Shown: one piece after another, positions 1 to 64,000 of the stretch
How positions within the stretch are numbered: the stretch's first letter is position 1
Layout: every line of letters starts with the position of its first letter
Virus record (IMG/VR): IMGVR_UViG_3300025151_000018
Span: 36,889 to 100,888 of that record
From: a virus
Reading direction: 5' to 3' (one strand)
Length of the DNA stretch: 64,000 nucleotides
Made by a program: the position numbers and the translations under genes
Notes under the pieces: model-generated
What the model was told of the DNA's origin: nothing
What the model saw: only the letters and a program-made list of their open reading frames with translations
Database searches by the model: none

Positions 1-3000
1 CCATAGCAAACGGTCTTGTAATCTCTGCGTGATTTGCTTCACTTTGCGATACTTCTTCGCCACCGCCCGGATGTGTTGATTGAGAATACCTTGCATCTGT
101 ATCAGCGTGTATTATTCCTTGCCCGTCAGTCCGTGAAGCATCGGATTTGAAATGTTGTAGCATATTCGCTGATGGTATTAGATGCCAAACCACATCACGG
201 TTGTTTGCATCAGGCCAATCAATTCTAACACCGCCCGAATTTAGGCTACTTATTGGAATCATAGGCGAAGTGCGTTCCTCATTCAACTCAAATATACCAT
301 ATCTGTTATCCCTATGGAAATGCCCTGCATTGCCAACCTTAGCATTCGGGCCTAACAACCAGCCATCTGGGTGCTGGATCGAATTGCTCTGCCCTCCTGA
401 AAATGCAGTTATCTTTAACGGTCTAACCGCCCTAACAACATAGTCCACATATTTTCTAACATTTTGACCTGCCTCTGATGACAAAGGATCGAATGAATGA
501 TGTTGGCTCAAGGCTTGTGAATCATAATCATCACGGTTAAGATATGTTTTACGGAGAATAAATACACCACCCCACGCTGGTAAATCACCGCTACCACGAA
601 CCGCCCATGTATCTATCATGGTATAATCTGGATTGTTTAGCATCTTTGACACTTCTCCACCAGCCAAAGCCCCATGACTTGAAGTTGTATGTAAATTGAA
701 AATTGGTTTGTGAACAGGTTGATTTATCAAATTCCGCCCATAGGGTTGGTCGCTAATTGATGTGCCATACACATCTGTTGCAGTTGTCGCTACTGCATCA
801 TACGGTTTTCTTGATTCATTGAATTTGGTTTTCCTGTATTTGCTGACATAAGACGGGAGAACGGGGAATTGCTGACCTACAATCAAATCTGTATGTAAAG
901 AAGCAGCCTTTGTGCTTGTAATGATATACTCTTTCTCTTGCCCTGTCCTTTTCATTGAATGGGGTTCTGTTATTAGCCCCAATCTTGGCGACATATCCGA
1001 TTGCACTTGTCTATGATCAGCAATTTCTGATAATGGTATAGGGAATACCCCTCTAACTGTTGCCGATGTAGTATCTTTCATATCAATTTCTCGCCCCCAA
1101 CCATGAGATGGGAAATGGTGTTGCCTGTCATCATGTATGAAATCTGTATTTGTTGATGAGGGTAGTGTAGTGCCTGTGAAAACATCAACAGGGTGTGCGT
1201 TTAGGTGCAGGTTATTCCCTTTCTGGTGAATGAAGTTAGTCGCTGGACTCGCTGAAAACTGTGTAGTTTGTGTCAAAGCATCAACAGAATCCTTTGCTTT
1301 CACCGCATCACCTGTATGGTGATTCAAATCAACAATTGGGTCAGAACCTTTGTTCAATGTCTTAGCAGTAAGCAAAGGTGCGTTTGTTTCCGTTGGCGAA
1401 ATGCTTGTGAAATCGGTCTTAACAGACTCCACTACCCCTGCTGGCATAGCCTTATGACTAACCAGACCTATACTCTCATCTTGTAATACTCTCCCCATTC
1501 CTACTTCCTTTTCACCTTTAGCCCAAGGTTCATTAGAGAGTCTTAGGTAATCCTCACCTGCTGAATGGCTTGTCAATACCATACCAACAGGGGTAGTCCT
1601 TTCAACACCCGCATAACCTCTCGGCCATAGCCAATCAGCACCATCGTCAATTGTCGGTAGTTTTTGCATGGTATCATGCACACCACCATCAAAGCGAGCA
1701 GATCTGGTGATAGCCTGTTGTGCGGTGTTGCTTGCTGCTGATTGTGCAGGGTCGCCAGCGAGCATATTCAAAGCATCACTTGCCCCTCTCATACCCCATG
1801 CTCTAACAGGTAGCCTACGGCTGAAATCTATTGCCGACATTGGTGATGTAATAGTATAAATCATGTCATAAATTCGGTTAGAAGCATTCTGGTGCAACAC
1901 AACTTCTTCATAACCTACTGTTGGTGTCAAACCATCTCCTATTCCCTCTCCCCTTGATAGCCTCTCAATAGGTATTCCTAACAACGGTATTTGATATTTA
2001 CTTGGTAGCCTTAGTGTTCCGTGTGCCTCTCTAACAGTAGTATGCCCCATCAATACAGAACCTGCTGCTCTTAGGCCATGTGTTGTGCCATGACCCCCTG
2101 CGTTTAGCCCATTGTAGCCATACTGTTGAAGCCATTGGAATACATACATTCTTTCAAATGGTAATGACTTTTCATCTCCATCACTATATCCAATTGTTGT
2201 GTGTGATACCTTTGCATTTCTCAACAACAAGTCCTTAGTAGCGGGGTAATTTGTTGCACCCGGCATACCTGACGCTCGGTATCTCATAGTCATGTATTGC
2301 TCACGGCTCGTGCCGAGTAATGCAGGGTGTGAATACTCGGCTAACCATGTGCAAAGGAAAGCGTCAGGCATTGCGTTTGAGTTGGTATCTTCTGCCTTTG
2401 CTAAAGCCAAATCTTTGTTTGGCATTAGTAATGGACTACCCTCAAAGTCGGAGGCTGCTGATAACGCACCACCATGAATTGGTTTAGGCGCACTTGCCTT
2501 GTTGGTTAATTGAGGATCGTGCGATAGTAATGGTGGTGTTGTTGCCAATTCTGTCGCAACTCTGGGTTGAGTCCAACCCTGTGGCATACCCTTTGTTGCT
2601 AAATATGTATGAGCAGCAGTAATTGTTCCTAAATACTGTGTCGGATATGGCCGACCACCCATTAGTTTGTATTGACCTATGAAGAAACCGTTTATTGCAA
2701 ATTCTTCACCTGCGTTATATGCCCCATTGACGATTTTGTTGCTCGCCAAATCAAATGCAACAGGCGCACCATGACCTGAAAGCGGTGTTGAATATGTTGC
2801 AACATCATCCATGCCGAGTAAAGATGGTTTGTATGTTGTTGCGTCAGCATCAACAAAGTGCGATTGTTCATAACTGCCAAATGGCATAGTATGCTCTTGA
2901 CCCGGTGCAAATAGTATTTCTGGCTCTTGTCTTGGTCTGCCTGAATAAAATTCATGGTGGAAAGCGTTTGAACCATAGGCTACTTCTTCACAAGGGAATC

Positions 3001-6000
3001 CGTCAGCCGAGAATGAGCCTGTTGAATGGTTGTAAGCATTCAATTTTGTTTCAAGTGTATCAAGATAATATCTGGTTGTAGTTTGAGATGGCTCAAGGTT
3101 TTGGAAACCCCAATGCTTATGCTCTGTTTCAGCCTCAAACATGAGGGAATACGCTGACCCATGTGAACGGTGTAATTGTCGCCTCAAGGACTTCGGTGTT
3201 CCTCTCATAGTCATGGGAGATACAAATGAATGCCCCTGCCTACCAAATCTAATCCTATGATGTGGTATTATGGTGGCTGATGGCATACCGTTTGTAGTTT
3301 CAGTAAGCACAGAACCCCGTTCAACATGATCAGACAGACGGTGCGCTGCGAACAGTCTGGTTGTTCCGCTTGGCACAGAACCTACTGTGTTATTCAAGTC
3401 CAAACCAAACTGTGATTCTAATGTGTCATGCAAAATACGCACAGGATGGAAATGTAATACTCTGTCATGTGTGTCAAATTGCGTGGCTTCACCCGGATTA
3501 CTATCTAATGTGGTGTCAAGGTTCTGTTCAACTATTCCGTTCTTTTGCATATTCGGTGCAGTTAAGCCACCCATACCCCATGTTGTATTTCTAAACGCTT
3601 GCACCCGATCATGACCGCTTCGCACCAAAATGTTGCCCGGTATTTCATCGGCACTTGGTAATGAAATGCGGAGATTTGGGGATAAACCGCTACCAGCATA
3701 AGATGGCTCGGTAGTTTCTAATCCTGTTTCGGGATCTAAACGATTTGAAGGCATCGTGTAATCTTTAATTACTGTGCCAAACGGAGAACCCCCCTCTAAA
3801 ATCAAGGCGTTGCCGTTGTCATCAACGACTTCTAAATTATCCCAAACCCTTTCTTCATTGCTTATTGTTAGACCAGATACCCTCTCTGTGTTGTAATTTC
3901 TAACCGTTCTATATCCTCTTGCCATTGTGGTTATATCAGTTGCTGAACCTGCGGTTGCATACTGTGCGATTGCGTTATTCAAATCGGTTGTGCCATTATC
4001 TATCTCTGTGATTTGTGCCAAATGACTGATAGGTGCGCCACCATGTGCAATTTCATAGATTTCATTTGGCTGATATTCAGCGAACCTTGTGGTCGCTCGC
4101 ATACCATTTTCAAACGCTATATCCCATTTGTTTTCTGATGGTGCATAGAATAACTCATCACCGTTGTTTAATTGAACGGCATTGTTAGCCGTCAAGGTGA
4201 TAGTTGTAGCCGATCTTGCTAACTTTTCAGCAGCAGGGATAGTTGTTCCAGCAAAACTAATGAATTGAAATCCATCATCAAACATTTTCCCGTAGCCGTA
4301 GTATGTTCCATCAGAACCATACAAATTAAGCCCAAACCATTGGGTATATGGGCTTGCGTATGCGAATAACTCTTGCGCTGCGGTGGCTTTTGTCGCCATA
4401 GCCTCAAAACCATGTATGCTTATGGATTTAGCAAAGGTGTTGTCAGGCGTTCCCGTTCCATCAGCAAAGACCTGTGCGGATTCGGGGTCATTCACCCGAA
4501 CATTGTGTGGTGCGGGAGAGTTTGCATCAACAAAGGTTAATTTTTGCCCTGCGTCAAAGTCGGCTTGGGTGTAATCAGAATAATTTGATGTTGAGCCATT
4601 GAAAAGACCACTTCCGGGTCTTGAAGAATCGCTTTCCCTTCGGACAAATAGCGCAACCTCTCCACCATCAATAGATTGTCCTGTATTCCCTGCAAACGCA
4701 TTACCGGGTGTATCAAATCTAATTGCTTTGGGAGATAATGTCTTTGCAGCCATTACAAAAGGCGTTGTGGGTATTGTTGGCGCACCACCACTAATATCAA
4801 CCTTAATTGTATTAGCCTCGTTATCAATTTCTGAAATGAATTTGCCCGTTCCTACTCCTATTCCACCGCTAAAATACGCCAATTCATCTCCAACGACTAA
4901 GAATCTTGAGGGTGCGTCATCTAATGTTAATACACCGTCTGTGAAGAAGGTCGCATCATTTGTGCAATTAAGGGCAACACCCGGATGTGAAGTGCTTGTA
5001 AATGCGTTTGCATCAGTAAAGTCTGGTCTAAGACATTTGACATAAGGTGTTGATGCAACTGTGCCTATTTCCGTATCACCATCAGTTTGATAGTATATCT
5101 TATCTCCAAGCACGAGTTTTTGTGATGGGTCGCCACTTGTAATCTCAAGGAAACCTGCACCATATTGAACGGCTGACCCGTTCCTTGTGTATGTTAGTCC
5201 ACACGACCTCAATCTCGGTCCGTTTGCCAATATACTGAAATTGTTAGCCGAAGGATTATGCGCTGCGCCATTGGGTGTTAGTTGTTGTAATGTTTGAAAT
5301 GAAGATACCGTTCCAACTTCTTGTTTGTTGCTATTGTATATTTTGCTACCTACTTCAAAATTCAAACCAAAGTCTGTATCTGGTGTCAAAACCTTAACAG
5401 TAGTAGTAGTGCCAGCACCTTCATTACCACCCGTAAATACATTAGAACCAGATTGTGATGCACCTTGATCAGAAGTGATAAAGCACCCAGATTCGTATGG
5501 CCCCATTCCATCTAATTCTGTTCCATGTTCAACACTTTCAACAGGCATGAGTTTTGTTGCGTCTGTATATCTGTTTGACTTTTCAGGGGCTACATTACTC
5601 ATTACGCTCGGTCCATCAAACACCATATCGGGCGGTGGCATTGGTTGTATTAAGCAAGAGTTTAGTCCTTCAATAGAAAAACGAGAAAAGCCACGATTTT
5701 TAGAAAAACTACTACCTGTTGTAGCATCTTTCTTTGGCTTGCCCCCTCGTGATTCGTGATTAAGCGCAGGTAATCCCATGTTGCCACCATCCATAGGCTT
5801 TGCAGTTAGATACCATGTCGGCAAGTCCACACCAAGACCTTGAATGATAGGGCCACCATTTGCTGACCCCCAATAACCACCGTTAGAAGGAACATCACCC
5901 TCCCATGATACAACTACTGTGTGTTGTTCTTCTGTTTCGTTTTGAATAGTGATGATTTCATTTACCGCAATATCTCCACTACTTGCACTATCCGCAGTAA

Positions 6001-6745
6001 TGGTGAAGTCCACAAAATATGTAGCAGATCCTAAGATGTTTTCTCCGACAACCTTGTAGCCATCGTATTCTAACACCCTTACCACAGAGCCATTGTCGTA
6101 ATGCAATATACCTTTCTTTGGTATATCAGTTGGGTGATGGTGCAAACAATGACCGCCTGTTGTATTACCAGAATGCGGTGCGCTGAAATCGCTCGCCATC
6201 ATCAACCTAACAAAAGGGTGTCCTGTCAATGGATAAGTCCAATCACCGACTCCCGCATTGAGAACAGAATACACTTTACCTTGATAGGTCTTAGCCCCAG
6301 ACATTTTCACATACCTTGCTTTGAGATACCTGTTTCTCCCATGTAGCCCGATTTGGTGATCTCGGCTTGAGTTAATTGCTGATGCAATCATTCTTGTCGC
6401 TTCTTCTGTGCCTAAATCGTATGTCAAGATAGGCAAAGTCGGAACGGTAATCCTTGATTGAATGTTAGCCTGTGCTGCCCTTTTCAAATCCACGACTACA
6501 AAGTTAGTGCCATCGGCAGGTGTAATAGATGTAGCATCACCTGCCTGTGGTGTTCTAATTAGCAGGTGAAAACCTTGCTGGCCTCCACCAGCAGCCCATG
6601 TGCTATCAACCGCATCTTCATAGGCGGTGTCTGGATAGGTAAAGTGCATACTAAAATAGCCACTTTTTGGCTTGCCCTGATCTGTGCCGAGAGCGACATT
6701 AGCCGAAGCAAATCTTTGTTGAGGGAAAACTGTCTTACTAACCAT
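1..6745 (-). CDS. giant tail/receptor-binding structural protein, >2200 aa, truncated at window start
   Basis: ATG at 6745 directly follows the TGA of the 1971-aa gene (TGAATG). Translation begins MVSKTVFPQQRFASANV. Spot checks in this frame are open down to position 2, and the ORF track lists no terminated ORF in it. G/T/S/P-rich beta-type composition; distal tail position. Confidence 0.8.
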   Translation of the reverse strand, partial: MVSKTVFPQQRFASANVALGTDQGKPKSGYFSMHFTYPDTAYEDAVDSTWAAGGGQQGFHLLIRTPQAGDATSITPADGTNFVVVDLKRAAQANIQSRITVPTLPILTYDLGTEEATRMIASAINSSRDHQIGLHGRNRYLKARYVKMSGAKTYQGKVYSVLNAGVGDWTYPLTGHPFVRLMMASDFSAPHSGNTTGGHCLHHHPTDIPKKGILHYDNGSVVRVLEYDGYKVVGENILGSATYFVDFTITADSASSGDIAVNEIITIQNETEEQHTVVVSWEGDVPSNGGYWGSANGGPIIQGLGVDLPTWYLTAKPMDGGNMGLPALNHESRGGKPKKDATTGSSFSKNRGFSRFSIEGLNSCLIQPMPPPDMVFDGPSVMSNVAPEKSNRYTDATKLMPVESVEHGTELDGMGPYESGCFITSDQGASQSGSNVFTGGNEGAGTTTTVKVLTPDTDFGLNFEVGSKIYNSNKQEVGTVSSFQTLQQLTPNGAAHNPSANNFSILANGPRLRSCGLTYTRNGSAVQYGAGFLEITSGDPSQKLVLGDKIYYQTDGDTEIGTVASTPYVKCLRPDFTDANAFTSTSHPGVALNCTNDATFFTDGVLTLDDAPSRFLVVGDELAYFSGGIGVGTGKFISEIDNEANTIKVDISGGAPTIPTTPFVMAAKTLSPKAIRFDTPGNAFAGNTGQSIDGGEVALFVRRESDSSRPGSGLFNGSTSNYSDYTQADFDAGQKLTFVDANSPAPHNVRVNDPESAQVFADGTGTPDNTFAKSISIHGFEAMATKATAAQELFAYASPYTQWFGLNLYGSDGTYYGYGKMFDDGFQFISFAGTTIPAAEKLARSATTITLTANNAVQLNNGDELFYAPSENKWDIAFENGMRATTRFAEYQPNEIYEIAHGGAPISHLAQITEIDNGTTDLNNAIAQYATAGSATDITTMARGYRTVRNYNTERVSGLTISNEERVWDNLEVVDDNGNALILEGGSPFGTVIKDYTMPSNRLDPETGLETTEPSYAGSGLSPNLRISLPSADEIPGNILVRSGHDRVQAFRNTTWGMGGLTAPNMQKNGIVEQNLDTTLDSNPGEATQFDTHDRVLHFHPVRILHDTLESQFGLDLNNTVGSVPSGTTRLFAAHRLSDHVERGSVLTETTNGMPSATIIPHHRIRFGRQGHSFVSPMTMRGTPKSLRRQLHRSHGSAYSLMFEAETEHKHWGFQNLEPSQTTTRYYLDTLETKLNAYNHSTGSFSADGFPCEEVAYGSNAFHHEFYSGRPRQEPEILFAPGQEHTMPFGSYEQSHFVDADATTYKPSLLGMDDVATYSTPLSGHGAPVAFDLASNKIVNGAYNAGEEFAINGFFIGQYKLMGGRPYPTQYLGTITAAHTYLATKGMPQGWTQPRVATELATTPPLLSHDPQLTNKASAPKPIHGGALSAASDFEGSPLLMPNKDLALAKAEDTNSNAMPDAFLCTWLAEYSHPALLGTSREQYMTMRYRASGMPGATNYPATKDLLLRNAKVSHTTIGYSDGDEKSLPFERMYVFQWLQQYGYNGLNAGGHGTTHGLRAAGSVLMGHTTVREAHGTLRLPSKYQIPLLGIPIERLSRGEGIGDGLTPTVGYEEVVLHQNASNRIYDMIYTITSPMSAIDFSRRLPVRAWGMRGASDALNMLAGDPAQSAASNTAQQAITRSARFDGGVHDTMQKLPTIDDGADWLWPRGYAGVERTTPVGMVLTSHSAGEDYLRLSNEPWAKGEKEVGMGRVLQDESIGLVSHKAMPAGVVESVKTDFTSISPTETNAPLLTAKTLNKGSDPIVDLNHHTGDAVKAKDSVDALTQTTQFSASPATNFIHQKGNNLHLNAHPVDVFTGTTLPSSTNTDFIHDDRQHHFPSHGWGREIDMKDTTSATVRGVFPIPLSEIADHRQVQSDMSPRLGLITEPHSMKRTGQEKEYIITSTKAASLHTDLIVGQQFPVLPSYVSKYRKTKFNESRKPYDAVATTATDVYGTSISDQPYGRNLINQPVHKPIFNLHTTSSHGALAGGEVSKMLNNPDYTMIDTWAVRGSGDLPAWGGVFILRKTYLNRDDYDSQALSQHHSFDPLSSEAGQNVRKYVDYVVRAVRPLKITAFSGGQSNSIQHPDGWLLGPNAKVGNAGHFHRDNRYGIFELNEERTSPMIPISSLNSGGVRIDWPDANNRDVVWHLIPSANMLQHFKSDASRTDGQGIIHADTDARYSQSTHPGGGEEVSQSEANHAEITRPFAM

Positions 6746-9700
6746 TCAAACCCCCCAATTTTTCTGTCCTATTGTCATGGCTTCTTCAACCGATAGAGCC
6801 TTCACCCATAATCCTAACTCTGCTAACTGCCCCTTGAAATAGGTTCTTGCACGAGATGTTAATGAACCAGCCGTCTGTGAACCACCTTGACTGTTTAGAT
6901 TGTTGTTGCCGTATTGTAATTGTGCAACAGTCCAAAAACCTCCCTGTATTGTAGTGTTATCCGCCAATTCTTTGATTGAACCCCATAGGCCACTTGGTGA
7001 TATTACCATTGGCACACCATGCAGGGCAGCACCGATTACAATTTGCCCTTGATACCTACCATAATATGTGCTTCCACTTGCTAACGGATTTGCATTCGTT
7101 CCTGTTCCAAGACCTTTAGCGAGTCTTGGCATTCCTACTTGACCCCCCAAATATGTTGCATCATTGTTAAGTGGGTATGTGTTAAACGATCCACCGTATA
7201 GATAATCACCTGCGGTTTCTGTGTTTGGCATAGGCACACCATTGTCATAGATAATAGGTGTTCCATCAAGTGGTTTAACCACAGTAATTTGCCTCCAAGC
7301 ATCTTTTACTGCCACACCATTCGCCCATGTCGCATGATATTCTCCTGACGCAGCACTATTCTTATGATGGACTACAATTCTATAATCAAATTGTGCATTA
7401 GCATCACCAACTGCCGTCATACCATATTGCCTTGATAAAATTGACACACCCCAAGGTGCGCCATTGTTGTCAATACCATGCAATACAGGCCCGTTTCCAT
7501 ATCCCGATAGTTGCCATGTGGTATCGGTTGCGTTTGATGGTTTGAAACAGAAGGTGATACTCCAAGGCCCTTGAGCAAGAATATCCCCTGCTCTTGGGGG
7601 TATAGTCGGAACAGGGTATGACATGGCAGAGGACTTTGTTGGTATTTTTGATAGCGATATTGCCTTATGACCCGAACCGCCCATATCCCAATGAATACCT
7701 CTTGCTGATATGTCGCCTTCTGGCTCTGTTCCAGAGCCTTTGTATAGTGGCTTACCAACTGCCGATGCCTCATTATCCCCTAATAGTATAGAAAAACCTA
7801 ATGTGCCATTATTGAGCAAATCATTTGTAAAATCACCAATCATACCCAATTGCAATCCATATTTGTTTTCAACAGGGCGCATCACAGGTAAAGAACCGGG
7901 TGGATCATCTCCATAATCAGGCCCACCGTTGCCATCGGGGTCGCCAATGTATGGCAATCCATCATTGTTGAAACGGACATAGGCAATACAATCATCATCT
8001 TTGTAGTGCATTCCCGCATAGGAGTTTGCCTTCGCAGTATCTTGATTGTTTAATTTTGTGAAGTCTAAAACTGCTGCTGATTTTTGTATTTCCTCAACAT
8101 TTTGCAACCCGCTATATCCTGTTGGCCCTTTAGAATAATGGTGTGTATAGAAGTCAGAATAATCATTGTCTGTTCCATCACTAACATCAAATGTGATACC
8201 TGTATGTCCTCCACCAAAGAATAAGATGCCATGAGCGTCAATCATTGGCGATAGTAGTTGGATTTCAACACGCTGATACCTACCATCTTTGTCATAAAAC
8301 AAATCCTTGAATTTTTCTTTGAGTTTTGAGTCATAAGGCTGAACATCCTCTAACGCAGCACAAGCACCCGGTCCAGATACTTTGCAAAATGGTGCGCTAA
8401 ATGTGCTTACGCCACCAAAAGTTGCAAGGTGCTTGCCATCAACAAGAATTAGTCCACGCCTATCAAATTGGTTAATGTGGTTCGCTCGGTTCAGCATTTC
8501 TAAAATATCCCTATCCACCCAAAGCGTAGCCTGTGTATCAGGATCGTAGTCTGGTAGTAATTCAGCCGATGCAGTTGGATTTATTGCATTGTATCTTGGG
8601 TTCTTTACTGTAAAGAATGTCAATTCTTGCCCTATTCCCTCATACAACCGTAGTTTGTTGTCTTGCGTTTCAACAGAACCAACAACCGCACCTGTAAATG
8701 TGGTAATAGGAACATGAGTTTCACCGTCAGCACCTATTGGTAGTGGTGCAGGGAATGAATTGATTTGATAGGAACGGCTATTTGTAGTCAGCAGCCCACC
8801 GCTACCAATTGCCTGTTGCGGTCTATACCCATAGGGGCTATTGTTGTTGAACCATATAGCGAAGTTTCGTGATGAAGCACCGGGTATTGTGCTATGAATA
8901 ACGATAGTCATTCCCGATTCACCATCTCTGCTTTCCACTTCTTTACCCTCAAATGCTCTAACATAGCCCATGTGTGAACCTGTATCTGTGCTTGATGTAG
9001 CATAGAAATCATCATTTGGCATGGCACTATACGATTGAGCAAATAGTGCAGGTGGATTGAAAGCACTACCTCCATTTGTGTTAGTAGCATTAGGGTGCGC
9101 TGCTTGATTGATTAGCCTAATGACTTCATTTATGCCTTGATTGAAATCATCAACATTTGTTGCTACTTCACCAAAGTTAATGTGCATTTTTTGCACATGG
9201 TCTAAAGTTAGGTTATCGTTCTTCTTGCCCTTTAGACCAAGATAACTCGGTATCAATTCAATGGGCGGTCTTAATGGCATATCGTCAGCACCGTAGTAGT
9301 AGTGCATAGGGTCTAACTGCATACCCTCCATGCTCGGCCCATCTTTGATTAGTATTGTATTAGAGTCTTTAGGATCGAGCATGACTCTGGCTTTGCCATC
9401 GTTGCCAAGCCTCATGCCAAATAACATCTCAACACTTCTCCCAATTTTCTTCACCAAAGACAGAGCATCGGTTGTGCCAACATCAAATCTCAAATCATCT
9501 AAATTCCATGCCGTTTGCGCCCCTGTTTGAAATGAAGCACCTGTCAGCCACCCGCCCATGACAACAGGCAATCCACTTGAAATGAAATGACCGACAAAGT
9601 TTGATTGCGTTGGATCGGCTGATGATGTATTGTCTAATGGATTGTGAAATGCACCATAATAGAGTCTGTGTGAATTACCAACAATAGCAACCTTGTGTAT

Positions 9701-12661
9701 GAAAAGGCGTATGCCCCAATCACCGAGTATTCCTTCGCCTACGGTCACAATAAACCCTTTACCATCTGGTTCAGGAACGAGAGATGGGTTCTGTGTCAAA
9801 GTCCATTCGGCATCACCACCATTGTATTCCAAGCCCCCTGCGACCTGCAACGGGTCTTGAAATGCGGGTGATGTGATTGAATAAGAACCGCCTCCTGTCG
9901 GTGTTGTGTATTTTTGACCGCCTTCTTGAATAAACGGCAAGACACTATCAACTTCAATATAGGAAAGGCCGTTTTGCCAATCTGTAATGTTTGCAGATCC
10001 AGCAGCCACAGTTGATTCGGTTGCCGACCAAGACGCTGACGGTTTAGTGTATGTTGCTGCGTTTTCTCTAAAGCATCTAAATGCCTTGATGCCCTTGTTT
10101 GTCTGTGCAATGTAATCATTAACTCTAATTGCCGATATATTGGAGTCAAGCCCCCAATCTATCGCATATTTACTCTCTTGATGTTGCATCTGTGGGCGAT
10201 TAGCAGCCGTCATAGTAGCATCAATAACCATCTCAAGTGCATTTGAAGCAGGGAGAGGGCTATTCTTGTTTTTACTACTAATCAACCGTTTTTGTGTATC
10301 AAAAAACATAGATGGGAATATGGGAATCTCAACCAATGCACGAGTTGAGGCATAATAGGTTGAAGTTTGCTTGTCATTTCTAACCGATGGGTTGTTTGCG
10401 CTCATTATCACATCTTTCCAACCAGAAAGGTGCGGGTTTTCCTTGCGTATGGCTTTAATGTCAATGCCACCTTGCCCTAAACCACCCATTGTTAGGCTAA
10501 CAACAGGGCTACCTATGTCGCCAATCTCTTTCATTGGTGAACCTTCGGCTAAATTGAAATCACGATTAGAAACAGAGTCAGCAATATCTCTAACCAGAGA
10601 TCTGCCACGCAATAAGACACCATTTACCTCTCCTTCTTCACCGCCTGTCGGCACTATTTCCTCAACTCTGCCACGCAACATCATCAATTCAACATTACAA
10701 CGGTGATATTTTGTTGGTTCATCTTCCTTAGATTTCAATGTTGATAGTGTGTTGGTTCGGCTTCTTTGTTTAGGGTGAATTAGTAGTAAATGTCTGTCAT
10801 TCATCACCAAATTGTCAATAACATCAAACTGTTCTAACACAACAGGCTCAACATTCGGCAATGTTTTTCTAACAGGTTGCCCCCATTGATTATCCACCAT
10901 TGTCGGTGTTGTTGCCTTTCCTTCTTTCTGTTTGATGTCAATACTTAGAGTATGATATGCCCCTTCACTTTGCTTAACGGGGCTTCTGGTGTTAGATAGT
11001 GCAATTGGCAACCCCATAGGTCGGTTGCTTTCAAGTCCTTCTCCTGTGTATGATGCCAATTGACCTCCAAATGCAACCCCTCTTGGTGTTGATTCTATGT
11101 TAATGAATGGTGATTGTGTAGTTTCTCCTGTTGGGTTGATTAGCAACTCGTTTGATTGTATTGGCTTGTTTATGTCCTTTGTTGGTATAGAAATAAGACC
11201 ACCGGGTGCGTTAATCTTCAACGGTGAAGGCTGCGCCCCCGGTAAGGCTGAATTTCCGTATGGCTTTCTTAACCAATCCGCCAAACTTCTTAGCGTTCCG
11301 TCTGGATCATAATAGAATGTATTTGCATCGGGCATTGTCTTTTCAACTACAAGCCACCCAGACCCATCAAACTCCCATTGTTCGGAGTTTGGACTATTAA
11401 AAGACATTTCAGACCATTTGTTCTGTGCAGTATCTGTTAAACCATCATGGCTTCCTACACCAGACCCTTTTCTTGTTCCGCCCATCACTTCTCCTGTTAA
11501 GTCAATGGCATTGTAATAGACTAAAACCTTAGACGGACCACCTGCTTGTTGAAGAATAAACGGTGTTTCTATGGTGGCAATTCTGGATTCTTTTTCGGGA
11601 GATAAATGTCTAATGTAATTCCTGTTGGTGGGTCTAATGCCATTTGTATAATCAAAATGGGCTTCATGCTCTAAATCCAATCCTTTAAGCGCAAACGGTC
11701 TAATGTCATCAACCCTAATTGATATTATCGTTTCAGCCATAGAACCATCATTGTCAGCAAGAATAACTTTACTGTATGATTTGCCCTGTTGAGATATGAT
11801 TGCACTTACCTTATTTGTAGTCGCCAAATCTTCATATTGACTAATTGTTGATTGTGTTATGGTTTGTAGCCCTTCTCCTTGATACACCGTTTGAGTTATG
11901 TCGGCTTTATCATTAGTTTCAACCAAACTCCCTACTCCCATATCCTCAAACTTAGCCTCAAACCGATCAGAAATACCTTGCACCGTTTTTGATACATTAC
12001 TCTCTATTGGGTTTGGTAATTTTTTGAGGAAGAAGTGTCCTTCAACCTTATTGTATGATGTGAAACCGCACATTGAGGGGTATATTGTATCTGGCTCAAG
12101 TAGCATATTTTGATTAGCATACGCATTCATTCCAACATAAGATGCTTGTGGGCCTGTTCCCGGTGCAGGGCCAGCAGGTGCGCCACCACCACCACCGCCA
12201 CCACTTGGAGTATATACTCCCGTATTGATTGCAATATCAAATTCATTTGCAGTAAATCCAAATATCTGTTCTAAATGCGCTACATTCCAATTGGCTTTAC
12301 TAACACAACCTGTTCCACCCCACCATGTTGGATCCCAAGCCTGTCCTGTTGAAGCATAATTTACTTCATCGGGCTGACATAGGAATGAAGATTGCCCTAT
12401 ACAATATCTTTCAATGAACATTTGGATTTGACCCGGTGGCAATCCCAAGCCATTAAACATATACGCAATCATTGCCCCTATACAATCTCCCAACTCTTGC
12501 CAAGTGTTAGTAATGTGAGGATGTCCTATTGCGTTCCAATCAATTGGTGTGGCATAACCAGAACCTACAAACAAAAAGGCTCTGGGGGCGTAATCTATTT
12601 GCATTTGAAATGCAGTTGGCCCTATCGCAATCAATTCAGCCTCGGTAATAGCCGACATCAA
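6746..12661 (-). CDS. large tail protein (1971 aa) with C-terminal LamG/concanavalin-like domain
   Basis: Long ORF downstream of the tape measure gene. C-terminal WSITFCFKP...WRQITVV...YFKGQLAELGLWVKALS is LamG-like. Confidence 0.7.
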   Translation of the reverse strand: MMSAITEAELIAIGPTAFQMQIDYAPRAFLFVGSGYATPIDWNAIGHPHITNTWQELGDCIGAMIAYMFNGLGLPPGQIQMFIERYCIGQSSFLCQPDEVNYASTGQAWDPTWWGGTGCVSKANWNVAHLEQIFGFTANEFDIAINTGVYTPSGGGGGGGAPAGPAPGTGPQASYVGMNAYANQNMLLEPDTIYPSMCGFTSYNKVEGHFFLKKLPNPIESNVSKTVQGISDRFEAKFEDMGVGSLVETNDKADITQTVYQGEGLQTITQSTISQYEDLATTNKVSAIISQQGKSYSKVILADNDGSMAETIISIRVDDIRPFALKGLDLEHEAHFDYTNGIRPTNRNYIRHLSPEKESRIATIETPFILQQAGGPSKVLVYYNAIDLTGEVMGGTRKGSGVGSHDGLTDTAQNKWSEMSFNSPNSEQWEFDGSGWLVVEKTMPDANTFYYDPDGTLRSLADWLRKPYGNSALPGAQPSPLKINAPGGLISIPTKDINKPIQSNELLINPTGETTQSPFINIESTPRGVAFGGQLASYTGEGLESNRPMGLPIALSNTRSPVKQSEGAYHTLSIDIKQKEGKATTPTMVDNQWGQPVRKTLPNVEPVVLEQFDVIDNLVMNDRHLLLIHPKQRSRTNTLSTLKSKEDEPTKYHRCNVELMMLRGRVEEIVPTGGEEGEVNGVLLRGRSLVRDIADSVSNRDFNLAEGSPMKEIGDIGSPVVSLTMGGLGQGGIDIKAIRKENPHLSGWKDVIMSANNPSVRNDKQTSTYYASTRALVEIPIFPSMFFDTQKRLISSKNKNSPLPASNALEMVIDATMTAANRPQMQHQESKYAIDWGLDSNISAIRVNDYIAQTNKGIKAFRCFRENAATYTKPSASWSATESTVAAGSANITDWQNGLSYIEVDSVLPFIQEGGQKYTTPTGGGSYSITSPAFQDPLQVAGGLEYNGGDAEWTLTQNPSLVPEPDGKGFIVTVGEGILGDWGIRLFIHKVAIVGNSHRLYYGAFHNPLDNTSSADPTQSNFVGHFISSGLPVVMGGWLTGASFQTGAQTAWNLDDLRFDVGTTDALSLVKKIGRSVEMLFGMRLGNDGKARVMLDPKDSNTILIKDGPSMEGMQLDPMHYYYGADDMPLRPPIELIPSYLGLKGKKNDNLTLDHVQKMHINFGEVATNVDDFNQGINEVIRLINQAAHPNATNTNGGSAFNPPALFAQSYSAMPNDDFYATSSTDTGSHMGYVRAFEGKEVESRDGESGMTIVIHSTIPGASSRNFAIWFNNNSPYGYRPQQAIGSGGLLTTNSRSYQINSFPAPLPIGADGETHVPITTFTGAVVGSVETQDNKLRLYEGIGQELTFFTVKNPRYNAINPTASAELLPDYDPDTQATLWVDRDILEMLNRANHINQFDRRGLILVDGKHLATFGGVSTFSAPFCKVSGPGACAALEDVQPYDSKLKEKFKDLFYDKDGRYQRVEIQLLSPMIDAHGILFFGGGHTGITFDVSDGTDNDYSDFYTHHYSKGPTGYSGLQNVEEIQKSAAVLDFTKLNNQDTAKANSYAGMHYKDDDCIAYVRFNNDGLPYIGDPDGNGGPDYGDDPPGSLPVMRPVENKYGLQLGMIGDFTNDLLNNGTLGFSILLGDNEASAVGKPLYKGSGTEPEGDISARGIHWDMGGSGHKAISLSKIPTKSSAMSYPVPTIPPRAGDILAQGPWSITFCFKPSNATDTTWQLSGYGNGPVLHGIDNNGAPWGVSILSRQYGMTAVGDANAQFDYRIVVHHKNSAASGEYHATWANGVAVKDAWRQITVVKPLDGTPIIYDNGVPMPNTETAGDYLYGGSFNTYPLNNDATYLGGQVGMPRLAKGLGTGTNANPLASGSTYYGRYQGQIVIGAALHGVPMVISPSGLWGSIKELADNTTIQGGFWTVAQLQYGNNNLNSQGGSQTAGSLTSRARTYFKGQLAELGLWVKALSVEEAMTIGQKNWGV

Positions 12662-15465
12662 ATATCAACTCCGTATTTATCTTCAAGGTGTTGTAGCACT
12701 ATTTCATCTTGCTGATCTGTCATGCGTTTAGGGAATACCATAATCTCATGCACTATGAAACCGGGCGGTGCTAAGTCTGTCAAGGTCGGTGTCGGACCGG
12801 AATGTAGCATTTTACCAAACATTTCAAATCCAGAATCTATTGGATTCGCATGATCGAACATCAATGGCGAAGTTGGTGTATATCCGTTTATGTTAGTATG
12901 TCCTTTAGCAAAGGAAAGACCCGATTTGAACATACCATATTCAATCATGTTATTGCTCTGGTCTATTCTAATTGACAGTATATGAGGGTCGCCTTCTGTT
13001 GGTTTTACACTTGCGATAGGGCTACCTATGCCATCAACATCAACTGAAAACTGTGTGCCAGCCGTATTGATTCTAATGTCTATGTTTTGATTACCTGCAC
13101 TATGAAGAAGCGGGAAAGAGTTTGACCCATCATACTTTGGAGTTATGACATAATAGAAAGTCCAATTACCATCAGTAGCATCTTCACCATTTATTGTTGA
13201 AATAGGCGAACCTGTGCTTGGGTCTAAGTTGAATGGCATTGGAGTTATCCCATTTACCGTTGGGATTCTAACTGTTGTTCCATTTACAAACGATGAGCCA
13301 CCATAATAGAATTGCCCTGCTGGATAACTCGGTGCTACTGTCGGTGATGAAATTGTCGGTGAACCACCCGGCAAGTTTGACGGCCCATGAGTTTGATACA
13401 GACTTCTAATGGCTTCTAACCCCGATCTGCCTCTAACATTATCGCACACCTTCTTGAATTTCCAACCATCTCCCCAACCAAATAACGCATAATTTTCGTC
13501 AGATGTTAATTGTGTTGATGGTGCTTTATTTCTCCACCAATGAACAACCATTCCATCAAATTTAGCGATTTGACCGTTTGCTTGGTATAATGTATTGAAG
13601 TCATTTGCATCATACCATAATGCCAAATCCTCAACAAACGGTGGTTGTTCAGCCAATGACTGTGATGGTTGCCCCTGTGCAAACATATTGTTGGCTAATC
13701 GTGATTTGGGTGCAAACCAATAGGCATGGTTGCCATTACCACTAACATCACTAAATCTTTGCGATTGCGTGAACCTTGCCCTTGTGTATTGTCCTCTTGG
13801 TCTTGTTAATTGCCCTGCGACAGAGGCATCGGTTTGCTCTGTGCCGGGGTCTATCGTTAAATCTCCATTTCCTAACACAAACCACACAGGAGTATCATCG
13901 GGGTGTTCAAACAAGAACCCCTGTGTTTTAGGCTCATTTGCTACTAAACCTGTTGCGGGGTCAGATGATAGAATTGTGCTTTGTATGACGACACATGGTG
14001 GCCTATTGACATAGCCACCTAACACATCACCAGCATTGTATGACTCATTGAAATTAAATTCTGGCCCTAAACCATAACCACCCGCCAAACCACCCTTGAA
14101 ATCTATTGCTACAATACGGACTCTTTCTATTGGGTTAGACATAGGATCTAAGTTAATCGCACCTGCGGTGTAAATGTCGTCATTCACCGTATCTGTCTGT
14201 GAAGCAAGAGGGCTTCTGTGTGTTCCTGTTATTGGGGATGTTCCTGATGCGTTAATTACTGCGTTTAATGGTGAAATGTGGATAGCCTTGTCAAAGTATG
14301 ATGCCTTTGTCAATTCATTTGACAAATCAAGAATACCAGACTCCCACCACGATTGCAACGGCAATTCTTCAACAGGGATATTTAGAAGATAAGATGCTAA
14401 TTTTTCATAAGCCGAAGGTTGCCTTGGGTCAATAGGACTTTCTAAAGAATCTCTGATTCTAAACCAACCATATTGATTACCTGCTGATAATGTTAGTGGA
14501 TCAGCAGCACCTGCAACGGTAGCACCCGATGGTGCTATGCTATTGAAGTCATAACCCAAACAAACCATAGGTAAAGGCATCAACCCCTCTGATTTTTCAC
14601 GCACCGCACCATCTTTACCAGATGATGGGTGCAATGGGTTTTTGTTGTTATAGAAATACACTTCTGGTATATCTATTTCATCTTCAAAATTCCATAGACC
14701 TGCGGTTTCGCTTGTTTTTGTTAGTGGTCTTAGCATTGGATCTATGACTCCCCTACTAACCCTAACGCTTTCTATTACGCCTCTAAATTCTCCACCCATG
14801 CCACCTATGAATACATCAGATGAAAATGAACGGACAATCCTATCCTCTCCGCCAAAATCAATTTCGCCAACTAAATCCATGTTAATGTATATTCTCATTT
14901 TTTGGCGGGTGAATTGTGCATTTACATACAACAATTCTCTTTGAGGGAGAGTCAAATCCTCTGGTCTATACTTTGAATATGATTCATTCATCCCATCTAT
15001 AACCATAGCACCTGAATATACATCATATTTATTGGCATTGGTGCTACCGAATGCGGGGTATGATGTGGTTGAAACAACCCTCTGGCTTTCTTCTTCTCCG
15101 TTTGGTGATAAAGTATGCACATCAAAGATGGCTCGCCCTTTATTTCTAACATCACCCACCTTCAAGGTATAGCAATTGGGTTTGTGTAATACAACACCAC
15201 CCATGTCAGGAATAATGTATGCTTCAATAGTGAATGCACCTATCATGTTATTCAATGTATTACCCTCATTAGGAATGTGATACATACCTATTTTGGTTTG
15301 ATTGCTCTCATAACTCTGTGTTGCATTTGCAGCCCCTGTTTTTTCTGGGTGATCAGGTGAAAACATATCAACACCAGACTCTGCAAAAGAGCCTGTTGGC
15401 ACTACCATCCCATCAGTATAACCATTTAGGCGAACCGCTTGTGAAAAATGAGAGCGAATAGGCAA
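12658..15465 (-). CDS. tail protein with two LamG-like domains (935 aa)
   Basis: FTIEAYIIP...FIGGMGGEFRGVIESVRVS...GLWNFED and LALWYDAND...HEIMVFPKRMT...LEDKYG; position in tail module. Confidence 0.7.
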   Translation of the reverse strand: MPIRSHFSQAVRLNGYTDGMVVPTGSFAESGVDMFSPDHPEKTGAANATQSYESNQTKIGMYHIPNEGNTLNNMIGAFTIEAYIIPDMGGVVLHKPNCYTLKVGDVRNKGRAIFDVHTLSPNGEEESQRVVSTTSYPAFGSTNANKYDVYSGAMVIDGMNESYSKYRPEDLTLPQRELLYVNAQFTRQKMRIYINMDLVGEIDFGGEDRIVRSFSSDVFIGGMGGEFRGVIESVRVSRGVIDPMLRPLTKTSETAGLWNFEDEIDIPEVYFYNNKNPLHPSSGKDGAVREKSEGLMPLPMVCLGYDFNSIAPSGATVAGAADPLTLSAGNQYGWFRIRDSLESPIDPRQPSAYEKLASYLLNIPVEELPLQSWWESGILDLSNELTKASYFDKAIHISPLNAVINASGTSPITGTHRSPLASQTDTVNDDIYTAGAINLDPMSNPIERVRIVAIDFKGGLAGGYGLGPEFNFNESYNAGDVLGGYVNRPPCVVIQSTILSSDPATGLVANEPKTQGFLFEHPDDTPVWFVLGNGDLTIDPGTEQTDASVAGQLTRPRGQYTRARFTQSQRFSDVSGNGNHAYWFAPKSRLANNMFAQGQPSQSLAEQPPFVEDLALWYDANDFNTLYQANGQIAKFDGMVVHWWRNKAPSTQLTSDENYALFGWGDGWKFKKVCDNVRGRSGLEAIRSLYQTHGPSNLPGGSPTISSPTVAPSYPAGQFYYGGSSFVNGTTVRIPTVNGITPMPFNLDPSTGSPISTINGEDATDGNWTFYYVITPKYDGSNSFPLLHSAGNQNIDIRINTAGTQFSVDVDGIGSPIASVKPTEGDPHILSIRIDQSNNMIEYGMFKSGLSFAKGHTNINGYTPTSPLMFDHANPIDSGFEMFGKMLHSGPTPTLTDLAPPGFIVHEIMVFPKRMTDQQDEIVLQHLEDKYGVDI

Positions 15466-15469
15466 TGTA

Positions 15470-16726
15470 TCACAATCCTATGAGTTGTTCACAACAATTG
15501 AACCCTAAACTGTAAGTCCAAACAGAATCACCCGCTTGGTATGCAGGTTCAAATGTTTGAATTACACCAGATATAGCCACACCTTGCCGTAAGAACGGGT
15601 TAGGTCGGCTAACATCACCGTTGCTATCAATCTCAACAGGGTCAAACGGTTCTAAATTGCTTTCCGATGGCATACTAACTCCCGGTCCTGATGGTATGAT
15701 GAATTGCCTAATTACTTCATCAGCACCCGTTGCCGTAATCATTGACTCATACGGTATTCTCATACCAACAATGTATTTTCTAACCGACTCCGCACCATCA
15801 ATTCGTAGTAATTTAGACAAATCAAAAGATGATAGTGCATCGGGCAACTCAATCAAGTCGCCTGTGAATGACTGTGGTGAAAAGAATCCACCCCCTGCTG
15901 AAACATTGACTGTCATATCAATTAGGTCTTGCAGTTTATCGCCCTTGCTTTTACGGCTACCTTCAACTCCCCCTGTGAAGTTTGAAATGAAGAACGGATT
16001 AGTCCAATCTCCTGTTGTTAGGTTTCCATGTCCTGACTTTACAATCCTAACATTACCATCGGCACTTCTTGTTATGTTTTCAAGAATTAGTTTCTCGTTC
16101 ATTGGTGTGCCTATGCCTTGTGATAGCGCACTTGTTGTTGCTGATCCTGTTGTTAATGTAATGTTAAAAAGTGATGTTGTCGCTTCTGTTGAAGAATTAA
16201 CTCGGACAAGTGCAGCAGAGAAAGCGTTGTTAATTTGGGTCGCTATATCCCCTGTATGGTTAATTGTTCCTGTCAAATTGACGGGAATTATACTCTGTGC
16301 TGCTACTGTGGCTGCTGGCGGTGCGCTTTGGGAGTAAAAGATAAGCGTAATGTCCTCCCCAAGACCTGCTGATACCTGACCTGCTGATTGAAATTTGATA
16401 GTTTTACCATGTAATGCTGATACAATCTTTGCTATTGTGTCATTACCTATTGCCTTCTGTTGTTCAAACCAATTGGTAGCAATTGTAGTGGCACGAGATA
16501 GGTCTAACGCTGCTGACGCACCTGCTGCACCAGAGATATTGTCGTCATCTGTTAAAATGCCATTAACACCAATACTAACCATTGCTGCGTTTGTATCAAA
16601 ACCGAGTCGCATACCCGCTAACGGAGGCGACCACACCGATGCACTTCTTGTGATAGAGAAGTTAATCGTTTCAGCCTCTAATTCAATAACCTGTCCGTCT
16701 TTGCGAATCAACTGTATCATTGGCAT
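15470..16726 (-). CDS. distal tail / baseplate hub-like protein
   Basis: Immediately after the tape measure gene. C-terminal GVIQTFEPAYQAGDSVWTYSLGF resembles a tube/hub-fold end. Confidence 0.5.
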   Translation of the reverse strand: MPMIQLIRKDGQVIELEAETINFSITRSASVWSPPLAGMRLGFDTNAAMVSIGVNGILTDDDNISGAAGASAALDLSRATTIATNWFEQQKAIGNDTIAKIVSALHGKTIKFQSAGQVSAGLGEDITLIFYSQSAPPAATVAAQSIIPVNLTGTINHTGDIATQINNAFSAALVRVNSSTEATTSLFNITLTTGSATTSALSQGIGTPMNEKLILENITRSADGNVRIVKSGHGNLTTGDWTNPFFISNFTGGVEGSRKSKGDKLQDLIDMTVNVSAGGGFFSPQSFTGDLIELPDALSSFDLSKLLRIDGAESVRKYIVGMRIPYESMITATGADEVIRQFIIPSGPGVSMPSESNLEPFDPVEIDSNGDVSRPNPFLRQGVAISGVIQTFEPAYQAGDSVWTYSLGFNCCEQLIGL

Positions 16727-16729
16727 TCA

Positions 16730-18460
16730 TTAGACCCCCCTTGTATAACTGCCACCACGAGATCGTGTTCGCATGACCCTCGCAACTTCTTCTGAAATCT
16801 GTCTTGCTAACTTGCGACCATCACCGTTAGCACCATTAACTGTGATATTGATGTTGGTGTCGCCACCACCCCCGCCAGCCATACCCTTCATTACCACAGG
16901 AATACTGCGACCATCAGGCAATGGCACTATCGCTTCTGTGCCATGCAATTCAACAGGGTAGCCAGACTGTGGCCCTGATGCAATACCACCCTTCTTGAAT
17001 TTCCATGATTTGTAATTGATTGTTGGTATATTAACACCGGGTATCTTGTTTGCTAATTTGATACCTGCGTTGATACCTTTCCATAGTGGTGATGTGAAAT
17101 CAATCAAAGCATTGACGGCTTTCGCTGCAAATCCTTTCATTCTATCCCAACCTTTACCCCACATGCCGACAATACCATTCCACAATTCTTTCGCTTTCTC
17201 TGTATTTCCTGTCAAAAGAGCCATAACTATTCTTGATACTCTGATAACAGTCCTAACGATTAGCAAGATCGGTGTTAGAATAAAGCCAAGTGCGTTTAGC
17301 AAATACATCCAATACGGTTTGATATATGGATAAATCCAACCTATTATCTTGATTACAATACCTATGATGAATCCAGCGACATGAAGTATAACACCGATAA
17401 ATTCACCAGCCCACGCAATTAACTCGCCTAAGAACTCAAATATACCAGAACTAACCAAGAAGTCAAGCAGTATATTCCACCATTCCATAATTTCATTCAC
17501 TATATCATCAAAGGTCACGCCCATATCATCAAATGCACCTGTTATGTTGTCAAATACGGCAACAACGCCATCCCAAATAGACATAACTGCATCAACTATT
17601 GCTTGCACTATACCTGCTTCAACAATAGCGGTAATCAAACCAAATATCATCTCATAAATCATATTGTAGTATGTGAAGAACAATTCAACAACTGCGGTCA
17701 TGCCATCAGTAATGCCACCAAAGAATGATTCAGAGTCAATTTCTGGTAGCACTACATTTGCCTTGAGAGTTTCCCAAAGACCAGACATTCTTCCGGTTTG
17801 GTTGTCAAATAAATCTCCCATACCTGTCGTTGCTGCTGAAAACACCGGGCCAAATGTTTCGCTTGCTTTAGTGCCAATACTACCTAAGCCACCCTTTATC
17901 TTATCAAACGGTATTTTGTCTAAAGCACCCTTTACCTTATCAACGGCTGATTGAACAAAGCCAAAGGCATCACCAACCACAGGTAAATCTTCAAGCCAAG
18001 CCCGAAGTTTCCCACCCCCTTGATCTAACGATGCAACAAGAATCATCAACACCGCACTAAATGAAAATATCAAACCAACCATCGTCAATACTGTGCCAAC
18101 AATGCCCGTTAGCAGTTTTTTGAACATACCAGCAGTAGCCACAACAGGGGTCAAGACCGCACCAAAAACACCAACAGTCTTTACAAAAGTGTTGAGGGTT
18201 TTATCAGCAGCACCGCTTTTCTTGTCAAGATGTTCCATTGATTGCACACCAGCATCACCCGATGAGATAAATTTGCTCTTTACGCTCTCTAATGAGAACC
18301 CTAATTTGATGTATGTATCATACAAAGGACCGAGAAACTTCATCATTACACGATGCTTATCTGGTAATATGGTTAATTGATCGCCATACTGTTGCAGGGT
18401 CTTGATATGTTCAGCGAACTGATAGTCCATACCAGCAATAGTTTTGCCACCCTTAGCCAT
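16730..18460 (-). CDS. tail tape measure protein
   Basis: Hydrophobic helical periodic W/F repeats. C-terminal FKKGGIASGP...ELHGTEAIVPL...NINITVNG is typical of TMPs. Follows the chaperone genes. Confidence 0.85.
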   Translation of the reverse strand: MAKGGKTIAGMDYQFAEHIKTLQQYGDQLTILPDKHRVMMKFLGPLYDTYIKLGFSLESVKSKFISSGDAGVQSMEHLDKKSGAADKTLNTFVKTVGVFGAVLTPVVATAGMFKKLLTGIVGTVLTMVGLIFSFSAVLMILVASLDQGGGKLRAWLEDLPVVGDAFGFVQSAVDKVKGALDKIPFDKIKGGLGSIGTKASETFGPVFSAATTGMGDLFDNQTGRMSGLWETLKANVVLPEIDSESFFGGITDGMTAVVELFFTYYNMIYEMIFGLITAIVEAGIVQAIVDAVMSIWDGVVAVFDNITGAFDDMGVTFDDIVNEIMEWWNILLDFLVSSGIFEFLGELIAWAGEFIGVILHVAGFIIGIVIKIIGWIYPYIKPYWMYLLNALGFILTPILLIVRTVIRVSRIVMALLTGNTEKAKELWNGIVGMWGKGWDRMKGFAAKAVNALIDFTSPLWKGINAGIKLANKIPGVNIPTINYKSWKFKKGGIASGPQSGYPVELHGTEAIVPLPDGRSIPVVMKGMAGGGGGDTNINITVNGANGDGRKLARQISEEVARVMRTRSRGGSYTRGV

Positions 18461-18797
18461 TATCTTTCAACCTCGCATTCATCTTCTCAAAGAAATCAGT
18501 ATCGCTTGTAGTCTTAACTGCTCTCCCCTTTGTAGCACCCATATCTTGTTCACGCTTCAATTTATCCAACATTTCAGCCTCTTTTTCCCGATATGCGGTC
18601 ATCATTAGATAATCCAAGATGACCCGTTCAGGGGGTTGGCTATCCCAAGCGTGGGGAGGACACTTGAAAAACTGTCCTAAGAAAAATGTGATAATAGACT
18701 GACCTAAGTATGTTGCTTTGCCTATGGGTATGTCTATATCGCCCTCTCCGTCATAGGAAATGAATGCTTCTATGTCGTCAAGGGTTATGCCAAAGGG
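18453..18797 (-). CDS. tail assembly chaperone -1 frameshift extension (gpT-like), not in ORF track
   Basis: 115-codon open frame (PFGITLDDIEAFISYDG...KCPPHAWDSQPPERVILDYL...RLKDNG*) in the -1 frame. It begins at slippery C CCT TTG (18797-18791) and fills the gap up to the TMP start. Confidence 0.8.
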   Translation of the reverse strand, partial: PFGITLDDIEAFISYDGEGDIDIPIGKATYLGQSIITFFLGQFFKCPPHAWDSQPPERVILDYLMMTAYREKEAEMLDKLKREQDMGATKGRAVKTTSDTDFFEKMNARLKDNG

Positions 18798-19153
18798 CCT
18801 GTAATTCCACCTTGCATTCCCTCCATGAGAGTATCAAACGATGGCAACAATTTCTGTATTTCCTGTGCAATCTCTGGTTTTAGAGTCAGCAATTGCTTTG
18901 CGGTTAGAGATGGTTCTGACTTAGTGATGCACTTAGTGAATACAAACTTCCAAAATCCACCAAAATCAATTTGGGGAATCATATTACCATCACCGTCATT
19001 CTTCAAACCGACAAATTGACTTAGTGCCTCTTGCCTTTCAATCCAAGTTAGATCCTTTATCCATACGGATAATTCACCAAACTCGGTGTCAATAGTGTGT
19101 TGCTCTGAATTATTGTCAATTAGTAAATCATTCACTTGTGCTTTCTCCGCCAT
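18785..19153 (-). CDS. tail assembly chaperone (gpG-like)
   Basis: Lies between tail tube and TMP and ends just after the slippery heptamer. Likely start is ATG 19153, preceded by GGTGA. Confidence 0.8.
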   Translation of the reverse strand: MAEKAQVNDLLIDNNSEQHTIDTEFGELSVWIKDLTWIERQEALSQFVGLKNDGDGNMIPQIDFGGFWKFVFTKCITKSEPSLTAKQLLTLKPEIAQEIQKLLPSFDTLMEGMQGGITGPLA

Positions 19154-19514
19154 TACCTTCACCTTCTTCTGTGGTTGGCTCTGCTACTGCTTCTTCAACC
19201 ACTTCAACCTCTGGTGCGGTTAAGCGAGCCAACAGGTCAGCCTTTGTGCCTGTTGTCGCTAAACCTCTTGTGCTGCATTCAACTTGCAATTCTGTCTTAT
19301 TCATGTCCTCAAAGGACTTTGGTTCAACAGGTGCGGGTGCATCCACAGGTGTTTCAGGTGTCGGGGTCGGAGAAGGCTCAAGGATTGCTTCACGGACAAC
19401 AACAATACCTGCACTACTTAGTCCAGCACCTTCAATAATGCCTTTCTCTGTAATAGTCCAATCTAATGCTGCTCTTGTTCCGTTAATTTCCACATGCCCT
19501 GTTAGCCTTGCCAT
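19128..19514 (-). CDS. SAP/HeH-domain protein
   Basis: FEDMNKTELQVECSTRGLATTGTKADLLARL matches the SAP consensus; flanked by acidic/Pro linkers. Confidence 0.75.
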   Translation of the reverse strand: MARLTGHVEINGTRAALDWTITEKGIIEGAGLSSAGIVVVREAILEPSPTPTPETPVDAPAPVEPKSFEDMNKTELQVECSTRGLATTGTKADLLARLTAPEVEVVEEAVAEPTTEEGEGNGGESTSE

Positions 19515-19561
19515 TCATATCACCCCTGTCATCTATATCTAATAAACTTAATTCACTAATT

Positions 19562-20014
19562 CTAATTCCATACCGTTGATTCGCCATCTTCATCATAAGA
19601 CCAACCGGGTTCATTCCAACATTCTTGGCATAGACCATTACGGCATTCCGCCTGTTGTTCACAGTCATTACACCAATCATCTTCAATTTCCCATTTTAAG
19701 GCTTCTTCCGGCCAGCCATCTTCATCATCATCTGGCTCTCGTAGCATATCCGCACCCGGTCCTGCTTTCATGCGTTGTGATAATTCTTCGTAGTTATCCA
19801 TCCATGAACCAACGATAGCCTGTGCTTCTCGCTTATCAATACCTATTTTTTCCAATTCCATTGGCGCACCGAACATATTGATGCGCCCAGATGCTTGCAG
19901 ATCAAAGAGAAGTTGATACCATCTATCCCATTCAGGGTTAATAGGTGTGTTTTTCAAAATAGACCACCCACGAGAAAGTGCCTTCTTCAAAACATCTGTG
20001 TCTTTCATCATCAA
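19562..20014 (-). CDS. hypothetical protein with N-terminal AFxxGW-like tag and C-terminal Cys motifs
   Basis: KALSRGWSILK at N-terminus; SGRINMFGA segment; CNDC...CQEC. Confidence 0.6.
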   Translation of the reverse strand: MMMKDTDVLKKALSRGWSILKNTPINPEWDRWYQLLFDLQASGRINMFGAPMELEKIGIDKREAQAIVGSWMDNYEELSQRMKAGPGADMLREPDDDEDGWPEEALKWEIEDDWCNDCEQQAECRNGLCQECWNEPGWSYDEDGESTVWN

Positions 20015-20018
20015 TCCC

Positions 20019-22271
20019 TCAATAAATAAAGTATGGGCTTGTTTCTGTCGCCTTCATGTGCCTAATTGCAAACTCAACCTCTGCGGTCACAGGCCCTTTG
20101 TCATCGGGCAACGGGTGATTAGCCTTCAATACAGTATAGTCCTCAATTGTGATGAGAGCATTCTGGCGTGTGCTTGCCGAACCCGGTTTGAATAGTGTCA
20201 TAGTAATGTCGTTAGTGTTGATGTGGTGCTTTCTCTGTCGCAATTCATCAAACCATCGGCTATCTTCAACTAATGCACTAAACTTGAATGTGTATTCTCT
20301 TGCTGCCTCTGTGATTTCAGAAGAGTATTGTGTTGCAGCCTCTTGCACCTGATCGCCAGCAGCATAACTGCCGTCTGTTCCTTTGATATACCATCGGGCG
20401 GTGTTAGAGTTGCTAATACCCAATTCAGCACTAATAGCCCTTAGCAAAGGTGCGCCAAAGGCTTGCATACTCACATGCTGAAACAAATACGGCTTCTCGC
20501 CATTTACTGCGATACCAGACACCCTGCGATTTACATGGGTGTTTGCAGTATTTTCAAACATACGGTGCGGATTGATGAATGTATCTTGAGTATCACTATA
20601 CATTCGCCCTGCTTCATAATCTCCGCTAATCTTTACTTCACCTTCGCTATCGGCTTTGAATGTGAAAGCATTGATTTTACAACCAGAATACACCCTTAGC
20701 ATTTGATTAGCACCGGGTGTAGTGTCTGTGGATCTAAATGATTGCTCAATACTAAATGTTGGCAAGTATGAATAGCCAAAGAAGTTATGCTCAACACCAT
20801 ACTTCAACTCGTTTGTAGTGTCAATGATGGCAGGTGAACCTCTCTCCCATGTTGTTCCGTTGGTGGTGTCATAGGTGTATGCCATTCTTTCAACACCACA
20901 TGATGTAGCGGTGTGTCCGAATAGGAATGGTTCTTCAACATAAACATAAGCAGCATCACCGCCAGCAGCCGTTCCAACCGCCAAAATCCTACGGATTTCA
21001 TGCTTGTTTAGTGTTGGTGCGCTAACATCAGCACCGGGAATTTGAACGGTATCTTTGTCAAAGATTTGTATGTATTCCCCTGCGGTAAATTTGGCTGCGA
21101 TTGTTGCGCCCAAGTTTATTCTCAAATCACCTGCAACTACATCGGCAGCAGGGCCAGCGAGAATGTGAATAGGAACATTGACTGTTTGCGCTCTTGCTAA
21201 TGCGCCAGAATCTATGTCTGTGCAACCTGTAAATTCAGCAGCACCGCCATAAGCACCGTAATGTCCGAGCAATGGTAGCCCATCTGTTGAAAGAACCTTG
21301 AATATGCCACCACCTGTCGCTACGACATCAAAGTTAGCGGTTGCAGTATCTGTGGTTGTAATTGCTAATAGTGTATCAGCAACGCTCAAAGAACCTATCA
21401 ATACATCTTTATCAACTGTGCTACCCAATCCTGTAAGTGTTGAAAATCCTGTTGGTGAATCATTTGTTGTTGTTGTAATGGTGGTATCAATTGTGTTTGT
21501 TCCAAATTCCTGTGCTGCAAGGTTTTTACTTGTTTGACCGTCTTTCAAGTTTAATGGTAAAGCACCCAAGATTGTATTGGCTGATGAAACATGAGAGTAT
21601 TCACCCATGCCCTTTGCAGTATGTCCTCCAAGAGCGTATTTCATAAATCTCAAAGAATGTGCGTTTAGATCGTATGCACCACCACCAAGTGTTTCCTTGC
21701 CACTTGTTAGGACATTGACATCACGCCCCATGCCTACAATGTGTTGCTTTCTAACATCAATCTCGGACTCTGGTAATGAGAATGAGTTAAGCAATCCTAA
21801 GAATTGGTCGGCTTTGATTCGCTCGCTTGTGCCAGCAGCACAGTCAGAGTCAAAGGTTGGCATACGCAATCCATTGATTACAAAGTAATCGTCAGCGTGT
21901 CCGGGGTTGTCAGCCGATACAAGTCTTGGTTGAATTGTAATTGTTGTGTCATCATTTGCCGTGATAGTGAAACTTCTGTATGTTGAAGCGTAATTATCAT
22001 TTGCATGGTTTTGGGAAGCATAAAAGCGAAGTGAAGCACCAACAAGCATATTGTTTGGCACTTTCATCTTTCCATCGGTATGAACCCAATACATACCTTC
22101 ACCGATTGTGATTGTTGATGTGTTTGCGGTTGGCCCTACTTTGGTAGTTTTCCACCCATCGGTTGCGGTTGTTCCATCAACCCATGTTCCTGTTCCTTGT
22201 CCTACTAATCCTGTTTCCTTCGCCATAGAAACTTCGGCTAAATCTCCCTTGAATACTTGGTTTGTCGGCAT
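20019..22271 (-). CDS. major tail tube protein with inserted accessory domains (750 aa)
   Basis: Tube-like segments (LPTFSIEQ, RVYSGCKINAFTFKADSEGEVKIS, REYTFKFSA, PLPDDKGPVTAEVEF) and synteny between terminator and chaperone. No sheath gene seen. Confidence 0.7.
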   Translation of the reverse strand: MPTNQVFKGDLAEVSMAKETGLVGQGTGTWVDGTTATDGWKTTKVGPTANTSTITIGEGMYWVHTDGKMKVPNNMLVGASLRFYASQNHANDNYASTYRSFTITANDDTTITIQPRLVSADNPGHADDYFVINGLRMPTFDSDCAAGTSERIKADQFLGLLNSFSLPESEIDVRKQHIVGMGRDVNVLTSGKETLGGGAYDLNAHSLRFMKYALGGHTAKGMGEYSHVSSANTILGALPLNLKDGQTSKNLAAQEFGTNTIDTTITTTTNDSPTGFSTLTGLGSTVDKDVLIGSLSVADTLLAITTTDTATANFDVVATGGGIFKVLSTDGLPLLGHYGAYGGAAEFTGCTDIDSGALARAQTVNVPIHILAGPAADVVAGDLRINLGATIAAKFTAGEYIQIFDKDTVQIPGADVSAPTLNKHEIRRILAVGTAAGGDAAYVYVEEPFLFGHTATSCGVERMAYTYDTTNGTTWERGSPAIIDTTNELKYGVEHNFFGYSYLPTFSIEQSFRSTDTTPGANQMLRVYSGCKINAFTFKADSEGEVKISGDYEAGRMYSDTQDTFINPHRMFENTANTHVNRRVSGIAVNGEKPYLFQHVSMQAFGAPLLRAISAELGISNSNTARWYIKGTDGSYAAGDQVQEAATQYSSEITEAAREYTFKFSALVEDSRWFDELRQRKHHINTNDITMTLFKPGSASTRQNALITIEDYTVLKANHPLPDDKGPVTAEVEFAIRHMKATETSPYFIY

Positions 22272-22282
22272 CTTTCATCATC

Positions 22283-22714
22283 TCATATTGCGGGGAGGGG
22301 TTGTGCAAAAATCACTATTTCGGCTTGCATTGTGTAGCGGAATAGCCTCTTACTACGGTCAGACAAGTCGGTTCGGGTCTTGAAGATTGCCCTATCAAAG
22401 TTAGATCCATCACCCTTTCTGTGCTTGTGCAGTATTCTCCGCACTTCATCACGAAGCGCACTTAGACGGCTTCTCCCCTTCACCGTTCTAATATCAATTG
22501 TTAGATTGACATGGATATTGACAAAATCAAATAGCAACTCTGGTTGTGCTTCATTGTGTGCAGTTTCAAAGACTCGGATAATGTCATGATCTTGCAAACG
22601 GGTTCGCTTTCCTTCGCCAGACTCTAATGTTGCTATGTCTAAAATTGAGGGTTTTGGAGATACATTCCATTCCCTGTTAAGCAAATTAACAATAGAATCA
22701 ATTGCATCAGTCAT
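22283..22714 (-). CDS. tail terminator / tail completion protein
   Basis: 143 aa directly upstream of the tail tube; LTIDIRT...LRDEVRRIL...FRYTMQAEI pattern. Confidence 0.6.
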   Translation of the reverse strand: MTDAIDSIVNLLNREWNVSPKPSILDIATLESGEGKRTRLQDHDIIRVFETAHNEAQPELLFDFVNIHVNLTIDIRTVKGRSRLSALRDEVRRILHKHRKGDGSNFDRAIFKTRTDLSDRSKRLFRYTMQAEIVIFAQPLPAI

Positions 22715-22980
22715 TCTTTGAAAACCCCCGTTAATTTTGCTTGCGCTTGCGCTACATCTAATGCGAAGGGGCTATTCTCTTTATGCTTATTCATTATTTC
22801 GGCTAATTCACCCTCATCAAGAGGTATGTTATCTTCCTCTGCCATATTTTGCTCTTGAATCATAAGAGCCTCTAAGTGATTTGGTTCTGCGTCTTGTTGC
22901 TTGGCTACTGCTGCTTTGTATTCCTCAAGTGCCTTTGTCTTAGACTCAAAGACTTTCAACACTTCTGGTATATCCATCAT
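22711..22980 (-). CDS. hypothetical protein (head-tail region)
   Basis: 89-aa ORF with 4-nt start/stop overlaps to both neighbours. Confidence 0.6.
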   Translation of the reverse strand: MMDIPEVLKVFESKTKALEEYKAAVAKQQDAEPNHLEALMIQEQNMAEEDNIPLDEGELAEIMNKHKENSPFALDVAQAQAKLTGVFKE

Positions 22981-23162
22981 TTGTCGCCTCTCATTTCCTC
23001 TATTCCAGCATCAACGGCTCGCTTTTTGCCATCACAATCACGGCAAAACTGTCCTGTTGATTTAGAACCAGACCAAATAACACCGTATTTGTCGCAATCG
23101 CTACAATGATCTATGATTTTACCTGATGGTAATTGTTGTCTTTGTGGTGCTTTCTCAACCAT
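22977..23162 (-). CDS. small Zn-ribbon protein
   Basis: CSDC...CRDC; tightly packed in the operon. Confidence 0.55.
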   Translation of the reverse strand: MVEKAPQRQQLPSGKIIDHCSDCDKYGVIWSGSKSTGQFCRDCDGKKRAVDAGIEEMRGDK

Positions 23163-23166
23163 TTTA

Positions 23167-24783
23167 TCAGCCTCCCATTCCCGCTACTACAATGCTCTCT
23201 TGAAACGGCACGAGAAGTTTGGCAACCTCTGCCTCTAACTTCTGGTGCTTAGATGCCAAGTCCACATTTTGTGTTCCTTCGGGGAATAATACAGAATAAT
23301 CATCGGACATGAGAATATCCATGACTACCAATTTAGTGCAAGCATCTTCAATGCTCTTATCAACATACCTTTCACCGTAAATGTAAGCCATTCTTAGCGA
23401 ATGGTTCTCAAAGAATGGATATTCATTGTTAAACAGTATTTGACCGTTCTCTTCAATAGACCACCACGATCTTTGTCGCTCTTCATCATCAATATCACAC
23501 AAAAAGCGAACCTGCTTCAAAGTAGCACCTATGGTTAGTGATGTGGTAAAACTCCCTTCTTCATCACTAATCACGGTGAAAGTGTTGCCGACTCGGTTGC
23601 ATAGCGCAATCCTGTTTGTAGTGCCATCTTGAATAAATACCAGACCATATCCATTGGTAAAGTGGCTGGCGTTATTAACCGTAAATGATGTAATAGGCGT
23701 TCCTGTTGTGCCATCAACAGTCGCTTCGCAAGTAGTATGAAGATTCTTAATGAAATTGATAGCACCGTTATCACTAATTGCTATTGTTGCATTCTTTCCA
23801 CCCTCTGTGCTACGCATAGATGAAACCTCAACCACACCATCACCCATATCGCTATTGCCAAGTGCCATAAACTCGTGATTAACATTTAGTGTTGCTGATG
23901 ACGATGTTGCAGTTTCAACGGTCAAACTGCCTATCTGTATTGCTGATTTATTAAAATCAGGGTCTTGGTTGATTAGTGCTGCGATATTTTCAGCCGTTGA
24001 TTTGTGATCAAACTGCGACCTCCACTTAGTTTGAGCGTCATCTCCCTCTGTCAATTTAGCCACACCATTTGCACCCGGACATAGGTAAATGCTCTTGCCA
24101 CTTAATGCGGTATGATCCATGATGCGGAATGCAGCACGAGCAGCAGCCATTTCACGGTAGTAATCACCTTGCCATGCACCCATCTTTAGAATGCGTTGAA
24201 TAGCCCCATGCTTGACAAATACTGCACCAACATAGTCGGTATAGTATCGCCTTCGGTATGGTTTGAATGTTGTGAAGTTTAGGTATTCCTCTGATACAAG
24301 TCGTGGTCGCCAAGCGTGTCGGGTCACGGTATCAATGTAATCTTGCCTAATCTTGATTAAATGCTCAACATGACTCTTTTTGACACCACGCTCATTACTG
24401 TTAGTAAATGCTGATTTGTGTTGAATGTATGCGTTATTTGCAGTAGTAAATGACTCCGAACCTTCTTTTGCTGCGATAAGATATATTTGACCTGCCGACC
24501 CTACTGATGCCGTTGATGTGATTGTGTATGTCTTGCCAATAGCATCGGCATCATCATACACCAATATGTTATCAGTAGCCTCATAGCCCCATCTCCTAAA
24601 GTCAGCACCAGATATGGGGAATTTAATATCACTACCATCAATTACACTATCACCTGCTAATGTGATAGGATCGGGTAATGGTAATTGAAGATACTCGCTA
24701 ACCTTTTGCACCGTTGTATAAACCAATTCATCAGGGTATAACGGTGCATTTGGTCTATGTCCGGGTGAGAATGTGCGTGGCAT
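23167..24783 (-). CDS. head-tail adaptor (gp6/gp15-like) with inserted domains
   Basis: YTTVQKVSEYL...RQDYIDTVTRHAW and C-terminal MAYIYG...IEDACTKLVVMDIL adaptor signature; synteny. Confidence 0.65.
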   Translation of the reverse strand: MPRTFSPGHRPNAPLYPDELVYTTVQKVSEYLQLPLPDPITLAGDSVIDGSDIKFPISGADFRRWGYEATDNILVYDDADAIGKTYTITSTASVGSAGQIYLIAAKEGSESFTTANNAYIQHKSAFTNSNERGVKKSHVEHLIKIRQDYIDTVTRHAWRPRLVSEEYLNFTTFKPYRRRYYTDYVGAVFVKHGAIQRILKMGAWQGDYYREMAAARAAFRIMDHTALSGKSIYLCPGANGVAKLTEGDDAQTKWRSQFDHKSTAENIAALINQDPDFNKSAIQIGSLTVETATSSSATLNVNHEFMALGNSDMGDGVVEVSSMRSTEGGKNATIAISDNGAINFIKNLHTTCEATVDGTTGTPITSFTVNNASHFTNGYGLVFIQDGTTNRIALCNRVGNTFTVISDEEGSFTTSLTIGATLKQVRFLCDIDDEERQRSWWSIEENGQILFNNEYPFFENHSLRMAYIYGERYVDKSIEDACTKLVVMDILMSDDYSVLFPEGTQNVDLASKHQKLEAEVAKLLVPFQESIVVAGMGG

Positions 24784-25109
24784 TAGCGACCACCCCTGCT
24801 ATGTGAGCCGAGATTGTAGTGCATAGCATCACCACACACGCCACACTTTGGAGTCCAACAGAAATGCAAAGCACCACAGGATAGGCATCTTGTGCCAGCA
24901 CCTATGTTTTGTATGTTCTTTCGCTCGCTCTTTCGCATTCGCACCCTTGTTTTTGTAGCGTTCTTCATGTTCTCCTTAGAAAACGGAGAATCATCTTCGG
25001 CTATTGAAGATTGACGGGCGTTTGCAATTTCCGCCATTCGGACTTTGCGCCTTCTTTGAATGTCATAAGACTCTTCAAAGTCAAGATTTTCAACTTTCAT
25101 CCGAGCCAT
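24783..25109 (-). CDS. basic Zn-ribbon protein
   Basis: CLSCG...CGVCG; 1-nt overlap with the next gene. Confidence 0.6.
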   Translation of the reverse strand: MARMKVENLDFEESYDIQRRRKVRMAEIANARQSSIAEDDSPFSKENMKNATKTRVRMRKSERKNIQNIGAGTRCLSCGALHFCWTPKCGVCGDAMHYNLGSHSRGGR

Positions 25110-25136
25110 TTATTGCCACCCCGTAAGGCGACAACC

Positions 25137-25466
25137 TCATGCCCTGCGCCCAACTACTGTTAGGTAAATTGTGTGTGTTGAAAGGTTTGTTCCATCACCA
25201 ACGGCATCCAGAGCAGCACCATCAGCACCTGCTTCAAAAGCCAATAGCAACTCATTATCTCGGTCATATTGCCAAACATATCCTGTTCCGCCACCGTCAA
25301 GTGTGATTGTTTCCATGATTGGGATTGAGCATAATTCACTTAGTTTCAAATCTTCACCTGCTGCCAGCCATGAGTCGTCTGGGGTGATCTTGAATGTTGC
25401 GGTGATACGGCTACCTTGAACCGAGTTTCTTCCTTCTTGTGATACTGTCAATGCCATGTCGCTCAT
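25137..25466 (-). CDS. putative minor capsid/decoration protein
   Basis: 109-aa beta-rich ORF downstream of MCP. Confidence 0.45.
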   Translation of the reverse strand: MSDMALTVSQEGRNSVQGSRITATFKITPDDSWLAAGEDLKLSELCSIPIMETITLDGGGTGYVWQYDRDNELLLAFEAGADGAALDAVGDGTNLSTHTIYLTVVGRRA

Positions 25467-25500
25467 TCCCTGTGTATGTGTCCTTATTCATAAGTATTGC

Positions 25501-26088
25501 TCAAGAATACAAAATTGTTAGCCTAATTTTACCTGTGTCAGCAGCCCATGCGGTTGAAGTTTCTAACTTGAAATTGACTGTTCCACAAACTCTTCCGGTC
25601 CAAGGTTGATTCTTATCAATTGGTATTTGAGTGTTTGATGGATCGCCAATCTTTGGTGTGGCTGGTGTTGAATGTGAACTTCGCCCTACGCTAACTGATA
25701 GCGAATGTTCCATACTACCCGCACCTTCTTGGGTTGCGCCTTCGGTTGTTTGAAATTGATAGAAGCCTCTTCCGCCAGATTTGTTTGTAAAATCTAACTC
25801 GGTAATTGGGTTGCAGTAATTTATTGGATCTCCGCCCAATTTACCGTAATCTCCACATTGTATCGCCAAAGACCCATGTGTAGTTTGGGTGTCTGTGTTT
25901 GTTGCCAATTTACTAATAGATGTATCTAACCAGACATTGTGAATTTCGCCATTCATTTGAATTGCTGCGGTTATTTGAGTTTGACCTGCAAGATCAGCAG
26001 CGTCATACTCAAACACAATGCGATTAACTCTGGTGCGTGAACCGTATCGGCCTTCACCATCTTCAATGCTATGTGCTATGATAGGCAT
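25501..26088 (-). CDS. putative virion structural protein
   Basis: 195-aa beta-rich ORF in the post-MCP cluster. Confidence 0.45.
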   Translation of the reverse strand: MPIIAHSIEDGEGRYGSRTRVNRIVFEYDAADLAGQTQITAAIQMNGEIHNVWLDTSISKLATNTDTQTTHGSLAIQCGDYGKLGGDPINYCNPITELDFTNKSGGRGFYQFQTTEGATQEGAGSMEHSLSVSVGRSSHSTPATPKIGDPSNTQIPIDKNQPWTGRVCGTVNFKLETSTAWAADTGKIRLTILYS

Positions 26089-26525
26089 TATTGTTCACCC
26101 TCGCCACTATCTTCGGTAGCGGGGTTCATCAAAGCCTCTGCTCTTGCAGTTAGTGAAGCCTTAGTTGCGGTGCGTGGCACACTTTCGCCACGAGCCTTGA
26201 ACCACTTTACCATTTCATTACGAGTCCAATTAGGGTCAAATGCAACTTCTTCAACAGTTTCCTCAACCACTTCTGGTGCAGGTTCTTCAACAACTACTTC
26301 TTCAACAACAGGTTCTTCAATGGCTTTTGCCATTTCTTTTGCCTGTGCCACAGGTTTGTCATCAAGGACAACCCAAATCTTAGAAGTGTCATTCTTGAAC
26401 ATCTCAACCAGATCTGCTGGTATGTCATGTTGAATCCTTTGCCGAGTCCAGCCGTATCGCACACCGTTAATGCTTGATGTGTATTCAACATAAGACCTGT
26501 TGCCTACATATTGAATGCTAACCAT
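26088..26525 (-). CDS. acidic protein with C-terminal HeH/SAP-like motif
   Basis: WTRNEMVKWFKARGESVPRTATKASL after an E/V/P-rich linker. Confidence 0.55.
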   Translation of the reverse strand: MVSIQYVGNRSYVEYTSSINGVRYGWTRQRIQHDIPADLVEMFKNDTSKIWVVLDDKPVAQAKEMAKAIEEPVVEEVVVEEPAPEVVEETVEEVAFDPNWTRNEMVKWFKARGESVPRTATKASLTARAEALMNPATEDSGEGEQ

Positions 26526-26538
26526 TCAGTTAGCCCCC

Positions 26539-26922
26539 TCAATTGTATAGCAAGGTCAATCGGAATGTGTCTGTGTTTGTTCCGCCCGGTGAAGTGAAAA
26601 TGACTCGTGGCCCTGCATGACGAATGTCAGCAGGTAATTCAAAACCACCAGAGTTGTTCACTACACTAAGGACAGATACTACATTAGAACCTAATACCCC
26701 TGCAATCTTTGTTGCATCAGCCGTATCAGCCAAATCAAGAGTTGTTAGGGTGCTTGCAGCAGTTATTTGAACATCAACTACCAACAGGTTTAGCGCACCT
26801 GCTGCTGAATTGCTACCAATTGGGCTTTGAAGCCAATCTGTGCTTGAAGGGTCAGACCCCGCCCACATTCTTTGATCTAATACTACTGAACATCCTGCTT
26901 GTGTCAAATTTCCGTTTGCCAT
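26539..26922 (-). CDS. putative capsid decoration/minor capsid protein
   Basis: 127-aa beta-rich ORF immediately after MCP. Confidence 0.45.
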   Translation of the reverse strand: MANGNLTQAGCSVVLDQRMWAGSDPSSTDWLQSPIGSNSAAGALNLLVVDVQITAASTLTTLDLADTADATKIAGVLGSNVVSVLSVVNNSGGFELPADIRHAGPRVIFTSPGGTNTDTFRLTLLYN

Positions 26923-26956
26923 ATTACCACCTACTTACTATCTCCTATTTTAACCC

Positions 26957-28105
26957 TCAACTCAAATCACGGATTTTACCGCTTGCTTTGAAGAAAGCAC
27001 AAATCAATTCACCCATAGTGTGAAACATTCCCATTTGACCTAATCGGTTGATACCGAATGGGTCGCCTGTTTCAATTCCAGACTCGTGATACAATGTTGG
27101 TTTAGCCGTTGTGAACCAACTGTAATCTGTGTCAAGGAAATACATACGGCTACTGCCGTCTTTCTTTACATCTTTAGAAGGAATGATAGGCACACCGTTG
27201 TAAGTTGCTACCATGAACCCACCTTGAATACCGGGAACTCCCTTTACACCATTTACACCCGGAACAACTCTCTTCATTTCAACGAAGCGTTGTTGTGGTT
27301 GCAATAGTTGCTGGATAGTTTCAAGTGTGTCATAGCCTGTTAGGATAACCTTTGGTTGGCCTCCCGCTTCCCAGACGCTCTTGAACATTCCATCAAGGAT
27401 ATTTAGTGATAGCGCACGATTTGCTGCTGCTACACCACCATCAACTTGAGCATCATACCAATTATCAGAAGTTCCAGCAGCACGAGTCAAATTGTAAATG
27501 TTGTGATCGGTTGCCAAATCAACGAAGTCTGTTGCAGTTTCAACGAATGCACTTGAAGTAATACGGTCAAGTGATTCAAAGTTGTTGCCAGCAGTAGTTT
27601 GCACATCTTCAAGAAGCATCTTATTGATGTGTTCTGTGTGGTGCTTTGCCATCTCCATCTTCATAACTGCTCTTGCATCTCCAAGACCATCATCTTTGTC
27701 AGCAAGGAACATAGCAGTTTCAGACAAGTCAAATGTGTGTGCGACTGTCTTTGGCTTTGTGCTTACATGCTCAAAGGTTGGCTTGGTTGTTTCTGGTAGT
27801 GTTGCGTTTTCACCGACACCGCCACCTTTCGCAAAGTCAGGCTTTGCGGTGGTGACCCTCCAACCAGACTTCTCCCAAGGCTTCTTAGGAAGGATAGAAA
27901 ATGCGTTAAACTCTTGGTTCAACTGCGACCATACTTTGCGACCAAATAGTGCTTGGTATGTTCCACTTGTGCTTGACATAAGAGGGGAATCAGCCTTCAA
28001 TAGATCTGTTCCCGAATACGCCCATGCGTTTTGTCCTGTTCCAGCCCCATAATAGAGGCGTTCCATATCTTCAATTGTGCGAATATAACCTGTGCTTCCA
28101 CTCAT
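26957..28105 (-). CDS. major capsid protein (HK97 fold)
   Basis: Follows the protease. GGGVGENATLPET...KPKTVAH, KVILTGYDT, ATYNGVPIIPSKD...MYFLDT, GKIRDL C-terminus. GGAGATGA RBS. Confidence 0.9.
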   Translation of the reverse strand: MSGSTGYIRTIEDMERLYYGAGTGQNAWAYSGTDLLKADSPLMSSTSGTYQALFGRKVWSQLNQEFNAFSILPKKPWEKSGWRVTTAKPDFAKGGGVGENATLPETTKPTFEHVSTKPKTVAHTFDLSETAMFLADKDDGLGDARAVMKMEMAKHHTEHINKMLLEDVQTTAGNNFESLDRITSSAFVETATDFVDLATDHNIYNLTRAAGTSDNWYDAQVDGGVAAANRALSLNILDGMFKSVWEAGGQPKVILTGYDTLETIQQLLQPQQRFVEMKRVVPGVNGVKGVPGIQGGFMVATYNGVPIIPSKDVKKDGSSRMYFLDTDYSWFTTAKPTLYHESGIETGDPFGINRLGQMGMFHTMGELICAFFKASGKIRDLS

Positions 28106-28123
28106 CTAATCATCTCCTTCCGT

Positions 28124-29437
28124 TTATTGTGTTCCCCCGAACAAGGCTCTTTGGCCTAACTCTTCTAAGGCTCTCCATCCATCAAGGCCGTTGCCAAGTG
28201 CTGCATACTCTTCATGTGTTGGTATGCGAATGTCGCTCTGGGAGGGAATAGGTGCTGCTGACTTTTGAATCTCTGCGTTTGTGTTTCGCAGGTTTGCAAT
28301 TTCAGCCTTTAGTGCTGCAATTTGTGAACCATGATCGTTTGCTTTCTGAATCTCCAAAGCGTGTTGGGTTTCAGCCTCATATCGGTCATGCCATTCTTTC
28401 TCAACAAGTGCTTTTACCGCTTCTTCATCACGAATTGCGGAGTATGCTGCATATCCACGCTCAAGGGATTGAGGGGATAGGTCAAGACCTTGCTTGATGA
28501 TGTTCTTGCCACCTGTTGGGGCAGGGTTCTTCATCTGTTGTGGTTGCTTGATAACATATTTGTTGGATTTAGCGTTAGGTAGTGAAGGTGCTGATGCAAG
28601 GGTTGCATCTTCTCCGCTACCATATAGGTCGCCTTGTCCTCTGTGAGTATATCCGTGAGAACCATCAACGCCAACCATGTATGCTTTTCCGAGTCCGAAG
28701 TGTCCTCGTAGTCCATCAAGATCGACACCTTGCTGATGTGCAAACTTTTCAAGGGAGTCAATGTATGCAATTGCTGCTTCTTCCTCTTGTTTTGCCATCA
28801 TAGGTGCTGGTTGTTCTGTCGGTGTTTCTGGTGCATCAGCCATGTGTTTGTTAATTCTTGCCAACGCATCTCGTATCTCTGTCAATGTTTCGCCTGTTTC
28901 GCCTGTCATTATATCATCATCCATTTTCAATAGGGTGTATGTGCTTTCTGGGTTAATACCCTTTTTACATAGAGTAATCTCATGTAATTCCATGTCGGTA
29001 ATTTCCCTATGAGAACCGTGTTCTTCTGTTGTTTTAGAAACACGGAATAGGGCTTGACCGCCAATGGAGAATGCACGAAGTTCGCCAGAGCGAACCTGCT
29101 TTTGGACTTCACGAGCCTTTTCTATGTCATCACGAATGCGACATACTACAAATAAGCCGTGATCATCAACTGTTGATTTCCATACTCTGCCATCACTATC
29201 TGTATATGATGGTAGCACTTCACCAACCTGAATACCACTATGTGCAAGTTGCACATTACGGTATGATGGGTTTTGCATGAACCCGTTAAATGCCTTTTTC
29301 AATGCTGAAACAGGGATTCTATCTCCTTGTTTATCAACCATATCAACAGAGGCATAGCCAGCAATAACAAGGTCGTTTCCTGAATCGGCTTTCAGAATAA
29401 ACTCTGAACCCGTTGCAGACCATGTTGCGCTTGCCAT
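28124..29437 (-). CDS. prohead protease (HK97-type) fused to scaffold-like coiled coil
   Basis: IAGYASVDMVDKQGD, QLAHS (His), LRAFSIGG (Ser), LHEITLC..GINPE; helical C-terminal half. Confidence 0.9.
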   Translation of the reverse strand: MASATWSATGSEFILKADSGNDLVIAGYASVDMVDKQGDRIPVSALKKAFNGFMQNPSYRNVQLAHSGIQVGEVLPSYTDSDGRVWKSTVDDHGLFVVCRIRDDIEKAREVQKQVRSGELRAFSIGGQALFRVSKTTEEHGSHREITDMELHEITLCKKGINPESTYTLLKMDDDIMTGETGETLTEIRDALARINKHMADAPETPTEQPAPMMAKQEEEAAIAYIDSLEKFAHQQGVDLDGLRGHFGLGKAYMVGVDGSHGYTHRGQGDLYGSGEDATLASAPSLPNAKSNKYVIKQPQQMKNPAPTGGKNIIKQGLDLSPQSLERGYAAYSAIRDEEAVKALVEKEWHDRYEAETQHALEIQKANDHGSQIAALKAEIANLRNTNAEIQKSAAPIPSQSDIRIPTHEEYAALGNGLDGWRALEELGQRALFGGTQ

Positions 29438-29461
29438 TGTCCTACCAAACTAATGTTATGG

Positions 29462-29468
29462 TATTTAA
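29462..29468 (-). promoter_or_regulatory. archaeal TATA box for protease/MCP operon
   Basis: TTAAATA(C) about 25 nt upstream of the protease ATG; the same octamer precedes the 52935 gene at similar spacing. Confidence 0.5.
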
Positions 29469-32400
29469 GCCATTTGGGGTTGATCGGGTTGTGGTGGGGG
29501 TAATTGCGGTTCTTCTGGTTCTTCAAGCGGGGTCTTAACCTTAGCCTCTTTTTCGGCTTCACGCTTTGTTTTTTGAGGGAATGAAAGCGTTGCTTCGCCA
29601 CCCTCAACCTCTAACTCTCCCTCAACCTCTTCGCCTAAATTGTTAGTGCTTTGTAATGAAATGTGCAGGGCTTGTTGTATTTGCTCTCCATCTTCCTGTT
29701 GATATGGGTCAAACATAGGTGTGGCTTCTTCATCAATCAATTCAGTCGGCCCTCTTGGTGCAGTTAGCATATCCATTTCACCAGACCAACCGCCCCCGGT
29801 CATAGCCCCAGATATGCGAGCCATATTCATGCCCTGCTTCTCTTGAACATCATCGTCTATGGCTTCATTGACAGTCCATTCGCCTTCATCTGTGCGCTCT
29901 AAACCAAATTCACCGCCCTTTTCATTTAGATCTTCTTCTGTCAATCCATCAATCTCTGATAGCAATTGTTCAGTAGTCAGCGATTCATCGGTATTAGCAA
30001 TATGCCTTCTTGCTGCTACTAACAAATTAGATGATTCTCTTGGATCACCTGATGGGTCTAATAATTCAGCACGAGTAAATAGCATACTCCCATGATTTGA
30101 GATGAAAGGTGGATAAGGTGTAATCTCTTTAATGTCATACTTGAATAGATGCGCTGCAACAGGCCCCCAGATTGATACCTGCTTTTCAGCGTGTTTTGCT
30201 AAGGGAGTATCATCATCAATCTGTAAATCTAATCCGTTGCCATCCCATTCAGCCTTTACTACAAGTGGATTTAACTCTGCATATTCCAATACTATGTTGC
30301 CGTTTATGCGAGAAACATAAGGTAATGCGCTCTTTGTAATATCACCATCAGGCGCATACAACACCCACTTGTGGTGTGATTCTTTACCTTTCATAAATGT
30401 TGAAGTAGCATCTCTTAACCATACTTCACCACCTATTGCATCAATGTTTTTTACCAATCCATCACGATCTGTAAATTTGCAATCCTTCGGCATTGGGAAT
30501 GAAATGCCCTCATCTGTTTCATACAGGGTGCGAAGGATAGATAACCTATCTTCTAAAGCATCCATGTGTATATCTTCACCTTTGTGAACCAACAAATCAA
30601 TTGCTCGGTAATGCTTTCCTTTCAATACACCGTCAAAGGTGCAATCACCAGATTGCTTTCGCAATCCTTCTTTGACTTCTTTTGGTAATGATACGCTCTG
30701 CCCTTTACCATTATGTGCTGATATATGGCTACCACTTTTTGATACTATGACTCTTTTACCCTCTGGTCGGCTTTGGATAACCCAATTGCCTGTGAAGCCT
30801 TTGAGATCATCAATATCGCCAATGTCATACACAGTATGTGCAGGGTTGATGATGGTCTTGAAAACGCCCGTTGCTTCATAATCATCGTTTGATTTATACA
30901 AATCACCACTTACAATATGTGCAAGTCCATCTTCATTTTGTGTGAATAGTGCTGGCACATCAGTTTGCTTAGGTTGCATTGGGTGATTGAGAATTGTTGG
31001 ATTAACCATGTTCACATGGTTTTCATGGACTGTTGTTTGTAATGTATCAAATGGTTTGTCTTTAACATCAAAGCGAACAGTATTGTTAGCCCTATCCCAT
31101 TTCCACGCAAGTGTTGCTGGCATTTTATGACCCCAAGCATCAAGATTACCCGGTAAATGTGTCGGTGGGTGTGTGGCGTGTGATGAATGGTGAACAGGAC
31201 CGATAGCGACTTCTCTTGGTATTAGCCCACCTGCGCTTGGCATAGGTGCAGTAGTCTTGTAATCTGGATTTTCACCACGCATTAACATATAATTCGCAGC
31301 CTGTGCTAATTGTTGGATATTGCCACGAGCAACGGACAACCCCCTAATATCACCGGGTTTAGTGTTGAATAATTCTGGATATTGCTCTTGTAATTTCATA
31401 GCCATCTCTTGCATCATCTTTCCTTGATTCTTATCCGATGCTTGGTAATGTGGGTTGTGATAAGACCAATACTCTTCATCAGCAGGGTGTCTTTCAGCAA
31501 ACCTGCCAACTCTCGGCATTCCTAAATCGGTGTGCATTTGCACTATGTTAGCAAGTGGCTCTTGTCGCATAGCATCAGAAGGAACGGTCATTAGCCCTCC
31601 CTTTCCTTGTATTTCACTTGGGTGCAAATGGTGGTGATTAGATACCGCAGCCCATGTGCCTCTCCTTGCATTGATGCTACGGGTTCTTGGATGTTCCGAG
31701 CCAGCCTCCCAACCTGTATGCAAAGCAAACCTGTGCGGGTGGTCTTTCAGCGTTTCGTCATTAACCGTAGCGGGAAAGTGAGATGAGCCTATGCCATGAT
31801 GAGAATCCTCTGGGTCATTGATTGGGTGATCTTCATGGTGTAATACGCCTAACATTTGGTCGCCCAACCAACCGTTAAACGCTTCAGGATATGAATCACG
31901 CATTAGTCTAACAAAGGAATTGACATCTCTCCCTACACCGCCCCAATGCTGAAACGGTTGCCACCAATGGTGTGTAAATGAAGGCAATAGTGTTCCGGGT
32001 TCGGCTTCGGTCATCCAATTATGAAGATGTGTTGCTTTAGCCCAAGGCGACTTCATCTCTTCAAGTCCACCTTCTTCACTTGATGCTGATACAGGGCCAT
32101 GCCTGTGTTGTGGTCTGGCCCACCATCTTGCCATAGGTATCATTCTTTCAAACCAATTTCTCTTAGCCCTATCCCATGACATACCTGTTGCTGCTTTGAA
32201 ATCATTTCTAATTTTCTTAGCCTCTGGTGAATCATAACTTTCTGTGCCACCTAATTTACGCAAAGCACCCATAAAAGCATCGGTTTGGTCTTTCGTTTGC
32301 CATTCTGTGCCAAACAAATATGACAACAATCCCAAACGAGATGTGCGACCATTCCATTCCTGTCGCTTCAACTCTTCATACTCTTCATCGGATAAGTAGC

Positions 32401-32965
32401 CATTCCTCCCTTCACGGTCAGCAACATACAAATCTTTCAATGACTCCGTTGGGTGTCCTACAAATTCCTTCATTGACTTTGGGATATGACCCATGCGCTC
32501 GGCTTCGTGCATGTGGTCTATCATTGCTTTACCATCTTCATCTTTTTCAATTAAATGCAATAAGTGATCAACATAGTGCGGGTCGCCCCATTGCGCCCCA
32601 TGTAGCAAGGGGCATGAAGGTAATTCAAATGAAAGTGGGTGTCTGTCGCCATACGGGTTATCGTCATGTGCTTGAGGCCAATCCTCCGCATAACTCGTGC
32701 TAAACCTCCTATTTGGCAAATAAGTCATATCATTTGGTAATGATAAATTGCTTAGTGGATTGGGTTTGTTTAGATCACGCATCTTATACTGTGATGGTGT
32801 TGGCATAAGACCCGCTAACAAAGCGGAATCTTGCTTCTCTAAATTATCAAAACTACCGTAGTATTCTTTTACGGCTTTGACAAACTTATCCGTATCAACA
32901 GGGTTGTTTGTGATGAAAGACAGAGCAGTATCTGTTCTTATTCTTACTAACTCTGTTTTATCCAT
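29465..32965 (-). CDS. large head-module protein with degenerate ATP-dependent ligase (nucleotidyltransferase) domain
   Basis: WVIQSRPEGKRV...CTFDGVL...YRAIDLL...LEDRLSIL...VWLRDATS...KWV follows the order of ligase motifs I-V; His/Trp-rich N-terminal region unassigned. Confidence 0.7.
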   Translation of the reverse strand: MDKTELVRIRTDTALSFITNNPVDTDKFVKAVKEYYGSFDNLEKQDSALLAGLMPTPSQYKMRDLNKPNPLSNLSLPNDMTYLPNRRFSTSYAEDWPQAHDDNPYGDRHPLSFELPSCPLLHGAQWGDPHYVDHLLHLIEKDEDGKAMIDHMHEAERMGHIPKSMKEFVGHPTESLKDLYVADREGRNGYLSDEEYEELKRQEWNGRTSRLGLLSYLFGTEWQTKDQTDAFMGALRKLGGTESYDSPEAKKIRNDFKAATGMSWDRAKRNWFERMIPMARWWARPQHRHGPVSASSEEGGLEEMKSPWAKATHLHNWMTEAEPGTLLPSFTHHWWQPFQHWGGVGRDVNSFVRLMRDSYPEAFNGWLGDQMLGVLHHEDHPINDPEDSHHGIGSSHFPATVNDETLKDHPHRFALHTGWEAGSEHPRTRSINARRGTWAAVSNHHHLHPSEIQGKGGLMTVPSDAMRQEPLANIVQMHTDLGMPRVGRFAERHPADEEYWSYHNPHYQASDKNQGKMMQEMAMKLQEQYPELFNTKPGDIRGLSVARGNIQQLAQAANYMLMRGENPDYKTTAPMPSAGGLIPREVAIGPVHHSSHATHPPTHLPGNLDAWGHKMPATLAWKWDRANNTVRFDVKDKPFDTLQTTVHENHVNMVNPTILNHPMQPKQTDVPALFTQNEDGLAHIVSGDLYKSNDDYEATGVFKTIINPAHTVYDIGDIDDLKGFTGNWVIQSRPEGKRVIVSKSGSHISAHNGKGQSVSLPKEVKEGLRKQSGDCTFDGVLKGKHYRAIDLLVHKGEDIHMDALEDRLSILRTLYETDEGISFPMPKDCKFTDRDGLVKNIDAIGGEVWLRDATSTFMKGKESHHKWVLYAPDGDITKSALPYVSRINGNIVLEYAELNPLVVKAEWDGNGLDLQIDDDTPLAKHAEKQVSIWGPVAAHLFKYDIKEITPYPPFISNHGSMLFTRAELLDPSGDPRESSNLLVAARRHIANTDESLTTEQLLSEIDGLTEEDLNEKGGEFGLERTDEGEWTVNEAIDDDVQEKQGMNMARISGAMTGGGWSGEMDMLTAPRGPTELIDEEATPMFDPYQQEDGEQIQQALHISLQSTNNLGEEVEGELEVEGGEATLSFPQKTKREAEKEAKVKTPLEEPEEPQLPPPQPDQPQMA

Positions 32966-32979
32966 GTTTTCACCCCTTA

Positions 32980-34074
32980 TCAGAGGCGACTCATTAACAC
33001 TTCTAACTCCGAAGCGATTTGCTCAACCAGACCCGGATTGCCGTAGCCACCTGCTTTTTTCAACTGCATCATGCTTTCTTCAACGGTTGAACGATAATTG
33101 TAATTGTCATGTTCACCAGCATTGTTTAGGTGCATGTGCATACTGCTGCCATTAACATCATAACTTGTCTTAGCAAAAGCAGGTATCTTTGCTTTTTCAG
33201 AGATTGGTGATATAGAAGGTGCTTTTTCTGTGAAGAATGGCATTGTTCCGTTGGTATGATAATTGATTGCCTCAACAGGTATTCCCCCGCTATGTGCCAT
33301 GAATGTCGGAACAGAGTTTTCAACAGATGGTTCTTGTTCCCACTTTGTCATAATGCCCTTTGAGCGCAAAAACTCGGTTGTTTTGTCAATCTTAGTCTTG
33401 TTGCCTTTACCGCCTTTGAGTTTAGGTGGTTCTCTCTGTCCTCTGTCAGATTTGTATGAGCCTGTTTCCTTGCCTTTGCTTTGACTCTCTTTGATTTTGT
33501 CAGCAATTGCACCCTCCCATTCCTCAATCTTTCCATTCTTATTGCGATCTGCTTCTTTGCCATGCTTATGGTCGCTCGCATATTTACCCATTTTATTCAT
33601 GTATGGTGAATCATAAGGTTCTTCCTTTGGTGTGAATGGGTTTGGCATTGGTTTTTGCTCTCGCTTGTATGGGTTTTCCTTTTCCTTTGTTGGATCGTAT
33701 GGCTTGTATGGTTCTCGCATATCCTTCGGCATATCCTGTGGTCTTTTTTCACCACGAGGATCATACGGATTGCCTTTAGTCAAGTTGCCACAATGCTTGT
33801 CGCATCGTGCTTTTTGTTCTGGTGTGCATTCGGAATAGTTGCAACCGAAGGTCTTTTGGCAGTATTTGTTCTTTTCAACCATACTTGCCTTTTCCATGTA
33901 GTTGCCCTTATCATCGGATTTGCAACCACCCATGCAATTCATGTTCTTGCACATACTGTTTTTGCACATACCCGCTTTCTCGGTCTGTTTGACAATAGCC
34001 GACTCAAGTTGTTTTACAATTAGCAGTAATTCGCCTTCGGGAGTTTGCATTGGGTCTTTCCATCGTGGTTGCAT
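32980..34074 (-). CDS. Lys/Cys-rich putative internal head protein
   Basis: Likely start MQPRWKDP (ATG 34074, GGTGA RBS). Many hydrophobic-x-K motifs; DRNKNGKIEEWE is an EF-hand-like loop. Confidence 0.6.
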   Translation of the reverse strand: MQPRWKDPMQTPEGELLLIVKQLESAIVKQTEKAGMCKNSMCKNMNCMGGCKSDDKGNYMEKASMVEKNKYCQKTFGCNYSECTPEQKARCDKHCGNLTKGNPYDPRGEKRPQDMPKDMREPYKPYDPTKEKENPYKREQKPMPNPFTPKEEPYDSPYMNKMGKYASDHKHGKEADRNKNGKIEEWEGAIADKIKESQSKGKETGSYKSDRGQREPPKLKGGKGNKTKIDKTTEFLRSKGIMTKWEQEPSVENSVPTFMAHSGGIPVEAINYHTNGTMPFFTEKAPSISPISEKAKIPAFAKTSYDVNGSSMHMHLNNAGEHDNYNYRSTVEESMMQLKKAGGYGNPGLVEQIASELEVLMSRL

Positions 34075-34078
34075 AATA

Positions 34079-34426
34079 TCACCTGTATGTTTTTGCTGAC
34101 GGTGAAGATGGTGCAGGTATAGCCTGTTCCATCTGTCGCCATTCATGTATTTCTTCATCTCTGCTCTTAGAGATCATGTCTTGATTAAATCCGAATATCT
34201 GTTCATCACCATTTGACCTGTTCAATGGGTCATAGGCTTCATCAGCCATAGGTGTGATTGCCTTTAGCCAACCTGCTTTACGCATCATTGTTTCTGGGTC
34301 ATCAACCGCTTTGATAAGTGAATTGTTGTTTGATTCTAATTGCTCAACACGCTTTCTAAGGACACGGATTTCTTCAACCATTTCCTTTAGCAAGTCTGCC
34401 GTTGCCTCTCCGATTTCCTCTGACAT
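34079..34426 (-). CDS. coiled-coil head-module protein
   Basis: Likely start MSEEIG at 34426; heptad pattern LLKEMVEEIRVLRKRVEQLE. Confidence 0.6.
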   Translation of the reverse strand: MSEEIGEATADLLKEMVEEIRVLRKRVEQLESNNNSLIKAVDDPETMMRKAGWLKAITPMADEAYDPLNRSNGDEQIFGFNQDMISKSRDEEIHEWRQMEQAIPAPSSPSAKTYR

Positions 34427-34427
34427 A

Positions 34428-35006
34428 TCACATTCCTCCCATTGGGCCAGCGTTAGCCATTCCACCGGGCATACCAGCAGGACCGGGTGATGGCATATTC
34501 ATAGGTGGCATTTCACCCTGTGCTGCCATCATAGGATCCATACCTGCTGCACCATGACTCACCATTGCTGCGTGTTGTTGGCGAATTATTTTGACCTTTC
34601 TTGCTATTCCTTCAACATCGTTTCGTAGTATAGTGATTGCCTCACTAAAAGCATCAGGCATATCCATTTGCAAGTTATCCATAGTTGCTTGCATATCAAC
34701 CGTTCCAACATGGTTAGTTAGGTCTGTTGCAATCTTTGTCAAACGCTCATGCACATCAGCCAACGCTTCTTCATTTGAACCATATACTGTGCCATTCTGT
34801 GCAGCCATCATCTCATCTGGTGTTGGCTCTCCCATTGGTGGTGAAGGTGGTGGTGTCATAGGCGGTGAAACTTGACCGGGCATGGCTGCGCTTTGACCGC
34901 CTTCTCCACCACCCGATGTTGGCCCTTCCTCTTGCTTTCGCAATAGAGTCGCTTTGAAATCTAAGACTCTCATGCGGTCAGCAATTGAAGGACTACCTCT
35001 ATACAT
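34428..35006 (-). CDS. Pro/Met-rich helical head-module protein
   Basis: 192-aa ORF in the tightly packed portal-protease interval. Confidence 0.6.
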   Translation of the reverse strand: MYRGSPSIADRMRVLDFKATLLRKQEEGPTSGGGEGGQSAAMPGQVSPPMTPPPSPPMGEPTPDEMMAAQNGTVYGSNEEALADVHERLTKIATDLTNHVGTVDMQATMDNLQMDMPDAFSEAITILRNDVEGIARKVKIIRQQHAAMVSHGAAGMDPMMAAQGEMPPMNMPSPGPAGMPGGMANAGPMGGM

Positions 35007-35015
35007 TGTAAATCA

Positions 35016-35399
35016 CTACTCTGATTGTGGTCGCCAATGATTTCTTCGCCCCATGCGAGATACACCAAGCACTACTGCACCTTCTGTGCCATCATAATCG
35101 CTGGTTGTTTGACTGTGTTGTGAAATGTTGCCTAATGGCAATCCTTGACCGAGAATTTCAGTAGTGGTATCGCTTTTACGGATTTCACCTGCCTTTTGTA
35201 ATGATTTTTGCAAATTCAAATCACGCTCAAGAACCGCCAATGCGTTCTTAGCCTCTTCAATGTGCTTTGCTACATCATCTAAGTTGTTATGTGCTATTGC
35301 AGTTTGCATAGCCTCCATACTTGCAGTTGCCCTTCTTGCCATTGGATCCATTTTCGCCAATAATCCAAAATCCATAAAACCTTCCGTCATGCCAATCAA
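35016..35399 (-). CDS. helical head-module protein
   Basis: About 125 aa; start may be ATG at ~35390 (MTEGF). Confidence 0.6.
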   Translation of the reverse strand: MIGMTEGFMDFGLLAKMDPMARRATASMEAMQTAIAHNNLDDVAKHIEEAKNALAVLERDLNLQKSLQKAGEIRKSDTTTEILGQGLPLGNISQHSQTTSDYDGTEGAVVLGVSRMGRRNHWRPQSE

Positions 35400-35436
35400 C
35401 CTATCCGATACCTTTCAACTTATTGAATATAACCCC

Positions 35437-37224
35437 TCAATCTAACCCCAAACGGTCATCTAAGTCCTTAATTTTCCTATCCGCATTAACTTCTTCTGGT
35501 GAACGGAAATCTCGCATATCACCAAGACTACCTGCTTGCTTAGGCGCACCAGAATGTCGCTTTACATGATCAGGAGATTGACCCGCACCCCTGCGCTTCA
35601 ATGCAATTTGTGAATTTAACCCAAGTCGCCTCATAGGTGGCAATTCTGTTCCCATTGTAGTCCTAACAGATTCAGGCACAGGGCCACCGTCATTTCTATT
35701 GGAGTCCATCACAGTCCTTTTGAGAATGTCGCTCATAGTCGGAGGCATTACCCAATCGCTCGTTTGAACAGGTGCGCCCCCTTGTGCGGGTGCTGCATCA
35801 GGTGGTGGTGTCGGTGCAGGTGGTGCTTCTTTGTAATCAAAGTGAATACCCGCACTTGTATCATCACGCATAGTAGCCTCAAACCCTGCCTGTTTCATTT
35901 GCATCATGTTGCGTATCATCATCTCATCTTTACGCATCATCATAATTTCATCTTCTTCTTCATGTGGTGCTAATTTCATGTGCCATTCTGTAATTTGTAA
36001 TGCTTCAAGTAAAAGAGGGAATAGTCGGTTGTTGTAAAGCATTTGACTTGCTGCCAATGCTCTATTGGTCACCACAATTTGCATACCCTCATTGTTTAGA
36101 CCACCGCCAGATACATCATTCATAAATACATTTGATACGCCAAAGAATGATGAAATCCTCTGTCTTATGTCATCTTTGATAGGGATATATTGCAATTCTT
36201 CAAGGGTGTCCATCATTCGCACATATTCAAGACCACCACGCCCCGATTCGGTTTCAACACCGATTGTCGGTATATATTGAGGATCACGCTCAAGGTGTTC
36301 CTGTATGTTTCTTGCCGTTCTCTCCACAGTTTCAAGATTTGAAGATTTGATAACCATAACCCCTCTCGGCATACGCCTCTTTTGATAGGCTGCATAAACA
36401 TAGTTATCCATAGCAATTAGAGTATTGACTTGTCGCCAAAGTGTAGCAACAGGAGAGCGACCATAGAGTTTAGATGGCGACCACTTACTAATGTGAATTA
36501 CCTCTCCTTCGGTATAGACTTGGCCTGTGCCGACACCAGCCAAATTCATGTAATGAATAGGAACAACAGGCAACCCGGTCTTAGGGCATTTTTCATTTTT
36601 GTCGCCTGTTCTAAATGACCTGTCTAACAGGCTTGTGTATTGCTTGCCACCTTTCATACCACGCTTATCAGCAACAATACGCATGAAAATAGGGTCAGCA
36701 CGAGTTATCTCTTTGATACGGTAAAACTGTGGTTTGCCACTTGTTGGATCAACAAAGTATTCCTTTGTTAGAATAATATAAGCATCATCAACTATGTTCA
36801 AATCCATTTCTATTTCACGCAATACCTCAAGGAATGATTGCCCCATACGGTTCTCACTTTCAAGTAATACCTTTGCATAGTCTAATTGCTCTTTGTTTGG
36901 TGGCCTAACTTCACCACCACATTCGGTGCAAGTTTCAACTTCTTTTTGATATTCATGGTCGCAATCCCTACACTTCATCACAAAGTTTGGTTTCCAATCC
37001 CACCCCTTTCTAAAGCATTCAGTAGCCAAGTGGTTGAGGATAGATCGCAAAACAAGACATTCGTATGCTGCTGCATACAAAGCAGGGATAGTGATACCCT
37101 GCAACAACGGTGGTTCTTGCACACCAGAAGTGAATAGTGGCATCTCTGGGGTTGGTGTGCTATGGCGTTCCATATCCACGCCCAATGCTGAAAACAATCT
37201 TTCAATTCGTTTTTTATCAGCCAT
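35437..37224 (-). CDS. portal protein (with Zn-ribbon insertion)
   Basis: EVIHISKWSPSKLYGRSPV, MPRGVMVI, IRQRISSFFGVSNVFM portal motifs; CRDC...CTEC insert; GGTGA RBS. Confidence 0.9.
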   Translation of the reverse strand: MADKKRIERLFSALGVDMERHSTPTPEMPLFTSGVQEPPLLQGITIPALYAAAYECLVLRSILNHLATECFRKGWDWKPNFVMKCRDCDHEYQKEVETCTECGGEVRPPNKEQLDYAKVLLESENRMGQSFLEVLREIEMDLNIVDDAYIILTKEYFVDPTSGKPQFYRIKEITRADPIFMRIVADKRGMKGGKQYTSLLDRSFRTGDKNEKCPKTGLPVVPIHYMNLAGVGTGQVYTEGEVIHISKWSPSKLYGRSPVATLWRQVNTLIAMDNYVYAAYQKRRMPRGVMVIKSSNLETVERTARNIQEHLERDPQYIPTIGVETESGRGGLEYVRMMDTLEELQYIPIKDDIRQRISSFFGVSNVFMNDVSGGGLNNEGMQIVVTNRALAASQMLYNNRLFPLLLEALQITEWHMKLAPHEEEDEIMMMRKDEMMIRNMMQMKQAGFEATMRDDTSAGIHFDYKEAPPAPTPPPDAAPAQGGAPVQTSDWVMPPTMSDILKRTVMDSNRNDGGPVPESVRTTMGTELPPMRRLGLNSQIALKRRGAGQSPDHVKRHSGAPKQAGSLGDMRDFRSPEEVNADRKIKDLDDRLGLD

Positions 37225-38791
37225 TAGTAATCACCTGCGCCCATTCGTCTATTGTATCTTCTGACACATTCCACTTCTTTAATAACTCAACTTGCATTTC
37301 AGGATTGTTTTCATACGCCAAGATTCTCCCTGCGTTTGTATCACCTTTCATAGCAGCAACCAAAATACTCGCCTCTCGCTTTTTCTCAATTAGATACGGT
37401 ATGGCTTGCTCTGCTGCCTTTTCAAAGGTATTAGAACCTTCAAAGACAAACTGATTGCCCTCCCAACTAATACCACCTACACCCAATCTCTGTTTTAATA
37501 CCACAGTATAATCTTCTCCACGCTTTGTGTTAAAAGGCAGGGTTAGGCGTGGTGCGCCTGTTGCAGTAAAGTCCACAGAACCATCAACTTCCCACAGGTT
37601 GCCAATGAAAGAATCAATCTTTTTGAGGAAAATAGGTGGCTTAGGTGTATCATAGTATAGTGTCCTATCGTCATGCTTTGTTCCACGACCAACCACATTT
37701 ACATCATACAAGTAGCCGTATGACTTAATCAAAGAGCCAATTTCTGATGATGAGCCATTAACACCGTTTGCTGATAATGCTTGACTATTCATCATACCAT
37801 GCTTTGTCAATACATCATAACATTCTTTGAGTATTCCTCTTTCTCTTCGGCTTAGTCTGTTTTCAGCATCAAGACGACTGTGCCATTTATCCCAAATCTC
37901 TTGCTTTTGGATTTCCGTATCAGACTTCTTTACACCAACAATGGTTTGCCTTAATGGTAATTCTAATCGATCAGGGTGCATAACAAGCATATTGAAATCA
38001 TTATCTTTCAATTGCAACATATCCCAATCTTGGTCTTGCCACCAATCAAACTGCTTTAGAACCGCTTTTTGCTCTTCTCGCAACAAATCAACAATTGATG
38101 TCGCCATCTCTGTTTCGCCACCCTTCTCTAACAAATCTATCAATTCAGGGCCATTTATACCAAAGTTATCCATAAAGAATGATTTGCTAACTTGAACCAC
38201 AGGAGGGGCATCTGTTCCCGGTTGTTCAGTCGGTGAACCTGCCCCTTCATTACCATCAAGACCGCCTATGGCTTTACCAGCAGTAGCAACGGCTGGCATA
38301 GGCGCATTTTGTTGCGCTTCTTGCGGTGCGGGGGCTTTCGCTGCCTGTTGTTCCATAGTCGCCAATTCAGCCTGTGCCTGTTGCAACTCTTGTTCTTTTT
38401 GCTGAACTTTCTGTTGAGCCGATGAAACTGCTGCGTCATTCCCATCTCCACCACCAATAGCATTACTTGCCACACTACCTACTGATGAAAGTGCATTACC
38501 TGCTGCACTTGTAGCAGTTTGCGCTGCTGAACCAACTGCATCGGTTGCTGCACCTACTGCTTTACCTGCTGCCTTAGCACCGAGTTTAGCAGCACCAACA
38601 CCAGCCTTAACACCAGCCTTAGCACCTTGATAAGCGACCTTGCCACCTATTTTCGCTGCTTGCAAACCAGCCTTAGCACCGAGTTTAGCAGCACCTAATC
38701 CGACCCTACCTGCACCCGCAGCAACTGCACCGAGTATTTTCTCAATGGAGTCATCCATAGTGCGAATGTCTGGATCGTATTCAACTCTCAT
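37217..38791 (-). CDS. multidomain protein: Ala/Gly-rich N-terminus, wHTH-like middle, degenerate LAGLIDADG-like C-terminus
   Basis: FIGNLWEVDGSV...LKQRLGVGGI...AIPYLIEKKREA resembles a single LAGLIDADG domain; located between TerL and portal. Confidence 0.55.
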   Translation of the reverse strand: MRVEYDPDIRTMDDSIEKILGAVAAGAGRVGLGAAKLGAKAGLQAAKIGGKVAYQGAKAGVKAGVGAAKLGAKAAGKAVGAATDAVGSAAQTATSAAGNALSSVGSVASNAIGGGDGNDAAVSSAQQKVQQKEQELQQAQAELATMEQQAAKAPAPQEAQQNAPMPAVATAGKAIGGLDGNEGAGSPTEQPGTDAPPVVQVSKSFFMDNFGINGPELIDLLEKGGETEMATSIVDLLREEQKAVLKQFDWWQDQDWDMLQLKDNDFNMLVMHPDRLELPLRQTIVGVKKSDTEIQKQEIWDKWHSRLDAENRLSRRERGILKECYDVLTKHGMMNSQALSANGVNGSSSEIGSLIKSYGYLYDVNVVGRGTKHDDRTLYYDTPKPPIFLKKIDSFIGNLWEVDGSVDFTATGAPRLTLPFNTKRGEDYTVVLKQRLGVGGISWEGNQFVFEGSNTFEKAAEQAIPYLIEKKREASILVAAMKGDTNAGRILAYENNPEMQVELLKKWNVSEDTIDEWAQVITNG

Positions 38792-40203
38792 ACATCAGCC
38801 CACCCTATGCGCTTAGTCCATTCCTTTCCATCAAGGACTACAATGTTATCCCTGTATTCTTTAGTGGCTTGCACCGCTAAAGCCAGCGCAATAACCATGT
38901 CATCATGCCGACCAAGAGATTCCATTTTCCCATTCGGAAGCATCGTGAACATAGACAACTCATTCAAAAGTGTATTCATGTGTCGGTGGGTTGCCCCATC
39001 GTCTTTGTATGGTATTATCAAATGCCGTTGCTCAAAATGTAATTGTAGTGTATGGATAACCGCCTCTTTTCTCATTCGGCTCATGGTAAATGGTTTGATA
39101 GGTAAATCGCTAATTTCCTTCAACACTTGATGAAACGCCTGTGCAAAGTTATTGGTTTCTAATTCAACAATAACAGGATTATACCGAGCGTTCAACTCAA
39201 TTATCTTATCAATTTGTGATGAGAAGTCCATACCTTTCTCATGGTGAACCCAAACAATTCGCTTATGTCGGTTTTCATCCATAGCAACTACCATCATACA
39301 GGTATAGTCGGCTTTTCTATCTGGGCTAATCGCTGGATCCCAACCGATGTAGTAATTGACATTCTCATCAACAGGTGGCTGAAACTCTAATGCGTATTCT
39401 GTATCTTTACAGGGGTCTGTCATTTCTTCTGGGAATAGACTTGACTCGCTCGCAATTGGCTTACACAGATATTCACGAGTAAATGCAATTGAAGTCATTT
39501 CACCCCTACGAGTTTGTAGTGCTTCTAACGACCATCTTTCAGGCCACAATGGTTTTCCTGTTGTTTCATTGATAGCAGGGTATTCTTTAACCCAATAACC
39601 TTTGAGTCCTTTTAACTCTTGATACAAATCAGTATATGAAAACGGTGTTCCTACAATAGCCAACTGTGCGGTGTGGTGCAATACAGGTAGCAAAGCAGTA
39701 TAGAACCAAGTAGCAATATGTGCCATTTGCGATTCCGCTTCACTTGAAAGAATATCGTCAAGCACTACAATGTCAGGGTGCGCCCCACGCACCGCTTTAC
39801 CAACTGACATAGCAGCAATAGATGATTTGTTTGTGAATTTGAATTTCTGTTTAGCCCACCCTCTTTTGGGCTTTAGGTGTTGAAGCGCAGGTGTTGTTTC
39901 AATCAACTCATTCATTTTACCCATGTGTTCAATGGACTGATGCTGACTGTGTGAAAAGAATAGGACTTCTGTGCCATCGTTGTAAGCCATTTTCCATAAT
40001 AGATAGACACGGTAAAATACAGATTTGCCGTGATCACGAGAAGCAATAACGCAAGTCTTTGTATTGTTTTGAGAAGCCTCATACCATTCCTTGTGAAAGT
40101 CGGCTAATTGAAATCCGCATATATCTTCAAAGAAGTATTTGAAATCCCTGCGACCCATCTCCCAATCAACTTGGGATGCTAAGGACAATACCGCTTCTGA
40201 CAA
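38788..40203 (-). CDS. terL: terminase large subunit
   Basis: Walker A SRDHGKS, Walker B VVLDD, GTP coupling motif, nuclease GWDPA and HDDMVIALALA. Confidence 0.95.
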   Translation of the reverse strand: MSEAVLSLASQVDWEMGRRDFKYFFEDICGFQLADFHKEWYEASQNNTKTCVIASRDHGKSVFYRVYLLWKMAYNDGTEVLFFSHSQHQSIEHMGKMNELIETTPALQHLKPKRGWAKQKFKFTNKSSIAAMSVGKAVRGAHPDIVVLDDILSSEAESQMAHIATWFYTALLPVLHHTAQLAIVGTPFSYTDLYQELKGLKGYWVKEYPAINETTGKPLWPERWSLEALQTRRGEMTSIAFTREYLCKPIASESSLFPEEMTDPCKDTEYALEFQPPVDENVNYYIGWDPAISPDRKADYTCMMVVAMDENRHKRIVWVHHEKGMDFSSQIDKIIELNARYNPVIVELETNNFAQAFHQVLKEISDLPIKPFTMSRMRKEAVIHTLQLHFEQRHLIIPYKDDGATHRHMNTLLNELSMFTMLPNGKMESLGRHDDMVIALALAVQATKEYRDNIVVLDGKEWTKRIGWADV

Positions 40204-41973
40204 TCAGACCACTTCCTCTCGCCAACCACTTGGCAAGAGGCTATAATCGGCATCTGCCTTTTGCTGACCTTTCATCTCCTTGATTAGACCTGCTGGTAAT
40301 AGCGATAAATTGGCGTTGTCAAAACTTTTCTGTCGTGCAAAGGTGTCGGCACTTGGTGGTTCATCTTCTGGGGGCCAAGGTGGTTTTTCCTTCATTTTAT
40401 CCCCATACATTCGCTTCAAGCGTTCCAACAAGTCTGGATCTCTCGGCATACCTGCGTTCATAGCAGGTGGGTCAGGGTTTCGTGATAAAACACCGTCAAG
40501 TGCGCCATCTTTTGGCAAGCGTGGGTTCATCTTTTCCATTCCGAAGTTGTCATGCACATCAAATGCGTGTGGATTGTGAAACGGATTAGCAAACGGATTC
40601 TTTACAACAGACCTTTGAAAATCAAACAAGTTTGTTTGTGGTTGCCCCCTTCGCTCATTCCTTTCCATCTGTCTTTTGTTAGCAGCAGCAACGGTTGCAT
40701 CTGGGTTTTGTTGAGGGTTTTGTGTCATTGCCATTTCAAGACCACTTGGTGGTGCTTGAGGCTTCATAGGCTTATACGGCAATCCCTGTGGTTGTGTTCG
40801 CATTGGCACACCGTCTGTTCGCCCTGCAAATGGGCTTGGTTGTTCTCGGAATTGACCTACTGAACCGCCCTTTGAACGGTTAGCAGTTGTTCCATAACCT
40901 TGCCCTGTCGGTGGAGTTTTCCCTGTTTGGTTATCAACGGGAACTCTCTCACCCCCTCTTACTGAACGGGGGTCGGAATAATTCACTTTACCATCTAATA
41001 CTGCGTTTGCATCGGATAGCGAACCATCATCAGTTTGTTTTGATTCGGCAGGTTTTCCTCTCGGTTGCGACATTGTTGGTGGTGCTTGTGCGCCAGAGTT
41101 ATCCAACACATTCATAGCATCACCGACATCCATTTGAGATGGTGCTACGGGGTTGTTTTGTAAAGCCGTTTGAGTTGGAGTTGGCTTACTTAGTGGTTGA
41201 AGGTCGGCTAAACGACCTCCCCTAACTCCCGCCCAAGGATCTGTATTAGGGTTGCTAACATTTTGATTGCGTGAAACAGGGTTGTGCGCCCCTACTCCTA
41301 ACGCTGCAAATGGGTCAGCAGGGGGTTGAGCAGGTGCTGGTGGTGTATAACCCGGTGCTACTCCTTCTGGTAATGGTGGAGGGTTAGGCCCTGTTTGTGG
41401 TGCTGGTGGTTGAGAAGGTGGTGCTTGCACCCCCGCATCTCCTGATTGACCCATAGCAGCAAAACCTGCATCAGCAGCACTTGGAGTTTCAGTTGGAGTT
41501 GGGTTTCGCAAAGCATCAACCCTTGCCCTTATGTCATCCATGTCAGTAGCACTTGGTCGCTTAGATGGCGGTGGGCCTGTTGGCCCTTTTGGTTTTGGAG
41601 GATTTGCTTCGGCCATTTCTTGAGTCAAATCTGGCTCACTTGCCCTTCTTTCACTATCCATCCGAGCGTTAGCCATTGCTTCGGTCTTTTTCCTTTCCCT
41701 TCGCTCTTTGGCTTTTTTGTTTCTTTGTTCTCTTCGCTCGGCTGCTCTGTTGCCAGCATCTTGAAGTGATTTTGGTTGTGAAGAACCGCTTTCCTTTTTA
41801 TTGCGGTTATCAGCATAGCCCTGCTTTAGACCGTCTTTGAAACCTTTTTGCATCTGATCCCAAACATACTCAAACACTACATCTGTCTGTGGTTCAGCAC
41901 GAAGCGTGTGCTTCCCAAGCATCTCTGCTCGTGCTTTAATCAAAAGGTCATCAAATCGGTCAGCCACCTTCAA
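40204..41973 (-). CDS. Pro/Gln-rich low-complexity protein, putative internal virion protein
   Basis: 589 aa, mostly disordered composition; VFEYVWDQMQK tag variant near the N-terminus. Confidence 0.6.
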   Translation of the reverse strand: MKVADRFDDLLIKARAEMLGKHTLRAEPQTDVVFEYVWDQMQKGFKDGLKQGYADNRNKKESGSSQPKSLQDAGNRAAERREQRNKKAKERRERKKTEAMANARMDSERRASEPDLTQEMAEANPPKPKGPTGPPPSKRPSATDMDDIRARVDALRNPTPTETPSAADAGFAAMGQSGDAGVQAPPSQPPAPQTGPNPPPLPEGVAPGYTPPAPAQPPADPFAALGVGAHNPVSRNQNVSNPNTDPWAGVRGGRLADLQPLSKPTPTQTALQNNPVAPSQMDVGDAMNVLDNSGAQAPPTMSQPRGKPAESKQTDDGSLSDANAVLDGKVNYSDPRSVRGGERVPVDNQTGKTPPTGQGYGTTANRSKGGSVGQFREQPSPFAGRTDGVPMRTQPQGLPYKPMKPQAPPSGLEMAMTQNPQQNPDATVAAANKRQMERNERRGQPQTNLFDFQRSVVKNPFANPFHNPHAFDVHDNFGMEKMNPRLPKDGALDGVLSRNPDPPAMNAGMPRDPDLLERLKRMYGDKMKEKPPWPPEDEPPSADTFARQKSFDNANLSLLPAGLIKEMKGQQKADADYSLLPSGWREEVV

Positions 41974-43535
41974 TACTCTCCTTCAAACTCTGCCATCATT
42001 GCTCGCAATTCTTCTTCATGTGCGTCAATACCTGTATAGAATGCACCTTCATCATCACCCCTGATATATCCAGCCATGTATGTATGTTCTGAATCAATGT
42101 TAGCCCATAATTCTCCATTAGCCTTGCGACCATATTTGCCGTCATCACTAATCATTACAAAATCATCAGCACCAATTTCCTCCATTACCTTTCTGTTGTG
42201 CATTTCTTCCTCTGATACATCATCTTCTGTTAAATCAAAAATTGTTGGCAATCCTTCAAGTGATTTATCGTTCTTTGATATTGATTTGCGAATGCCAATG
42301 TGTTCAATACTTGAGTAAATTCTGTCGGCTGACTCCTGTGCTGATTTGTATTGCATCATTGGGTTTCCACCCATTGCTCTCATGTTCATACGGTTTTGAG
42401 CCTGATCGAATTGTTGGTTTTGTTGTGCAACGCCACGATTCTTCAATGCTCGCATTCCCGCACCCGCTAAGTTGCTAAGACCGCCTGTTAATACACCACC
42501 CGCAATACTTGCACCTAACTGACCCATACCTTTCATACTGCCATCGGCATTTCGTAGCCAAGACTCTTTACCTTGCCTACCTTGTTGTAGTGTATTCATG
42601 TCTTGCATTGTTCCCAGATTTTGAGCCATTTGTTGCATTTGGTTATTACCACCCTGCATTTGGTTTTGTTGTGGTGCTTGACCTTGCGGTGCTTGACCTT
42701 GCGGTGCTTGACCTTGCGGTGGTGCTGGTGGTGGGTTTCCTCCGCCACCGCCCTGTGGGTTTGGTTGTGGTGGGTTTCCTCCGCCACCGCCCTGTGGGTT
42801 TGGTTGGATTCTTGGAGGCGTTTGATTAGGTAATGGGTTTTGATTTGCTGATGGTGGCGATTGTGTTCCCGCATTGCTTGTGCCACCTGTGCCACCTGTA
42901 TTACCTGTATTACCTGTATTACCTGTATTACCTGTATTACCTGTATTACCTGTATTACCTGTATTACCTGTGCTACCTGTATTACCTGTGCTACCTGTAT
43001 TACCTGTGCCACCTGTGCCACCTGTGCCACCTGTGCCACCTGTGCCACCTGTGTTATTCTGTGGGATTTGCGGAGGGGCTTGAGATGGTAATGCAGCATT
43101 AGCCCCTGTGGTGTTCCCTTGATGGGCGTTGGCGGGGTTTCCTCCCATGCCAGCAAATTGATTTTGCATACCTTCTCTTTGTTTTGTGTTGTGAACATTC
43201 ATCATAGAAGAAGCCAAAGAACCAGCAAAACCATGTTTTGTTCCTCGCCCACTTCCCGCACTTAACATTTTATTCCCTTGAGGATCCATTGCTATGTTTT
43301 GACTTTGCATTTGTTGCCTAAATGCTTGTTGTTGGTCTGGGGGCATTTGGTTGTATTGTTTTCCCGCTTTGTTTGCTTCCATTCTTGCTTTGCCAGCCTG
43401 TGTAAAGGGATTTCCTCTTGCCAAACCTGTTTGTTGGTTTGTTGTTAGCCAATTCTTTTCAATGTCTTGAGCCTGTTCTCTCTCCATAAGTAGCCTTTGT
43501 CGGGCAATTAGATCTGCACTAAACTCTTTCTTCAT
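41970..43535 (-). CDS. Gln/Gly/Asn-rich low-complexity protein with (TGx)n repeat
   Basis: Likely start MKKEFS (ATGA overlap at 43535); glycine-zipper-like LGASIAGGVLTGGLSNLAGAG. Confidence 0.65.
   Translation of the reverse strand: MKKEFSADLIARQRLLMEREQAQDIEKNWLTTNQQTGLARGNPFTQAGKARMEANKAGKQYNQMPPDQQQAFRQQMQSQNIAMDPQGNKMLSAGSGRGTKHGFAGSLASSMMNVHNTKQREGMQNQFAGMGGNPANAHQGNTTGANAALPSQAPPQIPQNNTGGTGGTGGTGGTGGTGNTGSTGNTGSTGNTGNTGNTGNTGNTGNTGNTGNTGGTGGTSNAGTQSPPSANQNPLPNQTPPRIQPNPQGGGGGNPPQPNPQGGGGGNPPPAPPQGQAPQGQAPQGQAPQQNQMQGGNNQMQQMAQNLGTMQDMNTLQQGRQGKESWLRNADGSMKGMGQLGASIAGGVLTGGLSNLAGAGMRALKNRGVAQQNQQFDQAQNRMNMRAMGGNPMMQYKSAQESADRIYSSIEHIGIRKSISKNDKSLEGLPTIFDLTEDDVSEEEMHNRKVMEEIGADDFVMISDDGKYGRKANGELWANIDSEHTYMAGYIRGDDEGAFYTGIDAHEEELRAMMAEFEGEY
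42670..42805. repeat. short coding tandem repeats (15-bp x3, APQGQ; ~39-bp x2, PNPQGGGGGNPP)
   Basis: GGTGCTTGACCTTGC repeated; GGTGGGTTTCCTCCGCCACCGCCCTGTGGGTTTGGTTG duplicated. Confidence 0.85.
42880..43053. repeat. 9-bp coding tandem repeat (~19 copies), Thr-Gly-(Gly/Asn/Ser)
   Basis: ACCTGTATT / ACCTGTGCC / ACCTGTGCT units directly visible. Confidence 0.95.
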
Positions 43536-45454
43536 TTGAAAACCACCTTTACCAATTGTATAACATCTAACGGAACATCCATTGATTTTGACATCTCTCT
43601 CCAATCACCCTTACTATTTAGTATTGCTACAACATCAGAAGCAGGTCTTTGGATTGAGCCAGCGACAAAAGCAATATCCATTGCTTTGTTAGGATTCATT
43701 GAAACATGAGGCAACATCTTTACCACCGCATCATTTTGGAGAGCCATTTGCATTTGGACTGACTCAAGTGCATTTTCCACTTCTTCACGAGTAAAAATGT
43801 TGGCTACTTTACCAGCCCCTGCACCGAGCGCATACCCTAATCTTTCCATAAGTCCTCTCCTATTCGGTGGTAATTCCTCGCCCGATTGTTGCAGGGGAGG
43901 ACTTTGCACTTGATTAGCATTTAGGTGTTGTGGTGGTTGTTGAGGTGGTATTTGTGGTGGTTGTGGCATAGACGGTATTCTTGGGGGAATTTGATTAGGT
44001 AATTGTTGTCTTTGTGGCACAGGTTGCTCTGGCTCTCTTTGTGGCACAGGTTCTGGTGGTGGTCGCTGAATAGGTGGCTGAACAGGTGGCAACGGTTGTT
44101 CTTGTGGTGGGTTTTCTGTAAATAATGGGTCTTGTGGTTGTGGTGCGGAAGGAGTTTGACCTTCGCCCCTGTGTAATTGCATTAGACCTTGTGCTAATTT
44201 CCACATACCATGCGCCCTGCCCGGACTCATAGCCAAAACATCTTCAAATGACGGTCTTTGATCTTCGGGTATTTTACCACCATATTCTTCACTTGCCATG
44301 AAATTATTGTAAATACCTCGCTGACCTGCTTGATTAGACCACCCTCCACCATGCCTATGTCTGTCATCTCTTGTATAGTTTCCAAGCCAACTCCTGTTGT
44401 TTTTTGGATTGATTGCCAAGCCACTATCTATTAGCCAATTCAAACCTTCATTGGGGTCAGGTGGTGTTTGTTGAGCATCAACCATTGCTTCGGCTTGGTC
44501 TTGCTCGGCAATATCTGGCGGTGCTTGTTGTTCCTCTCTTTCTCTAATCCCATACAAATGTGGGTTGTGAATAGGTTGTAAATTACCATCACCCATGTCA
44601 AGTGGTGCAGCACCAAAGTGTGGCATCTTATTTCTTAGTGTTCCATGTTGAACCCACGCTGCTTTGAATTGCTCTGGTGTTGTAAGTGGCTGACCCGAAT
44701 TAGCATAATGATCCATCATGTCTTTGATTGCTTGAAAGCCCTCATTATCAATATAGACAGAATTAGGGTGCAACCTGTGGCTTTCAATGTAATCTCTTGT
44801 GCTTTTACCACCACGCAATTCCTTCAATCCTTCGGAGTATGGCCTCGCCCATGATTCTGGGGTTTTATTGTGCTGATCACGATTGACTGTTCTCAATGCG
44901 TATGACTGTCCTGTTGGGTCAAGGAATTGAAACGGCTGATTTTTATCCATTCGCCCTGCTACTCCGTTTCTCCATTCATCGGTCAAATGACCGTCAGCAG
45001 AAAAAGCAAGAGGAATAGGAGTTGGTTGTTGTGGTGGTGCTTTGCCTTGTGAAAGGGCTTGATTGTATTTTTCAGTCCACTTCTCCATTTTCTTTTGATT
45101 AGTGATTTCAATTGCTTGGTTTATCCTCTGTGAACCTGCTTGTATCGCTCTCCTTGTTGCAGCGACATAGGCTTCTTCACCGTATGGGCCTTGTGGCCCT
45201 GACATAATAATGTCATAGTCTTGTTGAGATACCCCTGCTCTTTGTCCTTCATACAAAGCCTCCCACATGGCATCGGCTTCAACACCAACCATGTAGCCTC
45301 CGCCAATATCGTCATCGGATCTCGGCATACCACCGTATGAACCATCTTCTCTTGCCATTCCTAATAGACCATTGATTAGATTATCCCATTCGTAATGCCC
45401 TAATCCTTTTTGGATTATGAATTGATCAAGAACCGCCCAACCCGCAATACTCAT
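43532..45454 (-). CDS. hypothetical protein with Pro/Gln-rich linker (640 aa)
   Basis: Long ORF with ATGA overlaps on both sides; N-terminal GWAVLDQFIIQK. Confidence 0.65.
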   Translation of the reverse strand: MSIAGWAVLDQFIIQKGLGHYEWDNLINGLLGMAREDGSYGGMPRSDDDIGGGYMVGVEADAMWEALYEGQRAGVSQQDYDIIMSGPQGPYGEEAYVAATRRAIQAGSQRINQAIEITNQKKMEKWTEKYNQALSQGKAPPQQPTPIPLAFSADGHLTDEWRNGVAGRMDKNQPFQFLDPTGQSYALRTVNRDQHNKTPESWARPYSEGLKELRGGKSTRDYIESHRLHPNSVYIDNEGFQAIKDMMDHYANSGQPLTTPEQFKAAWVQHGTLRNKMPHFGAAPLDMGDGNLQPIHNPHLYGIREREEQQAPPDIAEQDQAEAMVDAQQTPPDPNEGLNWLIDSGLAINPKNNRSWLGNYTRDDRHRHGGGWSNQAGQRGIYNNFMASEEYGGKIPEDQRPSFEDVLAMSPGRAHGMWKLAQGLMQLHRGEGQTPSAPQPQDPLFTENPPQEQPLPPVQPPIQRPPPEPVPQREPEQPVPQRQQLPNQIPPRIPSMPQPPQIPPQQPPQHLNANQVQSPPLQQSGEELPPNRRGLMERLGYALGAGAGKVANIFTREEVENALESVQMQMALQNDAVVKMLPHVSMNPNKAMDIAFVAGSIQRPASDVVAILNSKGDWREMSKSMDVPLDVIQLVKVVFK

Positions 45455-47259
45455 CTCTTGGTCACCCCATACGCTACATCTCGGACTGTCGGATCCTCAA
45501 AGCGGTATCGGGCTTGCAAATCTTCATCAAGTTGCGTTCCAGCATTAGAGCCGGGTTCTGTTGCACCACCTGCGGGTGAACCTCGCTTTGCATTATCCCC
45601 TAACTCTGGATTGGCTTTTGTCAATTTCTCCACCGCTTGCAACAAACGCTTGAGATCTCTTTTCATTTCAAGCAATTCACCACGCTTTAATCCTTTAATG
45701 TCTTTACCAGACATTTGTAATGTTGCTCTTTTACTAATATCCATTTTAACAGTTAGAGGGTCGCCTCCTAACGGATCACCAGCCAACGATGCCTCTCTTG
45801 CAGCAGCCTTGTTTGGTTTGAATTGTGAAAGTGATGTTCCTTTTGGTGCGCCAGACGATGGCATCTTTGTTCCAATCGTTTGCACCTTTTGCCCTGTTAT
45901 ACCACGAGTATCAGCGTGGGCTGACTGACCTCTCGGTAGCGCACCCATTTGCCTTCGGAATTTTTCAGCAGCGAGTTTTCTTTGATATGCCACAGGATCA
46001 CGGATTCTTAGCGGAATACCTGCTGCTCTTGGATTACTTGAGAACATTCGTCTTGGTGAAAAAGCCTGTTCCTTTGGAGAGCGAGATACATTTTGCTCAA
46101 CATTCCCTGCTCGCCTTTTTGTTTTGCCTTTAATATCACGGCTCGCCTCTTGCTTTCCACGCTTCATGGTTCGCTTGCGCTTTCTCTTGCGCTTGGCTTT
46201 GGTTTTCTTTTCATCTTGCTCGGACTCTTCATCCTCTTCATATTTGCGACCACGCTTCTTGCGCTTTGCTTTTACAATGTCAGATAGGAATATAGTCGGT
46301 GGCATTTGAGATTTGTTGGCTTCTTGCCAATTCTGTGATATGTCTTTATCCCACCCAAACTCGCCAACTGTTGGGTCAAGGACATTGTATAACTCCGATG
46401 GATCGTCAGAGTATCTTTCATCATCCATAGGGAATGCTACGCCAATTCCTTCAACGATGCTATGCTTTGGTGTCATTACCAACGGTTTTAGATTCCCTTG
46501 TGGGTTTGCCAACATTTCAATTTCATCAGGAGTTGGCATAGCATCCTCTCCATGAACTCGTTTATAGCCCCTTAACGAGTCAGCAGTAAAGGATTGTGCA
46601 TCGGCAGTAGCCGACCAACGACCTTCTTCACCTGTTTCTGGGTTTGGCGGAATTTTTTTCACATTAGCCCCAACAAAGGGTTGAACAAAATAACCGGGCT
46701 TTTCCTCATTCATTTGATGGATTTGTTCTATTGCCATATTCTCTGCTCGCTCACGCAGGTAATCGCTTGGGTCTATATCATCGGGTGCAAAGTCCTTTAG
46801 CATAGACCACGCATCATCAAACGCCTCATTACTTCGGCTAAAAATCAAACCCGCCCCTTCTCTGCGAACAGGGCCTGTGTTAGCACCTTGTGATATTCCT
46901 ATACCATTAGAAGCATGACCCATATCCACGCCCATAGCGGATTCAAGCAATTCACTTTCCTGTTCCATAGCAGGGGTGCGGTTTAGCACTTCACCCATTT
47001 CCTCTGGGTTTAATGTGATATGAGGCAATTCACCCTCCATTTCCCGCAATGCTCTCTTTTTCCTTGCGATAGGATCTAACTGTTCTCGCCTTTCCTCTGT
47101 TTCAGCCGAATTGCGATTATGGTGTGATAACCCATCAGAGTCCTCGTTAGGATTGACATCGTAATCACCGACCATTTCTCTTGAACGGAAACCGCCTGTA
47201 AATTCTTGAATGCGTAATGCTTCTTCATTGACTCCCCTGCGGGGGTTTGCCATTGGCAT
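45451..47259 (-). CDS. hypothetical protein with acidic N-half, internal AFxxAW tag and basic C-half
   Basis: EAFDDAWSMLK; KAKRKKRGRK...KAKRKRKRKRTMKRGK. Confidence 0.65.
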   Translation of the reverse strand: MPMANPRRGVNEEALRIQEFTGGFRSREMVGDYDVNPNEDSDGLSHHNRNSAETEERREQLDPIARKKRALREMEGELPHITLNPEEMGEVLNRTPAMEQESELLESAMGVDMGHASNGIGISQGANTGPVRREGAGLIFSRSNEAFDDAWSMLKDFAPDDIDPSDYLRERAENMAIEQIHQMNEEKPGYFVQPFVGANVKKIPPNPETGEEGRWSATADAQSFTADSLRGYKRVHGEDAMPTPDEIEMLANPQGNLKPLVMTPKHSIVEGIGVAFPMDDERYSDDPSELYNVLDPTVGEFGWDKDISQNWQEANKSQMPPTIFLSDIVKAKRKKRGRKYEEDEESEQDEKKTKAKRKRKRKRTMKRGKQEASRDIKGKTKRRAGNVEQNVSRSPKEQAFSPRRMFSSNPRAAGIPLRIRDPVAYQRKLAAEKFRRQMGALPRGQSAHADTRGITGQKVQTIGTKMPSSGAPKGTSLSQFKPNKAAAREASLAGDPLGGDPLTVKMDISKRATLQMSGKDIKGLKRGELLEMKRDLKRLLQAVEKLTKANPELGDNAKRGSPAGGATEPGSNAGTQLDEDLQARYRFEDPTVRDVAYGVTKR

Positions 47260-47678
47260 TATCGCCCTCTCCTTAGACGGCTATATGTTCCCGCTACACG
47301 CATGGGGATAGATAGATACCATTGTGCTAACAACGGTGTCTTTGAATATGCACGAGCCAAAGGCAACATAGATGTTGTAAATAGAGCAAGGGTTTCTTGT
47401 GCCTCTTTCTCCGTTATCTCTGGTTGTCTTTGCATAAGATCTAAGAATAGCATTCTAATGCAAATGATTTGCCCGTATGCTTCTCCCGATGCTTCGTCTT
47501 GTGTTGTTAAATTGAAAGCCTCCATCCCCTCTTTCCATACTTTCACCATTTCTTCAAGGGCATCACACATTTGTAATGCTTCTTGGATTGAATAAATTGT
47601 ATAACCGCCATGCAATATATTGCCATATTCTGTGTCTTTGAGCATCAAAGACGGAATAGTGCGGTAGTCATCAGTCAT
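47259..47678 (-). CDS. hypothetical protein
   Basis: 139-aa helical ORF overlapping both neighbours. Confidence 0.6.
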   Translation of the reverse strand: MTDDYRTIPSLMLKDTEYGNILHGGYTIYSIQEALQMCDALEEMVKVWKEGMEAFNLTTQDEASGEAYGQIICIRMLFLDLMQRQPEITEKEAQETLALFTTSMLPLARAYSKTPLLAQWYLSIPMRVAGTYSRLRRGR

Positions 47679-48085
47679 CTATCGCACCCTGCTTTACATT
47701 TAGGCCAACCTTCTCTTTGCACCAAAGCCCCAAAAGTAGGGCCACCACAATTTGGGCAAGGTGGCACTTTGCGGATTCCCCCACAATCATCACAAGAACC
47801 ACGCCTAACCCCTGATCCTTGCATACCACTACCACGACAATTAGGGCAAATTAACCAATCAGAACCAGCCCTTGCTTGCATTCGTTCCGACCATTCTCTA
47901 TCATTCTTCACCACAGACCAACCTATGTTGAATGCTTTAGAAACCCATTTTGCTTGGCGGTTGCACTTTGAGCAATCATCATCACCGCATCCACCCCCGC
48001 ATGAGGAACAGTCGCCTCTTCCACAATAAGAAAAATCATCTTTGTGGGATTCATCTTCACAGTTTGTTGTTGCACATTGACTCAT
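47675..48085 (-). CDS. Cys-rich protein with DnaJ-type CxxCxGxG motifs and internal tag
   Basis: CPNCRGSG, CDDCGG, CPNCGG; KAFNIGWSVVK. Confidence 0.6.
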   Translation of the reverse strand: MSQCATTNCEDESHKDDFSYCGRGDCSSCGGGCGDDDCSKCNRQAKWVSKAFNIGWSVVKNDREWSERMQARAGSDWLICPNCRGSGMQGSGVRRGSCDDCGGIRKVPPCPNCGGPTFGALVQREGWPKCKAGCDR

Positions 48086-48513
48086 TCTTTCATCTCCCTA
48101 AACCTGCGCTTCCATTGTTCTTCATTTTCTCTTTGAAGTTTTGCTTCATGAATCCTTCGCTCTCGCCTTAATGCCTCTTTCCTTGCGGATAGCGGATATG
48201 GCTCTCCACCAGCCGACCTATCCCAACTGTAAGGTTCTGGTCTTTCACCAGACATATCTTGATCGTGCCTATATCTAATGTCTATATCTGGAAAACTCCC
48301 TTTGTATTTGTGATAAGCGTCAGACATATCTCTTTCATTGCCTTCTTCATCAATGTAGCCTAATTGTTCAGGAACGACAACGCCATCCCATTTGCGCTGA
48401 CCGTAGCGAACCTTGTCGCCTTCAACCATTCGCTTGCCTTCCTCAACCTTTTCTCTTGGGCCGATAAACTCTTTGACTATCGCCCAACCTACTGCAAATG
48501 CTCTATTACTCAT
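48082..48513 (-). CDS. hypothetical protein with N-terminal AFxxGW tag
   Basis: MSNRAFAVGWAIVKE. Confidence 0.6.
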   Translation of the reverse strand: MSNRAFAVGWAIVKEFIGPREKVEEGKRMVEGDKVRYGQRKWDGVVVPEQLGYIDEEGNERDMSDAYHKYKGSFPDIDIRYRHDQDMSGERPEPYSWDRSAGGEPYPLSARKEALRRERRIHEAKLQRENEEQWKRRFREMKE

Positions 48514-49213
48514 CTAATACCCCCGCATCGGCTAATGCCTTTCTCAAGACACGCCATTCATCTGGCGATTTCTCGCTGAAATGTGCTTGTATTACAGTCA
48601 ATACATTCACCTGCTCGTTGCCACCAATAGCCTCAACCCTTTCAAGATATTCCCCAATGTCAGACAAACTATCCCTTATTTCTTTGTGTAGTCTAACTGC
48701 GGTATCAAGACCTTTGTAATCAAGTGTGCCTTCTTCTATTTGCTCTTCACGCATTATATCCACATGATCATTAAACAGGGTATTTAGCCGTTGAAGATTC
48801 CTTTCTGTCTGTTGCATAGCACCTTGAACCGTAGTAATGGTTTGAGGGATTGTTTCTATTGCAACTTGCCTCTGTATGATTGGTTGAGTATGTTCCTGTA
48901 TGTGATGTGATAAAGCATCCACAGTTATTTCTAAATCATCAGCCATAGCATCAATAGGCACTATGTGATTTAAGACGGCTTCTTCAATGTTGGCTCTTTC
49001 AGGGTGTGTGCAAACAGGACATTCGGAATTACTGTTGTTGTGAAACTCCCCTGCATGTCGCCTCATGTGCCTATGAGCCGTTCCCTCCGCCCATGATTGG
49101 TCGGCATCTAACTCGGCCTCTGAAATTAACCCAAGTCGGATATTACGCTCAAAAGCATCTCTTTGTGGGTGCTGACAAAAGGTGCAATTCCGCCTTGTCC
49201 TCCGACCCACCAT
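48506..49213 (-). CDS. possible terminase small subunit (two CxxCxH-HTH repeats plus coiled coil)
   Basis: CTFCQHP...HRHMRRH and CPVCTHP...SHHIQEH followed by a helical oligomerisation-like region; upstream of TerL on the same strand. Confidence 0.45.
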   Translation of the reverse strand: MVGRRTRRNCTFCQHPQRDAFERNIRLGLISEAELDADQSWAEGTAHRHMRRHAGEFHNNSNSECPVCTHPERANIEEAVLNHIVPIDAMADDLEITVDALSHHIQEHTQPIIQRQVAIETIPQTITTVQGAMQQTERNLQRLNTLFNDHVDIMREEQIEEGTLDYKGLDTAVRLHKEIRDSLSDIGEYLERVEAIGGNEQVNVLTVIQAHFSEKSPDEWRVLRKALADAGVLDE

Positions 49214-49225
49214 GTTTAGCGCATA

Positions 49226-49465
49226 TCATTCATCTTTATGTGTTTTCTCATATATTTTACGGTGAAGGTCGCAATATGGTGATGGTTTTTGCACCGCCTT
49301 CTTGCACCTATTACCAGATTTTGCTATCGCTTTACACCTATGTGGCTCTGGATCAGATTTAGGCACAGGCTTCGCCTGTGGTTGTTCCGCTACATACGCT
49401 TGCGGTTGCGGGGCGTAATTTACCCGCCCACTAATACCGAAAGGCTGCGTATTGTCGTATTGCAA
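49226..49465 (-). CDS. small C3H zinc-finger ORF (start uncertain)
   Basis: RCKAIAKSGNRCKK...YCDLH; the only candidate start is a TTG inside the upstream gene. Confidence 0.5.
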   Translation of the reverse strand: MQYDNTQPFGISGRVNYAPQPQAYVAEQPQAKPVPKSDPEPHRCKAIAKSGNRCKKAVQKPSPYCDLHRKIYEKTHKDE

Positions 49466-49682
49466 GTGTTGCGGTTAAGATAAGACCAAAGAACATAGCC
49501 ATCATTTCACCTGTTCCAAGTGATGGCCCTTTCCACACTAACATTACCATTGAAAACAACATAAACGCCAAAATGAAAATCATTGTGGCACTTTCAACTA
49601 ACATCTTATTTGGCGACATTAAACCTACGGTTGTTGCCGACCAATTTACATCTCCTGATATTGTTCTATCATCTTGACCCAT
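49431..49682 (-). CDS. small two-TM membrane protein
   Basis: Two hydrophobic stretches (ATMIFILAFMLFSMVMLVW; MMAMFFGLILTATLAI). Confidence 0.65.
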   Translation of the reverse strand: MGQDDRTISGDVNWSATTVGLMSPNKMLVESATMIFILAFMLFSMVMLVWKGPSLGTGEMMAMFFGLILTATLAIRQYAAFRY

Positions 49683-49686
49683 TATA

Positions 49687-50340
49687 TCACAATCCTACTG
49701 CTGCACCCTTAGCAGCCATGTTCACACCTTGCCCCATAGTAGCACCAAAGCCACCGTTTTGCTGAACCGCATTACCCATCATACCACCAAGAAGGCTACC
49801 AAAGAAGCCCGGTTGTTGTTGTTGTTGCATATTGTTCATCATCATACCTTGTTGATGTGCTGCAAGGAACATTTGTAATTGTTGTTGATTGGCGTTTAAC
49901 ACATTCTGCGCTGAACCCTGTGCCTTTTGTAATGTAAGAGCCAGATTTTCTGGTGATAGTGTTGCAAGGTCTTGTGGTAGTGTTGAAGTATCAAGAGTTA
50001 TTTTATCTCCATCTTGCTTAAATGATACATTGTTGAAAAACTCTTTAATTGACAACATCATAATTTCACCGACCAAATCAAGCACAAGTGCCATGTTTTG
50101 AGAAATCACAAAAGAGGAAACGGGGTCATATAGTTGTAGTAATTGTGAAGTCGCCAAGACAGGATCATTCGCTGCTTGTTGCATCATCGGGTTTTGTGTC
50201 GCTTGCATCATACCCATCATGCCATTGTTCATACCGCCATATTGCTGATTCATACCGCCAAACCCTTGCTGCGCTGCAAGTGATGGCGCACCAAACTGTT
50301 GCGCTGGTTCGCTCTTATTTCCAAATCCAAATAACCCCAT
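49687..50340 (-). CDS. Gln/Met/Gly-rich protein
   Basis: MGLFGFG start with GGTGA RBS; C-terminal GFFGSLLGGMMG glycine-zipper-like segment. Confidence 0.65.
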   Translation of the reverse strand: MGLFGFGNKSEPAQQFGAPSLAAQQGFGGMNQQYGGMNNGMMGMMQATQNPMMQQAANDPVLATSQLLQLYDPVSSFVISQNMALVLDLVGEIMMLSIKEFFNNVSFKQDGDKITLDTSTLPQDLATLSPENLALTLQKAQGSAQNVLNANQQQLQMFLAAHQQGMMMNNMQQQQQPGFFGSLLGGMMGNAVQQNGGFGATMGQGVNMAAKGAAVGL

Positions 50341-50352
50341 TGTTTCACCTAT

Positions 50353-51246
50353 CTATTGTTTTGCTTCCATTTGCTGATTCATTTGCTGCATTTGTGGGTT
50401 GATACCCATCTGTGCCTGTTGAGTTAATTGTTCCATTTGCAACGCCCTCAAATCAAAAGTGATACTAACCAAATCCGCTATGCCTGTCATTGGGTTCGGG
50501 TGTTGCGTCATTACAACCCCTTTTGAGTATTGTGCATCTTGTTGCACCATTCTAAAGAATGGCTCATATTTCATTAGCGACTCTGGTGTTGAACGGTTTT
50601 TCTGTGTCTTTCCTGTCAAACCCGGCACACGCAAAAATCTTGTTCCTTTTGCTACTACCTTTCCAAACCCTTCTTTAGCCATATCTTGTTCTTCAACCAT
50701 GCACTTTAGTGTATGGTAAATATGCAAATGAGCAGGGCATAATGTGCTATTCATCTGGTCGCCATGATCGCCATGTGTGCGAGCATGAGGCTTATTGGCT
50801 TGCCCTGTATCTTCATTAAACCAATATATATCGGCTAATGACAATCCTGTGCGGTCATCAACAATATGAGAATATGCGTTATCACCTTCTAAGAATCGCC
50901 TGACATCAACGCCACAACAAGCACATTCATGTGGTGCATTGTAGCGATATACTTTGAATAGCCCCAAATTGTAGTTTGGTGGCCTTAGTGCTTTGCGAAG
51001 CATCTTGATATTTTTCTTTCTGGCTTTGGCTGGATTCTTGTGGTTGGTCTTTAGATTGATTTCAACCGTTGGTATCATCTGATCATCGTGCATATCGCCC
51101 GATGAACCTGCGCTTGCCATTTCAGCCCTCTGTTGTGCTTTCAACAACTCATAAGCAATGCCCGTTTGCTGCGATAAAACACGCAACTGATCGTCAGAAA
51201 CACCATTGAGGGAAACACCACCGTTGCCAAAGAAAGGGATTCCCAT
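50353..51246 (-). CDS. putative Zn-binding protein
   Basis: MGIPFFG start; HECACCG and LCPAHLH; Gln-rich tail. Confidence 0.6.
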   Translation of the reverse strand: MGIPFFGNGGVSLNGVSDDQLRVLSQQTGIAYELLKAQQRAEMASAGSSGDMHDDQMIPTVEINLKTNHKNPAKARKKNIKMLRKALRPPNYNLGLFKVYRYNAPHECACCGVDVRRFLEGDNAYSHIVDDRTGLSLADIYWFNEDTGQANKPHARTHGDHGDQMNSTLCPAHLHIYHTLKCMVEEQDMAKEGFGKVVAKGTRFLRVPGLTGKTQKNRSTPESLMKYEPFFRMVQQDAQYSKGVVMTQHPNPMTGIADLVSITFDLRALQMEQLTQQAQMGINPQMQQMNQQMEAKQ

Positions 51247-51285
51247 GATACCATGTCAGGGCTAACAGGATAAAAAAACTTCTTA

Positions 51286-52014
51286 TCAAATTAGGTGTAT
51301 AGTATCAACTATTGCCTTTTCAACATGCAAGCCGTATTGAGAAGATATTGCTTCAACATTGGTCGGAATACCTGCCCTTCTCAATCTTCTCAACTCATCT
51401 TGAAACGGTATCACCATTCTATACTGCCTTTTTAGCCCCATAGACCATAGTGCATCTGACTCTGGACTCCACCAAATATCCATCTTATTTAACAAAAGAC
51501 AGACAACCTTTGGTTTCCAACGCTTTGCCTTTTTCTTCATTTTCCTTGAAAATGTTGATGGATATTTAGTATCTGTAATCATATCAACAATATACTGAAA
51601 CCCTGCAACTGCCTCATTACGCAGGTGTGGAGATAACATTATTCTGTGATCGACAACATAGAATATAATATCCCTATGCTCATCTATTATATCTTTAGCC
51701 CACATTCCCCAATACTGTTGTTGCCCCCCTATGTCTGACGATGTAATAGGGGTTCTTTCTCCATTGAATCTAACTTGTTTCTTTGTGCTTCTCGGCATAG
51801 AGAAATTGCCATTGCGAACAGGGTGCGTAGTCCTTAACTCGGCAGGTATTGGGTCAATATCACCGGGAACAGTTAGGTATTGATCAAGAGTTGTTTTACC
51901 GACCATAGATGGCCCATATACCCCAACCCTATGCGGTTTCAACAATCTATACACATAAGTTGCTATTTGGGCTGAACCTAACAGTAAATGCCCTGCAAAC
52001 ATCCATGTTGCCAT
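51286..52014 (-). CDS. Arf-like small GTPase
   Basis: G1 GPSMVGKTT, G2 RTT, G3 DIGGQ, IIFYVVD, G4 NKMD, G5-like AISS; hydrophobic N-terminal extension. Confidence 0.85.
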   Translation of the reverse strand: MATWMFAGHLLLGSAQIATYVYRLLKPHRVGVYGPSMVGKTTLDQYLTVPGDIDPIPAELRTTHPVRNGNFSMPRSTKKQVRFNGERTPITSSDIGGQQQYWGMWAKDIIDEHRDIIFYVVDHRIMLSPHLRNEAVAGFQYIVDMITDTKYPSTFSRKMKKKAKRWKPKVVCLLLNKMDIWWSPESDALWSMGLKRQYRMVIPFQDELRRLRRAGIPTNVEAISSQYGLHVEKAIVDTIHLI

Positions 52015-52020
52015 TCACGA

Positions 52021-52242
52021 TCACTCGCCCCGAATGTGCTGCCAAATGGCTTCTGGGCTTATTTGAAGCCAAATATCCATGCCAACCAAAGTTAGAAAGG
52101 TTATACCAGCAGTTGCAACAACCGCAATAATTAGTTTGATGTTGTTTGTCGCTCGCTCTAACCTTCGCTCATAAGCATTCTCGGCTAATATCATAGACAT
52201 GGCTTCGGCTTGTCTTTCATTAGCGGTGCTAAACGGCCACAT
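52021..52242 (-). CDS. small single-TM membrane protein
   Basis: LIIAVVATAGITFLTLVGM hydrophobic span; MWPF start. Confidence 0.65.
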   Translation of the reverse strand: MWPFSTANERQAEAMSMILAENAYERRLERATNNIKLIIAVVATAGITFLTLVGMDIWLQISPEAIWQHIRGE

Positions 52243-52252
52243 GGGTATCGCC

Positions 52253-52738
52253 TCATTGCACTATGATGCCTTGCTCTTCTTGATTCTTTTGCTCATCGGC
52301 TGGCTCTTCATTAGGTAATCCAAAGGTTTGACCGCCCACCGCTTGATTCCAATGTTGTTGCTTTGACATTTCACTATATTGATACTGCCGATCTTTACGC
52401 ATCCTTCGCTCTTGCAATCTATGTTGAGAGCGTAGCCACTTATCATAGCGGTTCTCTTGAGCAAACTCGGCTCGCATTTGAAGCGAATCTCTGATGCCAC
52501 CGACATGAAACAAGACCATAGCAAGACAGAGGAAACCAAAACAGATTAGCCCGTATTGCAACCCCATCTCGGCTGGCCCTGCATCGGCCAAATACCAATT
52601 CAGGTGCGATACTGCTACTGCCGTTCCTGTTAGCAAAGATTGCCACAGTAGCATGGCTATTAGGTTAATATCAATTCGGTTTTCATCCATTCCACCATAC
52701 GGTGGTCTATTTGGTGGTTGTTGCTGCATTCTATTCAT
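52253..52738 (-). CDS. two-TM membrane protein
   Basis: LIAMLLWQSLLTGTAVAV and YGLICFGFLCLAMVLF; charged C-tail; GGGGAG RBS. Confidence 0.7.
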   Translation of the reverse strand: MNRMQQQPPNRPPYGGMDENRIDINLIAMLLWQSLLTGTAVAVSHLNWYLADAGPAEMGLQYGLICFGFLCLAMVLFHVGGIRDSLQMRAEFAQENRYDKWLRSQHRLQERRMRKDRQYQYSEMSKQQHWNQAVGGQTFGLPNEEPADEQKNQEEQGIIVQ

Positions 52739-52904
52739 CTCCCCTTTGTTTGAAGTATTGCGCTAAAATATGATTCACAAACGATGACTTAGATTCCCTG
52801 CCCCGTTCCGCCTCCATTTTGGCAAACAATTCATCAGGCATTACTACCGATACATGACGGCTCATGTGTAAATGCCACTACTGTTAAGGCTATCAAGGTT
52901 GTGA

Positions 52905-52911
52905 TTAAATA
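52905..52911 (+). promoter_or_regulatory. archaeal TATA box for the 52935-54274 operon
   Basis: TTAAATA(C) about 24 nt before ATG 52935 in a divergent intergenic region. Confidence 0.5.
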
Positions 52912-52934
52912 CATGGTAAGCATCGGGTTTAGTA

Positions 52935-53453
52935 ATGAGCGCAGCAAACCTACCAGAAACTGTATCGGCATTAAGGTCTTTTCAACAGACAAGCAGGTTA
53001 AATGCTGACAACCCTTCAATACTTGAAACTTGGATCCAACGACATACAAATGAAGATACTGCAACCGATTTTAGTTTCAACGCAGCAATCGCAATTTTAC
53101 ATTACCACAATCACCCACTATATGGCGACATAAACAATGTTAGCACAGAAGCACAAACATGGATTTCCCATGTTCAACCTGCTGAAACAATACTCGCACA
53201 AGAGGAAACATGGTTAGATATGCAAACTACTACTATGTTATCCACCAATTTAGTCCGAATCTTCGGATCAGATAACCATTGGTTAGGTCAATGGGGCAGC
53301 ATTAACAATCTCGGTAATGTTCCTATTGCTTATGTTGTCAATTATTTAATTACCCGCTTGCAAATATGTGAAGGAAACAACGGCCCAACAGGTGCAAATA
53401 CCATCTCTCATACCTCGCAAGAGCCACCGGGTATGCAAGAGGAAATCCCATGA
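52935..53453 (+). CDS. hypothetical protein
   Basis: 172 aa; ATGA-coupled to the HMG-CoA lyase gene. Confidence 0.65.
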   Translation: MSAANLPETVSALRSFQQTSRLNADNPSILETWIQRHTNEDTATDFSFNAAIAILHYHNHPLYGDINNVSTEAQTWISHVQPAETILAQEETWLDMQTTTMLSTNLVRIFGSDNHWLGQWGSINNLGNVPIAYVVNYLITRLQICEGNNGPTGANTISHTSQEPPGMQEEIP

Positions 53454-54274
53454 ACAAAGCCATACGGATTTATGAAGTCGGCCCAAGAGATGGCATACAG
53501 GTCATGCAACACATTGTTGATACAGATCTCAAGGTAAAACTAATTGAAAGTCTGGTAAAGGCTAATTTGAAAGACATTGAAGTCGGTTCGTTTGTTCACC
53601 CCAAACTTGTTCCTAACATGGCTGATTCAGCCGAAGTGTATGAAAAAATATCACATTTAGATGGTAATTTTGGGGTTCTTGTGCCAAACGGCAAGGGTTT
53701 GAGCCGAGCGCAAGAAGTGGGTGCTAAGATGTTTAATGTATTCTTTTCACCCGTTGCCTCATTCAATATCGCTAATCACGGTAAAACCTATGATGAAGTC
53801 TTTGAGCAATACTACATTGCACTAAAGGATATACCCAGAGATAGGGTTCGGGTCTATCTATCCATGTCATTCCACGCTACAAAGAAGCAAATGCACAAGG
53901 CTATGAAAGACGCTTTGATGCTTGGCGACAAGGTTGTATTGTGTGATACAGACGGCAAAGCATCAAGCGAGCAATTCTATCACACTATACGCAGGGCATT
54001 AGAGCATACAGATAATGTTGCAATTCACCTACACCAAAGCACAAAACTCATGCAAAATGTCGCTACTGCCTATGATATGGGTATTACGGAGTTTGATTGT
54101 AGCATAGGTGGTATGGGCGGTTGCCCGTTTGTTGAAGGATCTAAGGCTAACCTTGCCACAGAAGATTTGGTTCAATGGTGCAAAGAGCGTGATATACCCT
54201 GTAATGTGGGTGATTTATCACAAGCGTTAGAGATTGTTAGTAAAATCAAAAATCATCAAGTTGTCTTGGGTTAA
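53450..54274 (+). CDS. hmgL: hydroxymethylglutaryl-CoA lyase (DRE-TIM metallolyase)
   Basis: EVGPRDGIQ, EVGSFVHPKLVPNMAD, LVPNGKG, HLH metal site, GGMGGCPFVEGSKANLATEDLV. Confidence 0.9.
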   Translation: MNKAIRIYEVGPRDGIQVMQHIVDTDLKVKLIESLVKANLKDIEVGSFVHPKLVPNMADSAEVYEKISHLDGNFGVLVPNGKGLSRAQEVGAKMFNVFFSPVASFNIANHGKTYDEVFEQYYIALKDIPRDRVRVYLSMSFHATKKQMHKAMKDALMLGDKVVLCDTDGKASSEQFYHTIRRALEHTDNVAIHLHQSTKLMQNVATAYDMGITEFDCSIGGMGGCPFVEGSKANLATEDLVQWCKERDIPCNVGDLSQALEIVSKIKNHQVVLG

Positions 54275-56672
54275 GTTTGGTATTGTAAATATGCTCTAAC
54301 AATGAAGGAGGGTATCTTGCAAGTGGGTTATCGTGATCAGCATAACCGATTGTTGAACCTCTCCGATAACACGCACGACACTTCTTTTCTCCCGTCATTG
54401 GGTCAGGTTGCATATCACATTTCCTTTTGAGTTGATTAGGCTCAATTGAAGCGGGGCATACGCTAAAATTAGGGTTGTTTTCCATAAGTGTGTCATAAGT
54501 AGTGAAGTCAATCGCAGGGTGTTTTCCTAATTCGTGCAAATTAACACCCTCATACACCGTGTTGGGTTTAATGTCATCAGGAGTCATTCTTCCCGGTAAA
54601 GATACCTTTAACGCCAAATTAGGTGAAATATCTTCCCAACCTCTCGCATCAAGGAACTCTTGTAAGAACGGTAATTGGCGTGTTGAACCCCAAAAATCAA
54701 CGGCAGGGTTGTCCTCTGCTATTTTGTCTGCTGCTGCATACGCACCCGGTCCTTGAGCATCACCTGCCGACCATAACCTTGCAACAGGTTTGTCTTTTCT
54801 TGAAGTGCGGTCTAACAATGCTCTTGGTGTTGCAGTAAGTGAATAGGCTGATGCTACTTCTTCTGGGTGTTCTATCATTCTATCATAATTTCTCCAAAGT
54901 GCTGCTTGTGTTGAGTTGAATTTGTAGTTATGGTCGCAAGCATAACAATGACCGCAAGCCGAATTAGGATTATCTCTTGTAGCAAAGACACAGGCTCTTG
55001 GTGGTGCATCCATCATAGATGGCCCTGCCATTTTACCCGGTTGTCCGTAATGCCCGAACTTCTCTGGCTTTCCTCTATAATCAAGATTTACACTAACATC
55101 TTCCCATTCTGGCAATTCATAATCAGCGTCAAGGGGAATATCCATCAAGCGGGGATTACCAAACTCATCGGTGATGTGGTCTTGCACCAAATAGTCGTTT
55201 GCTTTTAACCAATTGATAAGATCCATATTTCCGCTATTCCATTTCCCTTCAACCTTTTTTCCTGATTCTTTTCCTGTTGGGATGCCAAGATCTTTCCACC
55301 AATTCATGTAATTTGGCATTTCATCAGGTGCTACTGCCTTGTTGAATATATCAGCCATTTCTGTCAAATCATTGACAATTGACCTGCGAATGATTGTCTG
55401 TGGGTCTATGCCGTCAGGAAAAAACTCGGCTTTTCCTAACCAATCGTCTGGGTTGAATGCTTCACCAAACCTTTGTTCCCATGCCATAGCCTCTTCTGGT
55501 GTTCCTAAGAATTGTTGTTGTGGGTGATCTCTAAAATACTCGGCAGCGTCAAAGTTAGGAATGTTTGCAGTAGCAATCAATTCGGGCTTAATGCCTCTTT
55601 TACCTACTGTTGCAGTATTATCCCTGCGTCTGTTCAACATTGTGCTAAAGCCTTGATCGCGATATAAATCCGCAACAAGTGGGCTATTGTATGCTATGAT
55701 AGGCAAACCATCTTCGGCTAATTCACCCAATCGCCTTGCGAGTTGTTGTTGCTGACCGCTTTTCATATCAAACTTATCAGAATACCCTGCTTGCTCTCCT
55801 TCATACGGTGGGTCAATTGGCATAATACCCCTATTGGTATCAATCTCCTTATCCCTCAAAAACTCATCAACAGGCATAGCATCCATTTCCCAATTTTCCA
55901 TCATTGGCTTGTAGTGCCTGTAATTCCATATATCAGCATAAGGGCCACCTGCGCCTCTTGTCATGGTATATCTTCCTGTTTGGTTGTTATATCTGGTAAA
56001 TGCGTTTAGTGAAGATTGCTGCGTCATAAGCCACAATTGGGCTAATCGTTTGTAGCCATCATCATCTAATTCTCCACGATTCGCCATGTCTAACATATAA
56101 TTTAGTGAACCTTCTTCTGGATTTATTGCACTACCTCTTAATGTCGGTCCATCATAATGGCTTATGTCATGTCCTCCTTGAACCGCAGCCTCTTGGCCGA
56201 ATTGAGAGCCAAAGAATGTCGGCTTGCTAATCATATTTGGCCTTGCTATATATTCCGAAGGATCCATCTGTTGCCCTGCTTTTTGTCCTGTTGGGAAAAT
56301 TTGTCTTGCCCTGTCATCATCAGGAATACCATGCCCTGTAAATTCCGACCAATCAATTTCAAAGTTGGGGTCTTGTTGCATTTGGCGATATGCGTTAATG
56401 ATGTTAGCATCTTTATCGGCTACTGATATTTCCTTCATAGGCAAATTCAATGGTAAATTCGCACCACCAACCATTGGGTCATACAGAATATCAGCACCTG
56501 TCCTTGAAACTATGCGCTTCAAAGGGTCAATGTAGTGATCTCTCCCTTTACTACCAGCCCACTTTAATGGTGATTGTATTTCTGGGCGACCCTTTTGCGG
56601 GGGTTTTATACCTCTAACACCTTGACCTTTTGGCTTAGGGTCAGGGCCATCAAAGAGATAACGGTTAGCCAT
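54246..56672 (-). CDS. Dam-family (D12) DNA adenine methyltransferase fused to a gp88-like Cys-rich domain
   Basis: SPLKWAGSK, YDPMVGG, DKDANIINAY, NAFTRYN, IDPPY; then AC...SACGHCYA...RLWSAGD...FWGSTR...CPA...CRACY. Confidence 0.75.
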   Translation of the reverse strand: MANRYLFDGPDPKPKGQGVRGIKPPQKGRPEIQSPLKWAGSKGRDHYIDPLKRIVSRTGADILYDPMVGGANLPLNLPMKEISVADKDANIINAYRQMQQDPNFEIDWSEFTGHGIPDDDRARQIFPTGQKAGQQMDPSEYIARPNMISKPTFFGSQFGQEAAVQGGHDISHYDGPTLRGSAINPEEGSLNYMLDMANRGELDDDGYKRLAQLWLMTQQSSLNAFTRYNNQTGRYTMTRGAGGPYADIWNYRHYKPMMENWEMDAMPVDEFLRDKEIDTNRGIMPIDPPYEGEQAGYSDKFDMKSGQQQQLARRLGELAEDGLPIIAYNSPLVADLYRDQGFSTMLNRRRDNTATVGKRGIKPELIATANIPNFDAAEYFRDHPQQQFLGTPEEAMAWEQRFGEAFNPDDWLGKAEFFPDGIDPQTIIRRSIVNDLTEMADIFNKAVAPDEMPNYMNWWKDLGIPTGKESGKKVEGKWNSGNMDLINWLKANDYLVQDHITDEFGNPRLMDIPLDADYELPEWEDVSVNLDYRGKPEKFGHYGQPGKMAGPSMMDAPPRACVFATRDNPNSACGHCYACDHNYKFNSTQAALWRNYDRMIEHPEEVASAYSLTATPRALLDRTSRKDKPVARLWSAGDAQGPGAYAAADKIAEDNPAVDFWGSTRQLPFLQEFLDARGWEDISPNLALKVSLPGRMTPDDIKPNTVYEGVNLHELGKHPAIDFTTYDTLMENNPNFSVCPASIEPNQLKRKCDMQPDPMTGEKKCRACYRRGSTIGYADHDNPLARYPPSLLEHIYNTKLNPRQLDDF

Positions 56673-57357
56673 TGTTCCGTTCCCTCCATTCTTGTTCAGC
56701 CTTCTCTTGAGCGACCCTCAATTGTGCCATCATTTCACCCCATTGTTCACTATACATAGGGTTATCCCAAATAGTAATACCGGGATTACCTGCCGACCTA
56801 TCTTCATTTGATGGGTTTCCTTCCGCCATCATGTTAGGCCACAAATCTTCTGGGGGTATTTCTTTGGTTGAAACAACGGAGTCGCCTTCGCTCGGTTCGT
56901 AGTCTGGCCCCATCAACATTTCAGGCACAACGGCACTATGATCTATACCCGGTTGAATACTTGGGTCATCTTCATCACGCCAAAACGGTATAGTTGCTAT
57001 TTTCGGAGAACCCCGTCTGCCAAAGGACATCCAACGCCTTGCCAAATCTGGGTTTTTTGAAGCATATACTAACGCCTCTGGCCCAAACTTTATCCCATCT
57101 CTAAGAATAGGCATGACATTTTCTTCTGGTGTAGCATGATAATACCAAGGTGCTTTTACCAAACTACCTAAATCGCCATCTCTGTCATACTCTTTCCATT
57201 TGCCATCTAAATCAGCAATAAAGTATCTCCCACAACCTCTGCAAAAGATACTGCCATCTCTTGAGTTATGATATTCATCTTTCAAATTGCAAGAGGGGCA
57301 TTCAAAAAATGGGGCTTCTTTGATAATCGCCCAACCTGTATCAAATGCAACACCCAT
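56665..57357 (-). CDS. tagged Zn-ribbon plus ADP-ribosyltransferase-fold protein
   Basis: AFDTGWAIIK; CPSC/CRGC; YYHATPEENVMPILRDGIK...VYASKNPDLARRW...EIPPE. Confidence 0.6.
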   Translation of the reverse strand: MGVAFDTGWAIIKEAPFFECPSCNLKDEYHNSRDGSIFCRGCGRYFIADLDGKWKEYDRDGDLGSLVKAPWYYHATPEENVMPILRDGIKFGPEALVYASKNPDLARRWMSFGRRGSPKIATIPFWRDEDDPSIQPGIDHSAVVPEMLMGPDYEPSEGDSVVSTKEIPPEDLWPNMMAEGNPSNEDRSAGNPGITIWDNPMYSEQWGEMMAQLRVAQEKAEQEWRERNNG

Positions 57358-60300
57358 CAGTCCTCATCCTCCAATTCCTTATCCCTTTCTCTTTGCTTCA
57401 ACTCTATATCTAATTCACGCCAATTGTGAAAACCTGCTTCTTCAAGTCGCCTATCAGCAATCTCACTAAGTATATCGGTTAAATTCTTTCGCTGATACCG
57501 TGTGTTTGGGTCATCACTTGCAGGGTTTTCCAATTGTTGCACATAACTATCTAAATCCCAATCATCAGAAACACGGCTTGCCCTTTGCTTAAACTCGCTA
57601 TCATGCGGTTCACCACCAAACGCAGGGAACATTTCACGCTCTTTTTCAGTCATCTCATCTGTTGGCTTTCTTCCATCAAAAGTTTCTTCATCTTCTTCAG
57701 GAGTCCAAACTTCTCTATCATACTCTGAATCCATGAATGCTTGAGCAATAGCCCTGCTAACAGGGTCATACTTGTGCCTCCTTTCAGCACCTGCTTTTTG
57801 TGGTTGGTATCTGGGTTTTTTACTCTTTAATCCAAAGAATAAGCCACCATCTTCTGTTCCTGTATAATAATCATCATGTCCTTTAATGTAGTATTTGTTA
57901 TATGCTTCGTTGAACGGTATTCCTTCTTTTTCAGCCATTTCAGATATATAGGACACAATATCTAAATCATCAAAGCGATTGACATTTGCTCTCATATCTG
58001 TGTAATCACTACCAGAATCTCTGCGATTGCGCCTGAAGGCATCTCCTTTTTCTGATAGTGGTTTCCATCTATCAGCCGACTCCAAACCTACATTTCTCAT
58101 AGCCGACATTGGTTTCCCTGCTAATGGGTGAGGAATTAACTGTTCCTCAATTGGTTCATACTGATCTCTTTCATAACTACCAATTCTGTCATACAGGTTT
58201 GTTAATTCACCTGTCAAGTCATACTCTGACATTTCTTTATCATCATAACGGCCTGTTCTTGTTTGATGTGGCAAACCATCTTCCTCTATATTCCATTCTT
58301 TGCCCTTGTATGTTCTTTTCATTGAGGGTAATTTGTATTTTAGATTGCGACCATCATAATTTTCTTTCAATTCCAATGCTTCTTTTGGTATCAGTCCGTA
58401 TTGTAATGATGGGAACAAATTGTAAATGGTTTGCAAATCTCTTGGGGTTTTTTCGGGGAAGCGTTCATCACGGTATCTCCCTCTTCCCGTATAATACTCG
58501 TTATATGCGTCAAGAACCTCTTTGTGTTCTGGATTGTTTTCGGGGTCAAACTCAACAAACTCCATGTCAGATCGCATCATATCAGGGAATACCTTTGGCC
58601 TGTTTAGATTCATTATATCATCTTCAATGCCTAATTCTTTCGCATAATCAATCAATTCTTGCTGAATAGCAGCCCTTTTTTGCGTTATGTCGTCAATTAC
58701 CGCTTGCTCTTTCGGACCGGGTTTCTTGTAATCTTTATCCCATTTCCAAGGATAGCCATCGTTGTAATCTTCTCTTATTGCCTCAATCATTGCTGGATTA
58801 CGATGATGATAGGATAACTCCGAACTATAATCCATGCTATCAATGTATTCATCTCGCATATTCGCCCACTTTGAATACAATTTGTAGTATGGGTTCTCTT
58901 TATTATAATCCTCTCTGAACCCGGCTGGCTTTTGTAATAACCCTAATTGACTCATTCGCCTCAATTCGGGTTTCATTGGACTATCGCCATAAGCCCCCAT
59001 ATCTTCATCCCATAAATCAAATGACATAGGATAATACCTCATATTCATTGGTCGCCAATCTTGAACATAGCCATAATCTGGGTCTTTCCAATCCCTGTCA
59101 TCTCCGATTAGTCTGGTTTGGTCGCCCACTTGACCTGCCAATATCCTTCTCAACTGCAAACGCCCAATTTCGCCCTTTACATTGTCTGGTAAATCGGCAA
59201 TCGTCTTAGGAACAGGGGCATTACCTGCTAAAACATCTTTGAAGTGATTGTCTAATGCCGACATAGCCTCCGAAGTAAATTCTTCGGCCATCTTTTTCCT
59301 TCTCGGTCCTGTATTTTCGTCATAATAGGTGGATGGAGTCATACCTGTCGGGTCAGTAGCATAAGCCCCAGATTCGTCTAAAATTCCCGCACCCTGTTGC
59401 AAGATTGCATTTCTTAGGTTTCTGTATATGCGTTCCTGTGGTGGCAGTAGTAATCTTTCAGCGTCAGGGTTTCTGACAGGTTGCCAATCTGATTCAGACA
59501 TTTCACCCAAAAGTGGCATTCCGGGTTTCCTTTCAGGAGGCACACCCATGATTCTTCTCAACTCACTTGGCCTTCTCCCACCTTTCCTTTTCGGGTTTAG
59601 GTCTTTTGCCATTCTTTGTGCGTTAATTGGATTTTCAATGCCCCACTTCTTTTGCGCCCTTGCAACCGCTTCAAGATAGGCTCTCCTTTCGGCTTGCTCA
59701 ACATCACGGTGATGAAGCCACTTAGCAGCAGCATATTCAGGATTAAACGGAAATTCTGTGGTGTATGCAGCCTTTTCATGCCATGCACTTCTGGTGCTTT
59801 TATCACTAAACCTATTTGGGAATGGTTGTCTTGGTTCTCTCATTCTTGCCCTTGCAAATGCAGGATCGTCTAACATTCGTGCCATTACTCTTGACTTTTC
59901 ATCACTTGACATTCCTGAAAATATACTTGAGGGGTCTTGCGTGAAATACTTAGAATATAACTCATCTTGTGTTGCTACATGGCCTGTTTCGTGGTCGGCA
60001 GTATCAATAATATCAGGTATCGCTTCACCTTCAAAGTCTTTCAGCCTTTCATTATATGATTCAATAAAATCATCAATTTCATCTTGATCGTAATCCATTC
60101 CATCAAAAGAGCCATCTAATCTTGGGTCATCTGGTGCGCCTCTTGTGGTTCTCCACCCAGATCCTTCGGCAAATGGTCGCAAATATGTGAAATCTCTCCC
60201 TGATCTTGGGCTAAGATAGCGAACCACATCCGTTCCACCGATGATTTCTCCCGTTGGCTTGCCTTCATCATCACGGATTCTTTTGCCACCTACATTGTCG

Positions 60301-60491
60301 GTTCTTGTTTCCCACCCTTCTGGTAAATTATCTGGGTCAAAGTCAGGGGGCAATGCTTGAACCATTGGGAAATCTCTTGCCGATGCTCTTGCATACCCCA
60401 AATAATCGCCACCACCTTTTTCTTTGAATGGTCGCACAAGAAAATCGGACTTAGTGATGATTTTTCTTGCGGTTGAAGGTGAAATACCCAT
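57357..60491 (-). CDS. large charged protein with HExxH metallopeptidase-like motif
   Basis: Likely start MGISP (TGATG overlap at 60491); TADHETGHVA...AWHEKAAY. Confidence 0.6.
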   Translation of the reverse strand: MGISPSTARKIITKSDFLVRPFKEKGGGDYLGYARASARDFPMVQALPPDFDPDNLPEGWETRTDNVGGKRIRDDEGKPTGEIIGGTDVVRYLSPRSGRDFTYLRPFAEGSGWRTTRGAPDDPRLDGSFDGMDYDQDEIDDFIESYNERLKDFEGEAIPDIIDTADHETGHVATQDELYSKYFTQDPSSIFSGMSSDEKSRVMARMLDDPAFARARMREPRQPFPNRFSDKSTRSAWHEKAAYTTEFPFNPEYAAAKWLHHRDVEQAERRAYLEAVARAQKKWGIENPINAQRMAKDLNPKRKGGRRPSELRRIMGVPPERKPGMPLLGEMSESDWQPVRNPDAERLLLPPQERIYRNLRNAILQQGAGILDESGAYATDPTGMTPSTYYDENTGPRRKKMAEEFTSEAMSALDNHFKDVLAGNAPVPKTIADLPDNVKGEIGRLQLRRILAGQVGDQTRLIGDDRDWKDPDYGYVQDWRPMNMRYYPMSFDLWDEDMGAYGDSPMKPELRRMSQLGLLQKPAGFREDYNKENPYYKLYSKWANMRDEYIDSMDYSSELSYHHRNPAMIEAIREDYNDGYPWKWDKDYKKPGPKEQAVIDDITQKRAAIQQELIDYAKELGIEDDIMNLNRPKVFPDMMRSDMEFVEFDPENNPEHKEVLDAYNEYYTGRGRYRDERFPEKTPRDLQTIYNLFPSLQYGLIPKEALELKENYDGRNLKYKLPSMKRTYKGKEWNIEEDGLPHQTRTGRYDDKEMSEYDLTGELTNLYDRIGSYERDQYEPIEEQLIPHPLAGKPMSAMRNVGLESADRWKPLSEKGDAFRRNRRDSGSDYTDMRANVNRFDDLDIVSYISEMAEKEGIPFNEAYNKYYIKGHDDYYTGTEDGGLFFGLKSKKPRYQPQKAGAERRHKYDPVSRAIAQAFMDSEYDREVWTPEEDEETFDGRKPTDEMTEKEREMFPAFGGEPHDSEFKQRASRVSDDWDLDSYVQQLENPASDDPNTRYQRKNLTDILSEIADRRLEEAGFHNWRELDIELKQRERDKELEDED

Positions 60492-61093
60492 CAAATATCC
60501 CCCTTTTGTAGCATATCCCATGTAATTTCAAAGGCATCTGATGAAGCATAGAAGCCCATGTCCTGTGATGCTTGGTCTGTTGGCAAACTCGCCTCCGAGC
60601 ATTTATCCCATGCTTCAAGCACACGGTTTGCAAGAGAATCTTCCCATGAATGATTGGATCGTGGGCTATTTGGGTTCATACCCGGCCTTGTTAGACTCCG
60701 CCTCCCATACATGAAGGCGTAGCCCTCTGCATCAAACCTGTTCTCTAAAGATTGGCGGAACTCTTCACAGGACATAGCCTCATACATTTCCAAAATACGG
60801 AGTCCTCCATCGGGATCGTTTGTATAGGTGCTATCACCCCATCCCTCCACTAAACCTTCACGCCACATTTCCTTTGCTTCGCCACAACATGGGTCATTTC
60901 CCATGTCTGTTTGTGTCATATCGGGCATAACATCATCATCGGGCATGAGTATTTCTCGCACCTTAAATGCCAAGTCTGGATCCTCAAGTGTTCTTTGAGG
61001 CTCAAACAAATCAAGAGGTTGAGATGCCTCTGGATTTATATTGATTCTTGGCGAGCCGTTAGGTCTTTCATACCTAAAGTTTCCACTCACCAT
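60491..61093 (-). CDS. hypothetical protein with C-terminal tag variant
   Basis: GGGGTGA RBS; DPCC...MSCEEF...WDKC; ends DAFEITWDMLQKGDI. Confidence 0.6.
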   Translation of the reverse strand: MVSGNFRYERPNGSPRININPEASQPLDLFEPQRTLEDPDLAFKVREILMPDDDVMPDMTQTDMGNDPCCGEAKEMWREGLVEGWGDSTYTNDPDGGLRILEMYEAMSCEEFRQSLENRFDAEGYAFMYGRRSLTRPGMNPNSPRSNHSWEDSLANRVLEAWDKCSEASLPTDQASQDMGFYASSDAFEITWDMLQKGDI

Positions 61094-61222
61094 GCTTCAC
61101 CCCAAAGCATACCAACCCTTTAGGGTTTTTATGATAGACTTGTGATATATCGCTAAAATATCACCTTGTTAATGTTGTCATTTGTGTCAAGGTTAATATG
61201 TATGGTCGGCTCGCATAGGTTC

Positions 61223-62755
61223 ATGCAAGGCCAACCCGTCTTTATCATGCAGCAGGGAACAACACAGGAACAAGGGAGAACCGCCCAAACTAACAATATC
61301 GCAGCAGCGAAGGCAGTTGCACAAGCGGTTCGCACCACTTTAGGACCAATGGGTATGGATAAAATGCTCGTTGATGAAAGTGGAGATGTGATTATTACCA
61401 ATGACGGTGCTACAATCCTTGAAGAGATTGATATTGAGCATCCAACGGCTAAAATGATTATTCAAATCGCCAAAACACAGGAACAGGAATGTTATGATGG
61501 CACTACATCAGCAGTTATTGTATCTGGCGAGTTGCTAAAGAAGTGCGAGGGGTTGATCGAGCAAGATATACACCCAACCACCATTTGCAGGGGGTTGAGA
61601 AAGGGTCTGGTCTTTATATTAGAAAAATTGAAAGACTACGAGATTGCCGACATTGACCTTGACAAAATTGCCAAAACTGCCCTTACAGGTAAATCGGCTG
61701 ACTCGTTTAAGGACATTATATCTGACATTTGCGTTAATGCGGTGATGAATACCGACAGTCTTGAGGAAATTCGCATCTCAAAAGCACTTGGTGGGTCAGC
61801 AGAGGACAGTATTATCCTTGATGGCATCATCATAGACAAGGAAAGATGCCACCCTGCTATGCCAACATACCTAAAAAAGCCGTTTATAGGGCTAATTGAC
61901 AGTAATTTGGGTGTAAAACAGACAGAAATTGATGCAAACATACAAATTACCGATCCTGCACAGATTGAGGCGTTTTTGGCTAAGGAAGAAGCCGAATTAC
62001 AGGCTATGGCAGAGAAATTCCATGCTGAAAAGGTCAATGTAGTGCTATGTCAGCGTGAAATTGATGATTTAGTCAAGTATCACTTCGCAAAATTGGGTAT
62101 TTTGGCTCTTGAGAAGGTCAATAAGACCGATATGGAGGCAGTAGCGTCAGCATCTGGTGCTACAATCATCAATAATGTCAAAGATTTGAATACTGACGCA
62201 TTAGGTTCGTTTAATTTGGCTGAACAGGAAACACTTGGCGAGTTGCCAATCCTAAAACTGTCAAATGGAGTCAATGCAGCCACTACTGTGCTACTGCGTG
62301 GCCCTACTACACACTTTGTTGATGAAATTGAAAGAGCATTTGACGATGCTTCGGGTGTTGTTAGCGTTGCACAATCCGATTCTGTTGTCCTTGCAGGTGG
62401 TGGATCCACCTATACAGGCTTATCCAACAACCTTGCAGCCCATGCAAAGACTGTATCAGGCCGTGAAGGTATGGCAATCCTTGCTATGGCGGAGGCACTT
62501 GAGGCAATTCCACGCACTTTGGCAGAAAACGCAGGGCTTGACCCCGTTGATGAGATGATGGCTTTGCATAAAGCACATGATAAGGGCAAAAAGTATCACG
62601 GAATTAACATTGAAGTCGGTGGTGCTATTGATATGCGTAGTCTGGGAGTCTTTGAGCCTAAGCGAGTTGTTGAACAGGCACTAAAGTCAGCAGTTGAAAC
62701 CGCAATCATGGTTCTCCGCATTGACGATATTATATCTTCAAAGAAGCGTGATTAA
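61223..62755 (+). CDS. ths: thermosome (group II chaperonin) subunit
   Basis: QPVFIM N-terminus, [29 protein letters not shown], helical-protrusion [22 protein letters not shown]. Likely start ATG 61223 with TTAATAT about 24 nt upstream. Confidence 0.95.
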
Positions 62756-62874
62756 GCCTCAAACACTTTACTGTAAATCCAAGCGATTGGTAGCAGTATG
62801 ATCAGTATTGGGATTAGAATCAAGCCACCCAGAGCCATTAGTGCGAGCAACCATAATGGTTTATTTTCATTCAT
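62752..62874 (-). CDS. 40-aa single-TM microprotein (below ORF-track cutoff)
   Basis: [40 protein letters not shown]; start overlaps the upstream gene end and the ORF exactly fills the gap. Confidence 0.55.
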   Translation of the reverse strand: MNENKPLWLLALMALGGLILIPILIILLPIAWIYSKVFEA

Positions 62875-64000
62875 CTTTAACCCCAAACATTCGCTCATAT
62901 CTAACAGGGAGGCGTTCTGACATAATTTCTTTCACATTACGGACATCTTGAATCCAATTTTCAACATGATCTGCCGTCAATGGTTCAAATTCCCCACTTT
63001 CCATTGGGTGATAATTCTCCCACCAACCATCTTCTGTTGGTGGCATAAGCACACTACCCTGTGTGACCTCACGCATACCAGATGAATGCCCTCTATCATC
63101 AGGCAGCCAAGGAGTCAAAGCATCATGCCCCATATCGCCCAATAGCACATTCATTGGTGATAAACCACCCAAATCTTTCATTCGCCAATCTAATTCCTGT
63201 AATATCTCTGGATCTTCCATCCAATCTCCGTAAAAATCATGTTCATCATCACGACCCCAACCATGCCGTTGAACAATAGGGGAGTCTTGTAAATATCGGT
63301 AAAGATTTTCGGTGTAGTAAGGTTTGATTGTGTTTTCATGCTTACCATCTTTCAAATCTTCAAAATTAGACCAATAAGAACCGGGTGAATAACTCTCTTT
63401 GCGTGGATTATCTGCGGTGTAGTAGCGTGTGAATATATCAGCATAGTGTTTTGCTTTGTCGTCATCGGATATAGGGTCATTCCATTCTGGTCGCATAACT
63501 ATGGGGGGTTCTCTATTGATATTTCCACTATACAATTTATCACGAGGGCTTTGCACTTCTCTCCAAGTATCTTTTCCGCCTTCTGCTAACACATTGTTCA
63601 ATAAAGTCATAGAAGCATCTCTAAACTTGGGTGAAGTAATAAGTGGCTTCTTTGGTTTTGGTATATACACCATTTGACTTTTATCATCATTTTCTCTCAA
63701 ATACTCTTGAATCCCTAATAATTCCTTTTCTGTGCTACCCCTATACATCGGGTCAAACGGGCCACCGTGATAATATGTTCCTGAAACACCTGTTCCAGAT
63801 CCTCTGCCGGGCAACATTTCATGGTGTGTGGGCCGATAACCACCAATCTTGGGATTTATTTCTGTGTCTAAAAATCTTCCATGTTCTTCATTCCATTTTT
63901 TGCCATAGATAGGAACGGCCTCTGTGACCGCAGGTGCAGCAAGGTCAAATCCGTGAACCCGGAAGCCCTCACCCCAATTCTTGACAATATCCCAAGCGGT
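62867..64000 (-). CDS. hypothetical protein, N-terminus beyond window, carries tag (..TAWDIVK)
   Basis: The frame of the 316-aa ORF stays open for 61 more codons to position 64000, beginning TAWDIVKNWGEG. Confidence 0.65.
   Translation of the reverse strand, partial: TAWDIVKNWGEGFRVHGFDLAAPAVTEAVPIYGKKWNEEHGRFLDTEINPKIGGYRPTHHEMLPGRGSGTGVSGTYYHGGPFDPMYRGSTEKELLGIQEYLRENDDKSQMVYIPKPKKPLITSPKFRDASMTLLNNVLAEGGKDTWREVQSPRDKLYSGNINREPPIVMRPEWNDPISDDDKAKHYADIFTRYYTADNPRKESYSPGSYWSNFEDLKDGKHENTIKPYYTENLYRYLQDSPIVQRHGWGRDDEHDFYGDWMEDPEILQELDWRMKDLGGLSPMNVLLGDMGHDALTPWLPDDRGHSSGMREVTQGSVLMPPTEDGWWENYHPMESGEFEPLTADHVENWIQDVRNVKEIMSERLPVRYERMFGVKDE

Follow-up and report, generated by a model that had tools for sequence, protein, structure and literature searches.

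Why should a whole series of otherwise unrelated proteins of one virus carry the same short peptide? This question is raised by a window of 64,000 nucleotides, i.e. positions 36,889 to 100,888 of the IMG/VR record IMGVR_UViG_3300025151_000018 (record length 100,888 bp). The virus is a magrovirus-like tailed archaeal virus of ~101 kb. It fits the magrovirus features of a ~100-kb linear genome, a marine origin and a capsid module distantly related to haloarchaeal siphoviruses. Magroviruses, which are tailed viruses of Poseidoniales, are an uncultured, globally abundant group and rank with the commonest archaeal viruses in surface ocean waters. The major capsid protein (MCP) is 32-33% identical to that of HVTV-1/HCTV-1, and a kinship to haloarchaeal siphoviruses matches the published magrovirus description (PMC5434244). 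Given this kinship and the virus thermosome, whose best cellular matches were Poseidoniales (53%), the archaeal host assumed in the preliminary description is plausible.

The eight peptides on which that description was based were identical to the reverse-complement translation of their intervals and lay in frame within long minus-strand ORFs. A motif regular expression applied to all six frames likewise matched on the minus strand only and always within long ORFs. The copies in the window, including a degenerate one, are:

19952-19981, minus strand: tag ALSRGWSILK, residue 12 of a 150-aa ORF (19562-20014) flanked by a tube-like gene and a tape-measure gene
40600-40629, minus strand: degenerate second tag LFDFQRSVVK/NPFANP (W changed to R) of the 589-aa protein in the next line
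41845-41877, minus strand: 11-residue variant VFEYVWDQMQK, residue 33 of a 589-aa protein (40204-41973)
46795-46824, minus strand: internal tag AFDDAWSMLK, residue 146 of a 602-aa protein (45451-47259)
47906-47935, minus strand: internal tag AFNIGWSVVK, residue 51 of a Cys-rich 136-aa protein (47675-48085)
48472-48501, minus strand: N-terminal tag AFAVGWAIVK, residue 5 of a 143-aa protein (48082-48513)
57319-57348, minus strand: N-terminal tag AFDTGWAIIK, residue 4 of a 230-aa protein (56665-57357)
60503-60535, minus strand: tag AFEITWDMLQK, residues 187-197 of a 200-aa ORF (60491-61093)
63980-64000, minus strand: truncated tag ..TAWDIVK, first residues of ORF 62867-64000, cut at the record end

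The 589-aa protein is basic and P/Q-rich and is encoded immediately upstream of the large terminase. Its orthologues carry VFEYVWDQMQK at residues 31-37, and the closest relative has an intact AFNSAWSVLK/DPFANP at the site of the degenerate copy. The location of AFDDAWSMLK is kept in orthologues of the 602-aa protein as well (residues 144-151). AFNIGWSVVK is flanked by two Cys-rich modules, and no homologue of the 143-aa protein was found in three relatives. A position that is usually N-terminal, but can be internal or C-terminal, had been described; the N-terminal and internal copies stand, but the supposed C-terminal one (ORF 60491-61093) is an N-domain plus tag that lacks a cargo body, and the orthologue in the closest relative runs ~360 residues past the tag. 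Beyond the window, the genome contains two further copies (genome 31041-32333 and 32472-32747), and the array of tagged genes is probably cut off, because the record ends within ORF 62867-64000. Pfam and PHROGs assigned no family to the tagged proteins of the window. A TMP match, MWGKGWDRMK (17135-17164), was dismissed as chance since it is absent from the relative.

The tag comprises 10-12 residues, ends in lysine and sits on many unrelated, fast-changing proteins. It is sharper in three full relatives, namely M-T-A-F-D-x-A-W-x-h-h-K (h, hydrophobic residue), where it usually forms residues 1-12 of consecutive genes. Including this virus, the consensus is (M-T/S)-A-F-D-x-A/G-W-x-h-h-K. It fits the amphipathic helix that had been suggested. 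Of the ending first given as hydrophobic-x-K, the terminal lysine was retained, but the actual pattern is h-h-K, or h-Q-K in the 11-residue variant. A tag HMM yielded 51 matches in the proteomes of four related genomes compared to a mean of 0.1 in shuffled and none in reversed proteins, which rules out chance and is the enrichment looked for. Seven copies in this genome were recovered even with an HMM from two distant relatives only. When the tag was masked, 55 tagged proteins of the four genomes fell into 42 BLAST families. A wider collection was scanned with a nucleotide pattern with the start codon included, and its 443 tagged ORFs gave 256 clusters at 50% identity, representing distinct cargo bodies; the proteins are indeed otherwise unrelated, as had been proposed. 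Altogether, 33 of 57 tags were located within the first 12 residues, and 61% of the dereplicated tags began with M-T-A-F.

Concerning genomic distribution, the strand that encodes terminase, portal, protease and capsid also carries 53 of 55 tagged genes. A comparison with replication genes had been recommended, and in this genome the tag is absent from the replication half and restricted to the capsid-gene strand. Tagged genes are poorly shared among the four genomes, and the adjacent untagged genes are conserved in all four. The strict pattern matched 7, 7 and 8 times in three ~100-kb virus genomes and not once in 301 Poseidoniales genomes; the tag is thus not a host signal. Identical tag residues used different codons in 46-62% of pairwise comparisons with a nucleotide identity of 58-67%, so that the conservation is at the protein level, in agreement with the initial observation. 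W and K are invariant while third codon positions vary freely, and conservation falls sharply after the lysine. The tag is a real, portable, protein-level peptide on late-strand genes with fast turnover. In the literature searched, no paper was found that describes it; the magrovirus papers mention no motif of this kind, and no paper joins "capsid targeting" with "archaeal virus".

The tag always directly precedes the cargo domain. Within the ART family, its lysine always adjoins the body ("K/APWYYH"), even with ~175 residues before the tag. In protein 56665-57357, tag K13 and the body are separated by a Zn-ribbon insert, at whose end stands a second h-h-K (SLVK68/A, codon 57154-57156); the insert of this family sits exactly at the tag-body junction and regenerates h-V-K/A at its own end. 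The model of this protein had a pLDDT of 72.8 overall and of 85-91 in the body (residues 65-198). Compared to archaeal Tpt1/KptA, the body gave a VIA-align Z of 10.4 and an rmsd of 2.7-3.4 over 87-92 residues, and all top matches were ART-fold proteins. The modelled ADP-ribosyltransferase fold therefore substantiates the "ART-like enzyme" of the preliminary description, and H74, Y98 and E129, the candidate catalytic residues of an H-Y-E set, do not vary among 18 orthologues. For the "DnaJ-type Zn finger", CxxCxGxG-like motifs were present but a Pfam match was not obtained. One tagged cargo is a Dam-type methylase (D12 methylase), which has a C-terminal Leu-Phe tail. Some cargo is very basic, e.g. 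a 91-aa K/R-rich protein. A Pfam/PHROGs-type search with ten tagged proteins of relatives gave a sub-threshold C5-methylase match only, and ESM Atlas returned nothing above noise for a 377-aa cargo. These cargo types show parallels to packaged proteins: the ART fold may be likened to T4 Alt, the D12 methylase to P1 DarB and the 91-aa K/R-rich protein to T4 internal proteins.

The ending of the tag recurs in two head proteins of the window:

28124-29437, minus strand: prohead protease (Peptidase_S78) fused to a scaffold-like C-terminal half; codons of K16 29390-29392, K171 28925-28927, K297 28547-28549 and K315 28493-28495
26957-28105, minus strand: MCP; codon of K37 27995-27997

The protease matched Peptidase_S78 (HK97 type) with 36.8 bits (cutoff 21). 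Four of its h-h-K sites, FILK16, TLLK171, YVIK297 and NIIK315, are invariant in 60 protease-scaffold orthologues. K297 and K315 lie in a poorly conserved linker. K16 and K171 fall within the S78 domain or on its border and may be conserved for structural reasons. In the MCP, NAWAYSGTDLLK37/ADSP is invariant in 53 sequences except for N26 (52/53), A29 (52/53) and S31 (44/53). It resembles the N-terminus of the protease (W..G.DFILK16/.D), and K37 is, judged by its sequence, a candidate maturation site. An ending common to tag, MCP and protease had been noticed at the outset, and it is found as h-h-K at the invariant K37 and the protease-scaffold sites. Among conserved lysines, h-h-K is modestly enriched (6/36 versus 7% background). 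The AlphaFold model of the MCP reached a pLDDT of 32, too low to locate K37 within the fold, and a profile search of PDB sequences for the MCP gave chance matches only. The C-terminal helix of the scaffold (LDGWRALEEL) contains the invariant W421 and shares G-W-x-x-L with the tag; as a tag copy it is doubtful, since its upstream hydrophobic register differs and the tag HMM gives no score.

Cargo bodies appear to avoid h-h-K. In the wider dereplicated set, its observed/expected ratio (O/E) was 0.76 (z -2.6) compared to 1.28 in untagged same-strand proteins, a control that differs in protein class; K-h-h (0.94 versus 0.92) and h-h-R (0.97 versus 1.12) showed no such gap. Specific depletion was seen only in this larger set. 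In the four genomes, h-h-K made up 2.6% of K in cargo bodies versus 7.1-7.5% (p about 2e-7), but this raw difference is mostly a composition effect: with a composition control the depletion was not significant (O/E 0.76, z -1.3), and K-h-h was also low.

On balance, these observations lean towards the tag being a portable leader that marks accessory proteins as virion (capsid-interior) cargo. Most likely, it would serve as a removable address label for loading proteins into the virus head. The leader would fold into an amphipathic helix of three turns and dock with its F2/W6/h9 side on a component inside the procapsid. This component would be the inner face of the HK97-type capsid protein or else the scaffold part of the protease-scaffold fusion. 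Closure of the shell would trap the cargo. The S78 prohead protease would then cut after the invariant lysine (h-h-K/), and probably likewise at MCP DLLK37/A and in the scaffold linker. The freed cargo, comprising the ADP-ribosyltransferase-fold enzyme, DNA methylases, Zn-ribbon proteins and very basic proteins, would pass into the host cell together with the DNA. That tagged proteins are present in virions, dock on scaffold or capsid, are cleaved after the lysine and are injected is what we infer from the T4 analogy and from indirect sequence statistics. More tentatively, and with somewhat greater doubt than belief, one 12-residue peptide may load hundreds of interchangeable effector families, with ADP-ribosyltransferases, DNA methylases and DNA-binding proteins among them, which the protease would free after h-h-K for delivery into Poseidoniales. 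Several tagged proteins are large (589 and 602 aa) with an internal tag, which counts against loading. So does the structural half of HVTV-1, in which no tag-HMM match was found though the capsid module is shared; virion proteomics of HVTV-1 is for this reason not transferable to the present virus. The Leu-Phe tail of the tagged methylase, should it be a clamp-docking peptide, would imply a cytoplasmic role.

Alternatively, the capsid might not be the docking site, and the tag might bring its clients to a different hub, with the tagged proteins acting in the infected cell and not in the virion. The virus group II chaperonin (thermosome, window 61166-62755) is a candidate hub, as is another viral or host assembly factor. 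The thermosome gene lies within the tagged block in this genome and the closest relative and is encoded by all four genomes examined, but two of these have it at a great distance from the tagged array, and we know of no chaperonin that picks its clients by a linear N-terminal tag. A virus-specific tag would be expected to have a viral receptor, and nothing marks the capsid as this receptor; for the Dam-type methylase at least, a cytoplasmic role is plausible. However, a hub leaves the invariant terminal lysine and the sharp loss of conservation behind it unexplained, as well as the h-h-K shared with capsid and scaffold sites and its avoidance in cargo bodies. We consider such a hub unlikely.

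The tag could also be an S78 protease recognition and cleavage signal only, by which modules (N-domain, tag, Zn-ribbon, enzyme) are released from precursors with no capsid loading at all. Internal tags with upstream domains, a Zn-ribbon bounded by two h-h-K junctions and the recurrence of h-h-K sites in head proteins agree with this. As far as known, S78 prohead proteases act within the procapsid, so that the substrate has to be there and the explanation merges with capsid loading. Furthermore, the conserved F, D, A and W reach seven residues upstream of P3-P1, an arrangement that the MCP and protease sites lack and that hints at an additional role, for instance docking. In most cases the tag is extremely N-terminal, and cutting alone would free only ~12 residues. 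Cleavage as the sole function is accordingly given a rather low probability. That the shared N-terminus is a by-product of a DNA-level process (cassette exchange at the 5' gene end or a translation-initiation element) without peptide function is very improbable. Tandem arrays with rapid turnover are expected of recombination cassettes, but the codon differences for identical residues in roughly half the comparisons, together with a nucleotide identity that low, largely refute it, and the tag is also internal and near C-termini, with W and K kept while third positions drift.

If capsid loading holds, the virion-delivered proteins of magroviruses could be picked out by a simple rule, namely a late-strand gene whose product has a leader that ends in h-h-K. 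This would provide a direct list of candidate anti-defence and host-takeover proteins for marine archaea, which lack a genetic system. Among archaeal viruses, it would be the first system for capsid targeting and effector delivery, and it would carry the idea of the capsid targeting sequence over to these viruses and to the HK97-type proteases. As a packaging tag, the short peptide might load foreign proteins into HK97-fold shells.

In T4, the capsid targeting sequence (CTS) is the sole feature shared by the internal proteins (PMC3012670). By analogy, the magrovirus tag would work like this CTS without homology to it. As in IPI-III and Alt, a short leader is the only feature common to diverse, fast-evolving proteins, the genes stand in variable arrays, the leader ends at a prohead-protease motif (here h-h-K as a candidate), and the cargo includes an ADP-ribosyltransferase and small basic proteins. 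The T4 leader is cut after Glu, the magrovirus leader putatively after Lys in h-h-K, and to our knowledge the two leader sequences are unrelated. The magrovirus protease is of the HK97-type Peptidase_S78 and not of the gp21 type, which speaks against homology, and the tag may be internal, the host is archaeal and the repertoire is far larger (256 clusters); moreover, the magrovirus system is known from sequence alone. If the loading interpretation holds, this suggests an independent invention of the same solution. SPN3US ejection proteins have N-terminal propeptides that are removed by the prohead protease (PMC10052503), and P1 DarA is also cut by a prohead protease (PMC12810830). The P1 Dar cargo (DarA, Hdf, DarB) consists of head-packaged enzymes including a DNA methylase-type protein, as the tagged proteins may do in part. 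P1 Dar and SPN3US differ in having no common short tag; their loading is hierarchical, by specific protein-protein contacts or by long propeptides of 20-254 residues. In encapsulins, a short peptide on unrelated cargo binds inside an HK97-fold shell, as the magrovirus tag might do. Encapsulin peptides are usually C-terminal, of other sequence and uncleaved, and the shell is without DNA, portal or protease. In HK97, the capsid protein is cleaved after Lys103 and the protease is targeted by its C-terminal tail. We know of no accessory cargo that HK97 loads through a shared tag, and its scaffold differs from the magrovirus one, which is fused to the protease and not to the capsid protein. Both share the S78 protease family and, with the candidate magrovirus site DLLK/ADS, a cut after lysine that is followed by a small residue.

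All eight peptides that a preliminary description had listed as copies of the tag (10-12 residues, M-T-A-F-D-x-A-W-x-h-h-K, with h for a hydrophobic residue) were recovered in place on the minus strand. In a scan of the window, all of them lay within long ORFs, and the motif was found neither in the remaining frames nor on the other strand. The 589-aa protein carries a second, degenerate copy (40600-40629). Two further copies were located in the genome beyond the window, namely on a D12-class (Dam-type) adenine methylase with a Leu-Phe tail at its C-terminus and on a 91-residue K/R-rich protein; none was found on the plus-strand replication genes of this genome. The genes of these two proteins stand at the far end of this genome's late strand and are separated by a small transmembrane ORF (genome positions 32287-32475, minus strand, outside the window); the same three-gene order occurs in G001, the closest relative. 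The record stops in the middle of a tag (63980-64000 of the window), and the relatives have their densest run of MTAFDxAW genes just past the equivalent point. The window probably holds only the proximal part of the tagged array.

The comparison set comprised 80 loci surrounding the terminase and three near-complete relatives (G001-G003), with terminases 76-94% identical to that of the window. Up to ten genes in a row start with M-T-A-F-D-x-A-W-x-h-h-K in the relatives. Within the four genomes, 55 tagged proteins were counted, 53 of them encoded on the strand of the capsid genes, and 33 of 57 tags lay within the first 12 residues. When the tag was masked, the 55 proteins fell into 42 BLAST families. 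Enrichment over shuffled sequence was evident from 51 matches of a tag HMM in the four genomes versus 0.1 in shuffled proteomes, and an HMM built from G002 and G003 alone recovered seven copies in the window's genome. A strict DNA rendering of MTAFDxAWxxhK matched 93 IMG/VR stretches with at most seven copies per locus, always on a single strand. All fetched loci together yielded 443 tagged ORFs, which clustering at 50% identity reduced to 256 groups. After dereplication, the consensus reads M(61%)-T-A-F-D-x-A-W-x-[LVI]-[LV]-K; the next residue is most often A or M, with P after it. The tag is real, strong and widespread; no publication describing it was found in the literature.

The 230-aa protein with an ADP-ribosyltransferase (ART) fold (ORF 56665-57357) has 17 homologues. 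In most of them, the conserved body starts directly after the tag lysine (K·APWYYHAT..., the dot marking the junction), and in one with approx. 175 residues upstream of the tag, the tag still adjoins the body. The window's copy and three other homologues contain a Zn-ribbon insert exactly between lysine and body, which is absent from most orthologues and ends with a fresh h-V-K or V-Q-K ahead of the same alanine:

57154-57321, minus strand, Zn-ribbon module in the ART-fold protein, with an h-h-K junction on either side (AIIK13·E ... SLVK68·A)

A C-terminal tag had also been reported. Its position in the 200-aa ORF 60491-61093 (minus strand) holds, but this ORF consists of an N-domain and the tag, with the body absent here. 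The closest relative has this N-domain and tag as well, but there a body of approx. 360 residues, in which a C5 DNA methylase is weakly indicated, comes after them; a cargo domain has therefore been lost or swapped at 60491-61093. The ORF shares 31 nt, i.e. 30 coding bases and one base of the stop codon, with the beginning of the 1054-aa ORF 57357-60521 (minus strand). The junction anatomy of the ART-fold family and of 60491-61093 points to the rule tag, lysine, cargo, in which upstream material is optional. Such a layout is that of a propeptide.

The claim of an ART-like enzyme among the tagged proteins was supported by comparison of predicted structures, in which the body of the 230-aa protein (pLDDT 85-91 over residues 70-130) matched ART-fold proteins only. 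The model scored Z 10.4 against archaeal Tpt1/KptA, while A subunits of bacterial ADP-ribosylating toxins gave Z 6.5-8. H74, Y98 and E129 are invariant in the alignment of the homologues. Neither Pfam nor PHROG families were found in the window's other tagged proteins. The tagged ART-fold gene is immediately preceded, on its upstream side, by the gene of an untagged 808-aa protein (54246-56672, minus strand) with a GP88-family domain (E 4e-12) and a weak D12 methylase signal. Tagged genes are seldom common to the four genomes, unlike the untagged block of small genes at 48506-52865 (minus strand), which is kept in all four while the tagged genes around it are poorly conserved; they are therefore regarded as accessory genes with fast turnover.

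The record is a 100,888-bp linear IMG/VR virus with an estimated completeness of 95%, of which the window covers bases 36889-100888. Its minus strand carries the morphogenetic module of a tailed virus:

38788-40203, minus strand, large terminase
35437-37224, minus strand, portal
28124-29437, minus strand, Peptidase_S78 prohead protease, its long C-terminal half scaffold-like
26957-28105, minus strand, major capsid protein
20019-22271, minus strand, tube-like protein
16730-18460, minus strand, tape-measure protein

A 1166-aa protein (29465-32965, minus strand), for which neither a Pfam family nor a tag was found, is encoded between portal region and protease, in the place that the 1313-aa 'zeta toxin' protein has in HVTV-1. 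The capsid protein shares 32-33% identity with its counterparts in the haloarchaeal siphoviruses HVTV-1, HCTV-1 and HCTV-5, and the description of magroviruses (PMC5434244) fits the size of approx. 100 kb and the halovirus-like capsid protein seen here. A chaperonin gene lies on the opposite strand within the tagged-gene block:

61166-62755, plus strand, thermosome (group II chaperonin, Cpn60_TCP1; Pfam E 1.5e-151)

Among cellular sequences, the best matches to this thermosome come from Poseidoniales MAGs, with 53% identity. Because of these matches and the likeness to magroviruses in size and capsid protein, the archaeal host proposed earlier is well supported, if not proven, and is probably a member of Marine Group II.

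The h-h-K sites of the head proteins were compared in 60 distinct orthologues of the protease-scaffold protein (60-89% identity) and 53 capsid protein sequences. Four sites are invariant in the former (FILK16, TLLK171, YVIK297 and NIIK315), of which TLLK171 ends the protease domain; the linker that holds YVIK297 and NIIK315 is otherwise variable. K16 and K171 may be conserved for structure. Six of 36 conserved lysines are part of h-h-K against a background of 6.5-8.6% of lysines preceded by two hydrophobic residues, so that the raw enrichment is only modest. In the capsid protein, NAWAYSGTDLLK37·ADSP is near-invariant, varying only at N26, A29 and S31, and resembles the protease N-terminus W-S-A-x-G-x-D-F-I-L-K·x-D. 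The common pattern W-x-x-(x)-G-x-D-h-h-(h)-K·(A/S)-D holds with little or no variation in 53 capsid protein and 61 protease sequences:

27983-28012, minus strand, N-terminal pattern site of the capsid protein
29378-29422, minus strand, N-terminal pattern site of the protease

The two N-termini may be two short propeptides that are recognised alike. At the sequence level, the h-h-K parallel between tag and head proteins is upheld here; the scaffold tail resembles the tag only weakly in this genome.

Within the four genomes, the raw h-h-K deficit of cargo bodies was mostly compositional. In the larger dereplicated set, h-h-K had an O/E of 0.76 (z -2.6) in cargo bodies versus 1.28 (z +4.9) in untagged proteins of the same strand, while the controls K-h-h (0.94 vs 0.92) and h-h-R (0.97 vs 1.12) showed no difference. 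Such a shortage would fit cargo that encounters a protease with cleavage after h-h-K; it is rated as moderate evidence because the two sets consist of different sorts of protein.

Capsid loading, with the tag as a leader cut off by the S78 prohead protease, is the best available reading and on balance a probable one, in which we infer every mechanistic step. A host sorting signal is unlikely, as the strict tag pattern gave 0 matches in 301 Poseidoniales genomes (approx. 500 Mb) versus 7, 7 and 8 in three virus genomes of approx. 100 kb. The codons contradict the idea of a DNA-level cassette scar: 46-62% of comparisons of identical tag residues use differing ones, as expected from the protein-level conservation described before, and the peptide, not the DNA, is therefore under selection. 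Docking of tagged proteins on a non-capsid hub, e.g. the viral thermosome, is a less probable alternative. The thermosome is present in all four genomes and its gene lies within the tagged block of this genome and of G001, which would suit such a hub, but elsewhere in G002 and G003; besides, the terminal lysine and the h-h-K parallels would be left unexplained. A pure processing signal was given slightly less credence still, and it merges with capsid loading if procapsids are the only place where the protease is active. Concerning capsid loading, the Leu-Phe tail of the tagged methylase would, if clamp-docking, imply a cytoplasmic role as well.

In its proposed function, the magrovirus tag resembles the capsid targeting sequence of T4. 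It is not homologous to the T4 system, as both the protease family and the leader sequence differ. HVTV-1 has the capsid module in common with this virus, yet the tag HMM found no match in its structural half. Among other phages, ejection proteins of the giant phage SPN3US lose N-terminal propeptides of 20-254 residues (PMC10052503), and P1 packages the large enzyme DarB along with DarA, a substrate cleaved by the P1 prohead protease (PMC12810830).

Follow-up and report, generated by a model that had tools for sequence, protein, structure and literature searches.

A divergent Arf-like small GTPase in a possible late membrane-protein cassette of marine archaeal tailed viruses

Introduction

What use would a tailed virus of archaea have for a small GTPase? 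In the 64,000-nucleotide stretch of viral DNA analysed here (the window), a GTPase gene lies amid genes for small membrane proteins, and the locus raises the question of what this GTPase is and what the cassette around it does. The window belongs to a magrovirus, a thermosome-bearing tailed virus (101 kb) whose host group is Marine Group II, abundant ocean archaea, and a Poseidoniales single-cell genome contains a relative of the virus. A preliminary description had suggested expression in Haloferax, but the host is not a haloarchaeon: the GC content of the window is ~43%, and the virus groups with the Poseidoniales magroviruses. The egress machinery of archaeal tailed viruses has been called ‘still completely uncharacterized’ (PMC10791045). 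The cassette, of which no description was found in the literature searched, is a candidate route by which magroviruses act on, or exit through, the host membrane.

The GTPase gene lies in a compact run of co-oriented genes

All open reading frames named in the preliminary description are present on the minus strand (Table 1). The gaps between cassette genes range from −35 to 39 nt, and this spacing suggests that the cassette may be co-transcribed. A Kyte-Doolittle scan, the source of all transmembrane (TM) counts given here, places five TM helices in three neighbours of the GTPase, confirming that three small TM proteins, with one, two and two TM helices, are co-oriented with it. The aromatic N-termini pointed out in three neighbours are likewise real, and the only one common to all three lineages compared below is MG[WL]F[SG], with which the Q/M-rich protein begins.

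Table 1. Genes of the cassette and its borders, in minus-strand order
Product	Coordinates	Strand	Features and basis
RHH-like protein, 44 aa	52731..52865	-	Opens the co-oriented run; ORF and sequence pattern
2-TM protein, 161 aa	52253..52738	-	TM 26-44 and 64-82; basic helix, Q-rich tail
1-TM protein (MWPF...), 73 aa	52021..52242	-	TM 37-55
Arf-like small GTPase, 242 aa	51286..52014	-	Motifs, AF2 model, fold and profile matches
Cys/His orphan (MGIPFFG), 297 aa	50353..51246	-	Alignment; no family assigned
Q/M/G/N-rich protein (MGLFGFG), 217 aa	49687..50340	-	Alignment; position in all lineages
2-TM protein, 83 aa	49431..49682	-	TM 31-49 and 57-75; extended cassette of lineage 1
Basic Cys/His protein, 79 aa	49226..49465	-	Variable member; ORF overlaps preceding gene by 35 nt
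Coiled-coil protein with two CxxC-H motifs, 235 aa	48506..49213	-	Directly downstream in lineage 1; cassette membership uncertain

The cassette keeps its gene order in three lineages

In lineage 1, the order RHH, 2-TM, 1-TM, GTPase, Cys/His, Q/M/G-rich, 2-TM is found in 55/55 related loci. A five-gene core, comprising the 2-TM, 1-TM, GTPase, Cys/His-like and Q/M-rich genes, persists in two further lineages in which GTPase identity is 25-32%, and its order is identical in 4 lineage-2 loci and in 67/67 lineage-3 loci. Synteny of the GTPase with the TM genes, which the preliminary description had put forward as one point to check, is kept in every relative examined, these divergent lineages included.

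The placement of the cassette relative to the capsid and structural genes varies, like that of a self-contained cassette. Specifically, in lineage 1 it follows a methyltransferase gene, lies ~9 kb upstream of the terminase gene and heads the run toward the terminase, portal, protease and capsid genes. The lineage-2 cassette is found shortly downstream of the thermosome gene, and that of lineage 3 comes ~1 kb after the prohead protease and capsid genes, ahead of large downstream late genes. That these marine archaeal tailed viruses carry a self-contained late cassette centred on a divergent Arf-like GTPase is a reading that we hold tentatively, at somewhat less than even odds.

The same positions bear on an unlikely alternative, in which the cassette would encode an assembly or packaging helper of virion morphogenesis at the membrane, acting for instance as a membrane-tethered platform or a checkpoint for capsid maturation or DNA packaging, and not for release. 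Such a helper would sit well between the capsid cluster and the large late genes of lineage 3 or at the head of the lineage-1 run, and with its coiled coil and paired CxxC motifs the adjoining 235-aa product could resemble a DNA-binding packaging factor. However, core morphogenetic genes are normally fixed in order, whereas the cassette moves as a unit among three positions, and because tailed virions contain no membrane, its five TM helices would have no obvious structural role in them.

The central gene encodes a virus-specific small GTPase

Judged by its motifs and fold, the product of the central gene is a real small GTPase, with a signal (homologues, a confident model and Foldseek matches) far beyond chance. 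It has 96 homologues (E down to 1e-149), and the family has only 83 representatives among 1.84 billion proteins. Motifs were read in the window sequence and in an alignment of 46 homologues. G1 is GPSMVGKT, with G34, G39 and K40 invariant in the 46 sequences and also kept in distant relatives; G3 is DIGGQ followed by an invariant Trp (W105), with D94 and G97 invariant; G4 is NKMD, with N176, K177 and D179 invariant; and G5 is ISSQ (family consensus ISAQ). A complete G1-G5 set had been claimed at the outset; these four motifs are clear, while the G2 Thr is only likely and lies within an invariant R61-T62. From this residue to the G3 Asp there are 32 residues, probably a longer spacing than in Arf1. 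Three insertions amount to ~50 extra residues: one lengthens the stretch from switch I to the interswitch, a polybasic one precedes beta5, and one lies between G4 and G5.

The Arf-type DxGGQ...W switch is present in the window protein, and its Trp is invariant, but roughly a quarter to a third of relatives have another residue in place of the Gln. In lineage 1 the position is Q in 34/46 sequences, D in 9, E in 1 and H in 1, with one sequence lacking a G3 match, and in lineage 3 it is Q in 26/40 and E in 14/40. The signature is therefore a property of the window protein and not of the whole family, and with Gln replaced in 11/46 lineage-1 and 14/40 lineage-3 members, a timer based on hydrolysis is not assured.

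Fold and profile comparisons point to the Arf family

The AF2 model of the GTPase (pLDDT 81.9, pTM 0.81) retrieved at least 500 small-GTPase matches at E 1e-3 or better with Foldseek, and all 50 matches listed are small-GTPase chains. In this model, which represents one conformation, a beta2-beta3 hairpin is predicted at residues 77-83 and 86-92; in the Arf family, a two-residue register shift of these strands makes up the interswitch toggle. VIA-align ranks 1-12 are occupied by Arl1, Arl3, Arl8, Arf1 and HodArfR1 (Z 18.4-16.7, 17-22% identity), the best match, at Z 18.4, extending over ~160 residues with an rmsd of 2.3. Non-Arf matches follow, with RagA-like at Z 16.3 and Rab at Z 15.8 or less, and because the margin is just 1 to 3 Z units, the support for Arf as the nearest structure is moderate.

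Sequence profiles agree in part. The best PDB profile match of the GTPase is 8oun, an Asgard ArfR (E 6.5e-6), and Arl8, Arl6 and Arf1 are among the other top matches. Against Pfam Arf (PF00025), however, the window GTPase gives no match at E up to 1 and stays below the gathering threshold; weak matches occur in 33/46 relatives (best E 1.4e-4), and the cut-off is passed by just two distant profile relatives, P0156 and P0171. Its language-model (Atlas) neighbours are viral GTPase clusters and, next, bacterial Arf-like clusters. The description of the protein as a virus-encoded Arf-like GTPase is thus supported by profile, fold ranking and language-model neighbours, with the Pfam threshold as the part that failed, and we class it as a small GTPase of an Arf/Sar/SRbeta-like type that is very divergent and specific to viruses.

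With the Arf family, to which eukaryotic Sar1 also belongs, it shares a Ras-like G domain, a DxGGQ-type G3 with a downstream Trp (as in Arl8) and a helix before beta1, and by analogy a membrane action might be expected of it too. It differs, beyond the features given above, in lacking a Trp directly before the G3 Asp and in a Rab/Ras-like G5 (ISAQ.G.NVE), and, unlike Asgard ArfR, it comes from a virus of a non-Asgard archaeon. Mimivirus Rab (5xc5), also a virus-encoded Ras-superfamily GTPase, aligns with it at Z 15.1. Giant-virus small GTPases are presumably recognisable copies of host Rabs acting on eukaryotic endomembranes, whereas the magrovirus GTPase has no cellular relative in the 61 sampled genomes of its host order, Poseidoniales.

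The N-terminal helix of the GTPase looks anchor-like

In the AF2 model, residues 2-25 form a conserved helix ahead of beta1, and basic residues come after it. The helix segment of 21 residues carries 0 charges; its Eisenberg hydrophobicity averages 0.48, and its hydrophobic moment is 0.18. The hydrophobic N-terminal helix reported earlier is therefore present, as a weakly hydrophobic and uncharged one, but its low moment sets it apart from a classical amphipathic helix, and on these values it looks anchor-like. As it scores under the standard TM threshold in the Kyte-Doolittle scan, membrane anchoring is inferred. The viral helix differs in this from the Arf family, whose defining feature is an N-terminal amphipathic helix that GTP binding releases to the membrane (bioRxiv 10.1101/2024.02.28.582541).

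The GTPase resembles ArvA in part and may resemble SRbeta in architecture

In Euryarchaeota, the Arf-like GTPase ArvA drives vesiculation, and the ArvABC system is linked to membrane deformation (PMC10927574). Like the cassette, ArvA/ArvB/ArvC (OapABC) is an operon that joins a small GTPase of the archaeal world, one with an N-terminal helix and an Arf-closest profile, to a Cys-rich partner. The viral GTPase profile aligns with six Thermoplasmatota ArvA sequences (hhalign 93.8%, E 1.7e-7) over only 39 columns, which run from the P-loop (G1) to switch I and show a striking likeness (xGIYGPxxxGKTTL ... IPxExR). Homology to ArvA over the full length was rejected, as the likeness ends at switch I; ArvA has DTPG without the GGQ...W signature. 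No cassette protein matches ArvB (DUF2073) or ArvC (OapC, PF09845) in Pfam, whereas in control loci both lie clearly beside ArvA; the partners of the viral GTPase are instead TM proteins and orphans.

This partial likeness feeds a further alternative, host take-over or superinfection exclusion at the envelope, by which the cassette would block the entry of competitors, alter transport or induce decoy vesicles. We consider it improbable, and no less so the accompanying proposal that the GTPase regulator would substitute for an ArvA-type vesiculation system that the host order seems to lack. It draws on the ArvA-like P-loop-to-switch I region, on the role of ArvA in vesicle formation, and on the distribution of ArvC, which is found in 73/151 genomes across the phylum to which Poseidoniales belong and in 0/61 sampled Poseidoniales genomes. 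Against it, the resemblance to ArvA stops short and the ArvB and ArvC partners are missing from the cassette; moreover, exclusion and accessory genes usually vary among related viruses, whereas in three deep lineages the cassette is universal and ranks with the best-conserved genes, and it is co-oriented with late genes.

SRbeta offers a second comparison, as an Arf-clade G domain that follows a hydrophobic N-terminal anchor and tolerates a non-Gln catalytic residue, an arrangement that the viral GTPase with its anchor-like helix may mirror. Weak SRPRB (PF09439) matches occur in 10/46 members, and the relative P0171 alone is above the cut-off; these matches are weaker than those to Arf, the window protein is sub-threshold, and its gene lies in a viral late operon. 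Targeting factors have Met-rich domains that bind hydrophobic segments, and by analogy the Q/M-rich partner, with its many Met residues, could do so beside an SRbeta-like anchored GTPase, the two inserting viral membrane proteins. We regard such a targeting device as very improbable: no SRalpha-like or SRP-like partner of the viral GTPase was found, and its use would be limited to a few small proteins of its own cassette.

The neighbours of the GTPase include conserved orphans

Upstream of the GTPase, the 44-aa protein is called RHH-like solely because its sequence suggests a beta-strand-like RHVSVV followed by two helices, and it has no significant Pfam match; its gene faces a divergent plus-strand gene pair across a 69-bp gap and heads the cassette in related loci whose flank extends that far. 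In the 161-aa protein, both TM helices hardly vary among 46 distinct sequences and are followed by a strongly basic helix; a counterpart of this architecture occupies the same position in lineages 2 and 3, and the protein has no family match. Such near-invariance contrasts with holins, which as a rule are poorly conserved. The 73-aa protein has a charged, conserved N-terminal helix and a conserved ILAENAYERR region, and its gene ends 6 nt before the GTPase start. In each of the three lineages, a single-pass protein of 72-79 aa is encoded directly upstream of the GTPase.

Downstream, the 297-aa protein is the most conserved cassette member (56-90% identity to the window copy in the alignment), and its 155 homologues are all unnamed and without Pfam domains. 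A basic helix, NIKMLRKALRPP, and an invariant ECxCCG...LCPAHLHIxHTL Cys/His pattern stand out in it, and its tail is rich in Q and M. Its AF2 model is poor (pLDDT 62.5), with no fold match above Z 5, and no PDB or Pfam match was found. In lineage 2 it has a homologue of 28% identity, and in lineage 3 its counterpart shows collinear matching motifs. As for the proposal that it is a Zn-binding protein, the CxxC...CxxH pattern is present, but one distant lineage does not keep it.

The 217-aa protein, which occupies an equivalent position in all lineages, starts with MG[WL]F and has FG-type dipeptides, a helical core that is conserved and an invariant PGFFG motif; its C-terminal tail is rich in Gly and Ala. 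It is homologous to its lineage-3 counterpart by hhalign (60.9%, E 8e-5) and has no PDB or Pfam match. The genes that follow are less widespread. The 83-aa 2-TM gene is present in 57/58 lineage-1 loci, with no counterpart recognised at its position in lineages 2 and 3. The 79-aa ORF, which has a weak zf-primase match (E 5e-4, below the cut-off), is BLAST-detectable in only 14/58 loci. The 235-aa gene is present in 57/58 lineage-1 loci (41-85% identity) with a conserved Cys pattern and only weak coiled-coil database matches; in lineages 2 and 3 no such gene was seen next to the core.

A GTP-switched membrane module may serve egress

The explanation that we favour, while giving it slightly less than an even chance, is that the cassette is a GTP-switched membrane-remodelling or egress module of magroviruses. 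GTP binding and hydrolysis would provide a switch or timer that gates the joining of the membrane proteins with the low-complexity partner, and the structure so assembled would deform or breach the host membrane late in infection, most likely for virion release. The Cys/His protein may be an effector or a regulator of the GTPase, a role that would explain the loss of the catalytic Gln in many members. With TM helices so nearly invariant, a specific complex or channel is a better fit than a generic holin; the position beside the morphogenesis genes is just as compatible with a role in assembly.

A more detailed version is possible but doubtful. In it, the anchored Arf-like GTPase would nucleate the two small membrane proteins and the Met/Gln/Gly-rich FG partner, and together they would rupture or vesiculate the host membrane, releasing progeny. 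With the same doubt, the activity so supplied would be of a vesiculation type that the Poseidoniales host lacks. If true, it would give archaeal head-tail viruses their first described egress mechanism, and no earlier system for lysis or egress would have had a small GTPase at its core.

The preliminary description had envisaged a membrane module for lysis or egress, vesiculation or exclusion; the identity of the GTPase and its synteny with the TM genes speak for such a module, whereas no lysis family was matched. Consistent with its statement that no holin or endolysin is recognisable, which holds for the gene block searched, Pfam and PHROG give no holin, endolysin or other lysis family at a significant level in the cassette. 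The only holin-family match is that of the 73-aa protein to phrog_689 (E 0.092), and the very basic tail of the 161-aa protein, together with the two, one and two TM helices of the small 161-, 73- and 83-aa proteins, may be read as holin-like. Compared with phage lysis cassettes, the viral cassette lacks an endolysin, a spanin and a significant holin match, and its TM helices are unusually conserved; we know of no lysis cassette containing a small GTPase. It resembles the lambda S-R-Rz and P2 lysis genes in being compact and in encoding small proteins of one or two TM helices with charged tails, and, like phage lysis cassettes, it heads or lies within a late operon at a position that varies among related viruses.

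The GTPase cassette is syntenic in three virus lineages

The preliminary description placed a small GTPase inside a block of membrane-protein genes. All of the ORFs that it named are present, co-oriented and tightly packed, with gaps of -35 to +39 nt. Comparison of the window proteins by tblastn with 55 related viral loci, in which the GTPase is 41-81% identical (lineage 1), recovered one gene order wherever the flank suffices: RHH, 2-TM, 1-TM, GTPase, Cys/His, Q/M-rich and 2-TM proteins, an occasional small Cys/His protein, the 235-aa CxxC/coiled-coil protein, p139, p602 and p640.

Two distant lineages carry the same five-gene core (2-TM, 1-TM, GTPase, Cys/His-like and Q/M-rich proteins). Lineage 2 comprises four loci with a GTPase of 32% identity, and its cassette lies shortly downstream of the thermosome gene. 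Specifically, a first member of 239-272 aa, which has a Q-rich tail and hydrophobic stretches resembling TM segments, and a 72-79-aa hydrophobic protein directly before the GTPase, were both recognized by eye; the GTPase is followed by a Cys/His homologue of 256-258 aa (28% identity, tblastn E 1e-21), and the Q/M-rich protein has 246-272 aa, with the start MKMGLFG in locus L063. Lineage 3 is very abundant (140 IMG/VR loci, GTPase identity 26-29%), and its cassette follows the prohead protease and capsid genes at a distance of about 1 kb. Profile comparison of lineages 1 and 3 by hhalign matches the GTPase with a probability of 99.7%, the Q/M-rich protein with 60.9% (E 8e-5) and the Cys/His protein weakly but collinearly (E 2e-3). 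The short TM proteins gave no hhalign match between these lineages, and their equivalence is assigned by size, topology and position.

The proposed synteny of the GTPase with membrane-protein genes thus holds in the lineage-1 loci, in the four lineage-2 loci (the two hydrophobic proteins by eye) and in 67 of the 67 lineage-3 loci with enough flank, all of which have the same five genes. The core therefore comprises these five genes, which recur at differing positions in the three lineages; it is old relative to the lineages and moves as a block with respect to the structural genes. We consider it unlikely that such a block is a helper in assembly or packaging.

Features of the locus (window positions)
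Feature	Position	Strand	Evidence or remark
235-aa protein, two CxxC-H motifs each then helix, coiled coil	48506-49213	-	directly downstream of the cassette throughout lineage 1
GTPase, 242 aa	51286-52014	-	G1 GPSMVGKT; G3 DIGGQ and downstream Trp; G4 NKMD; G5 ISSQ
Two-gene unit: 172-aa orphan and 274-aa HMGL-like enzyme	52935-54274	+	HMGL Pfam E 6e-20
808-aa fusion: weak D12-class N6-adenine methyltransferase-like region and C-terminal GP88 domain	54246-56672	-	GP88 E 4e-12
Thermosome subunit, full-length archaeal	61166-62755	+	NCBIfam thermosome alpha, E 3e-170
AFxxGWxxxK-type N-terminal tags	48472-48501; 47906-47935; 46795-46824		on proteins directly downstream of the cassette

The virus is a magrovirus of Marine Group II archaea

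The window takes up the right-hand 64 kb of a 100,888-bp IMG/VR virus record with an estimated completeness of 95%, and its GC content is about 43% throughout. On its minus strand lie genes for the terminase large subunit, portal, S78 prohead protease, SU10/HK97-type capsid protein and tail tube protein. Tailed viruses of about 100 kb that have a thermosome and the same make-up are the group A magroviruses of Marine Group II archaea (PMC5434244), and the window virus is a magrovirus of this make-up with a Marine Group II host. The Poseidoniales host assignment is supported by a 106,262-bp contig (CACGHY010000002.1) in the Candidatus Poseidoniales single-cell genome AG-422-I20, which contains the whole cassette at about 2578-7110, with proteins 44-70% identical to those of the window and a GTPase copy of 50% identity. 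This contig probably represents a magrovirus captured within its host cell, and as such a direct host link. Haloferax, which had been put forward for expression, is therefore usable as a surrogate only and is not the natural context. A megablast of 20 kb against GenBank phages gave no match.

The same archaeal-virus cassette is also borne by an 8,227-bp contig (NZQM01000063.1) binned in a MAG of the alphaproteobacterium Parvibaculum, most likely a binning error.

The GTPase is a very divergent relative of the Arf/Sar/SRbeta clade

The G1, G3, G4 and G5 motifs reported for the GTPase are readily read, and the same residues are invariant in an alignment of 46 of the 96 homologues. The invariant columns comprise the motif residues, a Gly-His pair in the N-terminal helix and a Tyr-Arg pair at the helix end, and the invariant switch I stretch reads TVPG...IP...RT.H. 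The G5 motif (family ISAQ.G.NVE) has what we take to be a more Rab/Ras-like appearance.

Single-sequence searches of Pfam, NCBIfam and the PDB found nothing past the P-loop, the PDB matches being P-loop noise. In a search of PDB sequences with the family profile, the best match is 8oun, an Asgard Arf-family protein (E 6.5e-6), followed by Arl8, Arl6, Arf1, Rab33 and G-alpha; the 8oun entry belongs to the study 'Arf family GTPases are present in Asgard archaea'. Foldseek with the GTPase model gave at least 500 matches, and the 50 listed among them are all small GTPases, with subfamilies unranked. VIA-align placed Arl1, Arl3, Arl8, Arf1 and HodArfR1 at ranks 1-12 (Z 18.4-16.7, identity 17-22%), above a Lokiarchaeal RagA-like protein (Z 16.3) and Rab proteins (Z ≤15.8, identity 13-15%). 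When the 46 members were scanned singly, 33 gave Pfam Arf matches below threshold, and there were also matches to Ras (22), Roc (21), SRPRB (10) and Gtr1/RagA (6). The Arf-like assignment of the preliminary description is borne out by the first ranks of the PDB profile search and of VIA-align; the Pfam Arf threshold is not reached. With a subfamily margin of 1-3 Z and sub-threshold profile matches, we regard the GTPase as a very divergent member of the Arf/Sar/SRbeta clade, or as a sister to it, and not as a canonical Arf. That the cassette works as an SRbeta-like insertion device appears highly improbable to us.

Among 1.84 billion representative proteins, searched exhaustively with the profile, only 83 matched at E ≤1e-3, indicating that the GTPase family is narrow. 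Among the most distant full-length matches, two pass the Pfam Arf cut-off and one passes SRPRB; searches of viral contigs did not recover the distant relatives P0099 and P0156. The language-model Atlas neighbours of the GTPase are viral GTPase clusters and then bacterial clusters, in which 17-67% of members have a Pfam Arf domain. Longer or fused forms of the GTPase were sought and none was found, which is weak evidence. In the library protein P0109 (2,180 aa), which looks like a repetitive P-loop protein, the profile matches 21 separate short stretches around the P-loop.

The GTPase has a conserved predicted N-terminal helix and a variable catalytic Gln

A single conformation of the GTPase was modelled by AlphaFold2 (mean pLDDT 81.9, pTM 0.81), with a confident G domain and a lower-confidence helix at residues 2-25. 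The hydrophobic N-terminal helix of the preliminary description is thus predicted and conserved, but a hydropathy scan gives no TM helix above threshold and the hydrophobic moment is low. Specifically, the segment contains no charged residue in 21, with a mean Eisenberg hydrophobicity of 0.48 and a moment of 0.18, whereas Arf proteins are defined by an amphipathic N-terminal helix (bioRxiv 10.1101/2024.02.28.582541). By composition, the segment resembles a weak anchor more than an amphipathic helix, and the Arg and Lys residues directly after it would put the G domain in the cytoplasm.

Compared with the G domains aligned to it by VIA-align, the GTPase has about 50 additional residues. They lie in the stretch from switch I to beta2, in a polybasic segment that is conserved and precedes beta5 (RKMKKKAKRWKP in the window GTPase), and in an added helix between G4 and G5. 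Of the 46 lineage-1 sequences, 11 have Asp, Glu or His in place of the Arf-type Gln, and 14 of 40 sequences of lineage 3 have Glu; lineage 2 has His at this position, as does Sar1.

The cassette differs from the archaeal vesiculation operon

ArvA of Haloferax is a vesiculating GTPase, Arf-like by profile and with an N-terminal helix, and its operon includes the Zn-ribbon protein ArvC (PMC10927574). For profile comparison, ArvA-ArvB-ArvC loci were recovered from Thermoplasmatota genomes. The viral GTPase matches ArvA with an hhalign probability of 93.8%, but over 39 columns only, from the P-loop to switch I. Since ArvA lacks the GGQ...W signature of the viral GTPase, and the viral cassette lacks the ArvB and ArvC of the Arv operon, the viral GTPase is not an ArvA orthologue. 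Of the genomes sampled, 73 of 151 from the phylum and none of 61 from the Poseidoniales gave an ArvC (OapC) match, which suggests that this order lacks the ArvABC system. Furthermore, the viral GTPase profile had no match in the 61 Poseidoniales genomes besides the viral contig in the single-cell genome, so the GTPase is of a kind without a counterpart in the sampled host order.

The partner proteins include two conserved orphans

Searches of the cassette proteins against Pfam, NCBIfam, PHROGs and PADLOC gave no significant family. By hydropathy scan, the 161-aa, 73-aa and 83-aa proteins have two, one and two TM helices, respectively. In the 161-aa protein the TM helices hardly vary among 46 distinct sequences, a pattern that would point to a channel or to specific contacts between helices.

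Conservation within the cassette is highest for the Cys/His protein, with 56-90% identity to the 297-aa protein of the window. Its pattern ECxCCG ... LCPAHLHIxHTL does not vary in lineage 1, whereas lineage 2 retains only part of it, so the zinc binding proposed earlier is plausible rather than established. Its AlphaFold2 model is poor (pLDDT 62.5), a wide fold search was uninformative (Z <5) and the Atlas gave noise at 0.76. We also considered an HNH-type nuclease (CxxCG ... H ... CxxH) and rejected it: several members have Gln where the catalytic His would lie, and the searches matched no HNH family or fold. The Q/M-rich protein starts with MG[WL]F and has FG dipeptides, low-complexity stretches of Gly, Met, Asn and Gln, a helical core that is conserved, an invariant PGFFG and a Gly/Ala tail; its profile found no match in the PDB. 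No named relative, no relative with a Pfam domain and none with a solved structure was detectable for either orphan.

The cassette is a candidate egress module

How archaeal head-tail viruses exit from cells is an acknowledged blank (PMC10791045). We tentatively read the cassette as a GTP-switched membrane-remodelling or egress module, as the preliminary description had proposed. This reading is based on the membrane context and late co-orientation of the cassette, its universal presence in the three lineages, its movement between sites where phage lysis genes typically lie, the precedent of Arf-like GTPases that deform archaeal membranes, and the lack of another egress candidate for archaeal tailed viruses. 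A device for envelope take-over or exclusion is a rival reading, and its chances seem to us rather small. For the egress or remodelling module, the unusual conservation of the TM helices and the fact that the catalytic Gln is often lost disfavour a simple holin-plus-timer picture and argue for a specific complex in which regulation is supplied by a partner.

None of the magrovirus papers searched mentions a GTPase. The cassette is compact and conserved throughout, and its GTPase gives an enzymatic handle on, and a concrete candidate for, the egress question. It extends the range of Arf-like membrane GTPases beyond eukaryotes and Asgard archaea to viruses of Thermoplasmatota, and bears on the spread of GTPase-driven membrane remodelling before eukaryotes. 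Were the cassette an assembly or exclusion device instead, it would still be an unannotated core function of a globally important virus group.

Neighbouring genes

The methyltransferase-like and GP88 halves of the 808-aa fusion match separate ORFs in several relatives. The two-gene unit separates the methyltransferase from the RHH gene and lies on the strand opposite to the cassette; in relatives, its HMGL gene occupies other positions or is missing from the locus, behaving like a mobile auxiliary metabolic gene. Scans for sigma-70 promoters and terminators, models inapplicable to archaea, were at or below chance. The 235-aa protein, which is without a family match, might be a small-terminase-like DNA-binding packaging factor. 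The AFxxGWxxxK-type tag is in none of the cassette proteins; besides the downstream proteins of the window, it occurs on an extra 89-aa ORF (start MNRAMEIGWAILKN) between the Q/M-rich and 2-TM genes of the related locus L002 (8357-8626).
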